Shown: piece after piece, positions 1-64,000 of the stretch
Layout of the letters: the number at the start of each line of letters is the position of its first letter
Numbering within the stretch: position 1 is the stretch's first letter
Virus record (IMG/VR): IMGVR_UViG_3300030103_002259
Location: 1-64,000 of that record
Reading direction: 5' to 3' (one strand)
Length of the DNA: 64,000 bases
Origin: a virus
Notes under the pieces: model-generated
The model's input: the letters and a program-made list of their open reading frames with translations, nothing else
Told to the model about the DNA's origin: nothing
Databases searched by the model: none
Position numbers and translations under genes: made by a program

Positions 1-363
1 ACTAGACTTGAAGAAGGTTTTGACCATAAAGGTGGACTAACTAATGATGAGCTAGCAGCTGATGCAGAAATGCAAGAGATGAAAACTGAGGAGATCATTA
101 AAGAAAGAATAGCTGAAGATGAAGCTGCAGTATCTGAAGTATGTGATAAAGTCACAGATGCAGAAGCTGCAGAGCTAATCAAAGGCCAAGAAGCTGTTGA
201 TCAGCAAATGGCTCAAGAACAAGCAGCTGATAATTCAGTGTCACATGAAGATATTGATGTTGTAGAAAAAGATGAGGATTTAGAATTTGATCTAAACCTT
301 ACAGAAAATGATGCAGATAATGGAGATATAACTTCAGAAGATGCAGATTTTGACTTTGCTTAA
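1..363 (+). CDS. 5'-truncated protein with a very acidic C-terminal tail (hypothetical)
   Basis: Frame is open from base 1 (TRLEEGFDHKGG...) to the TAA at 361-363. It is D/E-rich, ends DFDFA and is followed by a terminator. Confidence 0.75.
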   Translation, partial: TRLEEGFDHKGGLTNDELAADAEMQEMKTEEIIKERIAEDEAAVSEVCDKVTDAEAAELIKGQEAVDQQMAQEQAADNSVSHEDIDVVEKDEDLEFDLNLTENDADNGDITSEDADFDFA

Positions 364-383
364 TTAAGCATGTTATCAGAAAG

Positions 384-420
384 AAGGGGGAATGGCTTAG
401 GCTGTTCTCCCTTTTTTTTT
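384..420 (+). terminator. Intrinsic terminator at the convergence of the plus-strand gene and the minus-strand virion operon
   Basis: Stem GGGGGAAUGGC-UUAG-GCUGUUCUCCC (with G-U pairs) followed by T9. Confidence 0.85.
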
Positions 421-424
421 ACTA

Positions 425-577
425 CTAGTCTCCTATTACATGAAAGGCAATAGTACTTATAAAAAAATATACTTTAAATGTAGTAATATTTTCTTTTTCA
501 TCAGCGCCTATATATTCCCACCCTAATGCAAACCTGTCATGGGGCCAGTGAAGTGCTATGTCTAATTGCCAATTCAT
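425..577 (-). CDS. 50-aa hypothetical protein (not in the ORF track)
   Basis: Hand translation MNWQLDIALHWPHDRFALGWEYIGADEKENITTFKVYFFISTIAFHVIGD*. The ATG lies 1 nt after the stop of the 1980-aa gene. Confidence 0.7.
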   Translation of the reverse strand: MNWQLDIALHWPHDRFALGWEYIGADEKENITTFKVYFFISTIAFHVIGD

Positions 578-578
578 A

Positions 579-3500
579 TTAACTAAATCTTGTTGAACTA
601 CCTTCTAAGTTTTTTAATACTGTTACAGGATCTCCTGTACCACCTGTAAAGCCTATTGCTTTAAACATTTTCTTATATATTTTAGGAGTACCTTTTTGTT
701 GCCACCAATACGGCCCAGTATCTTTTTGATACTCTGGTAAACCATTACCACTAATAAAACTTAAAACATCACCAAATATCTGAGCATATAGTGTAGTAGT
801 GTTATACCAAGCAGAAGAAGTAGAGGTAATCATTTTTGTATAATCATCTAGACCAAAATTTTGACCAGCAACTCTAGGTAGTGGTATAAAAGCAGTAGTT
901 TCTGCTTGCACACCTAGTGTGAGTAACAAAGCATGATTAGCAAGAAAACCATATGTATCATAACCTCCTTGACCATATGCGGCTGATCTTCTTTTTAATT
1001 TTTTCCATCTATCATCATCATCTGGATCAAAACCTAATAACATAGACGATATTAAAGCTAGCATAATTGTAGCTAGACCCTCACTAGCAAACCTTCTAAA
1101 ATCACCCTTCTCTTGATCCGTTAAATATTGATAATCTGCCCCTTTAGATTTTATTACTTTGACTAAAGTTTGAAAAGCAGATATATAATAACCTTTTGTA
1201 TATTTACCTAGCGCCCAATCATATCTATAACCACCATCTGTCAATGTAGCAGTTTTTGGATCAAATCCAAACCTATTTACAAACATAGGTGTAAACCACT
1301 TTCTCATAAAAAAGAATAACCTATAGATAACATACTTATTACCTTCAGGTGCACCCATTCTATCATATACACCAAACAATCTTCTTGATGTACCTTGTAG
1401 TTTATTTTTAAACCCTGCAAATTTCTCAGATTTAGCAATTACTATTTCTTGACCATCTTCTAATTGTATTTCAGATTTAATTCTATTCTTAGCTTTTAAT
1501 TCATCAACTGAGATATAATATTTTTTAGCAATCTCTTCTAATGATTCTCCTTCTACATAGTCATGATATACAGGTACATTATTCCATCCTGGATGCACAC
1601 CTTCTTTTAATTTTATAATACCATCAGCATCTTTTTCCCATGCATCTACATATCTTATAGACTTTTCAGTACCATCACTAAGAATTTGAGTAACTTTTTG
1701 ACCGTGTAAAAAGCTTCCAAATAATTTAACAGCCACATCCATTTCACCAAATTTTCTATGCATAAACACCCACTCCATATTTGTAAGATCTTTTACCATA
1801 GATCGCATAACTTCTCTACCAAATTCATCTGTAGTTTTAAATACAGGATCAAATATTTGAATTAATTGTGTGCTTATTGCCCCTGGACCAATACTATAAA
1901 TACCCTTTCTAGTCCACTCTAACATAGCTTTAGTAGACCACGGAGTAGATAAAGCTAAATCTTTTGATGTAATAAAATCTCCACCTGTTGATTCTATAAT
2001 AGTTTGTACATAACCTGATATCTGGTTCTTTAAATCTGCTGGTATATTCAACGCCAAAGATCCCCAACTAGAAAAACCTTGAATTTTTTGTAATATTTTA
2101 CCCATCATAGGATGATTTTCTTCAAGACCTGCTACTTGTTTACCATAATATTCTCTTTCCAATAAAGATCTAACCTGACCAGCTCTATTATTTGTAGCTC
2201 CTTTTTTAAGAACTTGTTTTAACTTACCCTTTAGTCCTATTTGATTCTTAGAAAACGTATCTAGTTCTTTTAATTGATTCTCAGGATCTTCTAATGTATC
2301 AAGCAAACTCTCTACTAATGGTAAACTTTCTAATAATTTACCTTGTGTCTGAATAGATAAAGCATATCTAAACATAGTTGATATCACATCTGCATCAGTA
2401 ATGTCCAAATCAAGATTATAAATACCTGTAATAGGTATGTAACTTACTTGTTCACCATTTAAATCCGTATTTACTAAGTTATTTTTAGCATCATAATTTT
2501 GATCATTTTCAAAATCTACTTTAGACTTACCAAACTCTTGACTAAAAAAGTTTTTAAGACCAGCCTTTAAATCTCTAAATCTTTCACCGTATTTACCACG
2601 TTGAAGTTTTTGATAAATATCATTAGTCTTTGTTGCATATCTAGGCATATCCATATACAACTTACCATAGTTACTCATACCTTTCTGCATGTCTAAATGA
2701 TATTCAGTCATAGCTTTTAAAAGTTGATATTCAGCAGAGTTTTTATTAGCACTAAGTTGCTTAAACCTTTGACTTATGAATCTATCATCTTTTGCACTAT
2801 ACTCTTGATCTTGACCATGCTCTCTTGGTAGCCAATTTCCTTTATTATCTACATACTTACCTACGTAATCTTCTCTATTCTCACCAAAAGGAATAGTTCT
2901 ATATTCATTTTTAACCTCAAATCTAGAATGTCTTGGTGCAGGTACACCTAATAATACAACCTCTTCATTTGTATTAGTATCAATAATAGTTGTAGTTTCT
3001 ATATGATCTGGGTTAGAAGGTATTTTTACAACGTTTGCACTTGTAGGTAGATATTTTATATCTAGTGACTTAGTTTTTGTATTATAAAAAGTTTTTTCTA
3101 TATGATTTAATTCAAACCAATCTTTAAATGCTTTATCATTATCTAAGATTTCTTGAAACTCATCTGAATTAATAAAAGATTCTACTTCAGATTCACTAAT
3201 TTCTTTAATATTTTGTTTTGATAAAGAAAAATTTAAAGCATCTAAATAATACTCTGTAGGTAAAGTATCAGTCATACTGCCAAGCTCTTTGAATAATTCC
3301 CTTAACCTAACCTGATCTTCTGAAGATAAACCTATATCTTCTTGTAGATCTGATAAATAGATAAATCTATCTGCTTCAGCTGAACCTGGAGAAATTTCAC
3401 CACGATTATTCATAGCAGTTAAATTTCTTAACTCTTCTAATTGCTGTGATGTTAAACCAGTTCTAGATTCTGATTCTTGCTGATAATCTAATATATCTTG

Positions 3501-6500
3501 TTGAAGCTCTTTAATTCTTCTTAACCTTTCATTACCCATTTCTGTTGAGATAGGTTGATTAAATTCATCTTTATAAGCAAACATTAAATTTGAAATCTGT
3601 TTATAAGCTTCTCCAACATCAAATGTTTTATTTTTAATTTTAGCTTGAATACCACTTATTTCATCAAAAAGAGCATTTCTTGATTTCCAGTATTCATCAG
3701 TATATTTAATTTTTAAATTCTGTCTTTTCCACTGTTCTATTTTGCGTACAAAATCACCACTTCCTCTTTCTATACCTTCACCTTCTAATTGATTTAAAAA
3801 TTCATTATATGATAATTGAAGAGAACCAGGTACAGGAATCATTTCACGAAATTGAGTACCCTTTTTATTTTCTTGTAAGAACTCAGCAATACTTTTATCA
3901 TAAATACCTTTTTCAGGATCATCTACTTTGTCAGTACCATCCTCATATTGCAGTGAAGATAGCTGCTGATAATCTCTCCAAGCAGCTTGTATAGCTGGAT
4001 AATTTTCAAGTCTGTCTAGCTCGTTATCAAATTGATTTTGTAGGTTATTAAATATCTGAAGTTTTTCTTGACGAATAGTATAAGCTAACTTACCAATATC
4101 TGAATCTTGAAATCTTGATTGTTGTTCATAATACTCTGGCACATATTCTTGCCACATATAATCATTATTGAACTGTTGTAATTTTTGTCTAGCATCAGCT
4201 AATTTTTGAAGATCCCCTTCTTGTCTTGCTTCTTCTACTGCAAATTCTAAAATATCTTGTTCATATCTCCAACCATTACCAAACTTATTTAGAAAAACAT
4301 AAATTTCCTTAGCAATAGGTTTACCTGATTCCTGGTCAAAAAACATTACAGTATCTTTTTCACCAAGCATTTCTCTCATTTGAAAAACATTCATTTTAGA
4401 GAAATTTACTTTAGGTAATAGATCTGCTAACTTTTTTCTAAAAACCATAGACTTTCTCCAAACTTCATTCTCAACCTCTGTTCTTTGGTTTTGAATATAC
4501 ATAGATAAAGGACCTACTATAACATCATTAGAAGAACTATAGCTTTCTAACCACCTATTAAAAAATGAAACATCATGAGCATTACCAGTTAATGCATTTT
4601 TTATTCTTTCTTCATCAACAACATAATCTTTGTATTCTTTAATAAAAGATTCTAATATATTTTTAGGTACTCCTTTTTTTACTAAAGCATCTACATCTTC
4701 TTGACTAAAACTTTGATCAACTACTTTATCATATGTATCTTTTATTGCATTTTCAAGCTCTTGAGGATTTTTAAAAGCCTTTTGAAAAGCAACGTTAAGA
4801 TTAGATTTAAATCTATCATTAACAAATTCATTCATGTAACCTGTGATTTCCACAAACCACTGTACATTATTATCAAGTAAAATTTTAGCAACTGATGTAT
4901 TAATTCTAGTAATATTATTAGTTATCTCATTTAATGTCTGATAAAATAGATTACTACTATCTGTGTATTGACCATTTTCCATTAAAGTAGTGTCAATATC
5001 TTTTAACATTTCTAACCAAGCTCTTGCTGTATTCTTATAAAGAAACATTAGTGCAACTGTATGTCTATTATTTAAACTAGGATCTGCTTGTATCTTAGCT
5101 AAATCTTGCAACATATTTTTACTCATTGTATTAATAGTATCAAAGCTATTAATTAAAGACTGGGTCTTGTTTTTTATATTAATTGCTCTACGCTCTTCTC
5201 CATCAAGAACCTTTTGAATTTTTTCATCTTCAGTATCTTTTGCAAACTCATCAAAGTTTACATAATCAGAAAGACTCTGTCTTATTCCTGGTAATAGTTT
5301 TGTTGTACCTTTTTGAAATAAAGCTTCCTTAAGCATTTTTTTAGTACGCTTATCACTCTTAAAATTTCTAGCGTTATTTAAAACCTGAATGCTTGTATTC
5401 AAAGCTGTTTCTATAATTTGCTGAAGAGATTCTACGTTAGTATGGTTAGCTAAATCCTGAGCTCTTTCGTTAACCATTCTAGCATACATAACTAAATCTT
5501 GCTCAGTTATATCAGGTGTACCTAGATCAAAATCTTTTTCAAGCATCATTTTTGCTAGCTCATTCAATGTAGTATCTTGATTAAGCTTGCTTACCTTAAT
5601 TTTACTACCAAATACACCACGTAACATTTTTTTAATTGCCGCTAGCAGCTTTTTAATAAACTCTTGAAACCCTATAGTTTCAACCTGATCTAAAACTTGA
5701 TTAAATGATTTCAATTGTAAAGCGTATGCTAGAACCTCTTCTTTAAATAAATCAGAGTCAACATCTAATTCAGGATATAAGCTTAAAACATGTTGTTTTA
5801 TACCTTGACCTTCCTCAGTAGCCATTGCTTGATTGTATAGATTACTAAATAGCTTTTTATTATCTCTGCGTATAGCTCCTAATAGTGGATGCGCAAACTC
5901 ATGAAGCACTGAATTAATACTAATATTATCACCTACGGTATATATAGTTCCTGCAAAGTAAAAACTTGGTTCTCCATTATATGGAACAGATGTATTTTCT
6001 AGTAGTTTAGCTGCTTCTTGAGGTGTAACATTTTCATAATTCATACTCATACTTAAAGCAAGCTTTTCTGAAAGAACCTTAGCTATTTCTTTAGATCTTG
6101 TATCTCCTAATTGATTTAAATTTAAGTCAATTAAAGGGACCCCCTGAATAGTTTCAAAAGGACTTTGAAAAGTAAACTCTTGTAAGTTAGGTTCATTTAC
6201 ATCTGGAGAAGCTTCTATAACTTCTTTACGTTTATAAAGCTCATCTAGTTCTGTAAATAAAGAATCATTAGGAATGGCCTTATATATTTTAACCTGGTTG
6301 TCACGCCAATATTTAGATTCAATAACATCTATTTGCTCAGAAATATTGACATCAAAAAGCATTTGCCCTTGTGTTTTAAGACCATACTTACTTGCTGCTA
6401 AAGCAGTTAACTTTTCATTTAACTGATCAAACTTAGTTCTATCTACAATACCATTAACAGCATTAGTAGCACCTTGTTTTTCTAAAAAGTTAATTGCATT

Positions 6501-6521
6501 ATTCTTTACTTCACATAACAT
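579..6521 (-). CDS. Giant virion-ejected protein (third gene of the crAss-like vRNAP-associated trio) with an N-terminal zincin motif and an inserted LysM domain
   Basis: 1980 aa. HEFAH near 5889-5903, a LysM-like stretch YVEGESLEEIAKKYYISVDELKAKNRI..LEDGQEIVI near 1438-1566, and a hydrophobic helix near the C-terminus. Lies next to the RNAP gene. Confidence 0.75.
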   Translation of the reverse strand: MLCEVKNNAINFLEKQGATNAVNGIVDRTKFDQLNEKLTALAASKYGLKTQGQMLFDVNISEQIDVIESKYWRDNQVKIYKAIPNDSLFTELDELYKRKEVIEASPDVNEPNLQEFTFQSPFETIQGVPLIDLNLNQLGDTRSKEIAKVLSEKLALSMSMNYENVTPQEAAKLLENTSVPYNGEPSFYFAGTIYTVGDNISINSVLHEFAHPLLGAIRRDNKKLFSNLYNQAMATEEGQGIKQHVLSLYPELDVDSDLFKEEVLAYALQLKSFNQVLDQVETIGFQEFIKKLLAAIKKMLRGVFGSKIKVSKLNQDTTLNELAKMMLEKDFDLGTPDITEQDLVMYARMVNERAQDLANHTNVESLQQIIETALNTSIQVLNNARNFKSDKRTKKMLKEALFQKGTTKLLPGIRQSLSDYVNFDEFAKDTEDEKIQKVLDGEERRAINIKNKTQSLINSFDTINTMSKNMLQDLAKIQADPSLNNRHTVALMFLYKNTARAWLEMLKDIDTTLMENGQYTDSSNLFYQTLNEITNNITRINTSVAKILLDNNVQWFVEITGYMNEFVNDRFKSNLNVAFQKAFKNPQELENAIKDTYDKVVDQSFSQEDVDALVKKGVPKNILESFIKEYKDYVVDEERIKNALTGNAHDVSFFNRWLESYSSSNDVIVGPLSMYIQNQRTEVENEVWRKSMVFRKKLADLLPKVNFSKMNVFQMREMLGEKDTVMFFDQESGKPIAKEIYVFLNKFGNGWRYEQDILEFAVEEARQEGDLQKLADARQKLQQFNNDYMWQEYVPEYYEQQSRFQDSDIGKLAYTIRQEKLQIFNNLQNQFDNELDRLENYPAIQAAWRDYQQLSSLQYEDGTDKVDDPEKGIYDKSIAEFLQENKKGTQFREMIPVPGSLQLSYNEFLNQLEGEGIERGSGDFVRKIEQWKRQNLKIKYTDEYWKSRNALFDEISGIQAKIKNKTFDVGEAYKQISNLMFAYKDEFNQPISTEMGNERLRRIKELQQDILDYQQESESRTGLTSQQLEELRNLTAMNNRGEISPGSAEADRFIYLSDLQEDIGLSSEDQVRLRELFKELGSMTDTLPTEYYLDALNFSLSKQNIKEISESEVESFINSDEFQEILDNDKAFKDWFELNHIEKTFYNTKTKSLDIKYLPTSANVVKIPSNPDHIETTTIIDTNTNEEVVLLGVPAPRHSRFEVKNEYRTIPFGENREDYVGKYVDNKGNWLPREHGQDQEYSAKDDRFISQRFKQLSANKNSAEYQLLKAMTEYHLDMQKGMSNYGKLYMDMPRYATKTNDIYQKLQRGKYGERFRDLKAGLKNFFSQEFGKSKVDFENDQNYDAKNNLVNTDLNGEQVSYIPITGIYNLDLDITDADVISTMFRYALSIQTQGKLLESLPLVESLLDTLEDPENQLKELDTFSKNQIGLKGKLKQVLKKGATNNRAGQVRSLLEREYYGKQVAGLEENHPMMGKILQKIQGFSSWGSLALNIPADLKNQISGYVQTIIESTGGDFITSKDLALSTPWSTKAMLEWTRKGIYSIGPGAISTQLIQIFDPVFKTTDEFGREVMRSMVKDLTNMEWVFMHRKFGEMDVAVKLFGSFLHGQKVTQILSDGTEKSIRYVDAWEKDADGIIKLKEGVHPGWNNVPVYHDYVEGESLEEIAKKYYISVDELKAKNRIKSEIQLEDGQEIVIAKSEKFAGFKNKLQGTSRRLFGVYDRMGAPEGNKYVIYRLFFFMRKWFTPMFVNRFGFDPKTATLTDGGYRYDWALGKYTKGYYISAFQTLVKVIKSKGADYQYLTDQEKGDFRRFASEGLATIMLALISSMLLGFDPDDDDRWKKLKRRSAAYGQGGYDTYGFLANHALLLTLGVQAETTAFIPLPRVAGQNFGLDDYTKMITSTSSAWYNTTTLYAQIFGDVLSFISGNGLPEYQKDTGPYWWQQKGTPKIYKKMFKAIGFTGGTGDPVTVLKNLEGSSTRFS

Positions 6522-6524
6522 ATC

Positions 6525-9500
6525 TTAACATTTAAACGGATCTTCTTGTAGCTCTAACATAGCAAGTACTTCTTTATCACTTATACCTTGAGTTTGAGCA
6601 ACAAGTTCTTCAACAATATCATATTGTGTAGATCCAGGATTTAAATAACCAAATTCTTCAAACAGCCTTTTACTTAAATATACGAATAATTCTTGAGGTA
6701 AATTTTTACCAAAACCGCTTTCTGGAAAAGCTATTACTACTTGTGATTCGTTTACTTTTTTAATCTCATTTATTCTACGTTCATAGAGCTCTTTGATACT
6801 TTCATATGTATAGGGTGTATTAGCCATGCCATCATTTTGAGCATCTTGACCTGTAGGTATATCTATTGACATGTCATCAGCTAATGCCACAAATCTACTT
6901 TGACCACCAAAGTTTATAGTATAATCCTCTTGTAGCTCTTTAATAGTACTATTATGAATAAAGACTACATCTTGATTAGCATTAACCAAGTTTTCATAAT
7001 AACCTGTTTGAGCGCCATTATCATTATAAGTAAATATATTAGATCTAGCTGTTATAGATAATCCTAGTCTATTAGATGGTACTATATCTTCATTAATATC
7101 TTCTTCAATATCTTCTTGAACCGTCTCTTCTAAATTTCTTTCCTGTGTAGGATTAAGAACATCTTTTATTCTAGCAGGATTTTCATAATCTATATTAGCT
7201 AAGTAATCTTTAAACAACTTTTTATTTGGGTTATACTTACTATTTTGATTTTGAAATAAAGTAAAAAAGTTATCTAAAAACTTATTACCAGCTGTATTCA
7301 AAGTGTTTAAAAGGTCCTTTTCACCTAACTCAAGCAATTGTATAAACGGAGTATAATCTACAACATTAGTAATGCTTACTTTTTCTTTATTTAATCCTGA
7401 TTGCATAAAAGCAAAAAGCTTGAGATCTGTAAAAAACCTACTAATTCTGTAATTTTCTTCTTGATCTATAGATTTAACTACTGAAGGATTAGCAAGATCT
7501 AATAAATTTTTTGTGTATAAATTTGACAAATCATTAGTATAATCCTTTTCAGGAATATATAAATTAAATACTGTTTGATTTGAATTAGAATCTAGCTGTA
7601 GCTTTTGAAGAACCTCATAGTTTGACTTAAGGTTTGGAAACTCATCTAATAAATCTGCATACCTAATACCAAAAGCATAATTAGGATCTATAAACATATG
7701 ATATATATTCATAGTATTAGTAAGCGCTCTATGTGATATCATTTTTTCGTAAGTATACCTTGATTGTTTTGCACTGCTCAAATCAGGTTTCATTTCTTGA
7801 GTTCTAGATAATTCTGTTGCAAACTCTGTAGTTTTTGATAATGTTTGTATAGGTAATACATCTCTTAAAGTTTCCCTCTCAAGTACAAACTTTAAATACT
7901 CATTATAATTTTTACCACCATTGCGCATAAATGTACCAGGGTTCAAAGCAAACATATCTCTTGATTCATAACTAGTATCTGAGTCTGAACCTTCTTCCCA
8001 ATCTCTATTTATAAATTCTTGTTGCAATGTTTTCTCATCTACATATAAAATACCATCCTTAACAAACGCACCTCTAGAAAAATTATCTATAGGTTTTGTA
8101 CGAAAAGATGTTTTAGTTTCAAAAGAATTATAGTAATCTCCTAATTTATATTTTCTTAATTCATTTTGAAATAAAAACGAAACTAAATCGTTTCTAAAAG
8201 TAGTTGCAAATTGTTCTTTGTTACCACCAGGAAACATCATTGGAATTAAATCTCTTGTAATTTGCTCATCTTTAACAATTAAAAAGTCAGATACAGCTTT
8301 ATTAAATCTTAATGTAAACAATGATTTACTTAAGGCAATAGATAAAGGGCCATTAAAGAAAGAGCTAATAACAGAATCATTCATAAAAGACTCTAATAAC
8401 TCTGCATGATCACCTACCTTTTCCATGTCTAGATCAGCTTCTGTTTGTTCAACATCAGATATTGTACTTTTAGTACTTGTATCTGGATTAGAACTAAGCT
8501 TAAGTCTGGTTAAACCAGAAACCTGAGCTTCAAGAGACAAGTAGTGTAAAAACATAGCATGGGATAAATCACTTTGCTTATCATTAGTATCTATGACTTT
8601 ACGCATTTCATCTAAAGTAAAAGTCTTATCTTTTCTATTTGAAAATAAATCTGATATTAAATTTTCACCTGTTTCATTTCTTGCAGAATTTTTAGACTTC
8701 ATATTTAATCCCGCCACATTATTATTACCAATAACATTACTAGCAGCTTGTCGTTTAGCAAACTGCGGAGCATTAGGCTCTGTACCTAACAACTTAGCAA
8801 AAGTAGATTTAGCTAAACGTTGTTGTTCAACATACTCTCTTACAAGGGGGTTTGAAACAAAATAAATAGCTTCTTCAACTGGAACACCAGCTTTTACAAG
8901 ATATAATAACTGAGGTGCTACCTCATAATTACCTTGTATAAAAAAGATCCATGCATCTTTCTCAACGTCAACCCAACCATTCATCATTTGTGATATAACA
9001 TCAGCTATCTTATTTACTCCATCTACATCATATTGATTAGATAAAGAAATTCTATCAGTGTCACCAAATTTATGATGTCTCAGATACATATTGACCTGTC
9101 TTTTCTCAGATTTATTTTTACCAATATTTATAAACTCAGGCATTTTAGCACCTGCCGCATTCATTATTACATTAAATGTATTTTCTACAGCACCTAAACC
9201 TAAAGTTCTTTTACCTACAGCATTTGACTCATGCTTATATAAGTTATATAGAGGCTCAAATATTCTTGTTGGACTAATGCCTTTGATATCTACAAACTTA
9301 CCATCCCTATCCATAACAGCATTAGGATTATAATCCATAACTTTTTTAGAAAGCTTGTCTGCAATGTCTTTTAATATAAATGTACCATTAGGTGTAATCA
9401 AACTTGCGTAGTTATGTGGCATCTCTAATATCTCTCTGATATCATTGATCATTTCATTCTCTAATCCTGCTTTTTGTTTAGCTATCTTTTGAGCTTCTAA

Positions 9501-12500
9501 TCCATTCTTAGCAATATCTGATTTTAGTGCTTTTGTATCTGAGAACTCAGGTTTAATAATCTTACCTACTGCATCTAAATTATTCATAAAGAATGTAAGC
9601 TTATCAATATCAAAGTCACCACCTGATTTAGCTACAATTTCTTCTGGAACTACTACTATATTACTAGCTTGTGGCGCCAAGAACTCATAGACCTCAGCAA
9701 ATTCCATTGAGTTAAGACCTTGTACTGGGATACGTACACCTACCAGTGTAATAGCTTTTCTATTAGCCCCATCATTAGCATCTAACCATGACTCATCTTT
9801 AATCTTTTCATTAAGTCTAGCCAAGCTAGCTTCAATATCTAGTTCACCATTCTCATCAGTTACCTTAATAAACTCTAATGACCCTGCTTTCTCTGAATAT
9901 TTTAGATTAAATAGATTGTAATAATCACCTTGCATAGCAATGGCCACTTTCATAGCAGCTGTTTTATTACCTTTCTTTTTATCTCTAAAATATGTAGGCA
10001 AGTTTATACCATATAGCGCGGATGATTTTTGAACTAAAGGTTCACCTTTAATCTTAGGCTTTATGATCCTCTTGTTTATAATAGATAATAATACCTTCTC
10101 AATTTTGGCAGCATCTGGATGAAACGAGGTATCATGTTGTAGTTCACCACTGTCAAATACATCTATAAATTCAATGAGATTATCACTTAGTAGATCTTCT
10201 CTTTCTAAATTAGTTCTAATTATTTGGACTAATTTAGCGGTACTACCTGGACCCTTGGGTACAAAATTATTTTCACCATCTTCTTTGTATCCTATTTCTT
10301 CTAATAATTCAAACTTAGCGAGCTCCGTATAATCAGCAACATGATCTAAATATCTTTTTACTTTTTTGCTAGTTATTTTAGAATCATCTGTAGTATCAAT
10401 AACCCCTTGAGTATACAAACCTTCTAGTATAAGTTTTCTCATCTGAGTTGAGAATATTGATTTACCCTTGTAAGATTTATTTACTTCTGTCTGATTTTTT
10501 AAATACTCTGCAAATATTACATTTTTAGTAAACTCTAATTCATTATTAAACTCACCATTAACTAATACTTGATCACCTGAACCGATGTGAGATATCTTTG
10601 AGCCTGATTCAAAAGTTACATAATCAATTTCTTGATCCATCATTTTCATATGCATCTGATGAAGTGGAGATGTTTCCTCAACAACCCCTGGGACTAATGG
10701 CGCTAAAGAGAACTTATGAAAAGATGTTACAGGAAGACCCTTATTTTGTATATTACCGAAGTACTGTACCTTATAAGGAGGGAAATACTCTATTAAATCT
10801 TCTATAGCTAAACTTTCACCTAATGCTACTTTTCTATAAAGACGCTCTTGATTATCTGTCCAATTATTCTCAAGCTTTTTAAGCATTCTATAAGACTCAA
10901 ACGTAACATACCCTTGTCCATCACCAACTTTCATACCTAAGTATTCACCCATGGCGGTTTTAGCAAGCTTTTTAGCCTTATCCCGATTTTTAAGTCTTTT
11001 AAAATAAACTGACTCTAGATGCTTTAGATACTCCGAATACATTGAAGAATCATTTTCAATCTCTTTAATAATAGCAGTATTTAAAGTTCCATCATATCTA
11101 CGTTTAGGTTTACCTAATCTATCAGCATAATATCTTTTAAATATAGAATTATCATTAATAAACTTTTGAGCTCTAAGATCACTACGGAAACCTCTTCCTC
11201 CTGCACCTAGACCAGCATTACGTTTATGAAACTCTTCTTTAGCATGATTATATTGAACAGCATCACCATAGGCCAATATAGTTGTTTCAAACTTATGGAT
11301 CCATGAATTATACACATATGCTTTAACAAGTACTTTCTGCAGCTCCTCGGACGTTAAATTGTAACCCCTAATATCTACTTTATCCAACAAAGATTGATCT
11401 ACATAAGAAGCTTTACTTAACTTGTTATTAGTCTGCTCTGTAACACGATCAAAGTAATCTTGGATATCTTGACGAACATTTTCTAATAACTCAGCATCTG
11501 CTAATAGAACAGGTTTAAAATTATAATTTGGATTATTTAATTTTTCAGCATCTTTAACTTTAGCATATATAGCTTTCTGTGTATCATAAGATAATATATC
11601 ATCAAAGGCTGTTAATGCTGATCCAGCATCTACTTCTTGACCCAACTTATTTTTAACTTTTCTATTATAACCTTTAATATTACTATAGTCACCAATATTA
11701 TAGCGAACAATTCTATTAACCTCACCAGCTAAATAATTAGTCATTATATCTGTACCACGGTCTTCTCCAAACCTTCCTGGCATAAAAGCTTGAACATCTA
11801 CATATAATTTAGCACTAGACTTACCATCATAAGTATTTATAGGATTACTAGTTGTAATACCCATTGCTGTATTTTTAGAAGCATGGCGCATAAATTCTTC
11901 TACACCATTTAGCAGCATACTATGAAACTCTTGTAACATCTTACTAGTTGAATCCATAGAAGCAGTATTACGTCCTACAGAGTTTTCATTTTTATCTATT
12001 AATTGAGTACCTGCTACATTTTGTAAAACTAATGCATTCTCTTTTTTCTCACCAAATGTACTTGATCCTTCTTGTAAATCAAAAATAGAACCTAGTAACA
12101 CTGAAAATTGAGTTTGAGTATTATTATCAGGATTCATCCAATACATATGTTTGAATAACTGATTAGGATCCGCATCTCTATAACCTGTAAGCTCTTGCCA
12201 ACTACTAGCATAGTTAATTGATGTAACCATTCTAGTGATAGTATTATCTAAAAAATGTTCCCACACCCTACTTTTTTCTGGGTTAGTAACACTAAAGTTT
12301 GAAAATCTATCTGAAAATTGATTTTGTAATTCAGCTAAAACTCTTAATCTACCTCTGACATCTTCATTACCTTTACCTTCAAATAAATTCTTCAAAGGAT
12401 TCATTGCAAACTCTTCTTTAAAATCTTTATCTGTAGATTTATTTACATTTTCTAAAATTCTATAAATCTGATCAACTCCAAATCTAATTGCAAACCGTGG

Positions 12501-15500
12501 ATCATTAACAATATTTTGAATAGCAACACTAGACATATCCATTTCTACACCAATGGCTCTTAAAAAACTATTAGCTTTTTTATAATTAAACTGACCATTT
12601 GTACCAAAATCTTTAAGAACTTCATCTATTTTTAATACAGGTCTTGTTTTAACTTTACTAACATATGGATTTGTAGTAGAATCACTAACTTTAAAATTAA
12701 CTTCCCAATCTCTTCTAACTTGATATACATCAAAATTAGTTCTAGACATTCTAGCGCCATAAGTATCTCCTTCATCTTTATTAGACTGTAGATTTAGTTG
12801 TACATATGGTATTCTAGGCTTTTTAAAATCTTGCCAAAAACTAGTTTCTAGATCAAACTCAGCACCATCTTTGTACTGTGCTCCAGGATTAGGTAGTAGA
12901 TTTAAAAGCTGAGATAGTTCAGGGTAGTTTTGAGAGTTCTCCATGATCCTGTTGTACATATCTTGCTCATCAAAAGAACCTTGTAAAATTTTAGCTAACC
13001 TATTCCAAGTAATATCTATAGGTTGTATATCAGGTATACCAAAAAAGTCATTAACTATTATAGCCTCGCCAGCATCATTCTTTTCAACTTTATTAATACT
13101 AGCTAAAAGCATTAATGTGTCCATACCAGCAAGTTCTCTTGAAGATATGGTATTACCACCTTCTCTTTTAAATAGCTCACTAGCTTCTAAATTACTTGGG
13201 TCTTCTATTTCAACAAAAGTATCACCTAAAACTTTATAGATTGATTTTTCAATATTATATGAAATAACATTTTCTTGAAGTATATCAGTTTCAAAAACTT
13301 CTACAGGATCACCAAAATTGTCAATAATCTTATCTAGAAGAGTTAGTTTATCTTTTAAATCTTTTTCTAGAACTACATCTGGATTTTCTACTTTGTCATT
13401 GTTTTCAATAACTTGATCATAAATATCTCTATACTGCTCTCTAATACCAAAAACTTTATCAGAGACATCTTGATATAAAGCTATTTTATCATCTGTATTT
13501 CTTAATATCCTAAGTCCAGCTGCAGTAGTTTGATCTTCTAAATTGTATAATCTTATCTCATTTGCAATTAAATTATCTACAAGTTTTGAGGCTTTAATAG
13601 ACTCATCAATAGAAAAGTTTTCATTAATTGTTTTAGACCTATTTAGTTCAGTGAATATAATATTATTCATTGAAGGTGTAAGGTTAGATAAAATTGAAGG
13701 GTTGTCAGAAGCTCTATATAAATTTTCAAACAATTCTTTAACTACAGGTATATCAAGTGGAGTACTAACAACATCTCTTTTACTAACACCTGTAAATAAA
13801 GATTTTAAAAAGTTATATATCTTTCTAAAGATTCTACCTATAACACCTTGACGTTTTTGTTTACCTTTTGATATAGCAAAAGTTCTAAAAGATTCTGCTA
13901 AGTCTTCTTCAATTTCTAAAAATGATTTGTTTTTCCACTTATCATTTTTCATAACCTCATTATACAGTGAGATCTTTTCTTTTCTTGTTAAAAACAACTG
14001 TGAGAAACCATGCCATGCTTCATGATATACATCTACGGATGTACCACCATCTCCTTCATATAAAGTTATACCAAAGTTTTGCCAAGTAGCATAAGCATCT
14101 GAATTTACTATTTCAGTAATTCTAGTTAAACTAATGTGTTTACTTAAAGGTGAATTGCTCCACCAAGTCTCAGCTGCATCACGATCTTTTTTAGATGTAA
14201 AAACTTGCTTTAAATAAGCTTTTTCACGCTTAAGTTTTCTAGAACTATTTAAATTACGACCAGGTGTATTTAAAATATCATCTAATAAATTTACCTTAGT
14301 TGCAGGATTATTTTCTACAGCTTCTTTTTTAGACTCAGCCTTTTTAGCTTTAAACTTTGTCTTTTTCTTTTTAGGAGCTTCCTTATCTTTTTTCTTAGAT
14401 TTAGCTTGTTCATATCTTTTTTCAATATCTGTTTTTGTTCTTGTTTTAGGTCTACCCACCTCATATGCTTCTTCTGAAGCAGGTAAAAGATTGTTAGGGA
14501 TAGAATAGTTCATATATGCATTTAACCCATTAAAGTATGCGTTATCTACATCTTGAAATTCTATTTTCATAAAAGGAGCTATAAAATCAAAATACTTTTG
14601 TTCATTAGTAGTGATTTTACCTTCTGATATATTGTAATCTGTAAAAGACCCATTTTTATATGTACCATTAAAATGCACATTAGCTGGATATGTCTTCACA
14701 CCTTTAAAATCAACAGCCGACATTAAATGCTCTTTTATTAAAGTTCTAGTATCTTCAGTATAAAGATCTTCTTGTTTAATAGTCTCACCTTTTATTTTAA
14801 CTACAAGTTGAGGTACATTATCAATAACTCTCATTTTTGCAGTTATTCTATCTCTATTTGTTCTCTGACCTCTTGGTATAGAGTTATTTATAAACACCTC
14901 AAAATAAGCTTGTCTTTGTTCAGGTGTAAGCTCTCTTCCATTCAGTGTAGCCTTTGTAGTTAATACGTCAGCAATCTTATCTGCAAGTTCAGATGTGATA
15001 TCTCCTCTTTGAAAGTAAATTTGTTGATCAATAGTTACTCCAGGTTTTTTTCTAGATACCATAATCATTTGATACCCCTTCTTAGGACCTGTAGTTATTT
15101 GCTCATATTGCTTCACATCCTCTAAAGTAAGACCAGCTTGTGATAAAGACATTGTTCTTGTCCTATCTGTTTGGATACCAAAACTACCACCTGTAATTGG
15201 TAGTAATACTGCAGCGTCCTCCTCTGATAATAAAAACTCTCTTAATCTATAAAGCTCATTTAATTGTAGCTCTTGCTGCTCTGCAATTTCTTTTACTTTT
15301 TGCTCATAAAATTCTTTAGTAACCTTTTTAGCTTTTGGTTGAGCTTCCATTTGCTTAACTAATCTAGAAGCAATAACTTCTGGTTCAACTAGATTATAAT
15401 GTCTTTTACTCCTATTAGATAGTAATAGTTTATCACCAACTAAATTTACTTGTCTTAAATAACTATATACTATTCTTCCAGCGCCTTCTTCTGTTATCCT

Positions 15501-16274
15501 AGCATTATCATCAAAATATAAAGGTCTACCTTCAGCATTTGATACTATTGTAATAATACCTTCATAGCTAGGATTTTTATCTAGAAAATTACGGTCATCT
15601 GTAGTTAGCATTTCTTTTGGGACCTCAGATGATTTCATTGCAACTAAAGCTACAGGTGTACCGTCATAAAGAATCTCATTAGTATCTGACTCTTTTTGTC
15701 TTGCTAGATATACTATATCTTTTATAACCTCATAAAAAAGTTTTTTTTCTGGATCTAATTGATTTCTTTCAAACTCAGAAACTTCTTCAGGATTAGCAGA
15801 GTAGGCCATTTGTGTAGTAGTTGCCCAAGGAAAAACAATCTTAGCGCCTTCATTCTCATTATAAGACCAAAGAATTTTTTCTTCTTTACCTTCTACTGGT
15901 TTAGATGGTTGACTTTTTCTTTCTCTATTAGCTTCTTTTATTTCCTCTTCAGTTTCTTCTTTAGTTGGTTTTGGATCTGTTACGGCCATCATTACATTCC
16001 AAAGATTATTAAAATCTACACGCATTTTAGCAAGATTGTTAAAATCAAAATCTTGCTCAACTAATTTTTCTATAATAGCTTCATCTTGAGAAACTAAATT
16101 TAAAATATCAGGAACAGCTTGAGCATAAAGTTTTGCTTTAGCTTTATCTGGGACAAGGTCATACAACTCTCTAATAAAAGAATTTATATTAATTGGTTCA
16201 GCACCCTCCATTATATCTTTATATAATAGAGAGTATACTTGAAGTGCTTGTTCGCTATTTAATTTACAGGCCAT
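6525..16274 (-). CDS. Virion-packaged DNA-dependent RNA polymerase catalytic protein (phi14:2 gp66-like)
   Basis: 3249 aa. Catalytic GGDFDIDK at 9603-9617, preceded by GVRIPVQG (about 9720-9745). Zincin HEAWH at about 14010-14024. Confidence 0.9.
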   Translation of the reverse strand: MACKLNSEQALQVYSLLYKDIMEGAEPININSFIRELYDLVPDKAKAKLYAQAVPDILNLVSQDEAIIEKLVEQDFDFNNLAKMRVDFNNLWNVMMAVTDPKPTKEETEEEIKEANRERKSQPSKPVEGKEEKILWSYNENEGAKIVFPWATTTQMAYSANPEEVSEFERNQLDPEKKLFYEVIKDIVYLARQKESDTNEILYDGTPVALVAMKSSEVPKEMLTTDDRNFLDKNPSYEGIITIVSNAEGRPLYFDDNARITEEGAGRIVYSYLRQVNLVGDKLLLSNRSKRHYNLVEPEVIASRLVKQMEAQPKAKKVTKEFYEQKVKEIAEQQELQLNELYRLREFLLSEEDAAVLLPITGGSFGIQTDRTRTMSLSQAGLTLEDVKQYEQITTGPKKGYQMIMVSRKKPGVTIDQQIYFQRGDITSELADKIADVLTTKATLNGRELTPEQRQAYFEVFINNSIPRGQRTNRDRITAKMRVIDNVPQLVVKIKGETIKQEDLYTEDTRTLIKEHLMSAVDFKGVKTYPANVHFNGTYKNGSFTDYNISEGKITTNEQKYFDFIAPFMKIEFQDVDNAYFNGLNAYMNYSIPNNLLPASEEAYEVGRPKTRTKTDIEKRYEQAKSKKKDKEAPKKKKTKFKAKKAESKKEAVENNPATKVNLLDDILNTPGRNLNSSRKLKREKAYLKQVFTSKKDRDAAETWWSNSPLSKHISLTRITEIVNSDAYATWQNFGITLYEGDGGTSVDVYHEAWHGFSQLFLTRKEKISLYNEVMKNDKWKNKSFLEIEEDLAESFRTFAISKGKQKRQGVIGRIFRKIYNFLKSLFTGVSKRDVVSTPLDIPVVKELFENLYRASDNPSILSNLTPSMNNIIFTELNRSKTINENFSIDESIKASKLVDNLIANEIRLYNLEDQTTAAGLRILRNTDDKIALYQDVSDKVFGIREQYRDIYDQVIENNDKVENPDVVLEKDLKDKLTLLDKIIDNFGDPVEVFETDILQENVISYNIEKSIYKVLGDTFVEIEDPSNLEASELFKREGGNTISSRELAGMDTLMLLASINKVEKNDAGEAIIVNDFFGIPDIQPIDITWNRLAKILQGSFDEQDMYNRIMENSQNYPELSQLLNLLPNPGAQYKDGAEFDLETSFWQDFKKPRIPYVQLNLQSNKDEGDTYGARMSRTNFDVYQVRRDWEVNFKVSDSTTNPYVSKVKTRPVLKIDEVLKDFGTNGQFNYKKANSFLRAIGVEMDMSSVAIQNIVNDPRFAIRFGVDQIYRILENVNKSTDKDFKEEFAMNPLKNLFEGKGNEDVRGRLRVLAELQNQFSDRFSNFSVTNPEKSRVWEHFLDNTITRMVTSINYASSWQELTGYRDADPNQLFKHMYWMNPDNNTQTQFSVLLGSIFDLQEGSSTFGEKKENALVLQNVAGTQLIDKNENSVGRNTASMDSTSKMLQEFHSMLLNGVEEFMRHASKNTAMGITTSNPINTYDGKSSAKLYVDVQAFMPGRFGEDRGTDIMTNYLAGEVNRIVRYNIGDYSNIKGYNRKVKNKLGQEVDAGSALTAFDDILSYDTQKAIYAKVKDAEKLNNPNYNFKPVLLADAELLENVRQDIQDYFDRVTEQTNNKLSKASYVDQSLLDKVDIRGYNLTSEELQKVLVKAYVYNSWIHKFETTILAYGDAVQYNHAKEEFHKRNAGLGAGGRGFRSDLRAQKFINDNSIFKRYYADRLGKPKRRYDGTLNTAIIKEIENDSSMYSEYLKHLESVYFKRLKNRDKAKKLAKTAMGEYLGMKVGDGQGYVTFESYRMLKKLENNWTDNQERLYRKVALGESLAIEDLIEYFPPYKVQYFGNIQNKGLPVTSFHKFSLAPLVPGVVEETSPLHQMHMKMMDQEIDYVTFESGSKISHIGSGDQVLVNGEFNNELEFTKNVIFAEYLKNQTEVNKSYKGKSIFSTQMRKLILEGLYTQGVIDTTDDSKITSKKVKRYLDHVADYTELAKFELLEEIGYKEDGENNFVPKGPGSTAKLVQIIRTNLEREDLLSDNLIEFIDVFDSGELQHDTSFHPDAAKIEKVLLSIINKRIIKPKIKGEPLVQKSSALYGINLPTYFRDKKKGNKTAAMKVAIAMQGDYYNLFNLKYSEKAGSLEFIKVTDENGELDIEASLARLNEKIKDESWLDANDGANRKAITLVGVRIPVQGLNSMEFAEVYEFLAPQASNIVVVPEEIVAKSGGDFDIDKLTFFMNNLDAVGKIIKPEFSDTKALKSDIAKNGLEAQKIAKQKAGLENEMINDIREILEMPHNYASLITPNGTFILKDIADKLSKKVMDYNPNAVMDRDGKFVDIKGISPTRIFEPLYNLYKHESNAVGKRTLGLGAVENTFNVIMNAAGAKMPEFINIGKNKSEKRQVNMYLRHHKFGDTDRISLSNQYDVDGVNKIADVISQMMNGWVDVEKDAWIFFIQGNYEVAPQLLYLVKAGVPVEEAIYFVSNPLVREYVEQQRLAKSTFAKLLGTEPNAPQFAKRQAASNVIGNNNVAGLNMKSKNSARNETGENLISDLFSNRKDKTFTLDEMRKVIDTNDKQSDLSHAMFLHYLSLEAQVSGLTRLKLSSNPDTSTKSTISDVEQTEADLDMEKVGDHAELLESFMNDSVISSFFNGPLSIALSKSLFTLRFNKAVSDFLIVKDEQITRDLIPMMFPGGNKEQFATTFRNDLVSFLFQNELRKYKLGDYYNSFETKTSFRTKPIDNFSRGAFVKDGILYVDEKTLQQEFINRDWEEGSDSDTSYESRDMFALNPGTFMRNGGKNYNEYLKFVLERETLRDVLPIQTLSKTTEFATELSRTQEMKPDLSSAKQSRYTYEKMISHRALTNTMNIYHMFIDPNYAFGIRYADLLDEFPNLKSNYEVLQKLQLDSNSNQTVFNLYIPEKDYTNDLSNLYTKNLLDLANPSVVKSIDQEENYRISRFFTDLKLFAFMQSGLNKEKVSITNVVDYTPFIQLLELGEKDLLNTLNTAGNKFLDNFFTLFQNQNSKYNPNKKLFKDYLANIDYENPARIKDVLNPTQERNLEETVQEDIEEDINEDIVPSNRLGLSITARSNIFTYNDNGAQTGYYENLVNANQDVVFIHNSTIKELQEDYTINFGGQSRFVALADDMSIDIPTGQDAQNDGMANTPYTYESIKELYERRINEIKKVNESQVVIAFPESGFGKNLPQELFVYLSKRLFEEFGYLNPGSTQYDIVEELVAQTQGISDKEVLAMLELQEDPFKC

Positions 16275-16276
16275 TA

Positions 16277-19200
16277 TTAGCAGTTTTCTGAATTATCTTT
16301 TAATTGTCTTAATAGGTCTTCTCTGCTATTTTCAGTGGCATTTGTTTTAGCCTTATCTATAGCTTCTTTATCTTCACCTAATTTTTTAAGATCAGCAATA
16401 TTTTCTGTTGCTATATCATTATCTTCTGGCGTAATTTCTAGTTCCATAGTTTCCTCTTCAGTTATTCTACTAAATGTTGATTTAAGCTCAATCTTCGAAT
16501 AATCTCTTGTATTTTTACTAATTATATTTTGCACAACAACCAACGGTCTAATACTTTCTTTATTCTTTATACTTTTTACTAAATATATAGATCCATCATT
16601 ATTAAGAGACAAATATGTTTCACCAGGAATTAAATTTTCTATATCCATTGACTTATTAATCTCTTGTAACTTAGTACTATAAGCTTCTTTAACAGCGTCA
16701 AGGTTTAATTCTGAACCGTCTTTATTAGCTTCCAAGAATGCTTTTTCATAAGCAGCTTTAATTGTGCTAGCATTAGCCTCATTAATATCTGTAATCAAAG
16801 GATTCTCTTGCTCCTCTCTAGTTTCAAGAATATCTAAACCTCTAGATTTTTTAATATCTGCTTTTAACTCTCTTGTTGTAGACGGTCTAAGAACTCTCTT
16901 TGTCTCTTGTCGTCTAGGCTCTGCATTCTCAGGTACACTAGACCTTTCCTGTATTTTTTCGGGATCAAAGAGGTCTTTGACTTCTCCTTTTTGTCTTTTA
17001 CTGATTTTGCCATCCTTGTTTAATTTAATTAATTCTAAATCTGATAATAGTAAATTTAGTGAATTTATTTGTCTTACTATATCATCTACAATATCACCTC
17101 TGTTTATAAAATCAAATCCTAGCTGTTCAAGCTTTATAATTGAATCTTTAACCCAATCAATAAGTTCTTGACCATTCTGATATGATACACCTTCTAAACC
17201 TTCATCTATTAATGTATCCATAGCAGCAGGATAGTTTTCTGATAGAATAGAATCTATAGCTTCTGATATAGTTTGATTGATAGATAATCTTCCAATTTCT
17301 TTTAGATCTCTAACTTCATCAGAACCAACCCTATTCTTAGTTATTTTTTGAAAACTATTAGGTAATTTATTTAAAGCAAAAATATAACTATTTAGATTAC
17401 CACCTCGTAAATATACAGTTGGATTGTTGTTAGATAACTCTGTTATTTCAGAGTCAATTCTTTTCTTCTCTGACTGAAATCTAGATATTTTTCTAATAAT
17501 ACGATTAGTATCATTTTTAGATTTAGCTTTAGCCTGGTTTTTCCTGAGCTGAAATATTTTAACACTTAAATCAGATGAAGCTTTCTTAAGTCTATTTATT
17601 TTATTTGAATTTTGTTTATAGCTTAATAATGTAATAGCCCCTGAAGCATCGCGCAGTACATCATATTTTACACCATTAATTGTAGCAATTGATTCTTGTG
17701 GGTTATCAAACTTAGCATTTATAACTTGTGCATCAACAACTCTTTGCTGACCCACTTTTTCAATTGTAGCTGTAGGTTGTATACCTATATCCATGATACT
17801 AATATCACCGTCACTAACAGGTTTTAAATTGAATAATATCTCTGTTATTTCTGATCCAGGTTTAGCTTTTTTCTTTTCTAATTTAGAAATTTCAGATTTT
17901 AAATTTGATATAACCTCATCACTCTTAAATTCACTAGCTTGTTCTAAAGACAAATCATTACGAAGTTGTTCCAAAGCAATCTCTGTTGCCATATCTGCAG
18001 GGGCTTCTTGTCTCAATGCGTATCTACCATTAGGTAATTGAACTAAGGTTCCTGTTTCTCCCTGATAGATAATCATATTGCCTATGTTATCACGGAGACT
18101 AAGCTGTGTAGGATCAGAAGATGGTATTGTTGAGTCTACAGAAACCTCACCTTTAGCATTTTCCCCTTCGATTTTTGTTAAATTTGGCTCTATTCTCTCT
18201 ATACCATAGTTAGCAACTTCTGTAAGATACTCTATTTCTATAGTATCATCTTGAATGCCACTCATCATACCTGGCTTTTTAATAGAGTTAATATAACCAT
18301 CAATAGTTACATTTAATTCTAATGGTAATAAACCAATAGACTCTACATTTATACCAGTCATATTATAAAATAAATCACTGTAAATAGTTTGTTGGGCTCT
18401 AAAGTAGGATTCTTTATCATACCTTTCGCCTGTACCAAACCTTGACCATGTACCAGGTTGAGCAGTTTTAATATCTATAATCTTAACATTACCTTCTGTA
18501 TCTACAGCAAGAAGATCAATTTCTCCTGTAATACCGTGTTCTAATAAATTTTTATCAAAAAGTAAAACATTCTCAGAAAGAATTTGCCACTTACCATCTA
18601 TAACACCTTCTCTAAGTTTAGAAATAATACCACTACCTGTTTTGAATAATGCATCAAAAGCCTCTCTTGACATAACATCTGAAATTTTCACAGGAAGACC
18701 TTTCATTTCTACAGTTGAATCATAGTTAAAATCTATAAATCCTGGACCACCTTGTTCAGCTTTAGGAGTTAAAAACATTCTAGTAAGTATATCTACAGTA
18801 TTACCACTCTCTGAGTAATGATTCATTGCAAGTTTTCTAACAACACGATCTAGTGTTTCAAAAGTTGGATTCTTTCTAAACGCATTCTCTAAAATACCAA
18901 GCTTCTTTTCACTACCAAAACTATTTTTATAATTACTATAAGCTAGCTCTCTAAATCTTGAAATAAACTTATCTATTTTTGACTCTAGAGTGGGTAGCTT
19001 ATCACTTTCAAAAATAGTATTATAAAGATTTTCTATTGGACCAGGCTGACCATCTTCTGTTTTTTCAATTGGATCATATCTAAACTGAGGATCTCCTGTT
19101 AAATCTTGCTTAACTTTTTCAGCTACACTAGTTACACGAGTTGGTCTAGGGTCAGTTTCTTCACGGTCTGCAAATCTTCTACCAGTAACATTACCATCCG

Positions 19201-22200
19201 CATCTTCAATCTCAACAACCTCATTACGTCTATTAATAATGTTATTTGTAATATTTAAAATTACTTCTTGCGCTAGAGTTTGAGGTTGAAAAGCTTTAGA
19301 TCGAGCATCTAAATATCCACGTATTGCTTCTAAGTCAGAATTAATATTTGCTATATCTTCAGCAGTGAGTTGAACTTTTTCATTAGGTTTCTGAGCATTT
19401 GGTGCATACTCTCCATCACGTAGTATAGATTCTAATTTATTATATATTTTACTAATTTCCTCTGACTTTGTATTAGCTGTAGCTTTATAAGGTAAAAAGT
19501 TAAGAGTAGGAGGTTTTGCTAACTCTTCTGCTTTTAAACGGTTTACTCTAGCTAACTCTTCATTAAGCTCATCAATTAAATAAACTTGTTGTTTTAACCA
19601 TCTATCCCTTAAAGTTTCATATTTATTAGGATCTACCTCTTTTAAATTTTCACTCTCCTCTAAATCAGTTACTAAAAATTCATCAAACTGAAAAGTTATC
19701 TCTTCCTGAGCATCAACATCAAAATCTTTAAATGGTGTATCTGTAGTGTAAAACGCAGGAGCATTTATTTCTCTATCAGAAGATCTAAACTCATCAGTCA
19801 ACTTTTCTAAAAGAGCATCATACTCCTCATTAATTTGTTTAACAGACTCCTTATAAGATACATTTATTGGATCTAACAGATAAGCATCAGCGTTTTCTCC
19901 AACTATAAGTTTATCAGTTTCAGCATCATTAATTTCTTGTTGAAGCTGATCTTTAACATCAGTCAAATATGCAGACAAAATTAACTTTTGAAATGCAGCA
20001 CCTACCTGAGTATCTCGTAATACAGACTCATCAACATCAGCTTTTATTTTATCAGCAGTCTTATTTAATTTTTGTAAGCTTTCTGGTATAGTAATTAATC
20101 TTTCTACAGATTCTTGAAACTGTTCCTCAGTAATAAACCCTTCTGCAACTGTAGATTGATATGCAGCCTCCAGCAATACATAATCATTACTTTCTAATTG
20201 ATTTAGAATACTATTTAGTAGGTTCATTCTTGCAACTAAATCTATACGTTGTTGCTCAGTATCAACCTCTCTTTTATCAATCTCTTTTAGTAGTTCATCA
20301 AGAGTATTACCAAACTTTTCTTTAAATGCAATATCAAACTCTTCTTTTTCATAATTAAGAGCTTCGGTTCTAGCAGCTTCTATCTCATTTTTTCTAGCCT
20401 CAAAAGTATCTTTATCAGTAACATCCTCTTGATCATCTCTCTGATAGTCTGCCTCAGCAGCCATTTCAAATAATTCTACATACTCCTCATATAAAAGACT
20501 ATCCTTATTTATTATTCTTTTGTTAGTTATATCTATAAAATAATCAGGTAGTTTATCATGATCTTCAACCCAGTCTGCAAACTGTTCTAGATCTACAAAG
20601 ATACCTTTATCTGCAAGCTCATTTATTAAAGCATTTTTTTCTATATTAGATTGATTAGCATCAACTATATCTTTAAAGTATTGCTCTCTATTATTATAGA
20701 GATCTTTCATCCACTTAAAATTAGAATCAACATGCTCAAAGAAATCTTTTGGATTACTTAGTAGATTAATATATGTAGCAAGACCAGCATTTTCATTTTT
20801 AATAATGTGCATATTTAATAATGAATCAAATAAATTATCAAAACTTTCATTATCTAATTGCATCTCAAGCTTTGCTCTTTCTTGTGGATCAGAGACTAAT
20901 GACATTAATAAATTTCTAAATGAATCTTTGTATCTTGAAAATTCAGTAGTTTTACCATCTTCAAAATCTTTCATCATTTCATTTAAGACCTGTATCTCAA
21001 CCTCTTCTGGGGTCAATGATGGATCTTTTTCCATCATTTCAGTCTTAAGATTACTAACAATTTTATTTTTAAAGTATGCATTTATCAGATCATTCTGAGC
21101 AGATTCATACTCTTTAAGAGCTTCTATTTTTGCTTGTCTAAATTCTAGGTCTTGATTGATCTCAGATTGATATTCTAAATTAGGATTAGATCTTAAACCA
21201 TCTAACTCAGTTTCTAACATTGCAATCTCTCTACTTAGCTTTGCAGGATCTACTAAAGAACTTACTTCTGAGAAGTTTAAGTTTTTAATAGCATCTACTT
21301 CACTTAGCATATTATAAAGCTTGCTTTGTGTTTTTAGGTTCTCATCAAAAGAACTTTGAAAAAAGACAAAGTTTTGTAGCGCTAATTGGTACGCTCTATT
21401 ATATATTTGAGCCTTCTGATAATCTTCACTACCTTTTTTAAAGTCATCTAAATTAATTTGATACTTCATTTTATCTCTAGCAGCACGGTACCTCTTAGAA
21501 ACCATCTCTGCAGACTGTATATTTGCATCTAAATCAGCTAGAGCTTTTTGACCCTGACCTGACTCAAGCCCCCAAGCTTCTTCAATATCTTTAGGACTAG
21601 CTTCTTTATAAGACTTTAAATTCTTTAAGAACATATCAAAAGTATTATTCTGTAAAGATGTCATAGCAGCACTCATAAATGCGGCAAATGCAGTATCTTT
21701 AGCCTCTTTCTCAGTTATTTCTTCTGAGTCTATTGTTTTAGCAGCTAGCATCTGATTTGCATAATTACTAAATCTTGGGTCAAAAAAGAATTTAGCATCT
21801 TTATGCATTGTGTTTAAAGCATCTTTCATTTGATTAGCCTGTTCTTCTTGACTATCTAAATACTCTTGCCAATTATTTCTATGCTTATAAAATCTATTGT
21901 AACCCATAGTGGCACCATTAACCAATCTACCTGGTAACTGTAAGATAGTTCCCATGGCAAAACCTGATGCAAATGTTTCAAAACCTTGAGCACTAATTTG
22001 TTGATCTATACCATTACTTAATTGACCCAATACATATTGCATGTTTTTAGCGCTTGGGTCATAAAAAGTTTTCTTATAATATTGTTTAGTAGCTTCATTT
22101 AAAACATCTTGAGCAGTCTCTTGAAATCCTTCCATGACATTACCCTTAAAGTAATTCCATGCAGTATTACCCCATACTTTAGGCTTAGTAAATCCTTTTA

Positions 22201-23614
22201 AAGCATTTTTAAAACCTATTTTTTCTATATTATATGCACCATCTACAACCTTTTTTCCTGGATCATATACAAGCTGGTATTCTCTATTAGCTCTACCTAA
22301 AACAGTAGTGCCCGCAGCCATCTTAGATGTACCTCGTAAGAAACTAGCTTGTGTAATAGAAGGGAATACAATCTTATTTGTATAAAAAACTAATGCTGAA
22401 TTATGTAAAGAGTTTCTCCAACCAGCTGCATCAGCTTGTTGCATAAATTCACTCTGTAGTTCAGCACTTGGAGCAACACCATATTTGGAGTAGTAATCAT
22501 TATATAATTCATCATATGTTTGTTGCTTAGTAAAACCACCCTCAAGTCTACCTTCAGAAATAGCCATATTCATATTCTTGACATCATTCCAAAAAGCGCC
22601 CGCAGTTCTTGAATATCTTGCTAGATTAGTTAAATTTTTAGAAGTTTTAATACCTTCATAAGTATTATCTAATGGGTTTATAAATTTACCAAAGTTTCCA
22701 GCAGCTTGTTTCCAAAGTTGTTTTGATTTTGCAACATTAGAATACGTTTTAATCTGCTTCATCATATTACCCATTGCTTTAGCAGATTGATATAATGATT
22801 TAGGTAGTCTTGCAAAGTTCTTAAACATACCTGTTACACCACCTAAAGCAGCGCCAGGAACAGCTCCAACACCACCTTCTGCTAAACCTACAGCACCACC
22901 AATAAGAGCACCTTCTATAGCACCTTCTAATAATATACCAGCTGAGTAACCAGCACTTAAAACTAAATTATTTGTGAAACCACCTAATCCACCCTTACTA
23001 CTATAAGCAAGTTGATTTAAATAATCATATTCTGAAGCTTCTTCATCACTTGTATCAAAAGGACTTTTACCTTGCATCATATTACCATATGAATGCAAAG
23101 GACTCATAAAACCTAATCCTAGCATTGGTAAAGCAGCAACTTTCAATGTTCTACTTAGATCATCACCAAAGCTTGTATTATCATTATACCAAGACTCATT
23201 ATCAATAAGTGGGTTAAATCCTATTTTATTATACGTCTCTTGACCATAAGCCTTATATCTATCTTTAAATGCACCTTTAGGAGATGAATCAAAAGTATAC
23301 ATAGGAGCATACGCTCTTTTGTTTTGTTGTGAATTTACTGTAGCTGCAGTTTTTCTAGATAAAGCCTCGATCCAATCACCACCTAAATCTGGATTAGTAG
23401 AATTTTCTTTAACATCTTGAGGTGTATAGTATGGTGGTAATCCCCCTGTATTTTTTTGAGTATCAAACGTAGTATTTTCAAAAGCATTAGGTACAGAATT
23501 AGGAAACATAGGTGTTAATTCATTAGACATACCTATTTTTGCAGGATCAAACATGTCTGTCATACCAGCCAACTCATCAACTTGACTATCTGGATTTAAT
23601 TTTTCTTCTGCCAT
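16277..23614 (-). CDS. Giant virion-ejected protein (first gene of the vRNAP trio) with a glycine-rich hydrophobic segment and a PD-(D/E)xK nuclease-like domain
   Basis: 2445 aa. GILLEGAIEGALIGGAVGLAEGGVGAVPGAALGG near the N-terminus. GEIDLLAVDTEGNVKIIDIKT...QQTIY at about 18375-18530. Confidence 0.75.
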   Translation of the reverse strand: MAEEKLNPDSQVDELAGMTDMFDPAKIGMSNELTPMFPNSVPNAFENTTFDTQKNTGGLPPYYTPQDVKENSTNPDLGGDWIEALSRKTAATVNSQQNKRAYAPMYTFDSSPKGAFKDRYKAYGQETYNKIGFNPLIDNESWYNDNTSFGDDLSRTLKVAALPMLGLGFMSPLHSYGNMMQGKSPFDTSDEEASEYDYLNQLAYSSKGGLGGFTNNLVLSAGYSAGILLEGAIEGALIGGAVGLAEGGVGAVPGAALGGVTGMFKNFARLPKSLYQSAKAMGNMMKQIKTYSNVAKSKQLWKQAAGNFGKFINPLDNTYEGIKTSKNLTNLARYSRTAGAFWNDVKNMNMAISEGRLEGGFTKQQTYDELYNDYYSKYGVAPSAELQSEFMQQADAAGWRNSLHNSALVFYTNKIVFPSITQASFLRGTSKMAAGTTVLGRANREYQLVYDPGKKVVDGAYNIEKIGFKNALKGFTKPKVWGNTAWNYFKGNVMEGFQETAQDVLNEATKQYYKKTFYDPSAKNMQYVLGQLSNGIDQQISAQGFETFASGFAMGTILQLPGRLVNGATMGYNRFYKHRNNWQEYLDSQEEQANQMKDALNTMHKDAKFFFDPRFSNYANQMLAAKTIDSEEITEKEAKDTAFAAFMSAAMTSLQNNTFDMFLKNLKSYKEASPKDIEEAWGLESGQGQKALADLDANIQSAEMVSKRYRAARDKMKYQINLDDFKKGSEDYQKAQIYNRAYQLALQNFVFFQSSFDENLKTQSKLYNMLSEVDAIKNLNFSEVSSLVDPAKLSREIAMLETELDGLRSNPNLEYQSEINQDLEFRQAKIEALKEYESAQNDLINAYFKNKIVSNLKTEMMEKDPSLTPEEVEIQVLNEMMKDFEDGKTTEFSRYKDSFRNLLMSLVSDPQERAKLEMQLDNESFDNLFDSLLNMHIIKNENAGLATYINLLSNPKDFFEHVDSNFKWMKDLYNNREQYFKDIVDANQSNIEKNALINELADKGIFVDLEQFADWVEDHDKLPDYFIDITNKRIINKDSLLYEEYVELFEMAAEADYQRDDQEDVTDKDTFEARKNEIEAARTEALNYEKEEFDIAFKEKFGNTLDELLKEIDKREVDTEQQRIDLVARMNLLNSILNQLESNDYVLLEAAYQSTVAEGFITEEQFQESVERLITIPESLQKLNKTADKIKADVDESVLRDTQVGAAFQKLILSAYLTDVKDQLQQEINDAETDKLIVGENADAYLLDPINVSYKESVKQINEEYDALLEKLTDEFRSSDREINAPAFYTTDTPFKDFDVDAQEEITFQFDEFLVTDLEESENLKEVDPNKYETLRDRWLKQQVYLIDELNEELARVNRLKAEELAKPPTLNFLPYKATANTKSEEISKIYNKLESILRDGEYAPNAQKPNEKVQLTAEDIANINSDLEAIRGYLDARSKAFQPQTLAQEVILNITNNIINRRNEVVEIEDADGNVTGRRFADREETDPRPTRVTSVAEKVKQDLTGDPQFRYDPIEKTEDGQPGPIENLYNTIFESDKLPTLESKIDKFISRFRELAYSNYKNSFGSEKKLGILENAFRKNPTFETLDRVVRKLAMNHYSESGNTVDILTRMFLTPKAEQGGPGFIDFNYDSTVEMKGLPVKISDVMSREAFDALFKTGSGIISKLREGVIDGKWQILSENVLLFDKNLLEHGITGEIDLLAVDTEGNVKIIDIKTAQPGTWSRFGTGERYDKESYFRAQQTIYSDLFYNMTGINVESIGLLPLELNVTIDGYINSIKKPGMMSGIQDDTIEIEYLTEVANYGIERIEPNLTKIEGENAKGEVSVDSTIPSSDPTQLSLRDNIGNMIIYQGETGTLVQLPNGRYALRQEAPADMATEIALEQLRNDLSLEQASEFKSDEVISNLKSEISKLEKKKAKPGSEITEILFNLKPVSDGDISIMDIGIQPTATIEKVGQQRVVDAQVINAKFDNPQESIATINGVKYDVLRDASGAITLLSYKQNSNKINRLKKASSDLSVKIFQLRKNQAKAKSKNDTNRIIRKISRFQSEKKRIDSEITELSNNNPTVYLRGGNLNSYIFALNKLPNSFQKITKNRVGSDEVRDLKEIGRLSINQTISEAIDSILSENYPAAMDTLIDEGLEGVSYQNGQELIDWVKDSIIKLEQLGFDFINRGDIVDDIVRQINSLNLLLSDLELIKLNKDGKISKRQKGEVKDLFDPEKIQERSSVPENAEPRRQETKRVLRPSTTRELKADIKKSRGLDILETREEQENPLITDINEANASTIKAAYEKAFLEANKDGSELNLDAVKEAYSTKLQEINKSMDIENLIPGETYLSLNNDGSIYLVKSIKNKESIRPLVVVQNIISKNTRDYSKIELKSTFSRITEEETMELEITPEDNDIATENIADLKKLGEDKEAIDKAKTNATENSREDLLRQLKDNSENC

Positions 23615-23616
23615 AA

Positions 23617-26600
23617 TTAATCATTATAGTTAAACCCAACATTAGATGGGGTCATACCAAATACCTTTTCTGCATTAGCAATAGCTTCTTCATTACCTTC
23701 CTTAACAAACTTTTTATACATCATTTGATTTTGCATAGAAGCTGCATTTATTGCTTCCATCATACTTCTTTGAATATCCTCAAGTGTTGAACCATTTCTA
23801 TTTACACCATAAGATAAAGGTTGAGGTGATGAGGTTTTAATTGTACCATCTGCCATTAACCCCTGCAAAGTAAAAATACCTTGATGTGTTACCCCAGGGA
23901 CACCATCAATTTTTTGTATAATGTAAGAACCTGCATTATAAGGATCTTGATATTCAATTTCACCAAGAGCATTTAAAGCCATTTCTAATGGTGTTTCTTT
24001 ATTTGTAGTTATAAATTCATTAGCCCATTCATTTTTTGGAGCAATAAATGTTATACCATTACTCATAATATTATCAATAGATGCATTGATAGCGCTTTTA
24101 TCATCAGTCTCACCCTCATAATTTTGATATGGTACTGACTTAATATTCTCTTCTAAAAACTTTCTACTTGGAAATATAGTAATTGCATTTGTATTTCTAT
24201 CTTCCATAGCTATACGCGAGTTACTAATTTTAATAGGATCTATTTTAGAACCAGCTTTAATTGCATTTTGAAATAAAGTTTCTACAAGACGCACAGCCTT
24301 ATTTGGTTCCAAATCATGTTTAAATCTACCATCTTCTTGTGACTCAGGTTTTGCTAAACCAACAGTACTAACTCTATAATTACCTACTTGATTAAAAGTA
24401 ATTTTATTTAGATCTTGTATAATACCTTGGAAATCTCTAAAACCTTGGCTTTGTGGATCTTGCATATTTACATATCTATCTTCAAAGTTACTAGCTAATG
24501 AAGCTTTTCCACCAATAGCGCCTGAACTAATACCATTAATCATAGTAATAAGTCCTGTTTCTTTATTTGGATCATAGACAATACCATTATAAGCTTCATC
24601 TAAAACAGATTCTATATCATTAGCAAAAGAGCTTGCTTGTTCAACCTCTCCAGCAGCAGTATTATTTTGTTTTTTCCATTCTGCAGCTAACTCATCTCTA
24701 TAATCTGAAACTGAATCATAACCTGAAGCTCTTGGTATATCCCAATAATCAGCTGTATTAATTAATTCAGGTTCAGATTCTAAACCATACTGTCGTTCTA
24801 ATGATTGCATAGTAGCATCATTATCTATATATCTATTTAGCTCTTCCCATTGCTCACTACTTAAACCTTTTGTTTCATTCCAATCAGTTCCCTTTTTAAT
24901 TTTACCTACAACTTCTCTTTCCTTAATGGCATTTTTTTCAAGTATCTTAGGTAAAATGTTTTCTAAAACATATGATTCTACATCAGGACCAGCATAATCA
25001 GTACCATCAATATTTACTAACTCATCCACATCCTCTAATTCTCTACCATCTTGTATAGCAGTTTCATTTTCTCCTAACTTTCTAACAAGACCAGCTCCAT
25101 CAAAATATTGTTCCTTATAATATTCAGCTAAATCATGTATATCATCTTCATCTAAAACATCAGAATACTTTTTAGTCAAAGCTATTTTTAAACCATCCAT
25201 TACTTTAGATGAATTAATATCATAGATTTTTTCATTAGCCTGTTCCAGTTGAAGATATTGTTCAAACTTCATTCTAGAATCTACTAGTTTAGGTTCAGAT
25301 ACTAACCATCTATCAGATGTAGTAGATCCTGCGTTTTTTATTAACCAATTTTCCCAACCATCATGAGCAAAAGTATTTTGCATCATACTTCTACCTTTAG
25401 TCTTATCTTTAGTCCAAGTTTCATACATTTTTTGAAACTTATCAAAAGCTTTTTCATTTGCATCTTCACTATAAGTTCCTGGCCTTTCAAATAATGTATT
25501 TGGATTTAATTCAGATTGTCCAGTAAACATTTGAGCTGTCATTAACTCACTTATGCCAGGGGCAAACCTATCTGGATTAGGTCTAAGTGTTACCTGACTA
25601 CCATCTTGTAATGTACCAATATATCCATTAGGAGATTTTACAACGTCCTTATATTTACCTGTGGACATATAAAACTCCTTAGTACTCATTTCTTTTATCT
25701 TTCTACCAATGGCACTATTAGGATCTAATCTATCATTACCACCTTTAACTGCCATTTCTCTAGCAAAAGTTCCAACACTAACTAAATTTTTATCAGTTAA
25801 AATTTGATTCAACTCTTTTTTAGTAATTGCATTTGTTTTAACTAAGTTATGCAAAGTTGTATATAGCGCATCATAAAATGGATCTTTGGCAGCACTCTCA
25901 GAGTTCTTTAACATTTCTGCATTCAATGCTGCTAAATCTATAGGATCTTCAGTTGTGCTTCCTGGATCACTACTTTTTCTTTCAAAAGTTTTATCATAGT
26001 CATCATTATTAACTAATGTACCACCAAGTAAAGGGTTTTTAGGATCAATAGCTTTATATTGAAACTTACCATTTTTTATACCCCAGTCTATATATTTTTG
26101 ATGAGCTTTTGCTTTTGCTTTTAATGTATTCTCATACTCAATTTGACTTCTTTTGTATTTATTTTTTATTCTCTCCAACCCAAGTTTACTTAAGTCTTGT
26201 TCATATACAGCATCTATAGTAGAATAACCTTGCGCAGCCAAACCAATATCTGCACGAGCAAACTGAGAGGCCATACCTGCATCTACCTTCATTCTAGCTA
26301 AATCCATATTCTGAAGATTTAAACCCCCAGATTGACCTTGAGTAACTGCAGTTCTATTAGCATCATTGAGTTTAGCGTTTAGTTTACGTGTACTCATCAA
26401 GATTGCTTCTTGTACTGTGGCTCCAGAAGCCAATGCTTCTAAATATTTTTTTTGTTTAGGATTTACATTACCAGCTTCTATAGCATCTTCAACTTCATTA
26501 GACTTTTGTTTAGTAACTTTTAAATCTTCAGCAGCTAATTTATTTTGATCATTTGCTTGGTTAGCTAACCAGTTATATTGTTTTTCTAAATAAGCTTTTT

Positions 26601-27396
26601 CTGCAGCGTTTTTATCAGAACCATATTCACCTAAATGTTGGTTAATCCAGTCCTTTCTTTCCACATATGCTCTTACTCTATATATATCCTGAAGCTTTGG
26701 ATTTTTAGCATACTCTGCAATAAACATTTGATTTAATGTTGGTATCAACTGTTGACCGTTTCTTGCAGTAATAGTTATATCACCATAAGGATCTTTTTGA
26801 CCTTGTTGATTTACATTATATTTAGATTGAGCTTTAATGCCTAGCTTTTTAGCCATGTCCATATAATGCTGCACTGAATTAATATATGGTGTATACTTAA
26901 CATTATTAAAACCCAATGTTTCCTCTAAAGTAGCATCAGCAAAATCTTGCATCTGATAGTTAATAGCTTTAATACCTTGAGGCCACCATTGAGAAGATAA
27001 CTTTTCATCTTGAGAGTTTTGCAAAGAGTTAGCTCTTGCCAATACATTATAAGCATTCTTTGTATATGCCATATCTTTCATCAAGTACTTATCTTCATAG
27101 AATGGTCTAAATACTTGTGTAGCCTGCTGTACATTTTGTTGTAATGATAAATCAAGATTAGTTACCTTCTTTAAGTTATTATCTATATCTCTAAGTAGAA
27201 CATCCTTTTTTTCTTTATTTAGATTGTGAGTCAAAGGAGCATTGATAATATCAGAATAGATATTATTAAGTTCATTATAGTTTTTATCATACTGATTTTG
27301 CTTAGTCTGCAAAACATTAGCATAAAAGTTAAAGTCAGGCTGAAAAGGCTGATAATCTGGTATGTAATCTGTTACTCCCTGTAAATACGTTGCCAT
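23617..27396 (-). CDS. Large virion cargo/structural protein preceding the vRNAP trio
   Basis: 1259 aa. N-terminus MATYLQGVTDYIPDYQPFQPDFNFY followed by a helical region. Occupies the cargo position of the crAss-like gene order. Confidence 0.6.
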   Translation of the reverse strand: MATYLQGVTDYIPDYQPFQPDFNFYANVLQTKQNQYDKNYNELNNIYSDIINAPLTHNLNKEKKDVLLRDIDNNLKKVTNLDLSLQQNVQQATQVFRPFYEDKYLMKDMAYTKNAYNVLARANSLQNSQDEKLSSQWWPQGIKAINYQMQDFADATLEETLGFNNVKYTPYINSVQHYMDMAKKLGIKAQSKYNVNQQGQKDPYGDITITARNGQQLIPTLNQMFIAEYAKNPKLQDIYRVRAYVERKDWINQHLGEYGSDKNAAEKAYLEKQYNWLANQANDQNKLAAEDLKVTKQKSNEVEDAIEAGNVNPKQKKYLEALASGATVQEAILMSTRKLNAKLNDANRTAVTQGQSGGLNLQNMDLARMKVDAGMASQFARADIGLAAQGYSTIDAVYEQDLSKLGLERIKNKYKRSQIEYENTLKAKAKAHQKYIDWGIKNGKFQYKAIDPKNPLLGGTLVNNDDYDKTFERKSSDPGSTTEDPIDLAALNAEMLKNSESAAKDPFYDALYTTLHNLVKTNAITKKELNQILTDKNLVSVGTFAREMAVKGGNDRLDPNSAIGRKIKEMSTKEFYMSTGKYKDVVKSPNGYIGTLQDGSQVTLRPNPDRFAPGISELMTAQMFTGQSELNPNTLFERPGTYSEDANEKAFDKFQKMYETWTKDKTKGRSMMQNTFAHDGWENWLIKNAGSTTSDRWLVSEPKLVDSRMKFEQYLQLEQANEKIYDINSSKVMDGLKIALTKKYSDVLDEDDIHDLAEYYKEQYFDGAGLVRKLGENETAIQDGRELEDVDELVNIDGTDYAGPDVESYVLENILPKILEKNAIKEREVVGKIKKGTDWNETKGLSSEQWEELNRYIDNDATMQSLERQYGLESEPELINTADYWDIPRASGYDSVSDYRDELAAEWKKQNNTAAGEVEQASSFANDIESVLDEAYNGIVYDPNKETGLITMINGISSGAIGGKASLASNFEDRYVNMQDPQSQGFRDFQGIIQDLNKITFNQVGNYRVSTVGLAKPESQEDGRFKHDLEPNKAVRLVETLFQNAIKAGSKIDPIKISNSRIAMEDRNTNAITIFPSRKFLEENIKSVPYQNYEGETDDKSAINASIDNIMSNGITFIAPKNEWANEFITTNKETPLEMALNALGEIEYQDPYNAGSYIIQKIDGVPGVTHQGIFTLQGLMADGTIKTSSPQPLSYGVNRNGSTLEDIQRSMMEAINAASMQNQMMYKKFVKEGNEEAIANAEKVFGMTPSNVGFNYND

Positions 27397-27455
27397 AATT
27401 TATTGTCTATTTGTAAATCTATTAAAATTTTATAAGTTTAATAAATGTTTAAAGT

Positions 27456-30400
27456 TTATAATATAAATGGATATACATTACTTGCATAAACAAACCCACC
27501 ATCATCATATACATATCCGCCTTTCTGATTTCCTTGTATTGGAAGATTACCAGCATTAACACCACCATATCCTGGAGGTGTCCCAGAATTACTAACAGAT
27601 GTAGCACTAGCTTGCAACTTCTCTTTCATCTCTATACACTGTTTTATTTCTGCTTCACTAGTTGCACCTTCATTCTGACATTCTGTTTTTAATTCACCAT
27701 AGCTCTTACGAACAGTTGAACGTTTACCAGTCATATCTCTACCACCTTTAAATGCTAAACTACCTCCATCAGCTGGATTAATATCATACTGCTCATTCAA
27801 TGCATTAAGATTCTGTTGCTTCTGTCTATTTGTAATAGCATTTGTATACAGATTTCTTAAGTTAGTTCTAGCAGCTAACTTAGCATTATCAAACTGTTGA
27901 TTAGCTACAGTGGTTTGATCATACAAGTTCTGACTTATCTGTTGATTAGTAAGTTGTTCTTGATTTCTGATACCAACCTTTTGTTGCTCATTAGCATTAG
28001 CAGCAGCTATGTTATTTACGTTATACTGATTTAATGTATCTGCAGCTTGTTTAGCAGCTTGACCTTGTATACTAGCAGCTCTTGCAGATTGAGCCTGTGC
28101 TCCAGCAAACTGACTAATTGCTTGCGTTTGTATATTAGCCTGTTCAGCTTGTGCTGCAAGCTCTCTAGTTGGATCAGCATATATAGCATCAGGTTCTTCA
28201 AGATCTACTCTTGGCGCCCAAGGCATATATTTTTTAATACCCATTAAATCACCAAAGGCTCCAGTAGTTTTAATTGTATCTTGTAGCCACCATGGAGCTG
28301 GTTCATCTTCTACAAGTATATTTTCATTCTCTTCACATGGTAAACAATCACCTGTTGCAGGGTCCACACCTACATCTATTATACTACCATCTTTTTTCTC
28401 ACATGGACATTTCTTTTTATCCTCTTTAGGATCACATGGACATTTACCATTCTCATCTTTTTCCATATAGAAATCACCATTAGGATCATCACATTGACAA
28501 CCATAATCTACACTAGTTGATTTTATACCTGTAAGTTCTCCAGCAGTAGTGTTACCATATACACTTGCATATCTATTACTACCACGCCCATTTGGATCTA
28601 ATTCTTCAGGCTGTACTATACCATCACCATCTAAATCTAAACTTTCAAAATCATCTATAGGAGATACATTAGTACCAAGATAACCTCTCATTCCAGTTTC
28701 ATCTGGATCACCCTCTTGTTGTTGACCCATAAAGTTTCTAATAGCAAATTGTGTATCTGCATCATAACTACTTGCATTATTCATCATATTAGCATATGCA
28801 TGAAAACCTGCTTGTTGAGCCGCTCTACTATTTTTACCATCACCTAGTTCACCGCTTCCAGAACCCATTTCTAAAGGTTCACCTATAGCAGTTGCTATTT
28901 GACCTAAAGAAATATTATTAGGATTTACTAAATCACCATTTCTATCACGTCTACCATATTCTTCAGCTATAAACTTTTTAGCTGAATTAAATTCTGTTTG
29001 AGTAGTTATAGGTGTACCTGTTTCAGGATTTACTATATCCATACCAGAATTTATACGAGCCTCTACATCAGGCCAACTTCTAAAACCTTTACCACTATTA
29101 CTAAATAATACAGGATCAATTTGTTTAGCTTTAAACATCAAGTTCCTTTTCTGCATCTTCATGAACTGTTCAATTCTTTCATCTGGGTTAAAAGCTCTTA
29201 ATGATGCTTCATTTGCTGTTTTAGCAGCAGCATTTCTATAACCACGAACATCTGATATTGAATTTTCGTATTCTTTATTAAATTGATCTCTAATCTTAGG
29301 GTCTTTAAAACCTTCTTTTAAAAGATAATATTGAATAGCAGCCGCTTTACCAGAAGGAGTTGTGCCAAAATCAGTACCCATAGTTTCTTCATCATAATCA
29401 GGAGTAACCCCTGTTTGATATTTACCTATACTTTTGGTACCATCAGCATTAACTCTAATAATTTTTTTTCCGTCTTGATTTGCTTGCCAAGCTTTTCTTT
29501 CATAATCAGGATCATTAACATTAATTTCTACACCATTCTGTGCTTTAGGTATAGATCTACCTACAGAAGCTTTAGGTGTATCATAAAATGGCATATCATA
29601 ACCACCCATCATCATACCATACATAGCCATAGGCATACCACCATATTGTTTCTCTGATATTTTTGGCGCATCTATACCATATTGTTCTAATCCTTGATAA
29701 AATAAATCTAAATCATTAGACCACTCAGTATTATGAGGACCTTCTGTTAAACCTTCTTCCATTAACCTCACAATACCTTGTAAGTGATCGGGATTATTAT
29801 AATCTTTTACCAGACAATCTAAGCAAAACTTAAATGTGCCATCAGCATTCATCATATCAGGATCCTGATTCCACATGTCAGGATTATTTATAAAGTAATC
29901 ATACTCTCCTCTAGCATAATCATAAAAACTTTGTGGCTCATCTTGAACTTCAGCTTGTTGTACATCAATGCCATTTTGAGCTCTTAAAATTCTTCCACCA
30001 AAAGACATTGATGGTTGTGCAACAGGAGCTTGATTCATTTCTTCTGCTTCAGCAACATCTTCACTCATCTCACCATCTTCTCCACCACCTTCTTTTTCTT
30101 CAACCTTTTTTGTTAATTGTTGATTTACTGCTTTTAACTGAGGGTTAACAATATCAGCCTCCTCAATATTATAGATTTTTGCAGCGGGCTGTGCAACAGC
30201 AGGTAAACCTTGCGGCATACCTTTCATAGACTCTTGTACTAAAGCTAATTCAGCTAGTTTAAGATTATAATTCTTAATCATTAACTCAGCTGTTTTTCTT
30301 GATAACTGATCTGAATCAGGATCTTCTAAAATTTTTCTATACTTATTAATATCATATTGTTTAGCAATCTTAGCAGGAGTTAAAGATTTTTTTTCATTCT

Positions 30401-30764
30401 TACCAAAACGTTTTAAAAGTTTTGGGTCTTTTACTTTCATTGATCTAGTATCACTATAGATAAAAGTATCATCTGGTAAGCTTAAAGGAACACCACCACT
30501 ACTATGGCGTGGACCTTTTATTATTTTATGTTCTGGAATACCATCACCATTCAAATCACCAAGTACAGTTTCACCACCTTCAGCCTCAACATTAGCCTCA
30601 TCTCTAGGTACACTAGTTATAAACTTACTTAAACTTAATGCAGGCTGTTGCATAGACTGAGTACTTCGCCCACCCATTGCAGCATTATCATTATACAAGC
30701 TATAATCTACTTGTTGTCCGACTTTAGCTTTAGGTAATCTTTTTATTCTTACTCTTCTTTTCAT
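27456..30764 (-). CDS. Virion cargo protein (cargo protein 1-like)
   Basis: 1102 aa. NVEAEGGE...GPRHSSGGV motif, a Q/A/N-rich coiled-coil C-terminus, several QxG(G) motifs, a Cys cluster and an EF-hand-like DLDGDG. Confidence 0.6.
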   Translation of the reverse strand: MKRRVRIKRLPKAKVGQQVDYSLYNDNAAMGGRSTQSMQQPALSLSKFITSVPRDEANVEAEGGETVLGDLNGDGIPEHKIIKGPRHSSGGVPLSLPDDTFIYSDTRSMKVKDPKLLKRFGKNEKKSLTPAKIAKQYDINKYRKILEDPDSDQLSRKTAELMIKNYNLKLAELALVQESMKGMPQGLPAVAQPAAKIYNIEEADIVNPQLKAVNQQLTKKVEEKEGGGEDGEMSEDVAEAEEMNQAPVAQPSMSFGGRILRAQNGIDVQQAEVQDEPQSFYDYARGEYDYFINNPDMWNQDPDMMNADGTFKFCLDCLVKDYNNPDHLQGIVRLMEEGLTEGPHNTEWSNDLDLFYQGLEQYGIDAPKISEKQYGGMPMAMYGMMMGGYDMPFYDTPKASVGRSIPKAQNGVEINVNDPDYERKAWQANQDGKKIIRVNADGTKSIGKYQTGVTPDYDEETMGTDFGTTPSGKAAAIQYYLLKEGFKDPKIRDQFNKEYENSISDVRGYRNAAAKTANEASLRAFNPDERIEQFMKMQKRNLMFKAKQIDPVLFSNSGKGFRSWPDVEARINSGMDIVNPETGTPITTQTEFNSAKKFIAEEYGRRDRNGDLVNPNNISLGQIATAIGEPLEMGSGSGELGDGKNSRAAQQAGFHAYANMMNNASSYDADTQFAIRNFMGQQQEGDPDETGMRGYLGTNVSPIDDFESLDLDGDGIVQPEELDPNGRGSNRYASVYGNTTAGELTGIKSTSVDYGCQCDDPNGDFYMEKDENGKCPCDPKEDKKKCPCEKKDGSIIDVGVDPATGDCLPCEENENILVEDEPAPWWLQDTIKTTGAFGDLMGIKKYMPWAPRVDLEEPDAIYADPTRELAAQAEQANIQTQAISQFAGAQAQSARAASIQGQAAKQAADTLNQYNVNNIAAANANEQQKVGIRNQEQLTNQQISQNLYDQTTVANQQFDNAKLAARTNLRNLYTNAITNRQKQQNLNALNEQYDINPADGGSLAFKGGRDMTGKRSTVRKSYGELKTECQNEGATSEAEIKQCIEMKEKLQASATSVSNSGTPPGYGGVNAGNLPIQGNQKGGYVYDDGGFVYASNVYPFIL

Positions 30765-30765
30765 A

Positions 30766-33700
30766 CTATATAAAATCTAATTCTACCCCATTGGCAAGTA
30801 AATATTCTATTAATTCTTCTGATAACTCATATTCACCATTTTCTTCAAACTGGTCCATGTAACCACCCTCTTGCATAAACCTACCATACTTAGCTGTGTT
30901 CATACCAGTACTATCTTCTTGACCCATTTGATCAAAGTTCTGTAAACCAAGTTGCTTACCTCCAATATCAACCTTATCACCTTTATAAGTTTTAACTGTA
31001 TTAGCATATAAGTTTTCTGGTCTAGTCATCTCATCATTATAATCAGCATAATCATTCTTTCTATTAGACCTAGACTTAAGTCCAGCAATACCTCGTATAC
31101 CAGCTATAGACACATTAGCTAATGCTTCACCATCTGTTACTTTAGTTCTTCTTTTTAATTTGTTTTCAAACATAACCTGTTTACCCTTCTTTTTATTTTT
31201 ATCATTATACTGATAATTATAAAAATCATTTTGGATAGGATCTACAGCTTGATTAGGATCTACAGTAATATTATTAGGTTGTGGATCAGGCATATCTGGT
31301 GTATTATTATTCATAAATGCTCCCATACTACCCATCATGCCTTGATTAGGATCTAGGTTAGTAATTTCTGCATCAAGATTAACTTCCATATTAGGTTGAG
31401 GTGCATTGACACCCATGTTACTAGTAAAACCTCCACTTTGCATAGGATTTCTTTTAGCTCTTCTATCAGCTCTGTCTGACTGTCTCTCACCCCTTCTAAT
31501 TTTTCTTCGCACACTTCCTTTTAAGTCACCATACTTATCTTTAAAACTTCTTTCTGGAATATCAAAATTAATTAACTTTTGAGTAGCTTGATTTCTAGAA
31601 TCTATTTGATTTTCTAGCTCACTAGAATCATCAGATCCAGTAGTATAATAATCAATATACTTTTTAGGCATACCCCTTCTATTAGTTTTAAGAACCTCTC
31701 TTCTCAATGGAGTAAGTTCATTCATAGGACCTGTATAATCAGTTTTAGTTTTTATATAAGGCATTCTACCAAACATCCTATTAGCTGGAAATAACATATC
31801 ACGTAAAGCACCTCTTCTACCACTAAATGTACCATAAGGAACCGTTTGTCTATTATAGTTTATAGTAGCTTTTCTAATAGGGTAACCTTCCCAAGGATCA
31901 ACAGCATTTTTTTCAGCTGCTCCAGCATCCATAAATGCCTTTGCTACCTTGTATGCAGCACCACCTCTTTGTGCCATTGGCACATCTTCCATTTCACCAC
32001 CCTCTTGTTTTATTTTACCTAAAGAAAAATGTGGGGCAACCCAGTCATAAGTAGTTTTAGGCTCTTTTAAACCAAGTCCAAAATTAGACTCAAGCATGCC
32101 TGTTCTAGTAATAGAAGGTAAATCCTTTGGTACTTGATCTGCTGACATACTACCTGGTTTATATTCTAATACTGGATAACCAAAGTCTTGACCAGTTAAA
32201 TTCTGCATATTCTCTAAGTTAGTCATATAATAATCTCTTCTTAATTTAGAAGTATCACCAATAATCTTAGCTTCTGCCTTAGCTATTTCTGCATCATTTA
32301 AACCTTGAAACTTTAAATCATAAATAGCATCATACATCTTTTTACCCCAATACCCATCAGTTAAAAAGTCTTCACCTTGAAGTCTATTATAACCAGTAAA
32401 GATGGGACTTTCAAATATACCATAACGTTCAGGATTCTGCAACATTCTAGCAAAATGACCATCTTGCATTAATTTAGAATCAAGGGTAAGATTATCTGAC
32501 CCTGTACCAAGTGATCCTATAGGTAGTTTACTTATATCAGCCATTTGTAGTTTTGAAGCTTCTGCTAAAGCAGCAGGACTTCTATAGTTATGAGCATATA
32601 ATGAAGGCACAACATTTTTACTTGGTATACCTAAAGATTCAAAACCCATCATACCTTGAGAAGACATACCAGTAGGGTTTTCCATCAGCATTTGAAATCT
32701 CTTTACAGCTTGTTCAGGAGTAAGCTCATTGAAAAAAGATAGATTTGAGTCTGCTCCAAAATCTGTACCATATTGAGCATCTGCCATAGCCCTAACATTT
32801 TCTAAGCTGAGAGGAGCATTAGCATAATCTAAATCAGCAGCAGCACTTTGTAACGGCCCACGACCTTGTGATATAGCTCTTAATATACCTTCCTTAGATT
32901 GCATACCAGGATAAATTACTTGAAGATCTTCATCTAATACATGACTAGTTTTTGCAGAATTTAATTTTTTCTTTAATACATTATCATTTGCAGTAGTCAT
33001 AAAATTTTTATCTCTAATCAAACCTCTAATTTGCTGCAATCTTTTTAATTCATCTTTAGGAATTTTATTAAAACTTTTAACAGGTTGTAAATCTTTATAA
33101 ACTTTTAAAGCATTTTTTATAATCTTACCTCTCTGAGCTCTAGGCATTTCAGAATTTTCTTCTTGAACTAAACCATCTGCCATTTCCATAACTTTAGGGT
33201 CACCTAATTTATTAGCATTATTATAAATCCCTTCACCCAATGCTTTTGTAGAAAGATTTTTTAAACTTTTTGTAAAATCAGACTTTCTTTTACTAATCTC
33301 ATTTGTTAAAGTATCCTGTCTATTACCAGTACCTATAGTTTCTGAATCACCACCTTCTTGTTTTTTAAGCAATGACTTGACAAATTTTCCTTTTGTCATA
33401 CCACCATATGACATCATACTTAAATCATCCCAACTAATATTATCTGGACTAATATATTCAGATAATGTTGGAAATCTTATATCCATTATAGGACTTTGCA
33501 TACCATCCATATACTGATCAAAGGACATTTCTGGCTGCGGCTCTTCAGCTTGGCCACCTTCTTGTAATCTATTGTTAAAATAAGTTCTATTACTATATCT
33601 TCTTTTACCTCGACCTTTATTGCCAAATGCATTAGCAAAGAAGTTATTTACCGCACTATTACGAGCACGTTGTCTTTTCATGAGAGGAGCTCTTTGTGAT

Positions 33701-34425
33701 TCTGTAGGTGTAGATTCTGTGGGTGTAGGTATAGATGCAGGTGGTTGTTCAGATATAGGAGGCGACAATGGTGGTGGTGAAATACTTGGACCACTAGTAC
33801 CAGGGCCTATATTTGCACTTGCACCACTTTGATAAGCACCTCTATTACTTAACATACTTTGTCTTAACTTCTGCTGTAACATCTCATTCTCATCACTAGA
33901 TGGTTCAAAAGATAAATTAGGATCAAATTTAATTGAACCAACTCCACCACCTTGTTGCATAGATAACTCAGAAGTTTCATCTTGTGCCATCATTTCTTCT
34001 TGATCACCCTCAGAGTAACCATCTTCTTGATAAGGTTGTTCTGACTGAGTTAAGTCTGTCATTTCTTCTGGTATGCTAGCAGACTGTGGAGCAGTTTGAT
34101 CTTGACTTTGATCTGATACTTTCTTAGCCATCTTTTCAAAGTACTGTGGATCAAATAAACCAGCCTCAATCATTTTACTTATTACCTCTGACATCAAAGC
34201 ACCTGCCATTTTTTTCTCCATACCTGATGTTAAAAGATTTGCATAAACTTCTTCAGGTTTTATATTTGCACGAAGCTGTGCAAATACATTTCTAGCATAA
34301 GTATCTCTTATAGCACGTTCTGTAATACCGCCTCCCATTTGAAATTTAGACAAAAACTTTTTTGTCTTATTTATATAAGCACCTTTATTATCTGGTGACT
34401 TATAAATCTTTACTCTTTTTTTCAT
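30766..34425 (-). CDS. Modular cargo-like polyprotein
   Basis: 1219 aa. Many QxGG/AQRG motifs, low-complexity linkers, one globular module (about 32010-33135) and an acidic C-terminal tag. Confidence 0.6.
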   Translation of the reverse strand: MKKRVKIYKSPDNKGAYINKTKKFLSKFQMGGGITERAIRDTYARNVFAQLRANIKPEEVYANLLTSGMEKKMAGALMSEVISKMIEAGLFDPQYFEKMAKKVSDQSQDQTAPQSASIPEEMTDLTQSEQPYQEDGYSEGDQEEMMAQDETSELSMQQGGGVGSIKFDPNLSFEPSSDENEMLQQKLRQSMLSNRGAYQSGASANIGPGTSGPSISPPPLSPPISEQPPASIPTPTESTPTESQRAPLMKRQRARNSAVNNFFANAFGNKGRGKRRYSNRTYFNNRLQEGGQAEEPQPEMSFDQYMDGMQSPIMDIRFPTLSEYISPDNISWDDLSMMSYGGMTKGKFVKSLLKKQEGGDSETIGTGNRQDTLTNEISKRKSDFTKSLKNLSTKALGEGIYNNANKLGDPKVMEMADGLVQEENSEMPRAQRGKIIKNALKVYKDLQPVKSFNKIPKDELKRLQQIRGLIRDKNFMTTANDNVLKKKLNSAKTSHVLDEDLQVIYPGMQSKEGILRAISQGRGPLQSAAADLDYANAPLSLENVRAMADAQYGTDFGADSNLSFFNELTPEQAVKRFQMLMENPTGMSSQGMMGFESLGIPSKNVVPSLYAHNYRSPAALAEASKLQMADISKLPIGSLGTGSDNLTLDSKLMQDGHFARMLQNPERYGIFESPIFTGYNRLQGEDFLTDGYWGKKMYDAIYDLKFQGLNDAEIAKAEAKIIGDTSKLRRDYYMTNLENMQNLTGQDFGYPVLEYKPGSMSADQVPKDLPSITRTGMLESNFGLGLKEPKTTYDWVAPHFSLGKIKQEGGEMEDVPMAQRGGAAYKVAKAFMDAGAAEKNAVDPWEGYPIRKATINYNRQTVPYGTFSGRRGALRDMLFPANRMFGRMPYIKTKTDYTGPMNELTPLRREVLKTNRRGMPKKYIDYYTTGSDDSSELENQIDSRNQATQKLINFDIPERSFKDKYGDLKGSVRRKIRRGERQSDRADRRAKRNPMQSGGFTSNMGVNAPQPNMEVNLDAEITNLDPNQGMMGSMGAFMNNNTPDMPDPQPNNITVDPNQAVDPIQNDFYNYQYNDKNKKKGKQVMFENKLKRRTKVTDGEALANVSIAGIRGIAGLKSRSNRKNDYADYNDEMTRPENLYANTVKTYKGDKVDIGGKQLGLQNFDQMGQEDSTGMNTAKYGRFMQEGGYMDQFEENGEYELSEELIEYLLANGVELDFI

Positions 34426-34441
34426 AGGTAATAATATATAT

Positions 34442-34454
34442 TAATATACTAAAA
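34442..34454 (-). promoter_or_regulatory. Putative late-promoter element TTTTAGTATATTA
   Basis: Identical 13-mer at 58366-58378, and variants at 50895, 53392 and 59847. All are intergenic and just upstream of minus-strand starts. Confidence 0.55.
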
Positions 34455-34482
34455 TTTAAATTAATGTTTAAACTATAAAAGT

Positions 34483-37400
34483 TTACATATCCTCAACAAT
34501 ATACCCTTGTTTAACTAAGTTATCTATTTCTTTTTGAGTTAATTCTGTTTCTACAGAACCTCCCTTTTGAAACTCAGGTATACCACCATATTCAAGAATA
34601 CCTTTCTTTCTTAAAAATTGTTTAAACCTACCATCCATTTTTTTTCTTTTGCCAAACAAACCTTGACCTTTTCTAATAGAATTATTATATCTTCTTTTAC
34701 CTCCTAAACCTTGACCACTACCAGACAAAGCTCCTTTAGAAAATTGAAGACCTCTTCTTATAGGTTTATACGGGATTCTAGATGGGTTTGGATTTATATC
34801 TGATGGCATTACACTTTCACCTTCTGTATCCCAGATTTCAGTTACTGTAAAGTCTTCAGGATCTATATCTTCTCTTGGCTCTGGTGTATAATCAAATGTT
34901 CCTGGTTTTATTTTATCAAGAGGTACTATTTCAATTTCTGGTTCAGGCTCTGGTTCTGGTTCTGGTTCTGGTTCAGGAATTACCTCTTCAGGTATTTCTT
35001 CTACTATAAGTTCTTCTTCTGGTTCTTCTATAAATTCATCAAAATCATCAAAGAAAAGATTGTGACAACCCCCTTCAGCCTTACACATATACTTTTTATT
35101 TATATCCCATTTACCAGGAACAACTGCAGGACTAAAGTTTCCTTGATAATAAGGGTTAGGTCTATACTTTACACACTCTACACCGTTCCAAACTTCACCT
35201 GGACCACAATCTTTAACATTACCACCTTTACTTAATAATGGCCTCTTCTTACCTTCAGGGAATCTAAAATCTGTTTTCATTACACCAAAGTGAGGTAGTA
35301 TAATTGAATTCTCTCGCATCATAAAGTCATATGGATTAGTAATGTATGATGAAACGGGATCCTGAGAATTCAATGTTTGAACAATAGGTAACCTATCTCT
35401 TTCAGGAATGCCTTGTTTATCATACATGTCATTCAATTGTTTTTGAAGATATTGAGACCTAATATCTAATTGATCACTGCTTCTTATACCTAAAGAGTTA
35501 TCCATTAATAAACTAGCTAAGTCACCCATTGAGTTAGCTGGGTAATAACCTAAAAACATAGGGTAAGGAAGTACATTTGGTAATTTACCTGGTATTGTAG
35601 GATCTGTACCTTTAGTAGCTCTAAATATTCTACCCAGCTGCATAGCATAAGAATCGTCAGATGTATCTAAAGAACCTGTGACAATAGTATTTGGCTTTGC
35701 ACCATAAAAACCTCGATTAAGTCTTTGTTGAAAAGCGTTAAACAATTCTCTATCATTACCGTATCTATTTCTAAATAATGAACCGACTGCTTGTTTTATT
35801 TGAAGATTCCTATGGAAATCTGTCATATCATTAAATCTACTTAATGGTTGTTCACCAGGTAACAGAGTTGAAGAATCTAATGCAGAACTAGGCGTCTGGT
35901 TTAAGCTACCACCATCAAGAGTACCTAATGTTTCCATCTGTCTTATAGCTTCATCACCACCAATAGTCATCGCTGGTACATATTCAGGTTTTGTAAGATT
36001 TCTACTAGTAGTATGTTGTATTGCTTGATCCAAAATGTCTATAAGCTCTTCTTTAGATTTTTCTTGTATTAGCCTTCTTGCTTTATTTATTCTCTCTTGA
36101 CTAGGTTCTAAATAACCCTCACTATTAGGAACCATGAGTCCTTTGTTAAAATGTGAGTTTGTTAATAAACCTGCTACCTCATTTTTAGTAATATTTGAGT
36201 TCATCAAAACCTTCCGTAATTTTTTACGGTTAGCATTCATTTGTATATCTTGAAATCTTTTTATTTCTGGATTTGTAAAAGTTCCTGATACATTAGTTGG
36301 TACACCAGTATAACCATAACCTATCATCAGGTCAGTAAGAGCCTTATACTTATCAAAAGTTCTCTGATCCATCATAGGTGAAACAATAGTATTTGGTAAT
36401 AGTCTAGGAAGTTCTTCTTTAAATTTAGACAATGTTTTTATAATCCTTCCTGCTTGACCTTTAGGTAATGTTTTTATTTTTCCATTATGAGTTCTTGCAT
36501 ATCTATTATTTTCATCTTCCATACCAGGTATTAAAGTTCCTGAATATGATTTACCTTTAAAGTTCCAAGATACATTACCACCCTTTTGAAAATCTTCAGG
36601 CTGCTCTAATTCAGGTTGCATTCTATAATTAGTAGTAAGCTCTTCTCCTGGTTCTAGATCTCTATTAGCAAAAACATATCTTTCATTTCCAATTTTTTTA
36701 CTAAACATTGTTGGGGAATCTTCATTATGATTATGCATCCTACCCAATTTAGATGCGGGTTGGTCATCTCTATGAGCTAAACCAATCATATCACCTTTTT
36801 TAAAACTTCTAGTAGTAAACATACCATCACCAGCACCTTTTATTTTAGATTTAGATTGAGCTATCCCGCCATCTTTTACCATTGGTATTTCAAGCACTCT
36901 ATTACCTGGAAATTCATAGTTCATATCTGGCATCATCATCTTGCTATTACCTAAATTATCTATACCCATAACTGGAAAATCAACATCTTCCATGGTTATA
37001 TTATTTGAGTCAATAATATTAAAAGGATTATTTATATCAGGACTACCTGACTTATAACCTTCTGTAGAATAAATACCACCTTTTTTAAAATTTTTTATTG
37101 TCTGTTTAGCAGTATTCTTAAAATCTTTTATATTTTTTTCAGCGTCATTATAAAGCTCTGCACCTTTAGTAAAAATCCCTTCCATAACTGGCATTGCTAT
37201 ATCATCAAACGATAATGGTAACATAGCTGATTCTAATGCAACACCACCAAAAGCTGGATTATTAAAATTACCACTCATATAATTTTTAGCACCTTCATTT
37301 AAACCCGTAGCTGAGTTGACTGTAAACGGTTTAAATTTAAAATTTCTAAGAGCTTTTGGATTCAGTAATTTATCAGCAGATCTAACACTCTTTTTCAAAC

Positions 37401-38838
37401 CATCTGCTAAAAACTTTTTACCACCAAGCGCTCTACCAAAAGTTAAATTCAGTGCAGGTGCTAAAAAATCTGATGCGCCAATATCTGCATCAGGTGTATT
37501 ATAAGAATAGGCTGCAATATTACCCAAACCTTTAAGACCATCTGCAAACAATTGCGCAGCTCTAATTTGACCCAAGTAGGGTGTAATATAAGAAGCCCCA
37601 TCCAAACCTTGCATCATCATATTACCTTCCCAAATACCAGCGGCAGGATCCTCCTCTTGCATACGGTCAGTATTACCGTATTTAGATAAATGACCAAGTG
37701 CATCAACAGGGTGTAAAAACTTAGTAAGCGTAGAAGCTCTTCTATAAGGATTTTTAATATTCCAAGATGCATTATTTCTAGCTGACTCTTCATCACTTAT
37801 ACCTCTTATATGATGACCTCTATCAAACCACTGACCATCTGGACCCAGAGTCATGCCAGCATCCAGCATTTTTTGAGCCTCAATTAATTCTAAATCTGCA
37901 TCATAACCACCTTCTACATCTTTAAGAATTGCAATCTTTTGAGCTTTAGAGAGACTACTATCATTAGCAATTTTTCTTTGAAAATCAATAAGTTTCATAC
38001 CCCTATCTTTAAGATCACCACTTGAACTTTGTAAGTTAGCAGCTTCTTCTTCAAGATCTAATGTTCTTTCACGATAAGGGGCAAAAGTATCTGATGTAGC
38101 AACATTTCTCTCATAATCAGATAAATTACTATCAAATTCAGACTGAGCTTCCTTAGCTCTTTTATCTTCTTCTTTAGCAGCATCTGTATAAATATCTGTA
38201 ATATCATTAGTCAGACCAGAACCAGTATAATATTTAAGGATTTCATCTTGGGTTTCATCTGTGTAATCACCAAAATATTTTTCTAATGATTTAGCATCCT
38301 TACCCATTCCTTGTTTGAGTAACTTATCAATTATTTCTTCTTTAGTTTTACCTTCCTGTAATTCTTTAAGAATTGTTGTTTTATTTCCTAATTCATAATT
38401 AGCTTTATGTAGATCAAAAATATTTTGAAAAGATTTAGAAAGAAGATTCTTTTTACTAATACCCATATTCTCAAACTCTTTAGCTGTAGCACCTCTATTA
38501 TAAATAGCTTCTGCAATAGAATTTGGATCATATGCCTGGAAACCTGAAACCTGCTCACTACCGTCATCACCTTTAGTATAATTTGGAGAAAGAAAAACAC
38601 CAAGCACAGGAAAGCCATCTTCCCCTGGACGGTTTATATATTCAGAAAAACCATCCATAGTTGGTTGTACATCAGAGTCTAAAGAACTTGAGTATTCATT
38701 ATATAGGCGTTCTATAAATTTATTATCTAAACCTATAGCATCAGTATAAGTTTTACCTTCACCATCTTGATAAGGTTTGACCTCAAACCTACCTCCATTC
38801 TGCATTCTAGGTAATGCTGTTATTCTATACTTTTTCAT
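34483..38838 (-). CDS. Modular cargo-like polyprotein containing a minimal SET domain
   Basis: 1451 aa. SET motifs GAGDGMF, RMHNH and GEELTTNY at about 36600-36865, flanked by KDGG and FQKGG. Also a PE repeat and the C-terminal tag. Confidence 0.7.
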   Translation of the reverse strand: MKKYRITALPRMQNGGRFEVKPYQDGEGKTYTDAIGLDNKFIERLYNEYSSSLDSDVQPTMDGFSEYINRPGEDGFPVLGVFLSPNYTKGDDGSEQVSGFQAYDPNSIAEAIYNRGATAKEFENMGISKKNLLSKSFQNIFDLHKANYELGNKTTILKELQEGKTKEEIIDKLLKQGMGKDAKSLEKYFGDYTDETQDEILKYYTGSGLTNDITDIYTDAAKEEDKRAKEAQSEFDSNLSDYERNVATSDTFAPYRERTLDLEEEAANLQSSSGDLKDRGMKLIDFQRKIANDSSLSKAQKIAILKDVEGGYDADLELIEAQKMLDAGMTLGPDGQWFDRGHHIRGISDEESARNNASWNIKNPYRRASTLTKFLHPVDALGHLSKYGNTDRMQEEDPAAGIWEGNMMMQGLDGASYITPYLGQIRAAQLFADGLKGLGNIAAYSYNTPDADIGASDFLAPALNLTFGRALGGKKFLADGLKKSVRSADKLLNPKALRNFKFKPFTVNSATGLNEGAKNYMSGNFNNPAFGGVALESAMLPLSFDDIAMPVMEGIFTKGAELYNDAEKNIKDFKNTAKQTIKNFKKGGIYSTEGYKSGSPDINNPFNIIDSNNITMEDVDFPVMGIDNLGNSKMMMPDMNYEFPGNRVLEIPMVKDGGIAQSKSKIKGAGDGMFTTRSFKKGDMIGLAHRDDQPASKLGRMHNHNEDSPTMFSKKIGNERYVFANRDLEPGEELTTNYRMQPELEQPEDFQKGGNVSWNFKGKSYSGTLIPGMEDENNRYARTHNGKIKTLPKGQAGRIIKTLSKFKEELPRLLPNTIVSPMMDQRTFDKYKALTDLMIGYGYTGVPTNVSGTFTNPEIKRFQDIQMNANRKKLRKVLMNSNITKNEVAGLLTNSHFNKGLMVPNSEGYLEPSQERINKARRLIQEKSKEELIDILDQAIQHTTSRNLTKPEYVPAMTIGGDEAIRQMETLGTLDGGSLNQTPSSALDSSTLLPGEQPLSRFNDMTDFHRNLQIKQAVGSLFRNRYGNDRELFNAFQQRLNRGFYGAKPNTIVTGSLDTSDDSYAMQLGRIFRATKGTDPTIPGKLPNVLPYPMFLGYYPANSMGDLASLLMDNSLGIRSSDQLDIRSQYLQKQLNDMYDKQGIPERDRLPIVQTLNSQDPVSSYITNPYDFMMRENSIILPHFGVMKTDFRFPEGKKRPLLSKGGNVKDCGPGEVWNGVECVKYRPNPYYQGNFSPAVVPGKWDINKKYMCKAEGGCHNLFFDDFDEFIEEPEEELIVEEIPEEVIPEPEPEPEPEPEPEIEIVPLDKIKPGTFDYTPEPREDIDPEDFTVTEIWDTEGESVMPSDINPNPSRIPYKPIRRGLQFSKGALSGSGQGLGGKRRYNNSIRKGQGLFGKRKKMDGRFKQFLRKKGILEYGGIPEFQKGGSVETELTQKEIDNLVKQGYIVEDM
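34936..34977. repeat. Hexanucleotide tandem repeat (TGGTTC)n encoding a Pro-Glu linker
   Basis: tctggttcaggctctggttctggttctggttctggttcagg, translating to PEPEPEPEPEPEPE on the minus strand. Confidence 0.9.
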
Positions 38839-41800
38839 ATTTCCTCTATTGTATAACCTTGTTTTCTTAATTCTTCTACCATATCTTCTGTAACCTCATC
38901 TCCTAATTCTAATACACCACCCTTTTGAAAACCTAAAAGATCACCTCCAGTATTATCTCCATCATTAAATAATTGATCAGCTAAAAAACCCCTAGTTCCC
39001 CATTTAAAAGTATTTTCAAGAAGTGGTTGTAATCCCGCACCTTTTAAACCCGCCTCTAAATTATCTTTGTCTAGCTTTTTATAATTATTACTAAACCATT
39101 TTTTTCTATATACATTAAGATCTTCTAACGGAACTTTATCTAATAGACCACGATCAATTTTATCAAAAGGAGCTACACCATAATTTTCAACACCACCTAC
39201 ATGATGAGACCAATCATATTTAGATTTATTTGGTAGGTCAGTTTCTACAGCAAATATACCTCTGTAATTATTATTAGGCTCATCACCCTTACCAAAAAAA
39301 GGAGTATCTACTGTAACACCACTTTTCATTAATATTGGAGCAGGAGCTTTAGCGCCTTTTTGTTTTATTAAATCTTGTAATCCTTTTTTATTTCCAATTT
39401 TTCTATAGAAATGACTTCCTGGAGTAAGTTCATTTTTAGTAAATGCAGTTAAGGGAGCACTTATTGGATTTTTTATAGCACGACCTATATTCTTTAGTAT
39501 AGACCCACCTCTTTGTAATTTAGGTTTATCATTATCATTCATTAAACCAGGTAATGCAAATGGTATTGCTAAACCAGGTAAATATCTAAGAGCTTGATAT
39601 TTTTTTTCTTTTGGTACTCCTTTTTTAAAAAATGAATTTAACGGAACTCCTGTACCTTCCATTTCAAGCATGCCATCTAAAGTTGAATTTGATGGGTTAC
39701 GTAATTCACCAAGAGCCCACTCACTTATCCTCTTATCTCTTTCAGCTATATCTAAAGTTTTACCTGTATTAGGATCTACTTTAAAAGCTTCTTTTACAGT
39801 TTTATCATTTGTCCACTCATCATATATTCGTTTTCTAACAACCATTAACTCTGAGTGTAATTCATTAGGAGACCCAATCCAATCTTTATCAGGCATTACT
39901 TCTTTAAAGAACCTACCTATATTAGTATTTTCATTTGGATAAAAGTATCCTTTACCAGAATCAAATTCTGCTAACACATTACCAAACCCTCTATTTAGCA
40001 TACCTAATCCTTGAGAAGTATGAGCAGCTTCATGTAAAGCTATATCAGTTATTTCACTACTTGGATATCTATATAAACCTATACCTGGATTTGTAACTGA
40101 TAGATTTAAGCTTGATTTATTAACACCAGCTGTATCATTTTGTAAATAGTTTTTAATTAAAAACTTTTTTTCTGGGTCAGTAAATTTACTTGATAAAATA
40201 TCTGTAATACCTTGTGGACGTAGTATATTACGTGTTTTAACCAAAGGGTTTTCTAAATTTAAACCTGGTGTGTTGCCACTATATATAAGAGTATTATCTA
40301 AAGTAAGTCCATCACCTAAACCTAAACGACCCAATCCTTCAAAGTCACCACTACCATCACCTCTAAATTCTTGAGCAAAATATTTATCTTGTCTATTCTG
40401 AGGTCCAGAGAACTCAAATATATCTAATATTTTATCTGATATATCTTCTCTTAATATTTTACCAAATTTAGGATCTACTTCATAAAACCATTTATCATTA
40501 AAATTAACACCTTCTTGTATTGCTAAAGATGCTTCTAAATCTGCAGCTTTTTTTTGGGAAGGTGTCAAAGGTAAAACCTCACCAAAACTTCTTTCTCCTT
40601 TTGTAATATCTTGAATGGCACGTGTAAGACCTTTCTTAGTGTTATCTATCTTATTACTAATAACCTTGCTTGTTAACTTTTTTATACTAGGCTGCACCTC
40701 TTTTACAAGCTTTGCATTTTTTGAGATTTTGTTAATAGCCTTAGATAAAGACGCACCTCTTTGAGCTTTAGGCAACCCTCCATCTTTTAGTTTTTTCCTT
40801 TTATTTCTTTTATCTTCAAATGCAAAAGGTAACCCTAAAGTTAAAGGCAGTAAAGATTTATATATATTAGAATTAGACATATCAAACATTCCATCATTTC
40901 CTATTGCTGATTTAACTCTATTACCAGGTCTATTGTTTATCATAGTTACATTACCAAAGTCATTATACAAAAGAGGATCTCCATCAAAAACATTATTTAA
41001 CTTAATATTATCAATATCATTTTCTATCATGTACTTCATGATTTTATCAGTTGTTGTTCCTTCTGGAAACTGAGAACGTAAATCTTTTACAACATCATTA
41101 AGTTCTTTAGCAGTAGAATAGTCTTGTTCACCTAAACGAGGATCAATATCACTAAGATTTAATGAGTCCCAAACTTGATAATTTACATCTAAATCTGCAG
41201 ATTTTGATGACATTGGATAGTAAAGTTCATTTACATTTCCCACCAACTTTCCATTTAATGTAGCATATTGTCGTGCTACTTCTCTATCTGTAGATGTAAA
41301 AAGTGGTTGATGAAGATCTTCAAGATTCTTCATAGATCCTCTATATGTAGAACCAGCCCCTTGAGGAAATGCTTTTTTAAAGTTCTTACTCTGCTGTTGT
41401 ACAAATTGCTCAGGAGTACCTTTAAATAGACTACCATCTGCATTTTTCATCCAAGTATCATTTTGTTTTGTATTATATTCAATAGCACGATACTCTTCAA
41501 TTAATGGTTTATTATTAGGTATGTTCTTGTTCCACTTACCCCAATCTATTTGTGATTTAAAATTTTTAACAGGTAGTTTTTTTGCAGCTTTGGCTAATGC
41601 AGCACCAAGTTGAGCTTTAGGTAAATCTTCTACTATGTAACCACCGTCTACATACTTTTGTATTTCTTCATCATCTAATTCAAGTTCTATTGGACCACCC
41701 CTCTGTCTAATTAAATCTAAGTTAGGTTCTGCTGCTTTCCACCATTTTTCTCCAAATGGTATACTAAAAGGTAAGTCAACAAAATGCTCTCTTGCACCCA

Positions 41801-43211
41801 GAGTCCTATTAACACCATCAAAATTTAAAACCCTTCTTGCACCACGTTCATTATCAGGATCAAACACAGAACCTAATTTATCCATTCCACCTGTTAGCCA
41901 ATTATCATCTGGTAAATAAGGTTGAAGTTTATTTGAATCTATAAATTGAGCACCAAATCCATGTTGAAGCAAATTACTTATATTCTCTTGAGTAGTTTTA
42001 TTTTGATGTAAACCAAGCTGTAAAGGGTTTGTATAATCAAAAAGTTTAAAAGGAACATCTGAAACACTAGTAATTACATCAGGGTTAAGTATAACTAGCT
42101 CGTTACCACCTATATCTATTACACCATCTATTCCATATTTAGATCTTAATGTTGCTGCCTTTTGTGGAGTCATCCCCATATGCCCACCAATATGCGGACC
42201 TGTTGAACGTTCAATAAAATGTACACCAACATCTCTAAGTGCATTAAGAACATACGGATTATTACCACCAACCAACCTAGCATTAGGAGAAACTCCTATT
42301 TCTTTTATTCTTCCAAGATCAGCTGGTCTACTAGAAGGATCCCTCAGAAGTTTACTTATAGCAAATTCTGTAGGAAGATCATATTTTAGTGAAGCTTGAG
42401 CACCTTGATTTTTATTAAGACCTCCAAAAAAACCATACTCTGTCAATGAATTACCAGGTTTAGTACCAGTTGATGTCCAATCTTTAAATCCTTTAGGGTC
42501 TATTTTTGAACGATCAAATTCAAGATCTTCTAAAGTAAAACCTGGACTTGTTGAACCAACACCGTGATAAAAACTTCCAAGTGGTTCTGTTAAAAAACCA
42601 TCATCATCAAATACTAAAGAATCACCCCTTTTTGTTTCAATAACATATGGATTTTCTAAATATTTTTCAATATTTGTTTTAAAAACATCTGATGATTGCA
42701 GAATCATATCTTGCATGAGAGCTAGTTTTTCCTCTTCTGACTTTCCTAGTATATTAAAACGCCTATCTCTAGTACCACGACTTACATCATCTGCAGTAAT
42801 TTCTATTCTATTATCAGTTGTAAGATCAACACCTCTCAATGGAACTTCATATTGACCAGGGTCAAGTTGGTTCTTTAGTAGTCTACCTTGACTTTCTTTA
42901 ATTGCAGATACTATACTAGGTAGCCTTAGTCCATACTTTTTGTAATCTGCAGCGGCCCTTGCTAAAACATCAAGTTCTGCTTTAGATAATATCTTTCCAC
43001 GTCTCAATGCATTTATTCCTTTAAAAGCACCACCACCTTGGAAATATTGAGCATTAGGATTATAAATTCTTCTAGGGCTTGGTTTACTAAAAAGAGGATT
43101 AGGTGCAAATACAGAATTAGTAGCAGATAAACTTTTGCTATATCTTTTAGTTCTGTATTGATCTCTTAGATCTCTATCTATTGCACTTAGTACTCTTTTA
43201 TTATAACTCAT
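38835..43211 (-). CDS. Modular cargo-like polyprotein with ADP-ribosyltransferase-like domains and a zincin metallopeptidase
   Basis: 1458 aa. FYHG...GIDGV...ELVILNP; YRG...LFTS...A.QYA...VKSAIGNDGMFD; LHEAAH...PNE; FYRKIG. Modules are separated by QxGG/LPKAQxG motifs. Confidence 0.65.
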   Translation of the reverse strand: MSYNKRVLSAIDRDLRDQYRTKRYSKSLSATNSVFAPNPLFSKPSPRRIYNPNAQYFQGGGAFKGINALRRGKILSKAELDVLARAAADYKKYGLRLPSIVSAIKESQGRLLKNQLDPGQYEVPLRGVDLTTDNRIEITADDVSRGTRDRRFNILGKSEEEKLALMQDMILQSSDVFKTNIEKYLENPYVIETKRGDSLVFDDDGFLTEPLGSFYHGVGSTSPGFTLEDLEFDRSKIDPKGFKDWTSTGTKPGNSLTEYGFFGGLNKNQGAQASLKYDLPTEFAISKLLRDPSSRPADLGRIKEIGVSPNARLVGGNNPYVLNALRDVGVHFIERSTGPHIGGHMGMTPQKAATLRSKYGIDGVIDIGGNELVILNPDVITSVSDVPFKLFDYTNPLQLGLHQNKTTQENISNLLQHGFGAQFIDSNKLQPYLPDDNWLTGGMDKLGSVFDPDNERGARRVLNFDGVNRTLGAREHFVDLPFSIPFGEKWWKAAEPNLDLIRQRGGPIELELDDEEIQKYVDGGYIVEDLPKAQLGAALAKAAKKLPVKNFKSQIDWGKWNKNIPNNKPLIEEYRAIEYNTKQNDTWMKNADGSLFKGTPEQFVQQQSKNFKKAFPQGAGSTYRGSMKNLEDLHQPLFTSTDREVARQYATLNGKLVGNVNELYYPMSSKSADLDVNYQVWDSLNLSDIDPRLGEQDYSTAKELNDVVKDLRSQFPEGTTTDKIMKYMIENDIDNIKLNNVFDGDPLLYNDFGNVTMINNRPGNRVKSAIGNDGMFDMSNSNIYKSLLPLTLGLPFAFEDKRNKRKKLKDGGLPKAQRGASLSKAINKISKNAKLVKEVQPSIKKLTSKVISNKIDNTKKGLTRAIQDITKGERSFGEVLPLTPSQKKAADLEASLAIQEGVNFNDKWFYEVDPKFGKILREDISDKILDIFEFSGPQNRQDKYFAQEFRGDGSGDFEGLGRLGLGDGLTLDNTLIYSGNTPGLNLENPLVKTRNILRPQGITDILSSKFTDPEKKFLIKNYLQNDTAGVNKSSLNLSVTNPGIGLYRYPSSEITDIALHEAAHTSQGLGMLNRGFGNVLAEFDSGKGYFYPNENTNIGRFFKEVMPDKDWIGSPNELHSELMVVRKRIYDEWTNDKTVKEAFKVDPNTGKTLDIAERDKRISEWALGELRNPSNSTLDGMLEMEGTGVPLNSFFKKGVPKEKKYQALRYLPGLAIPFALPGLMNDNDKPKLQRGGSILKNIGRAIKNPISAPLTAFTKNELTPGSHFYRKIGNKKGLQDLIKQKGAKAPAPILMKSGVTVDTPFFGKGDEPNNNYRGIFAVETDLPNKSKYDWSHHVGGVENYGVAPFDKIDRGLLDKVPLEDLNVYRKKWFSNNYKKLDKDNLEAGLKGAGLQPLLENTFKWGTRGFLADQLFNDGDNTGGDLLGFQKGGVLELGDEVTEDMVEELRKQGYTIEEI

Positions 43212-46200
43212 TACCTTTGTGATAATTGATTCTTACTATTAACTATTTTCATTATCATATTAATATCATTACACTCTTTTCTTGTCAATGTTATAAAGTT
43301 AGTATAATGTCTGAATTTTTTTCTTTGAAGTTCAGATTTATTATAATCTAAGTTAGATTGATTAAGAACTCTAGTGTAACCATTTTGAGATGTCACCCAA
43401 GTATTTTCAGAAGCATAGTTACCTTGTAGTATTGTAGTACCAGGTATTACTGACCCTGTTGGTGGATAACTAGAACCTATTGGAAACTCCGCTCTATCTT
43501 TAGTAATATCCCAGAATTGATTTATTCTATACTTCTGCTCTTCTTTAGTAAATAAAACATCATATGAAGATAAGTTATCAGCCAACTTAGGATACTTCAT
43601 AGATTCTACAATATTATTTTTAGGATAAAGATTTAAATTTAAATACCCAGAAACTTGTTCTGAATTATAAATAACTGCTTGATCAAAATTATAATCTAAT
43701 ACATGATGTTGATCAATACAATTACTCTCCTTTCTTCTATAACATTCTAATATATAAGTTAAAGATCTTAAGGTAACTACATTTTGTCCCGTAAGCGAAG
43801 GTATCTCAACTTCAAACCCATATTGTTTACCATAGTAATTACAAAAACTATTACACAAGTAGTTATGTCTCCATAAACCATCTTTCTTTGTAGAAATAAA
43901 ATAATCTTTAGTACCAAAATTAAGATCTGGATGCCAATCATGATAGCTAACAAAGAAATTACTTTTTGGATCATAACTAACTGTCCAAGAAGCATCCTCA
44001 AAAATTCTTTCATCTCCTAGTCTATATTGAGTATTTTTATTTTCATCTACAGAAAAATAATCACCTGTACCATCTGAATTTAAAGGTATATATTTAGTTC
44101 TTCCTTTATACTCATCTTTTAAATAGTAGTCAGTTTTACAGAAGTATAACATTGTACTTGTATTACCATAGATTGCTTGACATCCTATACCAGCTACTGG
44201 GTTATCTATATAAGGGTATTCTGGAAAATCTTCAGTTAGCTTATATGGCATAAATAATGTAAACCACCACTTTAATCCTGAGTTAGAAATTTCAGTTAAA
44301 CCTTGACCATAAGAAAATATTTTCCCCTGATCTTGACTCATATAAAATATACCCACTGGAGTAGATATTACAGATAACCTACTTTGACATGAACCGTACT
44401 CATATGGTAAATCTGCTGATGAAACATTTTGTTGTGGCTGACTAAACAAACCACCATCACCTATAGTAATCTTTGTACCTAAATCAGTTTGTAGTGTATC
44501 AACACCTTGATACATTATTGGAGATTCATTTTTAAACGTAATAAAAATACCACTATCGTTTATTGACTTGACACTATTTATTTGACTTTTAAAAGACTTA
44601 TAGTTATTAATTAAATAAATAAACCAACTATCTTTTACAGATTCATCTTGAACAGGTAAAGAATAAATTAACCTATCAGGAAAATATGTAAAACATAAGT
44701 TTGCAACAGAAGGATCATACGTTCTAGCTTGTAAAAATCCTTGTGAGAAATATTGATTATATAATTTAGATATACTCAAGGAATAGTCATATCTATAATC
44801 TGTACTTTGACCGATAACATTGGGGTTAATATTAAACATAGCCCTATAGTCTGTATACCTATACGGATTATAATGTTTTCTACCAACCTCCTCTGCTTGT
44901 GATCTAAAGTCTGTAAGAACATCTGTTTCAACAAAGAAATCTCTTATGCCTGAGTTAGCTAAATAAAAGTAAGCTTGTTTAATTGAAAATACGCCCTTTT
45001 CCTTATCTTGAAAAATACCTAGAATACCTGAAGGTTTTCTTTTATCATCTGTATAACTATAAAATCTATTATTATTAACTCTATAGTCTAAATTAAAAAA
45101 AGCATTAGGTAATGCACCCTCACCTACAACATCATCAGCAAATATATTGAATGATTCTTTTAAATCACCAACATCATATTTCTTACTATTAATTGCAAAC
45201 CTAGCGTCTGGAATTTGATCTCTTAAGAAATAATTAAACTCAAAATCATCTGGTTGATTATATAACCAATCATAGAAAAATAACATATTATTTTTTTCTG
45301 TATATCTAGTTACATAAGTATCACCTCCAAAAAATAAATCAGTACTTGTAATTCGTTTATAATAATATACTATGTTATCAATTGGACAAAAATATTCTAA
45401 ATCTAAAGGCGGTGTTTCTGATAGCTTTTGTTCACAAGGTGAAATAATAACCTGTTTAACAGAATCTAATTGACCATATTGATTTCTAATTCTAGACCTT
45501 AGAGCTCCATATTGACTAGCAATGGGTAAACCAAAAGCATTTCTAGGATTTTCAAAAGTTGGTAATTTTCCATCACTTGGTATTAGAGGACTATTACTAT
45601 TTTGTACTAGTGTGCCCAAAGTGACTAATGATGAATCTTTTTCTCCTAACAACTTTGGTCCAATATTAACACCTTCAGAAAATGCTGGATTAAAAAATGG
45701 CCCTGATTTAGTTCTAAGAGTAACTGTCTCAGGTCTTTTTAAATTATTAATAGTATAGTTTTGATACAACCCTAATTGATTTTGATAAGTAGGAACCTCT
45801 TGAAAATTATTTTTTATGTAAAAACCATCATCTAATTTAAATCTATATAAGTCAGTAAACTCAGGAGGGTTCATATTAGAATAAAAACCATGACTTATCT
45901 GTTGTAAAGCAAACTGTCTTTTGGGTGTAAAAGCATATATTAATTCTAAAGTAGCACTTGCACCTTCTGAAAAATAATATGCTATATGATTTATAGCACC
46001 AAGAGTTTTAGCTAACGGTCCTAAGTATGTCCAAGCAGGTAGCTCTACATTAACTGTAGTGTAAGGCACTGTTGTTGCACCAGTTAATGCAAGGGGAGCC
46101 ATCGCAGCATAAAATGAGGCATCAATAGCTGCCATACCTGGAGCTTCATATGGCGGAAATAAACTTACTAGAGAATCAGCTGCACCTGCGGCACTTGAAT

Positions 46201-48613
46201 GATATGCTTGCAAAAGAATATTTCTAGCTGTTACAGCGGCAATAACACCAGCTTGACCACCTATGTATGTAGCAGATGATACACCAAGAGCATCTCCTGG
46301 TAAAGAGCCTGATGTAAATTCTTGTTTTCTTTCTGTTTTTTTACCCATTAAAGATAAAGTAACTGCAGCAAGACCAGCAACTATTATTGGTATCAAGGCA
46401 GCATTAGTAATCATTCTAAATTCAGGATGATCACTTGGTTCTATAAACTGTTGTGTACTAATACCAGATATGTGACCGTATAGTTTAAACTCAGTTGTAT
46501 TTAATTGAGGATTTCTAAAAGTAGTTTCTGGTGAATGAAATGTAAATATATCAGTAGGTATTTGTTGATTAATTACATCATCTTCATCATTAGTATTTTT
46601 AATATATGGATCATTAAATCTAAAATTATGATCTGAAATATTATTAGAATGTCCTAAAGGAAGTATTGAATTAAAAGGATAATTAGGATATAAACCAGTC
46701 TGGCCCTTTTTAACACTACCCTTAAACTTAAAAGTTCTAAAGTTATTTACCATACCTTTAGCAAGTATAGATTTGTTACCTTCTCTAGAACCTCTCAATA
46801 TTTCATACCCAACTATACCAGGTATATCATTACCATTTTGATCTTTAGGTAAAATAATATTTTCAAAATATACCCCTAACAATCTTATTTTAAAATCATT
46901 ACCATTATTTAATGGATCAGGATTTGGTTTAAAATGAGAAACAACATCAGAACTACTATTTAATATAAAGTCTTCAGGAAATTTATGATGTCTAATGTAT
47001 TTACCACAAAGGTCAAAACTACCATTTTGAGCTGGCCCAGTAGTCCAACAATATTCACTAGGGTTCCATATATCAGGTCTATTTTTAGAATACTTTTCAG
47101 TAGACTCCCAATAGCCCATATCTCCTACTGCAATCACTGTACCTCCATCTTCTGTTGTTGAACCAACTAAAGGTCCTGTAGTAATAGACGCAGTGTTTTT
47201 TACCTCAAATGCTTTATCATCATCAGTTAATGAATTTTGATCAGATATGATTTCATCTTCTAAAACTGTTTGTGTTACCCCATTAGAATCAACATATTGA
47301 ATTTCTCTAGGAGCTCTTCCTGGAATATGATACGAAGAAGATTTATCTCCTGTATCATAGACCCACCTTATATAAAAAGTATAAACCTCGTCTCTTAAGT
47401 AATTACCTTTATTACCACCTTTATCATAATAATTACCTGGATATTCTACTGAAGCCCACTTAGCTTTAATCATATTAGCTAAAGGTTGGTAATTAAAATC
47501 AAATCTTGATCTAGGACCTACTCTAAGTAAATAACCATTTGCATCTGTCATTTGATCTGTTGTCTCAAATACAGGAGTTACAACTGGCAGCTGTTCAAGC
47601 GGAATTGATACTAAACTAGCATTAATTTGATCTACACTAATTCTTTCTACAGTGGTAGAATAAAAACCTAGTTGTACAGCTACAGTACCTTGATTAACAT
47701 TTTGTACTAACACACATACAAACTCATCAAAGTTTTCCGTATCGGCCTTTACATTTATTTGTAAGGATCCTGATAAGTCATTTACATTATAAACAAATTG
47801 ATTATTACTTTGAGAAAAATAATCTGTTACTTTTTGACCTTTTATAGTATATGCTATTAAAGCAAAGTAAGTACCATTAGCTATTGTACCACCAGTATCA
47901 CCTAGCTCAATAGATAAACATGGTGTCTCCATAAGCCTAGCTAATCTTGCTTTATCACAATCTAAAACATTAGTATTTTTACATATTTCACAATCATTAA
48001 CTTCTTCACATTCCTCAACCCATTGAACTCCAGGCCATAAAAACTCTACGTCTGTGCCATTACTATAATAATTATTACCTATATAATTATAAGAAGAATC
48101 AGGCCAAGAAGCATCATCACCAATATTTAAAAATCTGTCTGGATTATTACCATCTGCCCAATATACTTGCCAGCTACAATCTTCTTTTTCTCTAGAAGAA
48201 CCTGATATAAGATAGCGTTTATCAAACTTTAAACATGCATCCTGAACAATTACTCTATATGTACAGCTGTCTGTTTCAAATAAACCTATTTCAGAATCTA
48301 TAGGTCTACCAGATATATCATGACCTGCTGTATAAATAACCCACTTATCACTAAATAAATGTATACCACCTATTATATGTTTTTCTGTAACCTCAGCAGG
48401 CATAGTTCTACCTGTAACACCGCATAAGTAATTAGATGATTCATTTGAAATAGTTCCAAGATCTCCTTCTATAGTACTACTAGTAGCATTTATAGCATGA
48501 GTCCACATACCTTCAGTAACATATGAAGGTTCTGAATCTTTATTAAGACCTTTTACAAATGAATTTGTAACATCTTGAGATACATTTTGTAAACCAGAGT
48601 TCTTCTTAGCCAT
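43211..48613 (-). CDS. Tail muzzle / stabilization protein (crAss-like, P22 gp10-like)
   Basis: 1800 aa, beta-rich. N-terminal FVKGLNKD, YWADGNNPDRFLNI, YLRDEVY and WTVSYDP...SYHDW motifs. Follows the ring-protein genes. Confidence 0.8.
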   Translation of the reverse strand: MAKKNSGLQNVSQDVTNSFVKGLNKDSEPSYVTEGMWTHAINATSSTIEGDLGTISNESSNYLCGVTGRTMPAEVTEKHIIGGIHLFSDKWVIYTAGHDISGRPIDSEIGLFETDSCTYRVIVQDACLKFDKRYLISGSSREKEDCSWQVYWADGNNPDRFLNIGDDASWPDSSYNYIGNNYYSNGTDVEFLWPGVQWVEECEEVNDCEICKNTNVLDCDKARLARLMETPCLSIELGDTGGTIANGTYFALIAYTIKGQKVTDYFSQSNNQFVYNVNDLSGSLQINVKADTENFDEFVCVLVQNVNQGTVAVQLGFYSTTVERISVDQINASLVSIPLEQLPVVTPVFETTDQMTDANGYLLRVGPRSRFDFNYQPLANMIKAKWASVEYPGNYYDKGGNKGNYLRDEVYTFYIRWVYDTGDKSSSYHIPGRAPREIQYVDSNGVTQTVLEDEIISDQNSLTDDDKAFEVKNTASITTGPLVGSTTEDGGTVIAVGDMGYWESTEKYSKNRPDIWNPSEYCWTTGPAQNGSFDLCGKYIRHHKFPEDFILNSSSDVVSHFKPNPDPLNNGNDFKIRLLGVYFENIILPKDQNGNDIPGIVGYEILRGSREGNKSILAKGMVNNFRTFKFKGSVKKGQTGLYPNYPFNSILPLGHSNNISDHNFRFNDPYIKNTNDEDDVINQQIPTDIFTFHSPETTFRNPQLNTTEFKLYGHISGISTQQFIEPSDHPEFRMITNAALIPIIVAGLAAVTLSLMGKKTERKQEFTSGSLPGDALGVSSATYIGGQAGVIAAVTARNILLQAYHSSAAGAADSLVSLFPPYEAPGMAAIDASFYAAMAPLALTGATTVPYTTVNVELPAWTYLGPLAKTLGAINHIAYYFSEGASATLELIYAFTPKRQFALQQISHGFYSNMNPPEFTDLYRFKLDDGFYIKNNFQEVPTYQNQLGLYQNYTINNLKRPETVTLRTKSGPFFNPAFSEGVNIGPKLLGEKDSSLVTLGTLVQNSNSPLIPSDGKLPTFENPRNAFGLPIASQYGALRSRIRNQYGQLDSVKQVIISPCEQKLSETPPLDLEYFCPIDNIVYYYKRITSTDLFFGGDTYVTRYTEKNNMLFFYDWLYNQPDDFEFNYFLRDQIPDARFAINSKKYDVGDLKESFNIFADDVVGEGALPNAFFNLDYRVNNNRFYSYTDDKRKPSGILGIFQDKEKGVFSIKQAYFYLANSGIRDFFVETDVLTDFRSQAEEVGRKHYNPYRYTDYRAMFNINPNVIGQSTDYRYDYSLSISKLYNQYFSQGFLQARTYDPSVANLCFTYFPDRLIYSLPVQDESVKDSWFIYLINNYKSFKSQINSVKSINDSGIFITFKNESPIMYQGVDTLQTDLGTKITIGDGGLFSQPQQNVSSADLPYEYGSCQSRLSVISTPVGIFYMSQDQGKIFSYGQGLTEISNSGLKWWFTLFMPYKLTEDFPEYPYIDNPVAGIGCQAIYGNTSTMLYFCKTDYYLKDEYKGRTKYIPLNSDGTGDYFSVDENKNTQYRLGDERIFEDASWTVSYDPKSNFFVSYHDWHPDLNFGTKDYFISTKKDGLWRHNYLCNSFCNYYGKQYGFEVEIPSLTGQNVVTLRSLTYILECYRRKESNCIDQHHVLDYNFDQAVIYNSEQVSGYLNLNLYPKNNIVESMKYPKLADNLSSYDVLFTKEEQKYRINQFWDITKDRAEFPIGSSYPPTGSVIPGTTILQGNYASENTWVTSQNGYTRVLNQSNLDYNKSELQRKKFRHYTNFITLTRKECNDINMIMKIVNSKNQLSQR

Positions 48614-48614
48614 A

Positions 48615-49643
48615 TCACACTACATTTGTATTATTACGTCTTCTAAATGAATTAGCTGGTGCATATGATGAAAACATATCATAGTATCTAGCATATTGAG
48701 CTTTTCTATTAGCTTTCCAAATTTGTTTAATTTCTGCAAAGTTTGGTGTATTAACAAAACTTAATGCTTGATTTCTTGCAGCTCTTAAATCACCCATAAT
48801 TAATTGTAATCTTTGAGCAACGTTTTCACCATTCAAAGCTAAATTTTCTAATATTCTTTTCTTAAATGCATACTCATAATATTCATTTAAAAGTTCATGA
48901 TCAGGAACAAGTAAGTTTCCATCATCATCTACCAAATCTCCTTGATAATTTATGTATACAAAACCTTCATCAAAACTTGTATATAAAAAACCATGTTTAA
49001 TATAACCTTCATTAGGAGCATTATAATATACATTAGGTGAATCACAGTCTACATTTTGACTCACCTTCATATGCAAAGGTGTCAATGTAGTATACTTTCT
49101 AATATTACTTTGATTAATGACTTGAATTAGCTCATAAGACTCACCTTTACAGTTCATAAAAACTCTAGGTTTAGTTAATGCATCTCCATAAGGTTGATTA
49201 GGATCATGTGTTAAACATGTACCCAAGTTTCCCTTATCATCACAACACGGAGTAGGTTCAGAAGTATCACAAGGATCTGGTACTTGAGCTGGAAAATCAT
49301 CATATGTTTCAGGAATTCTTCCATCAGTGATTTTTACTTCATGCATATTAGTACCACCAGCAAAGCCATCATAACCTACAACGCTATGATAATCACCACA
49401 AACTAAACCATAGTTAAAAACCTTAAAGTCTTCAGGCAACCTTACCTTACCGTGACAAACTTCTAAAATAGTTTCTCTTTGTTGATTAATTCTAAAACCT
49501 AATTCAAAATTTAGCTTTCGTGCTAATTTAATTAGTGTTTGAGGTTCAATCATATTCTCTAGAGCAAATGTATTCATGTCTATTGATACATCTTCTAATA
49601 GTTGATCAAAAGTTCTATATTTAAGTGTATAATTAAAATCCAT
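48615..49643 (-). CDS. Tail ring / tubular adaptor protein (P22 gp4-like)
   Basis: 342 aa. TSFDEGFVYINY...DDDGNLLVPD motif, directly upstream of the muzzle gene. Confidence 0.7.
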   Translation of the reverse strand: MDFNYTLKYRTFDQLLEDVSIDMNTFALENMIEPQTLIKLARKLNFELGFRINQQRETILEVCHGKVRLPEDFKVFNYGLVCGDYHSVVGYDGFAGGTNMHEVKITDGRIPETYDDFPAQVPDPCDTSEPTPCCDDKGNLGTCLTHDPNQPYGDALTKPRVFMNCKGESYELIQVINQSNIRKYTTLTPLHMKVSQNVDCDSPNVYYNAPNEGYIKHGFLYTSFDEGFVYINYQGDLVDDDGNLLVPDHELLNEYYEYAFKKRILENLALNGENVAQRLQLIMGDLRAARNQALSFVNTPNFAEIKQIWKANRKAQYARYYDMFSSYAPANSFRRRNNTNVV

Positions 49644-50314
49644 TATCTAAGTGCGTTTTGACCATCATCTAGGTTATCTTGTGGAACCTGCATGGTTGTT
49701 GTAAATTCTTTGACTACCATTTGTTCAATCTCTGAAAATAAGTATTCAGGAAAAGGTAAAGGTTGATCTTGTCTTACCTTACACTTTAAATCTTCATCAC
49801 ATTGAAATGGGGATATATCATCATCAAATACAGCCTCTACTCTAATAGCATCCCAATCAACATTAGGTAGATATAGATAACCATCTAAGTACCAGAAGTA
49901 AGGCCTTTTGTTATATTTAAATGTTGTTGATTTAGCAATTGATGTCCAAGTACCTGGATCCGTTCTATATACTTCTATAGAGCTATCAATAGAAGATACT
50001 GTACGTATAATTGGACCAAATAAACCATCAAAAATATCTGGTAATTTTTCTTTAGTTCTTTTAAAATAACATCCAGAATATACACCCATGCACCCAGCCT
50101 CTACCTTATCTACATCAATAAGTTCCATCATTGGTAGTACAGTAAATATAGAACTTACTCTCATAAGCCTATATTGATTATCTTCTCTTTTTAAAAGAGT
50201 TTTACCGTACTTAATTATTGAATAATATAAAGTTCTATCAGTTAGAAAAGGATCCTCCTTAACTGCTTTTAGTGTATTTCTTACTCTTGATATTGATTCT
50301 CCTATTGTTGTCAT
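49643..50314 (-). CDS. Tail ring protein
   Basis: 223 aa. YFWYLDGYLY...VEAVFDD and a late P-x-P motif. Position matches the crAss-like tail module. Confidence 0.6.
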   Translation of the reverse strand: MTTIGESISRVRNTLKAVKEDPFLTDRTLYYSIIKYGKTLLKREDNQYRLMRVSSIFTVLPMMELIDVDKVEAGCMGVYSGCYFKRTKEKLPDIFDGLFGPIIRTVSSIDSSIEVYRTDPGTWTSIAKSTTFKYNKRPYFWYLDGYLYLPNVDWDAIRVEAVFDDDISPFQCDEDLKCKVRQDQPLPFPEYLFSEIEQMVVKEFTTTMQVPQDNLDDGQNALR

Positions 50315-50892
50315 ATGTTAAATTCATTATAATTTTTTAAATCATCTTGAGTCTTTTTTAAACGTACTTCTTTATACCTCGTTTTTGCATATGACAATTT
50401 TAATTTCTTCAAAGGATCAACTACCAAATACTTATTCCAATTTTCAGGATAAGTTTTAGATACATTTCTTTTAAACTTCCTACATGCAACAAATCCCCAA
50501 AATTCTCTGTTTCTAAATTTATGTTTTGGAGCATGGTTAGAATAAAATATTTTAGCTAGCTTACCGTCAGTTTCCCAATTCTTATTGGTGACTTGTACTC
50601 CATGTTCACGGGATTTACCAAAATCAATATTATCTTTTTTACTTGTTTGGCAAGTTCCTATAAACAACCATCCTAACTGTTGTGGTAACTCTATACCATC
50701 TCTATGATCTATTACTTTATCACTAATCATTTCATTAAATGACTTAATAATAGTTCTTAACTTACTATCGTCTAAGTTTTTATACTTAGGATGTTTAATT
50801 TTAAATTTTTCAAAGAACTCTTTATTTAAAACACTATAAACTTTAGGTCTAAATCTTGGAGCTTTTACGTCTGGTCTGTTAAATTCCTTCAT
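50311..50892 (-). CDS. IHF/HU-like basic DNA-binding protein of crAss-like phages
   Basis: 193 aa, basic. IIKSFNEMISDKVI...GIELPQQLGWLFI resembles the IHF helix-helix-strand pattern. Lies in the tail module. Confidence 0.55.
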   Translation of the reverse strand: MKEFNRPDVKAPRFRPKVYSVLNKEFFEKFKIKHPKYKNLDDSKLRTIIKSFNEMISDKVIDHRDGIELPQQLGWLFIGTCQTSKKDNIDFGKSREHGVQVTNKNWETDGKLAKIFYSNHAPKHKFRNREFWGFVACRKFKRNVSKTYPENWNKYLVVDPLKKLKLSYAKTRYKEVRLKKTQDDLKNYNEFNI

Positions 50893-50894
50893 AA

Positions 50895-50907
50895 TAATAT
50901 AGTAAAA
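50895..50907 (-). promoter_or_regulatory. Putative promoter element TTTTACTATATTA
   Basis: One mismatch to the 34442/58366 13-mer. Lies downstream of a terminator and just upstream of the ATG. Confidence 0.45.
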
Positions 50908-50934
50908 ATTATTGGTTTTAACAAATGTAACTAT

Positions 50935-50966
50935 AAAAACGAAACCCCCACAAGTGTGAGGGTTTT
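50935..50966 (-). terminator. Intrinsic terminator
   Basis: AAACCCUCAC-ACUU-GUGGGGGUUU followed by CGUUUUU on the minus strand. Confidence 0.8.
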
Positions 50967-51007
50967 GCCATTGTTAGCCACAGAAACCAACAAACTGCGA
51001 CAATATT

Positions 51008-51463
51008 TTAACCTAATACAATTGTTCTTACTGTACCTGTAAATGAACCAGAACTTAATGTATAATTACCTAATGAAGTACATATTACTTCAAACTCTTT
51101 AGTTACATCAGTATTAGTTGCAGTATCAATAATTAATACTTGTACATATTGCTGTTGTAATGTATGAGTACAAGCTACAGTACTAGTTGGAGGACCTGCT
51201 GTAATTGCTTGAGCAGTTACAGAAGTATCATCTCTTCCTGTAGTACTAGTACATATATAAGATACAAGTTTAGTAATTACTGAATCTAAATAATCATTAC
51301 GTGAAATAACAGTGTCTGCCCCACAGACAATATCAGCACCAGTGTAAACAATACACTGTGCATTAAATACCTCAGCACATGCTGGAGGACACGGTGGTAC
51401 AACGGTATAAGCACCTGGTGTACATCCGCATTGGGTAGTTGAGTTACAATTTGAATTAGCCAT
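51008..51463 (-). CDS. Small Cys-rich fibre-like structural protein
   Basis: 151 aa. AQCIVYTGADIVC resembles SNCVIWQGPDIEC of the neighbouring 629-aa protein. Confidence 0.55.
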   Translation of the reverse strand: MANSNCNSTTQCGCTPGAYTVVPPCPPACAEVFNAQCIVYTGADIVCGADTVISRNDYLDSVITKLVSYICTSTTGRDDTSVTAQAITAGPPTSTVACTHTLQQQYVQVLIIDTATNTDVTKEFEVICTSLGNYTLSSGSFTGTVRTIVLG

Positions 51464-51486
51464 TTTTATTTTTATTTTTTAATTTT

Positions 51487-53376
51487 TTAATCTCCTATTT
51501 TTTGTATAAAGAATTCAAAGTAATCACTAGTAGCTAAGTAACTACTTAAATACTCCCATCTTGGATTAGGTTGACTGGGAGATGAAGGATCTTCATCATT
51601 AATAAACATTCCTAATTTAACTTCTAAAACATCACCATCTTTTAATACAACCCCTAATGCTGTTCCCGATAATGTACATTTTGAAATGGAATTATTTGGA
51701 GCAAATGAATCATTTGCATATAATTCACAAGATCCTGGTGCAGCTACATTCTGTATAGCTGATATTACAGTAATTCTAGGATTCGCTTTAGTTAAAGAAC
51801 TCACTACAACTCTTGCTATATTATTAGAACCCTGAAAAACAGTAGCTCCATTGCTTAAGTCATGTGAGCTAAAAGTTCCTGTATAACTAATCATCTCAGC
51901 TGAAACTATCACACCAGCAGTAGCTGTTATATCAATAAACATAGTACCATTAGGAAAATTGACCTGTACAAGTCCATCTACATAAGTAGAAACACTTGGG
52001 GTACCTCCAACTAGTACATTAACACCAGCTGGGGTGTCATTAGATGATAAGTTATCACCACCGTACCAACCTTTACCTGTTCCAAAAAATGTACCAGAAG
52101 TTGCAGGTTCAGGAGCCGCAGGAGAACCAGAAGAAGATGGTATATTACTTGTGACAGGAGCGCTTAAAACAATATTATAACATAGGTTATATACACCGCC
52201 CATTCCTGCTGGTATTATAAAATTTCCACCAGTTATTATACCACCTGAAAATGTATCATATATATCACTGCCTGCAACACCTGGAAATTTAAAAGGACCA
52301 GGTACACCTTGGCAAAGACTATTAACTGAACCAGAATTAATATACCCATCTTTTATTAAATATAAACCACTAGTAGAGTTAATATTACTAGCGCCTCCTC
52401 CTAGAGTATTAGAACCTGTATTTCTAATTAAAGCTCTAGGTTGATTTATATTTGCAGTAAAGTTATAATTAGGTAAGCCTGTATTTTCAGTAAATGATAT
52501 TGTATCACTATCTGTAAATGTTACAGTAGTAATATTTCTAAGATCACAAACTGCTATCCATAAATTCTGTATAGTTTGAGCTAATGTATTGGGAGCCGAT
52601 ATCCAACCAGTTGGTCCTGGATATGCACTAGACATTGTACCAACAGCTGCGTCATTACCATCTACAATAGAAGCTGAAGCAGCAGTTATACAAGATGGAT
52701 TAAAAACACTTAATAAATCAGATGCGGTTCCAGAAGAACCTAGTATGACATCAATTGTTGCACAATAACCTATTGTAGCATCATTCACTAAATTATCTAA
52801 TACAACATCAATTGGTGCAGTAGGAGAACCTATAATGGTCTCAAAACAACCTGTTGGTATTGGAGGAATAGTAAATGAAGGAGGTGTTGCATTTTCTAAT
52901 GCAGTAACTCTAATATCAATATTAGTTATTTGATCTTGTAAACTAAGAATTTCAGTAACTAAAGAACATACTTTATTTGCAATTGCTTGTACATAATCTA
53001 CAAGCTGCATATTAGTTGTAGTTCCTTCAACAAAACAATCAGCTACTGATACAACACAATCAGGACATCCTGAATCTGTTGTAGGAGTAGATGCAGGCAC
53101 ATCTTCTAATTCACATATTCTAGAAATTAATAATTGAATAAGTGCTTCAAAATTTTCTGGAGGACATGCAGCTGAGATACCTAAACAAGTTAAATCATAA
53201 CTAGATACATTTGTTTGTTTCATCAATGTACATAACTCAACAGCTAATGCATAAACTACATCAGAAACAGTATCTCCTTTACAAAGCGTAATACATTCAA
53301 TATCAGGTCCTTGCCAAATAACACAGTTACTTGATATAGGAGAACAAGGTTTATTATCTAAATTTAACGGTTTCAT
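51487..53376 (-). CDS. Putative tail/head fibre protein
   Basis: 629 aa. Cys-rich N-terminal modules, a short coiled coil (LQDQITNIDIRVTALE) and a G/S/T-rich beta C-terminal part with a C1q/BclA-like GVYNL..N motif. Confidence 0.55.
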   Translation of the reverse strand: MKPLNLDNKPCSPISSNCVIWQGPDIECITLCKGDTVSDVVYALAVELCTLMKQTNVSSYDLTCLGISAACPPENFEALIQLLISRICELEDVPASTPTTDSGCPDCVVSVADCFVEGTTTNMQLVDYVQAIANKVCSLVTEILSLQDQITNIDIRVTALENATPPSFTIPPIPTGCFETIIGSPTAPIDVVLDNLVNDATIGYCATIDVILGSSGTASDLLSVFNPSCITAASASIVDGNDAAVGTMSSAYPGPTGWISAPNTLAQTIQNLWIAVCDLRNITTVTFTDSDTISFTENTGLPNYNFTANINQPRALIRNTGSNTLGGGASNINSTSGLYLIKDGYINSGSVNSLCQGVPGPFKFPGVAGSDIYDTFSGGIITGGNFIIPAGMGGVYNLCYNIVLSAPVTSNIPSSSGSPAAPEPATSGTFFGTGKGWYGGDNLSSNDTPAGVNVLVGGTPSVSTYVDGLVQVNFPNGTMFIDITATAGVIVSAEMISYTGTFSSHDLSNGATVFQGSNNIARVVVSSLTKANPRITVISAIQNVAAPGSCELYANDSFAPNNSISKCTLSGTALGVVLKDGDVLEVKLGMFINDEDPSSPSQPNPRWEYLSSYLATSDYFEFFIQKIGD

Positions 53377-53391
53377 ATTTATGTCTAATTA

Positions 53392-53404
53392 TAATATACA
53401 AATT
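53392..53404 (-). promoter_or_regulatory. Putative promoter element AATTTGTATATTA
   Basis: Variant of the recurring TTTT(A/T)GTATATTA motif in a short intergenic gap. Confidence 0.4.
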
Positions 53405-53408
53405 AATT

Positions 53409-56069
53409 TTAACAATTGCAAGTTGTGCAAATGCTTGTATTCCCACATGAACAGGAGGATTTAGATGCACAATTAAAACTAGGATCTCTAAGAGCTTGCA
53501 TATCAATTAAAGTCTTTTTTAATATCCAATTTTGTAGCTCATCTGGACAACAATTAGATATACCATATCTTTCTTCTAAAGCTTTTTTATACATTATGTC
53601 AGCAAACTCACATGTTATTTTATCATACTTATCTGCTGAAAGCACTGGTGTATTATAGCCTGGTTTTACTTTTCTATTATTTTTAAATACTGGTTGTGGA
53701 CATTGACCCTCTTGACAATCTCCAAATTTTTCTAAATAAAAAATACCATTATCATATGCTTCCTTTGGTACAACATACTTAACACACATCTTACCAGTAG
53801 TTTCTCCTGGAGGTAGCTTATATGAAAAGAATACATCATCACAATCATAATACTCTACTTGGCCTGTATCATCCTCAGATACATTTGTAATTTTAACACA
53901 TTCACATTTAGCATCTGCTAGAAGACAATCAGGGCAGTCAATATATTCTGAAGCAAATGTAACTGACTCAATCATTCCTGGAGTATCAGTAGCAGCCACT
54001 TGCCAGCATCCAGTACAATTTGATATCTTAATAACCTTACCTTTATAGGCATTTAAATCAGTATCTGTATAAATTATTCTAGATGAATCTTCACAATCTG
54101 TTAATTCAAAATAGTCTGCCTTACATTTTTCACAATCATCAAATGAAGACGTTATTGTAATATCTGTATCTGTAGGTGGATTATATGTAATTAACTCTAC
54201 ATAATAACACCCACAATTATCCAATTCTACAACTTTATCTACATGTGTAGATAAATCATTTGTTGTATATAAGATATCTACCGCATTATCACAAGAGGTT
54301 AGTTTATAAGCAATAGGTCCTATACATTCAGGACAATCATCATATACTTCTAAAACAGTTACATTAGTAGGACAATCTTCACAACCAATATTACATACAG
54401 TAGAAGCAAGGGTGCGAACAGAACTTGTTGCAGTTCCATCAGGCCATCTACCTGAACCTGGCCAAGGATTTAATAATGGACAATCAGGAATACCACTATT
54501 TACTATAGCTAAAGTATCTGAACTAGGAGGCGAAGGATCACCAACTGCTGATAATTTAGTTATATACCAACCGCCTACACCTACAGGATTTGACCATATA
54601 GCATATGTTTCCATGGCACCACCACCTGGTCCAGCTGTAATTTCAAACTCCCAAACCTTTTGATTATTATATACTAATCCATTAAATATTGCTGTAGTTT
54701 GATATACACCGTCTACACGTATATCAACACATAAACAAGAACCATCTATTACTTGCCAGCAACCTTCATACCCATTTAATGTTACTATTTGATTTTGTAA
54801 AAAGTAAGGGTATAATTCAGATTCTGTATATATTACTTCTTGTGTTTCACAATTAACTAATGCAAAACATTCTATAGGGCATTCATCATCTATACAATTT
54901 GAACCCTGATTAATAATAAACGAAGCACCTGGGGAGACAGCACCAATTGAAGGATATATACTAGAACAGAATTTACCAGGCCCCATTTGATTAGTTACTA
55001 GATTACCATTACAATCTACATATGTAACGATACCAACTCCTGATCCTGTACCAATACCAGACTGTCCTTTAAACCCACTAGGTACAATACTTGGACTTAT
55101 AGAACCAACATTTGAAGAACCTGTACTAACAATTTCATAGCATTTACAATCACAGGGAGCAGGTTTTACAGGATCTACTGAAATAGTAGCTACAGCATTA
55201 ACACACGATTCTGATGGACCTACATACCAAGTTCCAGCCATAGGCGTTCCTAAGTCATTATCTATAAGTGTTACAAATTCACCAATATAGTTAGATATAT
55301 CATCTACACCATATTGATTTATATCTGATAAAACTTGAAATGTATTACCATCACAATCATATACAGTATAACAAAACTGTGGACATCCTAGACAAGCATC
55401 AACTACAGCCTGACTATCACAATCTAAACCTGAAGTTGCTGTAGTAACTTGAGTAAAAGTTATACCCTCAGCATAAGCAGGAGCTGCACTTAAGCTATTA
55501 TATTCAGTTTCAGGTATATCTTGTACCACAGTTACTGTATAACAACTACCAAACTCTATATTCTGGATATAAGATGGTGACCCTACTGATATAAGACTTT
55601 GATTTATTTGACCTTGGAGATTGCTTAAACCACCTGTATAAAATATAGGTATAATTATTCCTAAATAATCTTGGTAATTATCCCCGCGAAACTCAAGTGT
55701 ATCATATTGCTCACAACATGGAGTAAAAACAAGTTTATTAAAACCAGGACTACAATCAGAACATGCAGCATCTTGGCAATCTACAACTGGAGTAAATACA
55801 GAATAATCAAGATCAGCAGTAAGACCAAAAAAACCATTTCCAGTAACTGTAAATGTATAGCAATCCCCTGTTATAAACTCTACTATATTACCATTATTAT
55901 CCGTTAATGTTTGGTTTGCACCAGTATATACAAATACCTCAGAACCTGGTAAAGGAGGTGTTAATGAACCAATACCACCTGTTGCAGGATCTACACTAAC
56001 TAATAATGTACCTGTTTCACCACTATTACAACATCTAGTGATTTCTATATATGGTATTGTGTTAGCCAT
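53409..56069 (-). CDS. Cys-rich repeat structural protein (possible tail hub/fibre-attachment protein)
   Basis: 886 aa with about 65-70-aa repeats (Y.L..C....IYT..DL...V....GCW.V...DDC..C) and a C-terminal RYGISNCC helical domain. Confidence 0.55.
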   Translation of the reverse strand: MANTIPYIEITRCCNSGETGTLLVSVDPATGGIGSLTPPLPGSEVFVYTGANQTLTDNNGNIVEFITGDCYTFTVTGNGFFGLTADLDYSVFTPVVDCQDAACSDCSPGFNKLVFTPCCEQYDTLEFRGDNYQDYLGIIIPIFYTGGLSNLQGQINQSLISVGSPSYIQNIEFGSCYTVTVVQDIPETEYNSLSAAPAYAEGITFTQVTTATSGLDCDSQAVVDACLGCPQFCYTVYDCDGNTFQVLSDINQYGVDDISNYIGEFVTLIDNDLGTPMAGTWYVGPSESCVNAVATISVDPVKPAPCDCKCYEIVSTGSSNVGSISPSIVPSGFKGQSGIGTGSGVGIVTYVDCNGNLVTNQMGPGKFCSSIYPSIGAVSPGASFIINQGSNCIDDECPIECFALVNCETQEVIYTESELYPYFLQNQIVTLNGYEGCWQVIDGSCLCVDIRVDGVYQTTAIFNGLVYNNQKVWEFEITAGPGGGAMETYAIWSNPVGVGGWYITKLSAVGDPSPPSSDTLAIVNSGIPDCPLLNPWPGSGRWPDGTATSSVRTLASTVCNIGCEDCPTNVTVLEVYDDCPECIGPIAYKLTSCDNAVDILYTTNDLSTHVDKVVELDNCGCYYVELITYNPPTDTDITITSSFDDCEKCKADYFELTDCEDSSRIIYTDTDLNAYKGKVIKISNCTGCWQVAATDTPGMIESVTFASEYIDCPDCLLADAKCECVKITNVSEDDTGQVEYYDCDDVFFSYKLPPGETTGKMCVKYVVPKEAYDNGIFYLEKFGDCQEGQCPQPVFKNNRKVKPGYNTPVLSADKYDKITCEFADIMYKKALEERYGISNCCPDELQNWILKKTLIDMQALRDPSFNCASKSSCSCGNTSICTTCNC

Positions 56070-56207
56070 TTATCTTTTACTTTTTAATTTTGCTTCATAT
56101 GAGCTTGCACATGTACTGCATACTTGTTTACCATCTGAAGCTGTTCTTTTTTGACATCCACATGATAATCTTTTTCCGCAGTTCATACATCTTACTCCTG
56201 CTGCCAT
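56070..56207 (-). CDS. 45-aa Cys-rich (zinc-finger-like) protein (not in the ORF track)
   Basis: Hand translation MAAGVRCMNCGKRLSCGCQKRTASDGKQVCSTCASSYEAKLKSKR*. The stop abuts the next ATG. Confidence 0.7.
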   Translation of the reverse strand: MAAGVRCMNCGKRLSCGCQKRTASDGKQVCSTCASSYEAKLKSKR

Positions 56208-56228
56208 AACTTGTTGGTTTAGTTTAGT

Positions 56229-56771
56229 TTAACAATGTTTACATTCTAACTTTTGTAATAGTTTTAATGCATAATTATATAATGTCATTCCAGCTTGGCT
56301 TTCATGACATGTTTCTACTTTAGCTTTTGCTGCATCTAAGTAACCTTTAATAAGCTGTAAGTATCGCAATCTTTCTTTTACTTTTGGCCGAGGATCACAA
56401 TTAGACGCATCTATATCACATAATAGTTTTTCATATATACTTAATGCATGAGTCATTCTTAAATGATTATAATCAACATATACTGCACAAGATGGATCTA
56501 CTGTATATCTAATAAAGTAAATACCATCTGGTAAGCATGCATGTATTGAATCACAATTTTCAGTTTGAATTCCTAAATCACATGCTGTAATAGAAGGAGT
56601 ATCTCCTGGAGTAAACAACACTTCCGTGCTATCATTAAAACCAGGTACAGTAATTAATAAACGAGGATTGAATATTGATACCAACGGTGAATACACACTT
56701 GTATCAAGTACTTTTAAAACACATGATGTAGTCACACTAGGTACTTCTAAACTTAATACATGATTTGCCAT
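56229..56771 (-). CDS. Putative tail hub protein
   Basis: 180 aa. Ig-like N-terminal half ending LPDGIYFIRYTV and a helical Cys-containing C-terminal half. Follows the auxiliary capsid gene. Confidence 0.5.
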   Translation of the reverse strand: MANHVLSLEVPSVTTSCVLKVLDTSVYSPLVSIFNPRLLITVPGFNDSTEVLFTPGDTPSITACDLGIQTENCDSIHACLPDGIYFIRYTVDPSCAVYVDYNHLRMTHALSIYEKLLCDIDASNCDPRPKVKERLRYLQLIKGYLDAAKAKVETCHESQAGMTLYNYALKLLQKLECKHC

Positions 56772-56782
56772 ATTGATAAAAT

Positions 56783-56820
56783 AAAAAAGGGAGAGGAGAA
56801 AATAAATCTCACTCTCCCTT
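56783..56820 (-). terminator. Intrinsic terminator after the abundant 494-aa structural gene
   Basis: AAGGGAGAG-UGAGA-uuuauuu-UCUC-CUCUCCCUU-UUUU on the minus strand. Confidence 0.85.
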
Positions 56821-56840
56821 ATATGAGTAATTAATTATTG

Positions 56841-58325
56841 TTACTGTTGATCTTCTGCAGCTGGTGGAATTTCTTCAGCTGGTGGAATAGGGGCAACAGC
56901 TGCTGCTACCACAACAACACTTGGGTCATCACATGCAACAATAGCTTCCTGAGTATAATCAATACAATCTTCATTACCAGCAGCAATCAATGTATTTTGG
57001 ACATCAGCTAATAATGCTTGTATATCAGCATTTAAACCAGCAGCTCCACCAGTTGGCGCAGCAATATCTAATAGATACTGATCGTTATCAAATGTACCTG
57101 AAGGATTATTGAATCTTGGAATAGTATGTAAGATAAATGCTCTATCATATAATGCAGTTCTATCAACTTGTCCAGGACCAGTTCCTAACATGTCATTACC
57201 TTGAGTAATCTCACGAATTCTTAAATCAGTTGCAAAAGGAATTTGTCTGTAAGATTCTGATAAGATAAAGTCTCTCAATACACTTTCACCAAGTCCTTGT
57301 GGTTTTTTACCTTCACACTCATTTACAATACAAATTCCAGTAAACTCACATGGATCACCATTTAAGTCAACTTCAGAAGCAAATAATCTTAGAGGCTCAG
57401 TTCCGTAGAAATCTGATGGTTGGAAAGTACAATCTCCAAATCTAGTTTCTTCATAAGCACCTACTAACGTTAGTCCAGCACACTCATCAGTGTAAGCAGC
57501 AGGAGTATAAGCATCAGCAGTAGTTGCAATAACTGTAGCTGGACCAACTAAACCTAAGAAGGCGTTAGTTGCAGCAACAGCAGAAAGAAGTACAGCAGGA
57601 GCAGTTCCAGCAGGATATACTAGAGTTGTTCCATTTCCTACAGCACCGCCAGAACCAGCAGCAGTTACAGTAACTACAGGAATAACAAATGGTTCTGCAT
57701 TAGTACGTCCATTAGGTCCAGAACCTGTAAGAATAACACTCTCTTGAATTCCTCTTTGCCATTCAAGCATTACAATAGCTGGGTTAACAGCTACAGGAGC
57801 AATTGAGTCATCCTCACAACATCCTGTATAAGCAGTAACTTCTTGATATGCTTGACGATTTAACATTCTCAATGCAGGGGATCCTTTTACATCTACTCTT
57901 AAGTGATAGTTTTCACCACATAAGAAAGTTGGACAGCAGTTTGGATCTCCAGCAGTAAATGGTGTAGTACCAATATGTAAAATAGACTGTTGAGCAGGAT
58001 TTGCTCTTTGAGTCCATATTTTACTGATATACTTAGGATTAATTCCTTTTGATTTAATTGATTCTTGGTAACCACCGTGGAAAGGTCCAATTCTGTCACT
58101 TCCATAAGGAGCACCAGATGCAACAACAAATTGACATGTAGTTGCTTCATCACCAGCACCAGCTGCACCAACATTAAGTGGTGTCCACTGTCTTGCATCA
58201 TACAAAGATAATTGTCCTGAAGTTAGTTCACCACTAGTAGCAGTAGTAGCTGGAGGTGCTGCTACAGGAGCAATATACTCAGACATAATGAATGTCTTTC
58301 TAAAAGCATTGTTAAAATAAGCCAT
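56841..58325 (-). CDS. Auxiliary capsid / abundant structural protein (crAss gene-73-like)
   Basis: 494 aa, Ala/Gly/Thr-rich, with its own promoter-like motif and terminator. Follows a ring gene in the capsid module. Confidence 0.6.
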   Translation of the reverse strand: MAYFNNAFRKTFIMSEYIAPVAAPPATTATSGELTSGQLSLYDARQWTPLNVGAAGAGDEATTCQFVVASGAPYGSDRIGPFHGGYQESIKSKGINPKYISKIWTQRANPAQQSILHIGTTPFTAGDPNCCPTFLCGENYHLRVDVKGSPALRMLNRQAYQEVTAYTGCCEDDSIAPVAVNPAIVMLEWQRGIQESVILTGSGPNGRTNAEPFVIPVVTVTAAGSGGAVGNGTTLVYPAGTAPAVLLSAVAATNAFLGLVGPATVIATTADAYTPAAYTDECAGLTLVGAYEETRFGDCTFQPSDFYGTEPLRLFASEVDLNGDPCEFTGICIVNECEGKKPQGLGESVLRDFILSESYRQIPFATDLRIREITQGNDMLGTGPGQVDRTALYDRAFILHTIPRFNNPSGTFDNDQYLLDIAAPTGGAAGLNADIQALLADVQNTLIAAGNEDCIDYTQEAIVACDDPSVVVVAAAVAPIPPAEEIPPAAEDQQ

Positions 58326-58355
58326 TTTTTTTCTTTTTTAAATTTTATAAATAAA

Positions 58356-58378
58356 TAATATACTATAATATACTAAAA
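58356..58378 (-). promoter_or_regulatory. Putative promoter element TTTTAGTATATTA with a tandem TAGTATATTA duplication
   Basis: Plus strand taatatacta-taatatacta-aaa. The 13-mer is identical to 34442-34454. Confidence 0.55.
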
Positions 58379-58403
58379 GTTTTTTAATTAATCAAACCTA
58401 AGA

Positions 58404-59102
58404 TTAATTATTTCTTTCAGCCTCTTGCTGACCTCTAGAATACTGATTTCCAGATTCTATATCTCCAGCTATTATACTTACAGCTTCGTCAATAATTAAT
58501 TCTACAATGTCATCTTTAAACTCAGAAGTAACATCTGTAGTAGATTCAACTTCAGTATATGGATTTATACAACCTTTAACTTGAATTAATCTAGGCTGTC
58601 TATAGTAAGTAAGTTCTGATTTAGATATTTCAAAGTCTGCGTTAGTATAAATGTTTATACCATCATCAGTTAAAGTAGCAAATGTTTCCGCCCAAGAAAA
58701 ACTAGGTTGTTTAGATTTATCTCTCAAAAGCTGATTAAGATTTTCTTCTTCTGCTAAATAGACAGTCATTCTTCTATTTTCACAACAACCTTTACATGCG
58801 TTAACATCAAGCCTTTTCCACTGTAAATAATCTTTAGGTACAGGACCTCTATAATAAATATCTTCTTCTTGAAGTAAAATTGGATCCTGAACTAATATAA
58901 CCTGAAGATCATCTTTTCTTCTGGTAGATTGCTCATCACCTTCTCTTAATGTATTAATACCATGCAGCTGTCTTCTGCACCACTCTACTTGAGCTTTGTT
59001 AAAAGCCTCAACTATTTGCCAGCACAAAACATTATCATAATCTTGACTATCAAGTTTATTGAGCCTTTCTTTAATTTTTATTGTAAGTGTGCTATTTAAC
59101 AT
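58404..59102 (-). CDS. Ring / head-tail connector protein (crAss gene-74-like)
   Basis: 232 aa. KLDSQ...FNKAQ, LTYYRQP and EL.IDEAV motifs. Confidence 0.65.
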   Translation of the reverse strand: MLNSTLTIKIKERLNKLDSQDYDNVLCWQIVEAFNKAQVEWCRRQLHGINTLREGDEQSTRRKDDLQVILVQDPILLQEEDIYYRGPVPKDYLQWKRLDVNACKGCCENRRMTVYLAEEENLNQLLRDKSKQPSFSWAETFATLTDDGINIYTNADFEISKSELTYYRQPRLIQVKGCINPYTEVESTTDVTSEFKDDIVELIIDEAVSIIAGDIESGNQYSRGQQEAERNN

Positions 59103-59272
59103 TACTTCTTTTTCTTTCTTTTAGCGGCAATCTTTTTAAAAGTCTTAGCAAGTGTTTTAGCTTTACCTGTACAAGTCTTCTTTGTAATAGGTGTGCATTT
59201 ACCTTTAGTACCTCTCTTCTTAATAGAAGCACTAACTTTTTGCATCCACTTTTTATCTTTCTTTTTCGCCAT
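59102..59272 (-). CDS. 56-aa Lys-rich protein (not in the ORF track)
   Basis: Hand translation MAKKKDKKWMQKVSASIKKRGTKGKCTPITKKTCTGKAKTLAKTFKKIAAKRKKKK*. TAATG overlap with the next gene. Confidence 0.75.
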   Translation of the reverse strand: MAKKKDKKWMQKVSASIKKRGTKGKCTPITKKTCTGKAKTLAKTFKKIAAKRKKKK

Positions 59273-59274
59273 AT

Positions 59275-59769
59275 TTAAATTCTTGATCTATAGCGTTTTG
59301 TTTTACCGTCTCTATATATTTTTTCTTTTCTAACCCCTCTTGTTTTACCTCTATTATTAGTTCTAGATCTTGATGACATTTCTGAACTTGAAATTAAATT
59401 ACCAGCTTTATCATACGTCCTAAAGTCATCAGTAATTTTTTCTTTTGATCTTGATCTTGTATTATCTCTTCTATTAGTTCTAGACTTTATATTTCTATAA
59501 TAACTATCATCATTTGTAGTATAACCACCTTTATTTTCACCTGTAAAATTGGTTATTTTAGATTTACCTATACCCGTTCTTGTAAGTTCAGATTTTCTTC
59601 TAGTACCTCTTCTATTAGTATTACCACTTCTATCTTCAACGGTATTCATCTCTCTATTACTTTCAACTTGACCACTCCAGGTACCTCCTTGCTGAAGCAT
59701 AGGTTTTGGCTTTTGTCTAGATTCTCTAAAGAATCTTAAAACTTCTGTAGGGTTAGCTTTATTTTTCAT
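59275..59769 (-). CDS. Arg/Ser/Thr-rich basic protein (start revised to MKNKANP)
   Basis: The track start at 59808 overlaps a micro-ORF. The ATG at 59769 has an A-rich leader. Contains LQQGG and repeated SRTN.R. Confidence 0.65.
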   Translation of the reverse strand: MKNKANPTEVLRFFRESRQKPKPMLQQGGTWSGQVESNREMNTVEDRSGNTNRRGTRRKSELTRTGIGKSKITNFTGENKGGYTTNDDSYYRNIKSRTNRRDNTRSRSKEKITDDFRTYDKAGNLISSSEMSSRSRTNNRGKTRGVRKEKIYRDGKTKRYRSRI

Positions 59770-59776
59770 AGTTATT

Positions 59777-59842
59777 TTAATAATCCCAGTAAATAAAGAT
59801 TTGATCATTCTCTTCTTCTGGATCTTTAAAAGTTTTGTTCAT
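59777..59842 (-). CDS. 21-aa acidic micro-peptide
   Basis: MNKTFKDPEEENDQIFIYWDY*. It fills the gap between the promoter-like motif (59847-59859) and the next ATG. Confidence 0.45.
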   Translation of the reverse strand: MNKTFKDPEEENDQIFIYWDY

Positions 59843-59846
59843 ATAT

Positions 59847-59859
59847 CAATATACAAAAA
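59847..59859 (-). promoter_or_regulatory. Putative promoter element TTTTTGTATATTG
   Basis: Variant of the recurring intergenic motif. Confidence 0.4.
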
Positions 59860-60147
59860 TTAGCAATTCCATTTACGTAGAGATTTGTTAATTCTTGAAT
59901 TAGGATCATTCTTTTTCTTAGATCCTGTCATCTTCTTTTTCATACCTGACATTCTAGCACAAAAACTTTTTCTTCTCTTAGCAGCTTTACTATTTTTTTT
60001 AAGTTTAGAAGGTTTTGTTGTAACAGCAGTTTTAAGTTTACTTCCAGGGTTAGCCTTTCTGTAAGAAGCAACACCTTTTTTATTTAAGCCACCTGACTTA
60101 CTTTTACCTTCCTTCCTAGTCCAAGCTGGAGTTTTTTTAGTTGCCAT
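59860..60147 (-). CDS. Small Lys-rich phage protein (resembles the DUF6321-type family)
   Basis: 95 aa. AWTRKEGK..GGLN..G..SY...NPGSKL...RRKSFCARM...SLRKWNC. Family recalled from memory, not searched. Confidence 0.65.
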   Translation of the reverse strand: MATKKTPAWTRKEGKSKSGGLNKKGVASYRKANPGSKLKTAVTTKPSKLKKNSKAAKRRKSFCARMSGMKKKMTGSKKKNDPNSRINKSLRKWNC

Positions 60148-60163
60148 AATTTAAAACATTCTT

Positions 60164-60790
60164 TTAAAATCGTAATTTTCTTTTAACTTTATTTTTAATT
60201 CTTTTTAGTTTAGCTTTAACTTTACCGTTACCGCCAATATTCAAGCCGTTACCACTACGTTTTGGACCAGACATACATTTACCCTTAACTACCTTACCAC
60301 CTCTACAACCACCACCTCTAACTGCAGCACCTCCTAGTTGCATATACTGACCACCTAATTTTTGTTCTTTAATGTCATTAAAATACCCTAGTACTGCTGC
60401 GGGGTTTGTCATATTACCACCCATTTGCATTTTGCTTCTAATTTTTTTAGAATTCTTTTTAAAAGATTCAGTATCAGCCATTTTAGGAGATGGACCTAAA
60501 CCTGACTTTCCATAAACCATTTTTATAGCCTTAGTTTTTATAGGATCCTTTAATGTTTTACGTTTTTTACCCATTGGTCTAGCTATAGACATACCCATCT
60601 GAGCTTTAGGTAATTTAGGTTTAGTGTGACCATAACCCTTCTTTTTCATACGGGTATGATCAGCCATAACTTTTGCTTTATAACCCTTTCCTGTTTTAGG
60701 ATCATACATCATATGAGGTTTAAACTTCTTCTTAGCAGCACTCTTTTTAGCACCACCTTTACTATATAAACTTTTTGGCATTGTATTCAT
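60164..60790 (-). CDS. Lys/Met/Gly-rich modular basic protein
   Basis: 208 aa. FKPHMMYDPKTG module, LPKAQMG, MQMGG and MQLGG. Confidence 0.7.
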   Translation of the reverse strand: MNTMPKSLYSKGGAKKSAAKKKFKPHMMYDPKTGKGYKAKVMADHTRMKKKGYGHTKPKLPKAQMGMSIARPMGKKRKTLKDPIKTKAIKMVYGKSGLGPSPKMADTESFKKNSKKIRSKMQMGGNMTNPAAVLGYFNDIKEQKLGGQYMQLGGAAVRGGGCRGGKVVKGKCMSGPKRSGNGLNIGGNGKVKAKLKRIKNKVKRKLRF

Positions 60791-61059
60791 TATTTTCTTT
60801 TTTTAGTTGTTTTTCTTTTTCTAACTGAACTAGTTCTATTACCCATACCAACTCTTTTCTTTTCAGCAACAACAGAAGCTTTTCTAGAACCTAAACCGCC
60901 CCATGTCACTGGAGTTTTTTTAGAAACTTTTTTGCTAGGTCTACATTTTTTGACGGCTTTATTCTTAGAGGATCCGCACTTATTGCCTTTTTCATCAGTC
61001 CACTTTTCTTTGAACCAACGTTTTAATGCTGCACCTTTAGCTGTCTTTCTAACCGCCAT
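60790..61059 (-). CDS. Small Lys-rich protein
   Basis: 89 aa. LKRWFKEKW...CG...CRPSKKVS.KTP. Translationally coupled to its neighbours. Confidence 0.7.
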   Translation of the reverse strand: MAVRKTAKGAALKRWFKEKWTDEKGNKCGSSKNKAVKKCRPSKKVSKKTPVTWGGLGSRKASVVAEKKRVGMGNRTSSVRKRKTTKKRK

Positions 61060-61268
61060 TATCTTTTCTTTTTGCTCTTACCAGCTTTTCTTTTTCTACA
61101 CTTAGCAATCATACCACTAGCATAAGCAGAAGGAAATACTTTATGAGCTCTTTTAGCTGCATAGTAACAAGAGTCTTTTTTACTCTTAGTTTTTTTCTTT
61201 TTAGATCCTCCTTTTCTAAAGAATTCTAAAATTTCACCGTCCGTATTTATTCTACTATAATTAGGCAT
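61059..61268 (-). CDS. Small Lys-rich protein
   Basis: 69 aa. FRKGG, then KDSCY...FPSAYASG.IAKCRK. Confidence 0.7.
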   Translation of the reverse strand: MPNYSRINTDGEILEFFRKGGSKKKKTKSKKDSCYYAAKRAHKVFPSAYASGMIAKCRKRKAGKSKKKR

Positions 61269-61270
61269 AA

Positions 61271-61459
61271 CTATAAGCTTCTTCTTAATGAGGCACCTCT
61301 GATAACTTTACCTTTGCCACATGAGCCACCATACTTTAATTGTTGTCCTTGAATAGTTCTTGGATTATTACTATATCTAGCCATAGTCTTACCTGGGTAA
61401 GGATTTTGACCTCCATTTTTCATTTTGTGGGCACCGCCACATTTCATACATTTTGGCAT
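61271..61459 (-). CDS. Small basic protein with an LRRS tail
   Basis: 62 aa. MKNGG, LKYGG and VIRGASLRRSL. TAG stop. Confidence 0.65.
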   Translation of the reverse strand: MPKCMKCGGAHKMKNGGQNPYPGKTMARYSNNPRTIQGQQLKYGGSCGKGKVIRGASLRRSL

Positions 61460-61469
61460 ATCTTATATT

Positions 61470-61772
61470 TTATTTATTTTTTATACTTCTTCTTAGTGAT
61501 CCACCTTTAATTAATTTTGGTTTAGATTTATTACTTGATTTAGGAGATCGTGATACTTCATATAATACTGTACCATAAGGATCTGTCTCTAAAATCTTAT
61601 ATTGTACGTCTGTGATACCTCTTTTTTTAAGAGCACGTCTTCTTGCATTATAAGCACTTCTACTAGGCGCCACTCTCTTACCCAAAACAGGTGAATAATC
61701 TTTACTTTTCTTAGCCGCTTTCTGAACTGCTTTAGCTATACCACCTTTCTGATATTTTGTAAGGTGTTTCAT
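61470..61772 (-). CDS. Small basic protein with an LRRS tail
   Basis: 100 aa. YQKGGIAKAVQKAAKK...LIKGGSLRRS. Confidence 0.7.
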   Translation of the reverse strand: MKHLTKYQKGGIAKAVQKAAKKSKDYSPVLGKRVAPSRSAYNARRRALKKRGITDVQYKILETDPYGTVLYEVSRSPKSSNKSKPKLIKGGSLRRSIKNK

Positions 61773-61774
61773 AA

Positions 61775-62155
61775 TTAATGCTTTTTACTTCGTCTTAATG
61801 ACCCACCTTTCATCATCTTCATACCACCATACTGAGCATAGCCCATTTTATTACGAACATCTGTTGGTAATGATCTTAGACCATTAAACTTTTTACCAGC
61901 TGGAACACTTTTCAAAGAACCGCCTGATTTAAATTTAGGTTTTTGAAGTTCAGGATACTTCATGCGATTCATATTGTCACCTTTTTTTACGTCTACCCCA
62001 AACATTCCAGGCTTATATACATTCAGTGATTTACGTTTAAGTTTCAAAGAAGCAGGTGTTTTTCCAGCTCTTTTTACCTTTGCAAGTTTTCCAGTTGTTT
62101 TTTTAGCAGCCTTTGCAGCAAGTTTTGCAATACCACCTTTTTGATACTTTTTCAT
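61775..62155 (-). CDS. Small basic protein with an LRRS tail
   Basis: 126 aa. YQKGGIAKLAAKAAKK...GLRSLPTDVRNKMGY...MKGGSLRRS. Confidence 0.7.
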   Translation of the reverse strand: MKKYQKGGIAKLAAKAAKKTTGKLAKVKRAGKTPASLKLKRKSLNVYKPGMFGVDVKKGDNMNRMKYPELQKPKFKSGGSLKSVPAGKKFNGLRSLPTDVRNKMGYAQYGGMKMMKGGSLRRSKKH

Positions 62156-62157
62156 AG

Positions 62158-62526
62158 TTAATGTTTTCTAGATCTTCTTAAATTTTTACCTCTGATAACC
62201 CCACCTGATCTATATAACTTCATAGTAGGATTATTTTCTAACGCAGCTTTAAACATATCAAGAGCATCTTGATTAGTAATATTAGGATTCTTTAAAAAAC
62301 TCTTTACTTTCTTAGCATCACCAGAACTAATTACACCACGTTTTTGCATAGCCTGCCTCAAACCTTCTTTAGCATATTGGTCTGTATCATACTTTTTTCC
62401 TTTCCTACCTATAGTTGTAGTTCTCTCAGGTAATTTAGGTTTAGGTACTTTAACTTTCTTTTTTGCAGCTTTAGCAGCACTACTTATAATCTTACCCCTT
62501 TGTGCTTTTGGTAAATACTTTTTCAC
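62158..62526 (-). CDS. Small basic protein with an LRRS tail (start revised to GTG at 62526)
   Basis: A GTG 1 nt after the upstream stop gives MKKYLPKAQRG, matching the MKKY starts of paralogous neighbours. Ends IRGKNLRRSRKH. Confidence 0.65.
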   Translation of the reverse strand: MKKYLPKAQRGKIISSAAKAAKKKVKVPKPKLPERTTTIGRKGKKYDTDQYAKEGLRQAMQKRGVISSGDAKKVKSFLKNPNITNQDALDMFKAALENNPTMKLYRSGGVIRGKNLRRSRKH

Positions 62527-62527
62527 C

Positions 62528-63424
62528 TTATAAAGATTTTGGAGAGTTATTACCTCTTTTTCTACTTCTGCTAATTTTTCTAACAATTTTTTTAGCACTC
62601 ATAGGTCTTCCACCACCTTGGTTTTTCTTAACAACACCTTTTCTAGTTACTCTCTGAGTTAATCCAGATGGAGAAGTTATAGTTCTACCTCGTTGAGCCT
62701 TTGTAAGTTGAGTTCCAGATCTTTTAGAAGGAAGATTTTTTCCACCTGGTATAGGTCTTGTAACTTTAGCTTTACCTTTCCCAGTAGCTTTTTTTCCTGC
62801 TGCTTTTGTTGCTCTTTTAAGATCTTTTTTAGTTCTAGGCATTCCAGGAGGCATCATACTTGTACTTGATTTTTCCTTTTTAAGTGACTTTCTTAATACT
62901 TTTTTCATTCCTGGTGTAAGCTTTCCAATAGAACCACCTTTTTGCATTTTAGTTGTCTTAGCATATTTTTTTACAGCTTTTTTAGCACTAACAGGTCTTC
63001 CCGCACCTTGATTCTTTTTAGCTACGCCTTTTCTATTTACTTTAGTTTTTAGTCCAGACTTAGAAGTTACAGTTCCGCCTTTTTGCATTCCAAGGGTAGC
63101 AAGTTTTGTAGATGATTTTCTAAGAGGAGATACCTTACCACTAGCTTTAGCTCTACTTTTACCTGAAGCTATTTGTAAAGCTTCATTAAGTTTTGATCTC
63201 ATATTAGCTCCAGTTGATCTTAAACCACCTTTAGTTAAGCTTTTTTTAGCAGCAGCAGTGCTTTCCATCTTTCTCCTAATTGGAGCCTTAGAAGTAGATT
63301 TTCTACCTGGAGTACCTTTACCTTTTCCAGCAGCTTTTACAAGCCTTGTCATTTTTGCTAATCCTTTTTGGCCTTTTGGTAATCTTTTTTTTGCACCACC
63401 ATAACCATACTTTTTCATTGCCAT
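62528..63424 (-). CDS. Histone-H1-like in composition (K/A/R/G-rich) protein with an internal duplication
   Basis: 298 aa with very few acidic residues. Two copies of T.TS.SGL...V.RKGV.KKNQG.GRP.SAKK.V.K. Confidence 0.75.
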   Translation of the reverse strand: MAMKKYGYGGAKKRLPKGQKGLAKMTRLVKAAGKGKGTPGRKSTSKAPIRRKMESTAAAKKSLTKGGLRSTGANMRSKLNEALQIASGKSRAKASGKVSPLRKSSTKLATLGMQKGGTVTSKSGLKTKVNRKGVAKKNQGAGRPVSAKKAVKKYAKTTKMQKGGSIGKLTPGMKKVLRKSLKKEKSSTSMMPPGMPRTKKDLKRATKAAGKKATGKGKAKVTRPIPGGKNLPSKRSGTQLTKAQRGRTITSPSGLTQRVTRKGVVKKNQGGGRPMSAKKIVRKISRSRKRGNNSPKSL

Positions 63425-63443
63425 TTTTGTTTATTTTAATTTA

Positions 63444-64000
63444 TTAACTATTCCAATATGCTTCTGAAGTTTTAATTAAACCTTTTAAAATATCTTCATT
63501 TAAAGGATCCTTTAAAAACTCAAGAACATCAGATACATTTCTACCTAACATAACATTTTGCTTTGCATGATAAATATACCCATCTGCTTTTGTGATAATC
63601 TCTTTATAAAAACTAGAGTCTTTAATAATAGATCTAATTTTTAAAGTTTCCATATCACATTTTACTGCATCTAAGAAAGTTTTTACTGCTCTCTCCATGT
63701 TGCTGTCAGATCCTTCTGCATGAATATATTCATCCATATTTTCATACAGGATATCTAATGGTGTTGATTTTTTGTATTGCGTACTATTAACATCTACAAC
63801 TTTTGCTACATAGAAAAGTTTAGTGCTATTTTTATCAAATAATTTTTGCAGTTCTGATAATGCCTTATTTCTAAGTTTTTTGTATTCAGTTCTACTAGAT
63901 ACTGTTTCTTCTTCTTTATCTAAGAAAAATTTAGGCGGCTTTGGTTTTGTTTTTGCATCTTCATAACTTTTTGCAATTAAAGAAAACCCCCCTGCTTCTA
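63444..64000 (-). CDS. 5'-truncated conserved capsid-module protein (crAss gene-75-like, normally downstream of the major capsid gene)
   Basis: The frame is open to the window end (EAGGFSLIAKSYEDAK...). C-terminal LGRNVSDVLEFLKDPLNEDIL. Confidence 0.6.
   Translation of the reverse strand, partial: EAGGFSLIAKSYEDAKTKPKPPKFFLDKEEETVSSRTEYKKLRNKALSELQKLFDKNSTKLFYVAKVVDVNSTQYKKSTPLDILYENMDEYIHAEGSDSNMERAVKTFLDAVKCDMETLKIRSIIKDSSFYKEIITKADGYIYHAKQNVMLGRNVSDVLEFLKDPLNEDILKGLIKTSEAYWNS

Follow-up and report, generated by a model that had tools for sequence, protein, structure and literature searches.

A short peptide ending in Gly-Gly is common to the presumed particle cargo of an uncultured, crAss-like phage, where it occupies protein ends and the joints between modules, and it is both real and widespread. 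The phage is represented by an 83-kb record (IMG/VR IMGVR_UViG_3300030103_002259), and the window, i.e., the whole stretch under study, comprises the first 64,000 nucleotides of this record. The virion module is of the Crassvirales type, with a single block for the capsid, ring and muzzle proteins (Pfam Crass_capsid 3.7e-29, CrAss_Ring_1 7.2e-11, CrAss_Ring_2 2e-22, and crAss_MUZ 2e-12) and giant polymerase-associated proteins downstream, of which the 3249-aa protein contains DFDID. The portal is at most 32% identical to those of cultured phages. The large tagged proteins of the cargo slot and the small basic proteins of an array are most likely carried inside the particle.

The sequence-only reading had counted by eye about 50 copies of this peptide in four large proteins and in most of the small basic ones. 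The strict patterns occur only 29 times in the window, 16 times in the four cargo-slot proteins and 13 times in the ten small basic proteins, where about 1.1 and 0.5 copies are expected; a looser pattern ([FMLYIVW]xxGG or [LMIV][PLT][KR][AG][QK]xG) gives 33 and 25 copies, and this total of 58 is near the earlier figure. The form [FMLY][QK]xGG accounts for 24 strict copies (none in the 1102-aa protein, five in the 1219-aa, four each in the 1451-aa and 1458-aa, and the remaining 11 in the array) and [LMI]PKAQxG for five (one in the 1102-aa protein, two in the 1458-aa, and a single copy in either of the genes at 60164 and 62158). In 200 within-protein shuffles, which keep the composition, [FMLY][QK]xGG was expected 1.08 times in the cargo-slot proteins (13 observed, shuffle maximum 6) and 0.47 times in the small basic proteins (11 observed, shuffle maximum 3), while the PKAQ type, present three and two times respectively, was expected about 0.01 times. 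For the looser pattern the shuffles gave 12.1 and 3.6 copies, and none of the 200 reached the observed counts. In the remaining 43 ORFs of the 83-kb record (20,637 aa) there was one [FMLY][QK]xGG, with 1.55 expected, and no PKAQ type, with 0.01 expected. Pattern counts and shuffles across the ORFs of the full record thus confirm both the enrichment and the restriction of the motif. Its presence in most small basic proteins (strict in seven of ten, loose in nine) and its near absence from the ring, muzzle and RNA polymerase proteins were also borne out, with no strict copy in the ring, muzzle, 1259-, 2445-, 3249- or 1980-aa proteins. The 537-aa capsid protein, the 916-aa portal and the 431-aa scaffold-like protein have no strict tag either.

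The four cargo-slot proteins are all encoded on the minus strand, and three of them start with a tag-bearing leader. The 1458-aa protein (38835..43211), the first gene after the muzzle (Pfam crAss_MUZ), carries FQGGG at residues 57-61, LPKAQLG at 530-536, LKDGG plus LPKAQRG at 808-819, LQRGG at 1232-1236, and FQKGG at 1428-1432, the last being followed by an acidic C-terminal tail. The 1451-aa protein (34483..38838) opens with the leader MKKYRITALPRMQNGG and has FKKGG at 584-588, VKDGG at 654-658, FQKGG at 750-754, LPKGQAG at 791-797, and FQKGG at 1423-1427, again followed by an acidic tail. In the 1219-aa protein (30766..34425), which has five strict sites, a high-scoring pair (HSP) to a relative covers residues 292-994 and is flanked by LQEGG (287-291) and MQSGG (995-999). 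The 1102-aa protein (27456..30764), the best conserved of the four, bears MKRRVRIKRLPKAKVG as its N-terminal tag and, internally, ILRAQNG (259-265) and IPKAQNG (405-411); in 115 of 120 homologues the sequence is conserved for about 18 residues on either side of the N-terminal tag, which is long, nearly invariant and strand-turn-strand-like.

The clearest module is a SET-domain cassette (36592..36864, minus strand; residues 659-749 of the 1451-aa protein), flanked by VKDGG (36865-36879) and FQKGG (36577-36591) on the same strand. The two tags enclose a Pfam SET match at residues 694-738 (E = 9.5e-6, 26.4 bits against a cut-off of 22.4), as the sequence-only reading had proposed, and HSPs of the 1451-aa protein end at residues 751/756. 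From this FQKGG to LPKGQAG runs a 48-residue module (36448..36591, minus strand) which shares 81% identity with a cargo protein of a relative (G015), over residues 852-899 of the latter. A zincin had been placed between LPKAQRG (813-819) and LQRGG (1232-1236) of the 1458-aa protein: the interval does enclose HEAAH (1060-1064), but it has no Pfam peptidase match. The “ART-like” label given to residues 537-807 of the same protein found no Pfam support at E <= 0.5, and a Pfam scan of ten tag-delimited segments yielded none above the cut-off. The double seam LKDGG-LPKAQRG (40755..40790, minus strand; residues 808-819) is preceded by a hydrophobic LP..PFA tail and a charged spacer and followed by a Lys/Ala amphipathic stretch. 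The picture of plug-in cassettes holds, since the tags sit at the borders of exchangeable modules.

The array consists of ten small Lys/Arg-rich genes (59275..63424, minus strand) encoding proteins of 62-298 aa with a K+R fraction of 0.21-0.36. Most of their 13 strict and 25 loose tags lie either within leaders of 8-13 residues at the N-terminus or at a distance of 8-17 residues from the C-terminus, and a tag-bearing leader opens seven of the ten. Array proteins contain 20% Lys and 10% Gly. Among the small proteins in general the tag stands 4-13 residues from the N-terminus, often with a second one 4-10 residues ahead of the basic C-terminus, and several tags are spaced by just 6-8 residues. 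One gene was corrected to 62158..62526 (minus strand), starting at a GTG which is codon 25 in the ORF as listed and lies one base past the upstream stop; it begins MKKYLPKAQRGKIISSAAKAAKK, and its counterpart in the gene at 61775-62155 is MKKYQKGGIAKLAAKAAKK. The two variants of the tag interchange in the same context (MKKY-QKGG-IAK... and MKKY-LPKAQRG-KII...). One array protein also contains two G-R-P, AT-hook-like repeats.

The same distribution was found among relatives. Of 80 related capsid loci, 42 had both flanks and were used for counting: the 34,000 aa of their array ORFs include 208 strict tags, compared with five in 204,715 aa elsewhere, and the five off-array tagged ORFs are small basic proteins with leaders too. 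A strict tag falls within the first 30 residues of 53 of 264 unique array ORFs as against 5 of 576 other ORFs, and GG within the last 25 residues in 93 of the 264, typically as Phi-K-K-GG followed by 4-10 basic residues. Across 14 relatives, 47 cargo-slot proteins have 58 + 12 tags and 58 control proteins 3 + 0. In one complete relative (G004) only six of 133 ORFs bear a strict tag, namely two array ORFs and four in or adjacent to the cargo slot, among them one of 1146 aa that is homologous to the 1259-aa protein of the window. In 122 divergent representatives of the best 150 listed (537 clusters matched, clustering at 50% identity), 126 strict tags were counted outside the fishing module where 15.7 are expected, and 24 PKA-type tags where 0.83 are expected, counts which none of 100 shuffles reached. 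The median tag-to-tag spacing in these representatives is 154 aa, i.e., domain-sized, and an acidic C-terminal tail after GG is conserved.

Cargo modules are reshuffled among relatives exactly at the tags. In alignments to 15 relatives, 10 of 51 internal HSP ends lay within five residues of a strict motif, where 1.99 are expected; this was matched by 3 of 5000 random placements. Modules and their flanks move together, and the same 5-7 residues border unrelated modules (SET, HExxH, ATN, zinc-knuckle-like, and DUF-type small proteins). Ahead of the 50-aa “ATN” module stands Phi-K-K-GG if the module is internal and M-x-x-Phi-K-x-GG if it opens a protein, as it does in 4 of 10 relatives shown. The codons of the tag differ synonymously, and selection therefore acts on the peptide and not on the DNA. 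Its consensus is K-[M/F/Y]-[K/Q/A]-x-G-G-[S/A/T]-[T/V/I], with the interchangeable variant [L/I]-P-K-A-Q-x-G; small residues follow GG, positions +1 and +2 are constrained as well, and the preferences from -4 to +2 are not seen around the GG of control proteins. The hydrophobic fraction in the 20 residues upstream of tags is 0.272 (0.270 at random positions), and downstream it is slightly higher, at 0.301 against 0.274.

The cargo slot has a counterpart in crAss001, the virion structure of which is solved (Bayfield et al., 2023, PMC10172136; PDB 7QOG, 7QOI, 7QOJ, 7QOL, 8CKB): its cargo proteins C1 (gp45) and C2 (gp46), both detected by mass spectrometry, are likewise encoded between the muzzle and the polymerase-associated giants. 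From this common slot only, we infer that the large cargo proteins may be delivered into the host with the DNA. GG is also abundant in gp45 (21 sites), and each of its two resolved segments (214-245 and 425-552) has an aromatic-GG at its start or shortly ahead of it. Residues 425-428 read A-F-G-G and fall within the modelled portal-bound domain (425-552), so that a related joint lies inside an ordered, uncut chain. The tag itself is absent from crAss001, with no strict Phi-[K/Q]-x-GG and no PKAxxG in the 15 proteins examined (gp31-gp47), and so is the array of small basic proteins; PMC10172136 describes neither a tag nor processing and has no mention of “cleav-”, “proteoly-” or “protease”. Sequence homology between the 1102-aa family and gp45 is not demonstrable (BLASTP E = 0.56; hhalign probability 0.1), none of eight family members matched Pfam crAss_CARG1 at E <= 1, and a profile search of PDB sequences with the family gave no gp45 match. 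The sole link is an ESM-feature neighbor lead with a score of 0.93.

The motif itself had been read correctly, and so had the shared grammar, its restriction and the module borders, but its attribution to a phage maturation protease gained no support. In Pfam and six-frame searches of five genomes, two of them complete, Peptidase_C5 and Peptidase_C48 were matched in none, nor was the S78 prohead protease PF04586, for which the control was positive in four genomes; S77 (PF03420) was also unmatched in all five, but here the control was silent throughout and the result is uninformative. A Pfam batch scan of 59 of the 133 ORFs of G004 showed no prohead protease among 25 of the 27 matched families; the listed matches contain only one peptidase, in a DUF2201_N/VWA ORF that is not part of the structural block. 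HExxH motifs are the sole protease candidates. In the cargo slot the motif is missing from 7 of 15 genomes; HEAWH in the DFDID-bearing 3249-aa protein (14010..14024, minus strand; residues 751-755), a candidate for a co-packaged zincin-like peptidase, is kept in all three orthologues fetched, and its region matches no Pfam family. A universal capsid-loading signal is argued against by the giant RNA polymerase-associated proteins, which are tagless even though their packaging is expected by analogy with crAss001.

We tentatively favor a reading in which the peptide is a short address-and-processing tag on exchangeable virion-internal modules, similar to the capsid targeting sequence (CTS) of T4 and also trimmed. 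The tag would bring a module into the assembling particle, as the CTS does for T4 internal proteins, perhaps via binding of the acidic scaffold-like 431-aa protein or of DNA; the chain would then be cut after Gly-Gly, in the particle or after injection, with leaders and tails trimmed off and modules separated. The cutter might be a host enzyme, one of the variable HExxH modules of the cargo, or the giant DFDxD polymerase protein, whose HExxH is conserved. Trimming is argued against by the constraint at +1/+2, by the missing protease match and the variable HExxH, and by the tagless capsid, portal and scaffold-like proteins, which differ in this from classical prohead protease substrates; moreover, the two-sided conservation of about 18 residues in the 1102-aa family exceeds the needs of a cutting site. 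The missing protease match lends some weight to the next reading in rank, which is only slightly less probable, of a docking or hinge peptide retained in the chain without proteolysis. It would either bind a partner present in repeats, such as the portal, the scaffold-like protein, the lumen of the tail or the packaged DNA, or let neighboring modules unfold and refold singly during tail passage. This reading accords with conservation on either side of GG, with the invariant N-terminal tag of the 1102-aa family, with flanks that are not linker-like in composition, and with gp45, which is modelled as a single chain across tail and capsid (PMC10172136) and where A-F-G-G opens a modelled domain. 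The gp45 joints are in a different register, however, with the aromatic residue directly before GG, and tags three residues past the start codon or 4-10 before the stop have nothing to join; a hinge at the opening of the “ATN” form would be without purpose, and multiple tags 6-8 residues apart in small proteins also speak against it.

It is unlikely that the peptide has no common reader and belongs, as an end-cap or turn, to the structure of an ancient kind of module, having been copied as modules duplicated and shuffled. Modules do travel jointly with their flanks, and longer junction cassettes are conserved (hydrophobic tail, charged spacer, tag, amphipathic helix), as is the acidic tail after GG, but the same residues border unrelated modules, the two variants substitute for each other in one context, and the synonymous codon variation indicates continued selection on the peptide. 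Even less credible is a role in histone-like proteins in which the tag contacts DNA or is modified, with Lys-Gly-Gly stretches binding DNA or serving as substrate for SET, which is co-encoded, or for another cargo enzyme: the Lys and Gly content of the array, the AT-hook-like repeats and the SET domain would suit it, but acidic and enzymatic modules of the large proteins are also tag-flanked, and the motifs known for Lys modification or AT-hooks have no link to the PKAQxG variant or to a hydrophobic position -3. An origin of the pattern in Gly- and Lys-rich composition alone is refuted: although GG is commoner than expected in the small basic proteins (30 against 16.4), neither the window nor the representative shuffles reach the observed counts, and the positional preferences are absent from control proteins.

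The favored loading-and-trimming reading shares features with several known systems. Double-glycine leaders are 15-30 residues long, end in GG and are served by a C39 peptidase-transporter (PCAT export); tags which are also internal and near C-termini are not explained by such a system, and the comparison is a resemblance and no more. The adenovirus protease AVP is described as cleaving precursors, among them histone-like basic core proteins, after Gly-Gly, with Met-Arg-Gly-Gly as an assay substrate and a short basic C-terminal peptide released (PMC4246237), and array proteins likewise end in GG plus 8-13 basic residues. As the virus is unrelated this is an analogy only; the adenain-type site, (M/L/I)-x-G-G, has its hydrophobic residue two positions before GG and not three as here, and the clan CE peptidases sought for it are those unmatched in the five genomes. 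In SPN3US and phiKZ, ejection and inner-body proteins are reported to be processed at multiple sites (PMC10052503, PMC9026906), and, as presumed here, many packaged proteins have one short site, several per propeptide, together with a packaged multi-subunit RNA polymerase. Those sites are described as being read by a gp21-like prohead protease which also cuts the capsid protein and portal, whereas here the latter are tagless and no gp21-like protease was matched; with the S77 control silent, neither a homologue of the S77/S78 type nor a site in capsid, portal or scaffold was found. For crAss-like phages a “polyprotein likely cleaved” has been noted (10.1101/2020.03.07.982082). Polyvalent proteins are large mosaics of unrelated enzymatic domains delivered with the DNA, in which zincin-like metallopeptidase domains are frequent and predicted to process them (Iyer, Burroughs, Anand, de Souza, Aravind, 2017, PMC5512222). 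The SET and HExxH modules and the fast-shuffling architecture resemble these, although of the at least two effector domains expected per polypeptide SET exceeds its Pfam cut-off, the zincin is represented by HEAAH alone and the ART-like domain is unsupported. A conserved junction peptide, central here and extending to small basic proteins, is not named for polyvalent proteins in the accessible text of PMC5512222, where “linker” and “crAss” do not occur. In our phage, as in T4, a short N-terminal leader is common to otherwise unrelated presumed internal proteins. T4 cleavage sites end in Glu, the CTS consensus differs from our tag, the T4 tags are N-terminal with no internal repeats in polyproteins, and the T4 protease is a known S77 enzyme which cuts shell and scaffold as well. 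The CTS is described as a short N-terminal sequence on unrelated basic injected proteins (IPI-III) and on an enzyme (Alt), of which about 10 residues are enough for loading; it is cleaved from the internal proteins by gp21, Alt is trimmed at both ends, and the leader is kept while related phages exchange the cargo behind it (PMC9026906).

This work establishes a peptide-level, lineage-wide tag at the edges of exchangeable modules in one class of proteins. The tag occurs in two strict forms, [FMLY][QK]xGG (the GG form) and [LMI]PKAQxG (the PKAQ form), and 29 copies were found in the window: 13 GG and 3 PKAQ forms in four large minus-strand proteins of 1458 aa (38835-43211), 1451 aa (34483-38838), 1219 aa (30766-34425) and 1102 aa (27456-30764), here called cargo-slot proteins, and 11 and 2, respectively, in the small basic proteins encoded by an array of ten Lys/Arg-rich genes (59275-63424, minus strand). 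Within-protein shuffles predict 1.08 (large) and 0.47 (small) copies of the GG form and about 0.01 of the PKAQ form, and the observed counts were reached by none of 200 shuffles. The remaining 43 ORFs of the record (20,637 aa) contain a single GG form, against 1.55 expected, and no PKAQ form. A looser pattern gave 58 copies in the 14 cargo and array proteins, where 15.7 are expected, and 27 in the remaining ORFs (25.2 expected), which is background. The sequence-only reading had counted about 50 copies by eye, a figure that holds for the loose pattern and not for the strict one; both the excess of the motif in the cargo and array proteins and its restriction to them are borne out by the shuffles and by the background level in the 43 other ORFs.

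The IMG/VR record behind the window is 83,391 bases long with an estimated completeness of 70%, the window being its first 64 kb, and all long genes of the window lie on the minus strand. By Pfam matches the genes include those of a crassvirus capsid protein, both ring proteins (1 and 2) and the muzzle; the portal and large terminase were recognised by PHROGs matches. The genes are arranged, from first to last in transcription, as terminase, portal, a scaffold-like acidic protein of 431 aa (D+E 0.20, with a basic C-terminus and no family match), capsid protein, a 338-aa protein, the array, tail genes, ring 2, ring 1, muzzle, the cargo-slot proteins of 1458, 1451, 1219 and 1102 aa, and then proteins of 1259, 2445, 3249 and 1980 aa. 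DFDID, the motif given for the crAss virion RNA polymerase in the abstract of the phi14:2 preprint, is present in the 3249-aa protein (6525-16274). In crAss001 the slot between the muzzle and polymerase proteins is filled by gp45 and gp46, both detected in virions by mass spectrometry according to the text of PMC10172136; because the four cargo-slot proteins occupy the matching position, they too are probably packaged in the virion, and the small basic array proteins may, less securely, be packaged as well. In the 1980-aa protein (579-6521) a HEFAH motif stands at residue 207, and Pfam places a LysM domain at 1657-1695.

Within the array, the gene at 62158-62598 was over-called; its corrected start is a GTG at 62526, one base past the stop of the upstream gene, and its product is a 122-aa protein that opens MKKYLPKAQRGK. 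The 298-aa basic protein (62528-63424) contains two repeats of about 35 residues, each with an AT-hook-like Gly-Arg-Pro core between lysines. Array proteins at 59860-60147 and 60790-61059 match Pfam DUF6321 (3e-19) and DUF5872 (6.6e-12), and by these matches part of the array is assigned to catalogued families without known function.

Across the cargo and array proteins the GG is preceded by Lys at -4, by Met, Phe or Tyr at -3 (4-7-fold enriched) and by Lys, Gln or Ala at -2, and is followed by Ser, Ala, Thr or Tyr at +1 and Thr, Val or Ile at +2; GG in control proteins shows none of these preferences from -4 to +2. The PKAQ form swaps with the GG form in the same context, as in the corrected 62158 gene, which reads MKKY-LPKAQRG-KIISSAAKAAKK beside its neighbour's MKKY-QKGG-IAKLAAKAAKK. 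Three of the four large cargo proteins start with a basic strand plus tag, and four proteins of the window have a C-terminal GG with an ending of basic residues. Among 264 unique array ORFs of relatives, the first GG lies within 30 residues of the start in 121, a strict tag stands in the first 30 residues in 53, and 93 have a GG within the last 25 residues, typically as Phi-K-K-GG (Phi being a hydrophobic residue) followed by 4-10 basic residues. The 1102-aa family has 1377 homologues at E <= 1e-5; among the 120 of these listed, 115 have the N-terminal tag and 83 an internal GG...Phi-x-K-A-x-x-G composite, and when 89 of the 120 are aligned, the tags stand out as conserved islands amid gappy stretches. 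A tag that lies three residues past a start codon or a few before a stop cannot act as an interdomain hinge; such tags suggest a signal required by every module on its own. A separate feature of the C-termini is a conserved acidic tail of about 25 residues, with a G-Y-[I/T]-[V/I]-E-like ending, which follows a GG and closes three of the four cargo proteins of the window (34483-34570, 38835-38915 and 30766-30860); in 134 of 150 representative relatives a GG lies in the last 45 residues, and most of 22 tails inspected after that GG have the acidic form.

The distribution of the tag in relatives follows the same gene positions. Eighty related capsid loci were retained, and tag counts use the 42 that have both flanking genes. 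The array region of these 42 loci is 276 to 4147 bases long; its 34,000 aa contain 208 strict tags and the 204,715 aa outside it contain 5, and the five outside ORFs that hold these also encode small basic proteins with a tag in the leader. Leader-tagged small basic proteins outside the array lie toward the upstream end of the loci (L062:215-862, L066:570-881, L073:49-306, L077:310-534 and L081:601-897). The tail-to-polymerase region was taken from the 15 longest related contigs and the cargo-slot tag counts from 14 of them; the 47 cargo-slot proteins (54,827 aa) contain 58 strict and 12 PKA-type tags, two of the slots running off contig ends so that their last ORFs may be misassigned, against 3 strict and no PKA-type tags in 58 control proteins (ring, muzzle, 1259-family and polymerase; 86,504 aa). 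In the complete relative G004 (122,794 bases) 6 of 133 ORFs have a strict tag, every one of them in the array or in or beside the cargo slot; a 1146-aa homologue of the window's 1259-aa protein is among the six. The nearest cultured phage by portal, Leptolyngbya phage Lbo-JY46 (32% identity), has four strict tags in the 36 proteins examined, three of them in the proteins that directly follow the muzzle-position gene, and crAss001 has none in 15 proteins examined. G004 also yielded Pfam matches to ATE_C (the C-terminal domain of arginyl-tRNA-protein transferase), spore photoproduct lyase and RNA polymerase alpha CTD (loci L096, L097 and L100). For the capsid protein (L002:1153-2766), at least 595 IMG/VR contigs have a relative of 88-95% identity, whereas the muzzle (43211-48613) and the first cargo protein, of 1458 aa, have no close relatives by pattern scan in IMG/VR or by tblastn in a phage collection; evolutionary rate differs sharply within one virion module.

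The large cargo proteins are mosaics, and their local alignments to 105 proteins of 15 relatives begin and end at tags. In the 1219-aa protein the aligned segment (residues 292-994) has LQEGG before it (287-291) and MQSGG after it (995-999); in the 1451-aa protein a 48-residue module runs exactly from FQKGG to LPKGQAG and has an 81% identical copy elsewhere in a relative's protein; and in the 1458-aa protein three alignments terminate at FQGGG. Of 51 distinct internal alignment ends, ten are no more than 5 residues from a strict tag (1.99 expected), a count equalled by only 3 of 5000 random placements; because alignment ends are not independent and the conserved tag itself lengthens alignments, the test goes no further than showing the tag at module edges. 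A 50-residue module with an invariant A-T-N (the ATN module) has a K-K-G-G-type tag before it and a closing Phi-x-x-GG in 10 of 10 relatives; four of the proteins begin with it, at residue 1, and the rest have it at residues 31-582. Among 1.84 billion representatives its profile matched 537 clusters (50% identity), in proteins of 69-2378 aa; the position of the match ranges from residue 1 to 631. The 150 best of the 537 clusters were taken and 28 without the regex core were dropped; outside the ATN module the 122 proteins analysed hold 126 strict tags, against 15.7 expected and a maximum of 25 in 100 shuffles, and 24 PKA-type tags (0.83 expected), with a median tag-to-tag spacing of 154 residues. 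Ten tag-delimited segments gave no Pfam match above cut-off. A DNA-level recombination signal is out, as synonymous changes are seen in the codons of the motif and Gly codons are used in background proportions, and a crude 20-residue composition test gave no support for hydrophobic-poor linkers around the tags (0.272 versus 0.270 upstream).

A possible cutting enzyme was searched for in five genomes, two of them complete, and six-frame searches gave no match to Peptidase_C5, C48 or S78; for S77 the control was silent and the result uninformative. A Pfam scan of G004 covered 59 of 133 ORFs (those of 130-1000 aa, minus four crossing locus borders), and among the 25 of 27 matched families listed the single putative metallopeptidase is a DUF2201_N plus VWA ORF (23185-24489) of the early region, which is conserved in four of four near-complete relatives. 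Zincin-like domains are predicted to process polyvalent proteins (PMC5512222) or crAss polyproteins (10.1101/2020.03.07.982082), and the same literature has the N4 polymerase packaged unprocessed. HExxH was found 10 times in 60,057 aa of cargo versus 3 times in 86,504 aa of controls, but just 8 of 15 genomes have it in their cargo slots, which makes a cargo zincin unlikely as a universal cutter. The three control copies all come from a single conserved motif, Y-HEAWH, shared by orthologues of the 3249-aa polymerase protein (three of three reached); the window's own protein also has it, at residues 751-755, in a region with no Pfam family.

We rank first, tentatively and at somewhat less than an even chance, the reading that the tag would serve for loading and would also be trimmed; the cutting itself we infer. 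Ranked second, and somewhat less likely, is that the tag marks a docking seam which stays uncut. In crAss001, gp45 lacks Phi-[K/Q]-x-GG and has aromatic-GG joints. The text of PMC10172136 gives residues 425-552 as its portal-bound domain and 214-245 as its tail-barrel segment; by these limits, which come from the paper's text and not from coordinates, the joint A-F-G-G (425-428) belongs to the modelled chain, whereas the last residue of S-A-Y-G-G is 210, four residues ahead of the tail-barrel segment. The position of A-F-G-G argues against cutting after that GG and favours an uncut seam, in a register that differs from that of the tag in this lineage.

An inherited end-cap without a common reader is improbable. 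We also regard as a long shot an adenovirus-like maturation in a tailed phage, by which one Gly-Gly tag on histone-like basic core proteins and multi-effector polyproteins would mediate loading and would then be cut by a co-packaged putative peptidase. The cutting would take place inside the DNA-filled particle or on injection, the candidate cutter, so far unclassified, could be for example the HExxH region of the giant polymerase protein, and the products would be free effectors (SET methyltransferase and others) and short basic peptides.

Phages of the crAss-like group are among the most abundant viruses known, and to our knowledge the way in which they choose, load and release their injected proteins is unsolved. 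A single short tag sits on swappable cargo modules in hundreds of divergent protein clusters, and this question is therefore directly testable. If the tag is a loading or release signal, it would explain the free exchange of effector cassettes alongside a nearly invariant capsid, and would offer a handle for equipping such particles with foreign proteins; even as an uncut seam, the tag would define the unit of cargo evolution.

Sequence and profile comparison gave no support for homology of the 1102-aa family to crAss001 gp45. The literature covered, including the main texts of PMC10172136 and PMC5512222, holds no description of the tag. Among known systems, the T4 capsid targeting sequence and, in giant phages, the processing of ejected proteins at multiple sites come closest as working models; adenovirus offers a looser analogy.

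Follow-up and report, generated by a model that had tools for sequence, protein, structure and literature searches.

Whether short peptides at the ends of consecutive proteins could hold those proteins in a defined order is the question raised by four large, adjacent genes of an uncultured virus. The genes lie in the 64,000-nt stretch of DNA that was analyzed (the window; positions 1 to 64,000 of the IMG/VR record IMGVR_UViG_3300030103_002259, which is 83 kb long in full and about 70% complete). Three of the encoded proteins end in an acidic peptide of about 25-30 aa, and each of the proteins that follow them begins with a basic strand. A peptide code of this kind would offer a testable handle on two tasks of crAss-like phages, the loading of several megadaltons of protein and its ordered release before the DNA.

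Phage Context and the Four Cargo Genes

The context is that of a crAss-like tail and cargo block, as set by the gene of the muzzle protein (43211..48613, minus strand), an 1800 aa product that matches both Pfam crAss_MUZ (E 2e-12) and a PHROG of virion structural proteins (E 5e-48). CrAss_Ring_1, CrAss_Ring_2 and Crass_capsid, along with the portal and large terminase PHROGs, are found upstream of the muzzle gene, which is followed by the cargo genes in the same orientation, the arrangement of a crAss-like (Crassvirales-type) virion gene block. The four neighboring gene products are probably particle-borne proteins of an uncultured crAss-like phage.

All four genes and the elements within them are on the minus strand. 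Cargo gene 1 (38835..43211) encodes a modular protein of 1458 aa with an HExxH motif, seen in the translation and conserved in the family alignment (A3); its N-terminus, MSYNKRVL, is without a basic strand, and its C-terminus, LELGDEVTEDMVEELRKQGYTIEEI, contains tag 1, of the ELGDEV type (38838..38933 including the preceding FQKGG, aa 1427-1458). Cargo gene 2 (34483..38838; 1451 aa) has a SET-domain cassette (Pfam SET, E 9.5e-6). Its product starts with MKKYRITALPRMQNGG, where the translation gives leader 1 (38791..38838, aa 1-16) as the strand MKKYRITA plus LPRMQNGG, conserved in 17 loci, and ends with VETELTQKEIDNLVKQGYIVEDM, where tag 2 and the preceding FQKGG occupy aa 1422-1451 (34486..34575). 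The product of cargo gene 3 (30766..34425; 1219 aa) contains the most Q-x-G-G motifs of the four (9 observed vs 0.54 expected). It opens with MKKRVKIYKSP, within leader 2 (34330..34425, aa 1-32), which runs from the MKKRVKIYK strand through FQMGG and appears in relatives as MKK+V+IYK...Q.GG; it closes with GEYELSEELIEYLLANGVELDFI and tag 3, of the NGVELDF type (30769..30879 including the preceding MQEGG, aa 1183-1219). Finally, the 1102 aa product of cargo gene 4 (27456..30764) begins with MKRRVRIKRLPKAKVG, its translated leader 3 (30717..30764, aa 1-16) being the MKRRVRIKR strand plus LPKAKVG, and ends in NVYPFIL, without a tag. The next gene, gene 5 (23617-27396), begins with MATYLQGV and has no leader. 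These translations agree with an earlier note on this DNA, which had reported the same acidic C-terminal module of about 25 aa on three consecutive proteins, a basic strand at the start of each next one, and the absence of the tag from the last protein (1102 aa) and of a clear strand from the first (1458 aa).

The genes abut in different ways. Genes 1 and 2 overlap in ATGA, and genes 3 and 4 are joined as TAG-T-ATG; between genes 2 and 3, the TAA stop is followed by a 57-nt spacer (34426..34482), whose sequence and length (46-64 nt) are conserved across loci. A hairpin, TAAACT-N5-AGTTTA (34469-34485), overlaps the gene 2 stop codon, and a conserved AT-rich box comes after it. A "basic tail" (..KLKKF..), at one point taken for an alternative end signal, is in fact the read-through of this conserved hairpin past the stop codon.

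A Module at Cassette Junctions

Whether the copies of the tag could be due to chance was tested with a profile of 33 tags, all taken from other loci and free of any sequence of this genome, which was run against the 498 six-frame segments of the 83-kb genome. Exactly four copies were found, and the next best segment had an E value of only 0.36. Three of the copies are the C-terminal tags 1, 2 and 3 (E 2.6e-9, 2.4e-13 and 1.8e-4, respectively), as expected from the earlier note, which had described the module as a C-terminal tag. That description does not cover the fourth copy, IRQRGGPIELELDDEEIQKYVDGGYIVEDL (41622..41711; E 3.5e-16), which lies within the 1458-aa protein (aa 501-530) and passes directly into LPKAQLG (41601..41621, aa 531-537), the downstream half of an unsplit junction and the same motif that follows internal tags in relatives.

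An exhaustive profile search of 1.84 billion cluster representatives returned 778 with the module at E<=1e-3 and 253 at E<=1e-10, usually with two to four copies per protein, which lie both where cassettes meet and at the extreme C-terminus. Among the 144 new top representatives, 349 copies were counted, 226 of them internal, and 123 of these 144 proteins end in the tag. The C-terminal copies finish sharply, since the ORF ends 0-1 residue past the end of the profile in 150 of 151 unique cases, and the subtypes are position-specific: ELGDEV is C-terminal in all 29 unique instances and NGVELDF in all nine. Internal copies continue into LPKAQxG; at gene boundaries the sequence stops, and a start and an extra basic strand are added before the downstream half (MKKYRITA-LPRMQNGG).

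Cassette junctions are thereby shown to exist in three states: plain (..GG-PKxKxG..), tagged but unsplit (..GG-tag-LPKAQxG..), and split (..GG-tag-stop / start-basic strand-LPKAQxG..). Within the window, three successive junctions are in the split state, each with its own tag subtype and its own leader subtype. The tag is thus of general use at cassette junctions, and most of its copies are internal; tag and strand are best read as the two sides of a split junction. Sequence comparison shows them to be the two sides of one conserved junction module, found at the boundaries of cassettes in the modular cargo proteins of many uncultured crAss-like phages. With 778 protein clusters and the plain, tagged and split states, such a code would help to locate and delimit injected effector cassettes in uncultured phages.

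A tblastn search of the tag against 50,697 cultured or deposited phage records gave no match, nor did gene 4 and gene 5 against deposited phages; Cellulophaga phage phi17:2 has a homologue of the muzzle and one common cassette, but is without the tag. In IMG/VR, the alignment of internal tags retrieved 35 loci, and no relatives were confirmed with gene 2 alone or with a narrow tag-1 alignment. The literature searched, which lay outside the subscription journals and was queried by terms other than the motif letters, yielded no description of a tag of this kind.

Tag and Strand in Related Loci

The earlier note had wanted a survey of tag and strand adjacency in related genomes. It was carried out on 58 related loci, fetched by pattern scans, together with this genome, and comprised 212 unique junctions. 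A C-terminal tag is followed by a pattern-called basic strand at 68 of 70 unique junctions (64 with clear and 4 with weak tags), these being mostly orthologous rather than independent, and the other two start with MKKSV(I/T)(V/I)RK, which belongs to the same leader family and was missed by the pattern. Thus, C-terminal tags nearly always precede a strand gene. Neither element is present at 137 of the 212 junctions, and a basic strand follows none of 251 internal tags. The charge complementarity of the ends, also proposed at first for this locus, extends to the relatives: at 51 unique tagged junctions, the last 24 aa have an average charge of -6.0 and the first 12 aa of the next protein one of +4.6, compared with +1.4 and +1.3 for the ends and next heads at 155 other junctions.

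Readthrough or frameshift fusion of the cargo genes was rejected as a candidate. The frame relation varies between lineages (-4, -1, +1 and +2 at junction 1; +1 to +11 at junction 3), so that a conserved frameshift fusion is unlikely.

One explanation of the conserved junctions is that they are evolutionary scars without a binding role, in which a flexible hinge and a conserved boundary serve the recombinational shuffling of cassettes, genes are split or a stop/start is inserted there, and the shape of the leader reflects the needs of translation start in tightly packed, A-rich genes of the Bacteroidota type. The gain and loss of cassettes do fall precisely at junctions, tag and leader are very alike at the DNA level from locus to locus (in tag 1, 1370 of 2520 codon pairs are identical), and the leader codons are very A-rich. 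However, the tag and the leader stay conserved at the amino-acid level when the remainder of the proteins falls to about 27% identity. The sequence before the tag diverges, as does that after the leader, and in the 17 loci only leader 1 is conserved among the first 50 aa of gene 2. Synonymous codons are used for the invariant residues of tag and leader, alongside I/V, L/I and K/R exchanges, which points to constraint at the protein level. Moreover, the 137 other junctions belong to the same phages with the same tightly packed genes and have no such strands, and tag 2 is conserved despite the 57-60 nt spacer before the next start. A scar of this kind is considered quite improbable.

Gly-Gly Motifs and Possible Processing

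Another explanation starts from the glycine pairs. In this scheme, the hydrophobic-Q-x-G-G motifs before the tag and at the end of the leader would be protease sites of a polyprotein, the tag and the leader would be excised spacers or propeptides, each cassette would be freed as an enzyme, and a gene boundary would do at the genetic level what a cut does in the protein. Q-x-G-G is strongly enriched in the four cargo proteins (18 observed vs about 2.1 expected) and also enriched in the small basic proteins (9 vs about 0.3), whereas the muzzle and the three largest proteins have none. Of the unique tag copies, 148 of 151 at the C-terminus and 187 of 240 in internal positions have a GG no farther than 16 aa before the tag core, and cassettes are inserted exactly between QxGG and the tag (P0011 and P0019 vs P0001). 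For the polyvalent proteins, cutting by their own zincin-like peptidases was proposed by Iyer et al. (2017, PMC5512222), and gene 1 has its conserved HExxH motif. Against this, no peptidase family was detected by Pfam (35 ORFs) or PHROGs (16 ORFs) in the 83-kb, about 70% complete record, although a protease of the host is possible; the ORFs scanned likewise contained no prohead or adenain-like protease. The available text of the crAss001 paper contains no words on cleavage or proteolysis (PMC10172136). Furthermore, a conserved helical module of 25 aa far exceeds the needs of a cleavage site, and processing leaves the extra strand at split junctions unexplained. Processing at these motifs is held to be quite unlikely.

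Proposed Docking of Consecutive Proteins

Several lineages provide natural experiments on the split state. In L030/L040, genes 3 and 4 are fused, and the loss is precisely that of tag 3 with its stop and of the start with its strand, leaving ...MGG-PKGKTGQQVDYSL. This boundary therefore has a fused and a split form and the two elements occur only in the latter, as in a docking pair; likewise, the strand follows none of the 251 internal tags. In L018, an extra gene ending in a tag precedes the gene-1-type protein, which then has the prefix MKKYKITSLPKKRSGG, and elsewhere in this locus the gene before the gene-3 homologue has no tag and the homologue itself has no leader 2. A single recombination event can account for such joint losses or gains, since the tag and the leader adjoin in the DNA. 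The L041 lineage pairs the end ..KLAGLNKK with the head MNKKLNKLPRARTG, which are neither an acidic end nor a V-+-I strand.

The strand is confined to the split state and the pairs are kept over deep divergence, from which a pairing between the strand and the acidic end is inferred. The acidic tail and the basic head may clip the cargo proteins into an ordered chain, a proposal drawn from sequence features and rated at somewhat less than an even chance. In such a chain, the extra strand, an alternation of K/R and hydrophobic residues found in the split state alone, would pair non-covalently with the acidic end of the preceding protein by strand addition and charge complementarity. The pairing would replace the missing peptide bond, so that the separately translated pieces could stay joined in gene order during loading into the head and N-to-C threading through the tail. 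If the binding is true, these elements would be small orthogonal protein-protein connectors.

The docking of consecutive cargo proteins had been the central claim of the earlier note, and it is upheld in part. The adjacency of C-terminal tags and strands, the lack of the strand after internal tags and its loss from the fused form are in its favor, but other observations count against it or limit it. First, most copies of the tag are internal, with no strand partner encoded beside them. Second, tag 2 is missing in three lineages, in two of which (L030/L040 and L045) leader 2 is intact, and leader 2 thus has at least one role independent of the tag. Third, four small basic proteins encoded at 61470-63424 bear MKKY..QxGG heads, and the genes upstream of them end in basic tails. 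In structure prediction, the complex of the gene 1 C-terminus and the gene 2 N-terminus (50 aa each; 17-row alignments, without controls) scored 0.12 and 0.10 against a mark of 0.32, which by the rule of the tool counts neither for nor against binding. AlphaFold2 assigned to the unsplit junction alone (66 aa, 16-row alignment) a mean pLDDT of 57.6 and one helix only (DEEIQKYVD), indicating no confident autonomous fold.

The same observations would be accommodated if the tag and the leader are independent end signals. Each would bind a third partner, such as the portal, the inner capsid surface, the tail barrel or the array of small basic proteins, or the leader would direct its protein to the capsid, as the targeting sequence of the phage T4 internal proteins does, and adjacency would be incidental to tagged ends being next to conserved, leader-bearing genes. 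The persistence of leader 2 without an upstream tag fits this explanation, as do the short MKKY..QKGG heads of the small basic proteins, which have no acidic tag upstream, and the 123 of 144 top representatives that end in the tag whatever comes next. In addition, the cargo protein gp45 of crAss001 has separate parts bound to the portal and to the tail barrel, according to the available part of its description (PMC10172136). On the other hand, the strand part of the leader occurs only after tag-ending genes and is absent from the fused form and from all 251 internal junctions; the gene-1-type protein of L018 gains a leader just where a tag-ending gene sits in front of it; and genes 1 and 5 lack the leader, which they too should bear if it were a packaging signal. 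Independent signals are regarded as somewhat unlikely.

A more far-reaching form of the docking chain can be imagined, in which tags (two to four per protein, internal copies included) and basic strands would be complementary "stickers" that join all of the cargo, perhaps including the small histone-like basic proteins, into an ordered non-covalent train. The basic side would then also include segments made of LPKAQxGG plus a basic helix; the train would be headed by a protein placed in the tail behind the muzzle, every protein would draw its successor through the portal, and gene order would be injection order. This extension is regarded as a rather long shot.

Comparison with Known Systems

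Docking domains of modular polyketide and non-ribosomal peptide synthases are short, matched C- and N-terminal peptides that order separately translated modules, and fused and split boundaries are found among relatives. The cargo genes are similar in having matched end peptides on consecutive gene products and fused and split versions of the same boundary, but they differ in that the sequences are unrelated, there is no assembly-line chemistry, and the putative partner is a single basic strand. Two other systems resemble the leaders. The capsid targeting sequence of phage T4 internal proteins, which are packed inside the head, is a short conserved N-terminal leader, and protease sites of the adenovirus type have the form (M/I/L)-x-G-G; here, a short conserved N-terminal leader is likewise ended by a Gly-Gly motif.

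The polyvalent proteins of phages and conjugative elements, which are delivered with the DNA, were described by Iyer, Burroughs, Anand, de Souza and Aravind (2017, PMC5512222). As far as the available text of that article goes, they are similarly large and made of many unrelated cassettes that vary between relatives, represented here by the SET and HExxH cassettes; the repeated junction peptide and its split form across genes are unmentioned there (PMC5512222). The main text of the article, in the part available, also has no mention of linkers, spacers, boundaries, crAss, Cellulophaga or Flavobacter-. With at least two unrelated domains per polypeptide as the yardstick for a polyvalent protein, only SET (gene 2) passes Pfam; HExxH is visible in gene 1, and cassette content varies among relatives. 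Neither the zincin-like MPTase (MPTase-PolyVal) nor the ART families were detected by Pfam in the four cargo proteins at E<=0.01.

A related setting is that of Bacteroides phage crAss001, whose cargo proteins C1 (gp45) and C2 (gp46) are stored in the head and the tail, with a proposed N-to-C ejection accompanied by partial unfolding and an ejection order that its authors consider to be probably set by packing and mutual interactions (Bayfield et al. 2023, PMC10172136, from the text available). Searches of all PDB chains by phmmer with genes 1, 3 and 4, and with a nine-sequence profile of gene 4, gave only chance-level, low-complexity matches (E>=0.02), which do not place these proteins in the C1 (gp45) family. 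As in crAss001, the cargo genes lie directly downstream of the muzzle gene, and unlike crAss001, which has two of them, there are four or five cargo genes here.

The Probable Cargo Gene Block

The source IMG/VR record is 83,391 nt long and rated about 70% complete; the window is its first 64 kb, and every gene is encoded on the minus strand. Comparison with family models identified the large terminase, the portal, the major capsid protein (Crassvirus type), ring proteins 2 and 1 of the tail, and a muzzle protein of 1800 aa, directly after which come the four putative cargo genes, namely gene 1 (38835..43211, 1458 aa), gene 2 (34483..38838, 1451 aa), gene 3 (30766..34425, 1219 aa) and gene 4 (27456..30764, 1102 aa). 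Downstream of gene 4 are gene 5, encoding 1259 aa, and then three giant genes (2445, 3249 and 1980 aa). From the muzzle gene through genes 1, 2, 3, 4 and 5 the order is kept across the related loci, which comprise 23 metagenome loci from the gene-1 family alignment and 35 IMG/VR loci from the alignment of the internal tag.

Among the giant products, the 1980-aa protein (579-6521) has a LysM domain (E 1e-4) close to its C-terminus, the 2445-aa protein (16277-23614) gives a weak PD-(D/E)XK match, under the Pfam cut-off, and the 3249-aa protein matched no Pfam family. Gene 2 carries a SET-domain cassette (36600-36865, Pfam E 9.5e-6), and the cassette adjoining it (aa 582-738) is common to the virion structural protein gp041 of the cultured Cellulophaga phages phi17:2 and phi4:1, whose gp043 is a muzzle homologue. 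These two phages (145 kb; phi17:2 is locus L026) contain FQAGG/FQSGG motifs and lack the tag.

The Tag as a Junction Module

Translation gave the same three acidic C-terminal and three basic N-terminal strings that the earlier note had quoted from genes 1-3 and 2-4, respectively, and bore out that the first protein has no strand and the fourth no tag. A profile built from 33 tags of other loci, with the sequences of this genome left out, was scanned against the six-frame translation of the genome (498 segments) and returned exactly four matches (E 3.5e-16, 2.6e-9, 2.4e-13 and 1.8e-4), with no fifth below E 0.3. The copy additional to the three C-terminal ones lies inside the first protein (aa 501-530), where it runs straight into LPKAQLG and then a basic amphipathic stretch.

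Searching a word index with the four copies as queries recovered 44 proteins. When 1.84 billion cluster representatives were searched exhaustively by profile, 778 matched at E<=1e-3 and 253 at E<=1e-10, and almost every one of them had 2-4 matched stretches. Of the 349 copies in the 144 new top representatives, 226 are internal and 123 stand at the very C-terminus, so that the tag forms the protein end in 123 of the 144. The ORF stops 0 or 1 residue past the profile end in 150/151 unique C-terminal copies, and a GG stands within 16 residues upstream of the tag core in 148/151 C-terminal and 187/240 internal unique copies. After an internal copy comes PKAQxG, SVPSLT.. or another short linker of this sort, mostly leading to another GG (within 20 aa in 130/226). 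Cassette gain and loss falls exactly at these points: in protein P0011 an additional cassette separates QRGGPIE from the internal tag, and P0019 has an additional one that ends in RQKGG, ahead of the terminal tag. Because copies are both internal and C-terminal and cassettes are gained or lost exactly there, the tag is a unit-ending junction module of modular proteins and is not peculiar to the three genes. That such a point is a hinge or a recombination scar, without any binding, seems improbable.

Some subtypes keep to one position: ELGDEV (29/29) and NGVELDF (9/9) are found at C-termini only, and QKYVDGGY (14/14) internally only. Many relatives (P0049-P0192) have tags ending in ..IIEEID, ..IVEEVD or ..TVEEVD, which recall the EEVD end of eukaryotic Hsp70/Hsp90, bound by TPR domains.

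The Split Junction and Its Leader

The anatomy is that of one junction in three states, either plain, tagged and unsplit (tag, then LPKAQxG), or split (tag and stop, then start, basic strand and LPKAQxG), and the basic strand occurs in the split state only. The leader consists of a strand alternating K/R with hydrophobic residues (MKKYRITA, MKKRVKIYK, MKRRVRIKR) and an LP+A+xG or Q.GG element, the same element that follows internal tags. Alignments for 17 loci of the C-terminal 50 aa of gene 1 and the N-terminal 50 aa of gene 2 showed only GG-tag and leader-GG to be conserved, their flanks being unalignable. Tag and leader subtypes differ from one of the three junctions to the next.

Among 212 unique junctions between neighbouring large ORFs, the strand follows a clear tag at 64 and a weak tag at 4, and 137 have neither; two tag junctions scored as lacking the strand both start MKKSV(I/T)(V/I)RK, which the strand pattern missed. 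No strand occurs within 30 aa after any of 251 internal tags. In loci L030/L040 genes 3 and 4 form a single ORF with the junction ..KYGGVPHMKMGG-PKGKTGQQVDYSL, which, compared with genes 3 and 4 of this genome, lacks precisely the tag 3, stop, start and strand of the split form. The L041 lineage has ..DLIKLAGLNKK as the end of gene 3 and MNKKLNKLPRARTG as the start of gene 4, both the acidic end and the V-+-I strand being replaced. Locus L018 has an extra tag-ending gene between the muzzle gene and the gene-1-type protein, which then bears the prefix MKKYKITSLPKKRSGG; its second gene lacks the tag, and its gene-3 homologue starts without the 32-aa leader. Locus L059 has eight extra residues after the tag.

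These observations partly support the proposal of the earlier note that tags and strands are docking domains. Since the strand is confined to the split state, the simplest reading in terms of function is that it would make up for the lost covalent link by pairing with the acidic C-terminus of the protein before it, and the mean charges (-6.0 for the tag end vs +4.6 for the next head) fit such docking. The presence of the strand after nearly all C-terminal tags and after no internal one favours the proposal, but strict pairing does not hold, since L030/L040 and L045 lost tag 2 and kept leader 2. Docking, now seen as part of a modular polyprotein that has been split, is therefore put forward tentatively, at somewhat less than even chances: the evidence comes from comparison, the junctions are for the most part orthologous, tag and leader adjoin each other in the DNA, and the two lineages just named have leader 2 without tag 2. 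Independent end signals, addressed to a third partner or to packaging, are a somewhat unlikely alternative. AlphaFold2 gave no confident fold for the unsplit junction, which is compatible with a peptide that would fold only on its partner and proves nothing.

In tag 1 and leader 1 of 15 loci, invariant residues are encoded by at least two different codons and substitutions are conservative (I/V, L/I, K/R), which points to constraint on the protein. Internal tags have the same sequence with no start codon nearby, tag 2 is 46-64 nt from the next start, and other tightly packed genes of these phages start without such strands. Gap length and frame vary at junctions 1 and 3, so programmed fusion there is unlikely.

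The Q-x-G-G Motif

The motif hydrophobic-Q-x-G-G is found 18 times in the four cargo proteins (27456-43211) vs about 2.1 expected, with 4, 3, 9 and 2 copies in the individual proteins (about 0.5 expected each). It is found 9 times in six small basic proteins (about 0.3 expected) and is absent from the muzzle and the 2445-, 3249- and 1980-aa proteins. The motif may be a hinge or a protease site. These excesses would suit processing at the Q-x-G-G motifs flanking the tag; no protease was found, however, in this record of about 70% completeness, and processing is considered a poor candidate.

The small, very basic proteins form an array downstream of the capsid gene (59275-63424, minus strand). 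Several start MKKYQKGG, MKHLTKYQKGG or MKKYLPKAQRGK, the last probably from GTG, and end ..GGSLRRSKKH or similar. The proteins of the array matched no Pfam or PHROG family and are possibly DNA-condensing internal proteins.

Spacers after Genes 2 and 4

The spacers after gene 2 (34426-34485, minus strand; 46-64 nt across loci) and gene 4 (27397-27458, minus strand; 59-65 nt) stay conserved although the loci (L003-L061) are very divergent. Each has a conserved hairpin, TAAACTT-N4-6-AAGTTTA, overlapping the stop codon, with an AT-rich box after it (..AAACTTATAAAATTTTAATA.ATTTACAATATAGA.. ahead of gene 5); together they are probably a terminator-like element plus a promoter. Apparent C-terminal basic tails, ..(S/G)KL(K/N)KF(I/T/K)(S/R/H), on the second or first cargo gene of L018, L030, L040 and L059 were rejected as translation of this post-stop hairpin, the stop having been lost or lying in another frame. 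Across L018-L061 the end of gene 4 is always a hydrophobic tail of the ..V(F/Y)PF(I/M)(L/F) type (27456-27500), and gene 5 always starts MATYLQGVTDYIPx(F/Y)QPFQPD (27350-27396).

Comparison with Known Systems

The tag has no Pfam model and was found in none of 50,697 deposited phage records. Literature outside subscription journals, queried by terms other than the motif letters, yielded nothing on it, and the accessible portions of Iyer et al. 2017 and PMC10172136 do not mention a repeated junction peptide. The cargo proteins gave no match to the Pfam MPTase model and no sequence match to any solved chain. Their position corresponds to that of the cargo proteins gp45 and gp46 of Bacteroides phage crAss001, which likewise come after the muzzle gene according to the accessible portion of PMC10172136, and they seem to work like the polyvalent proteins, as these are portrayed in the accessible portion of Iyer et al. 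2017. They can be classed as putative virion cargo or polyvalent proteins of modular build, whose code of junctions and split junctions is undescribed.
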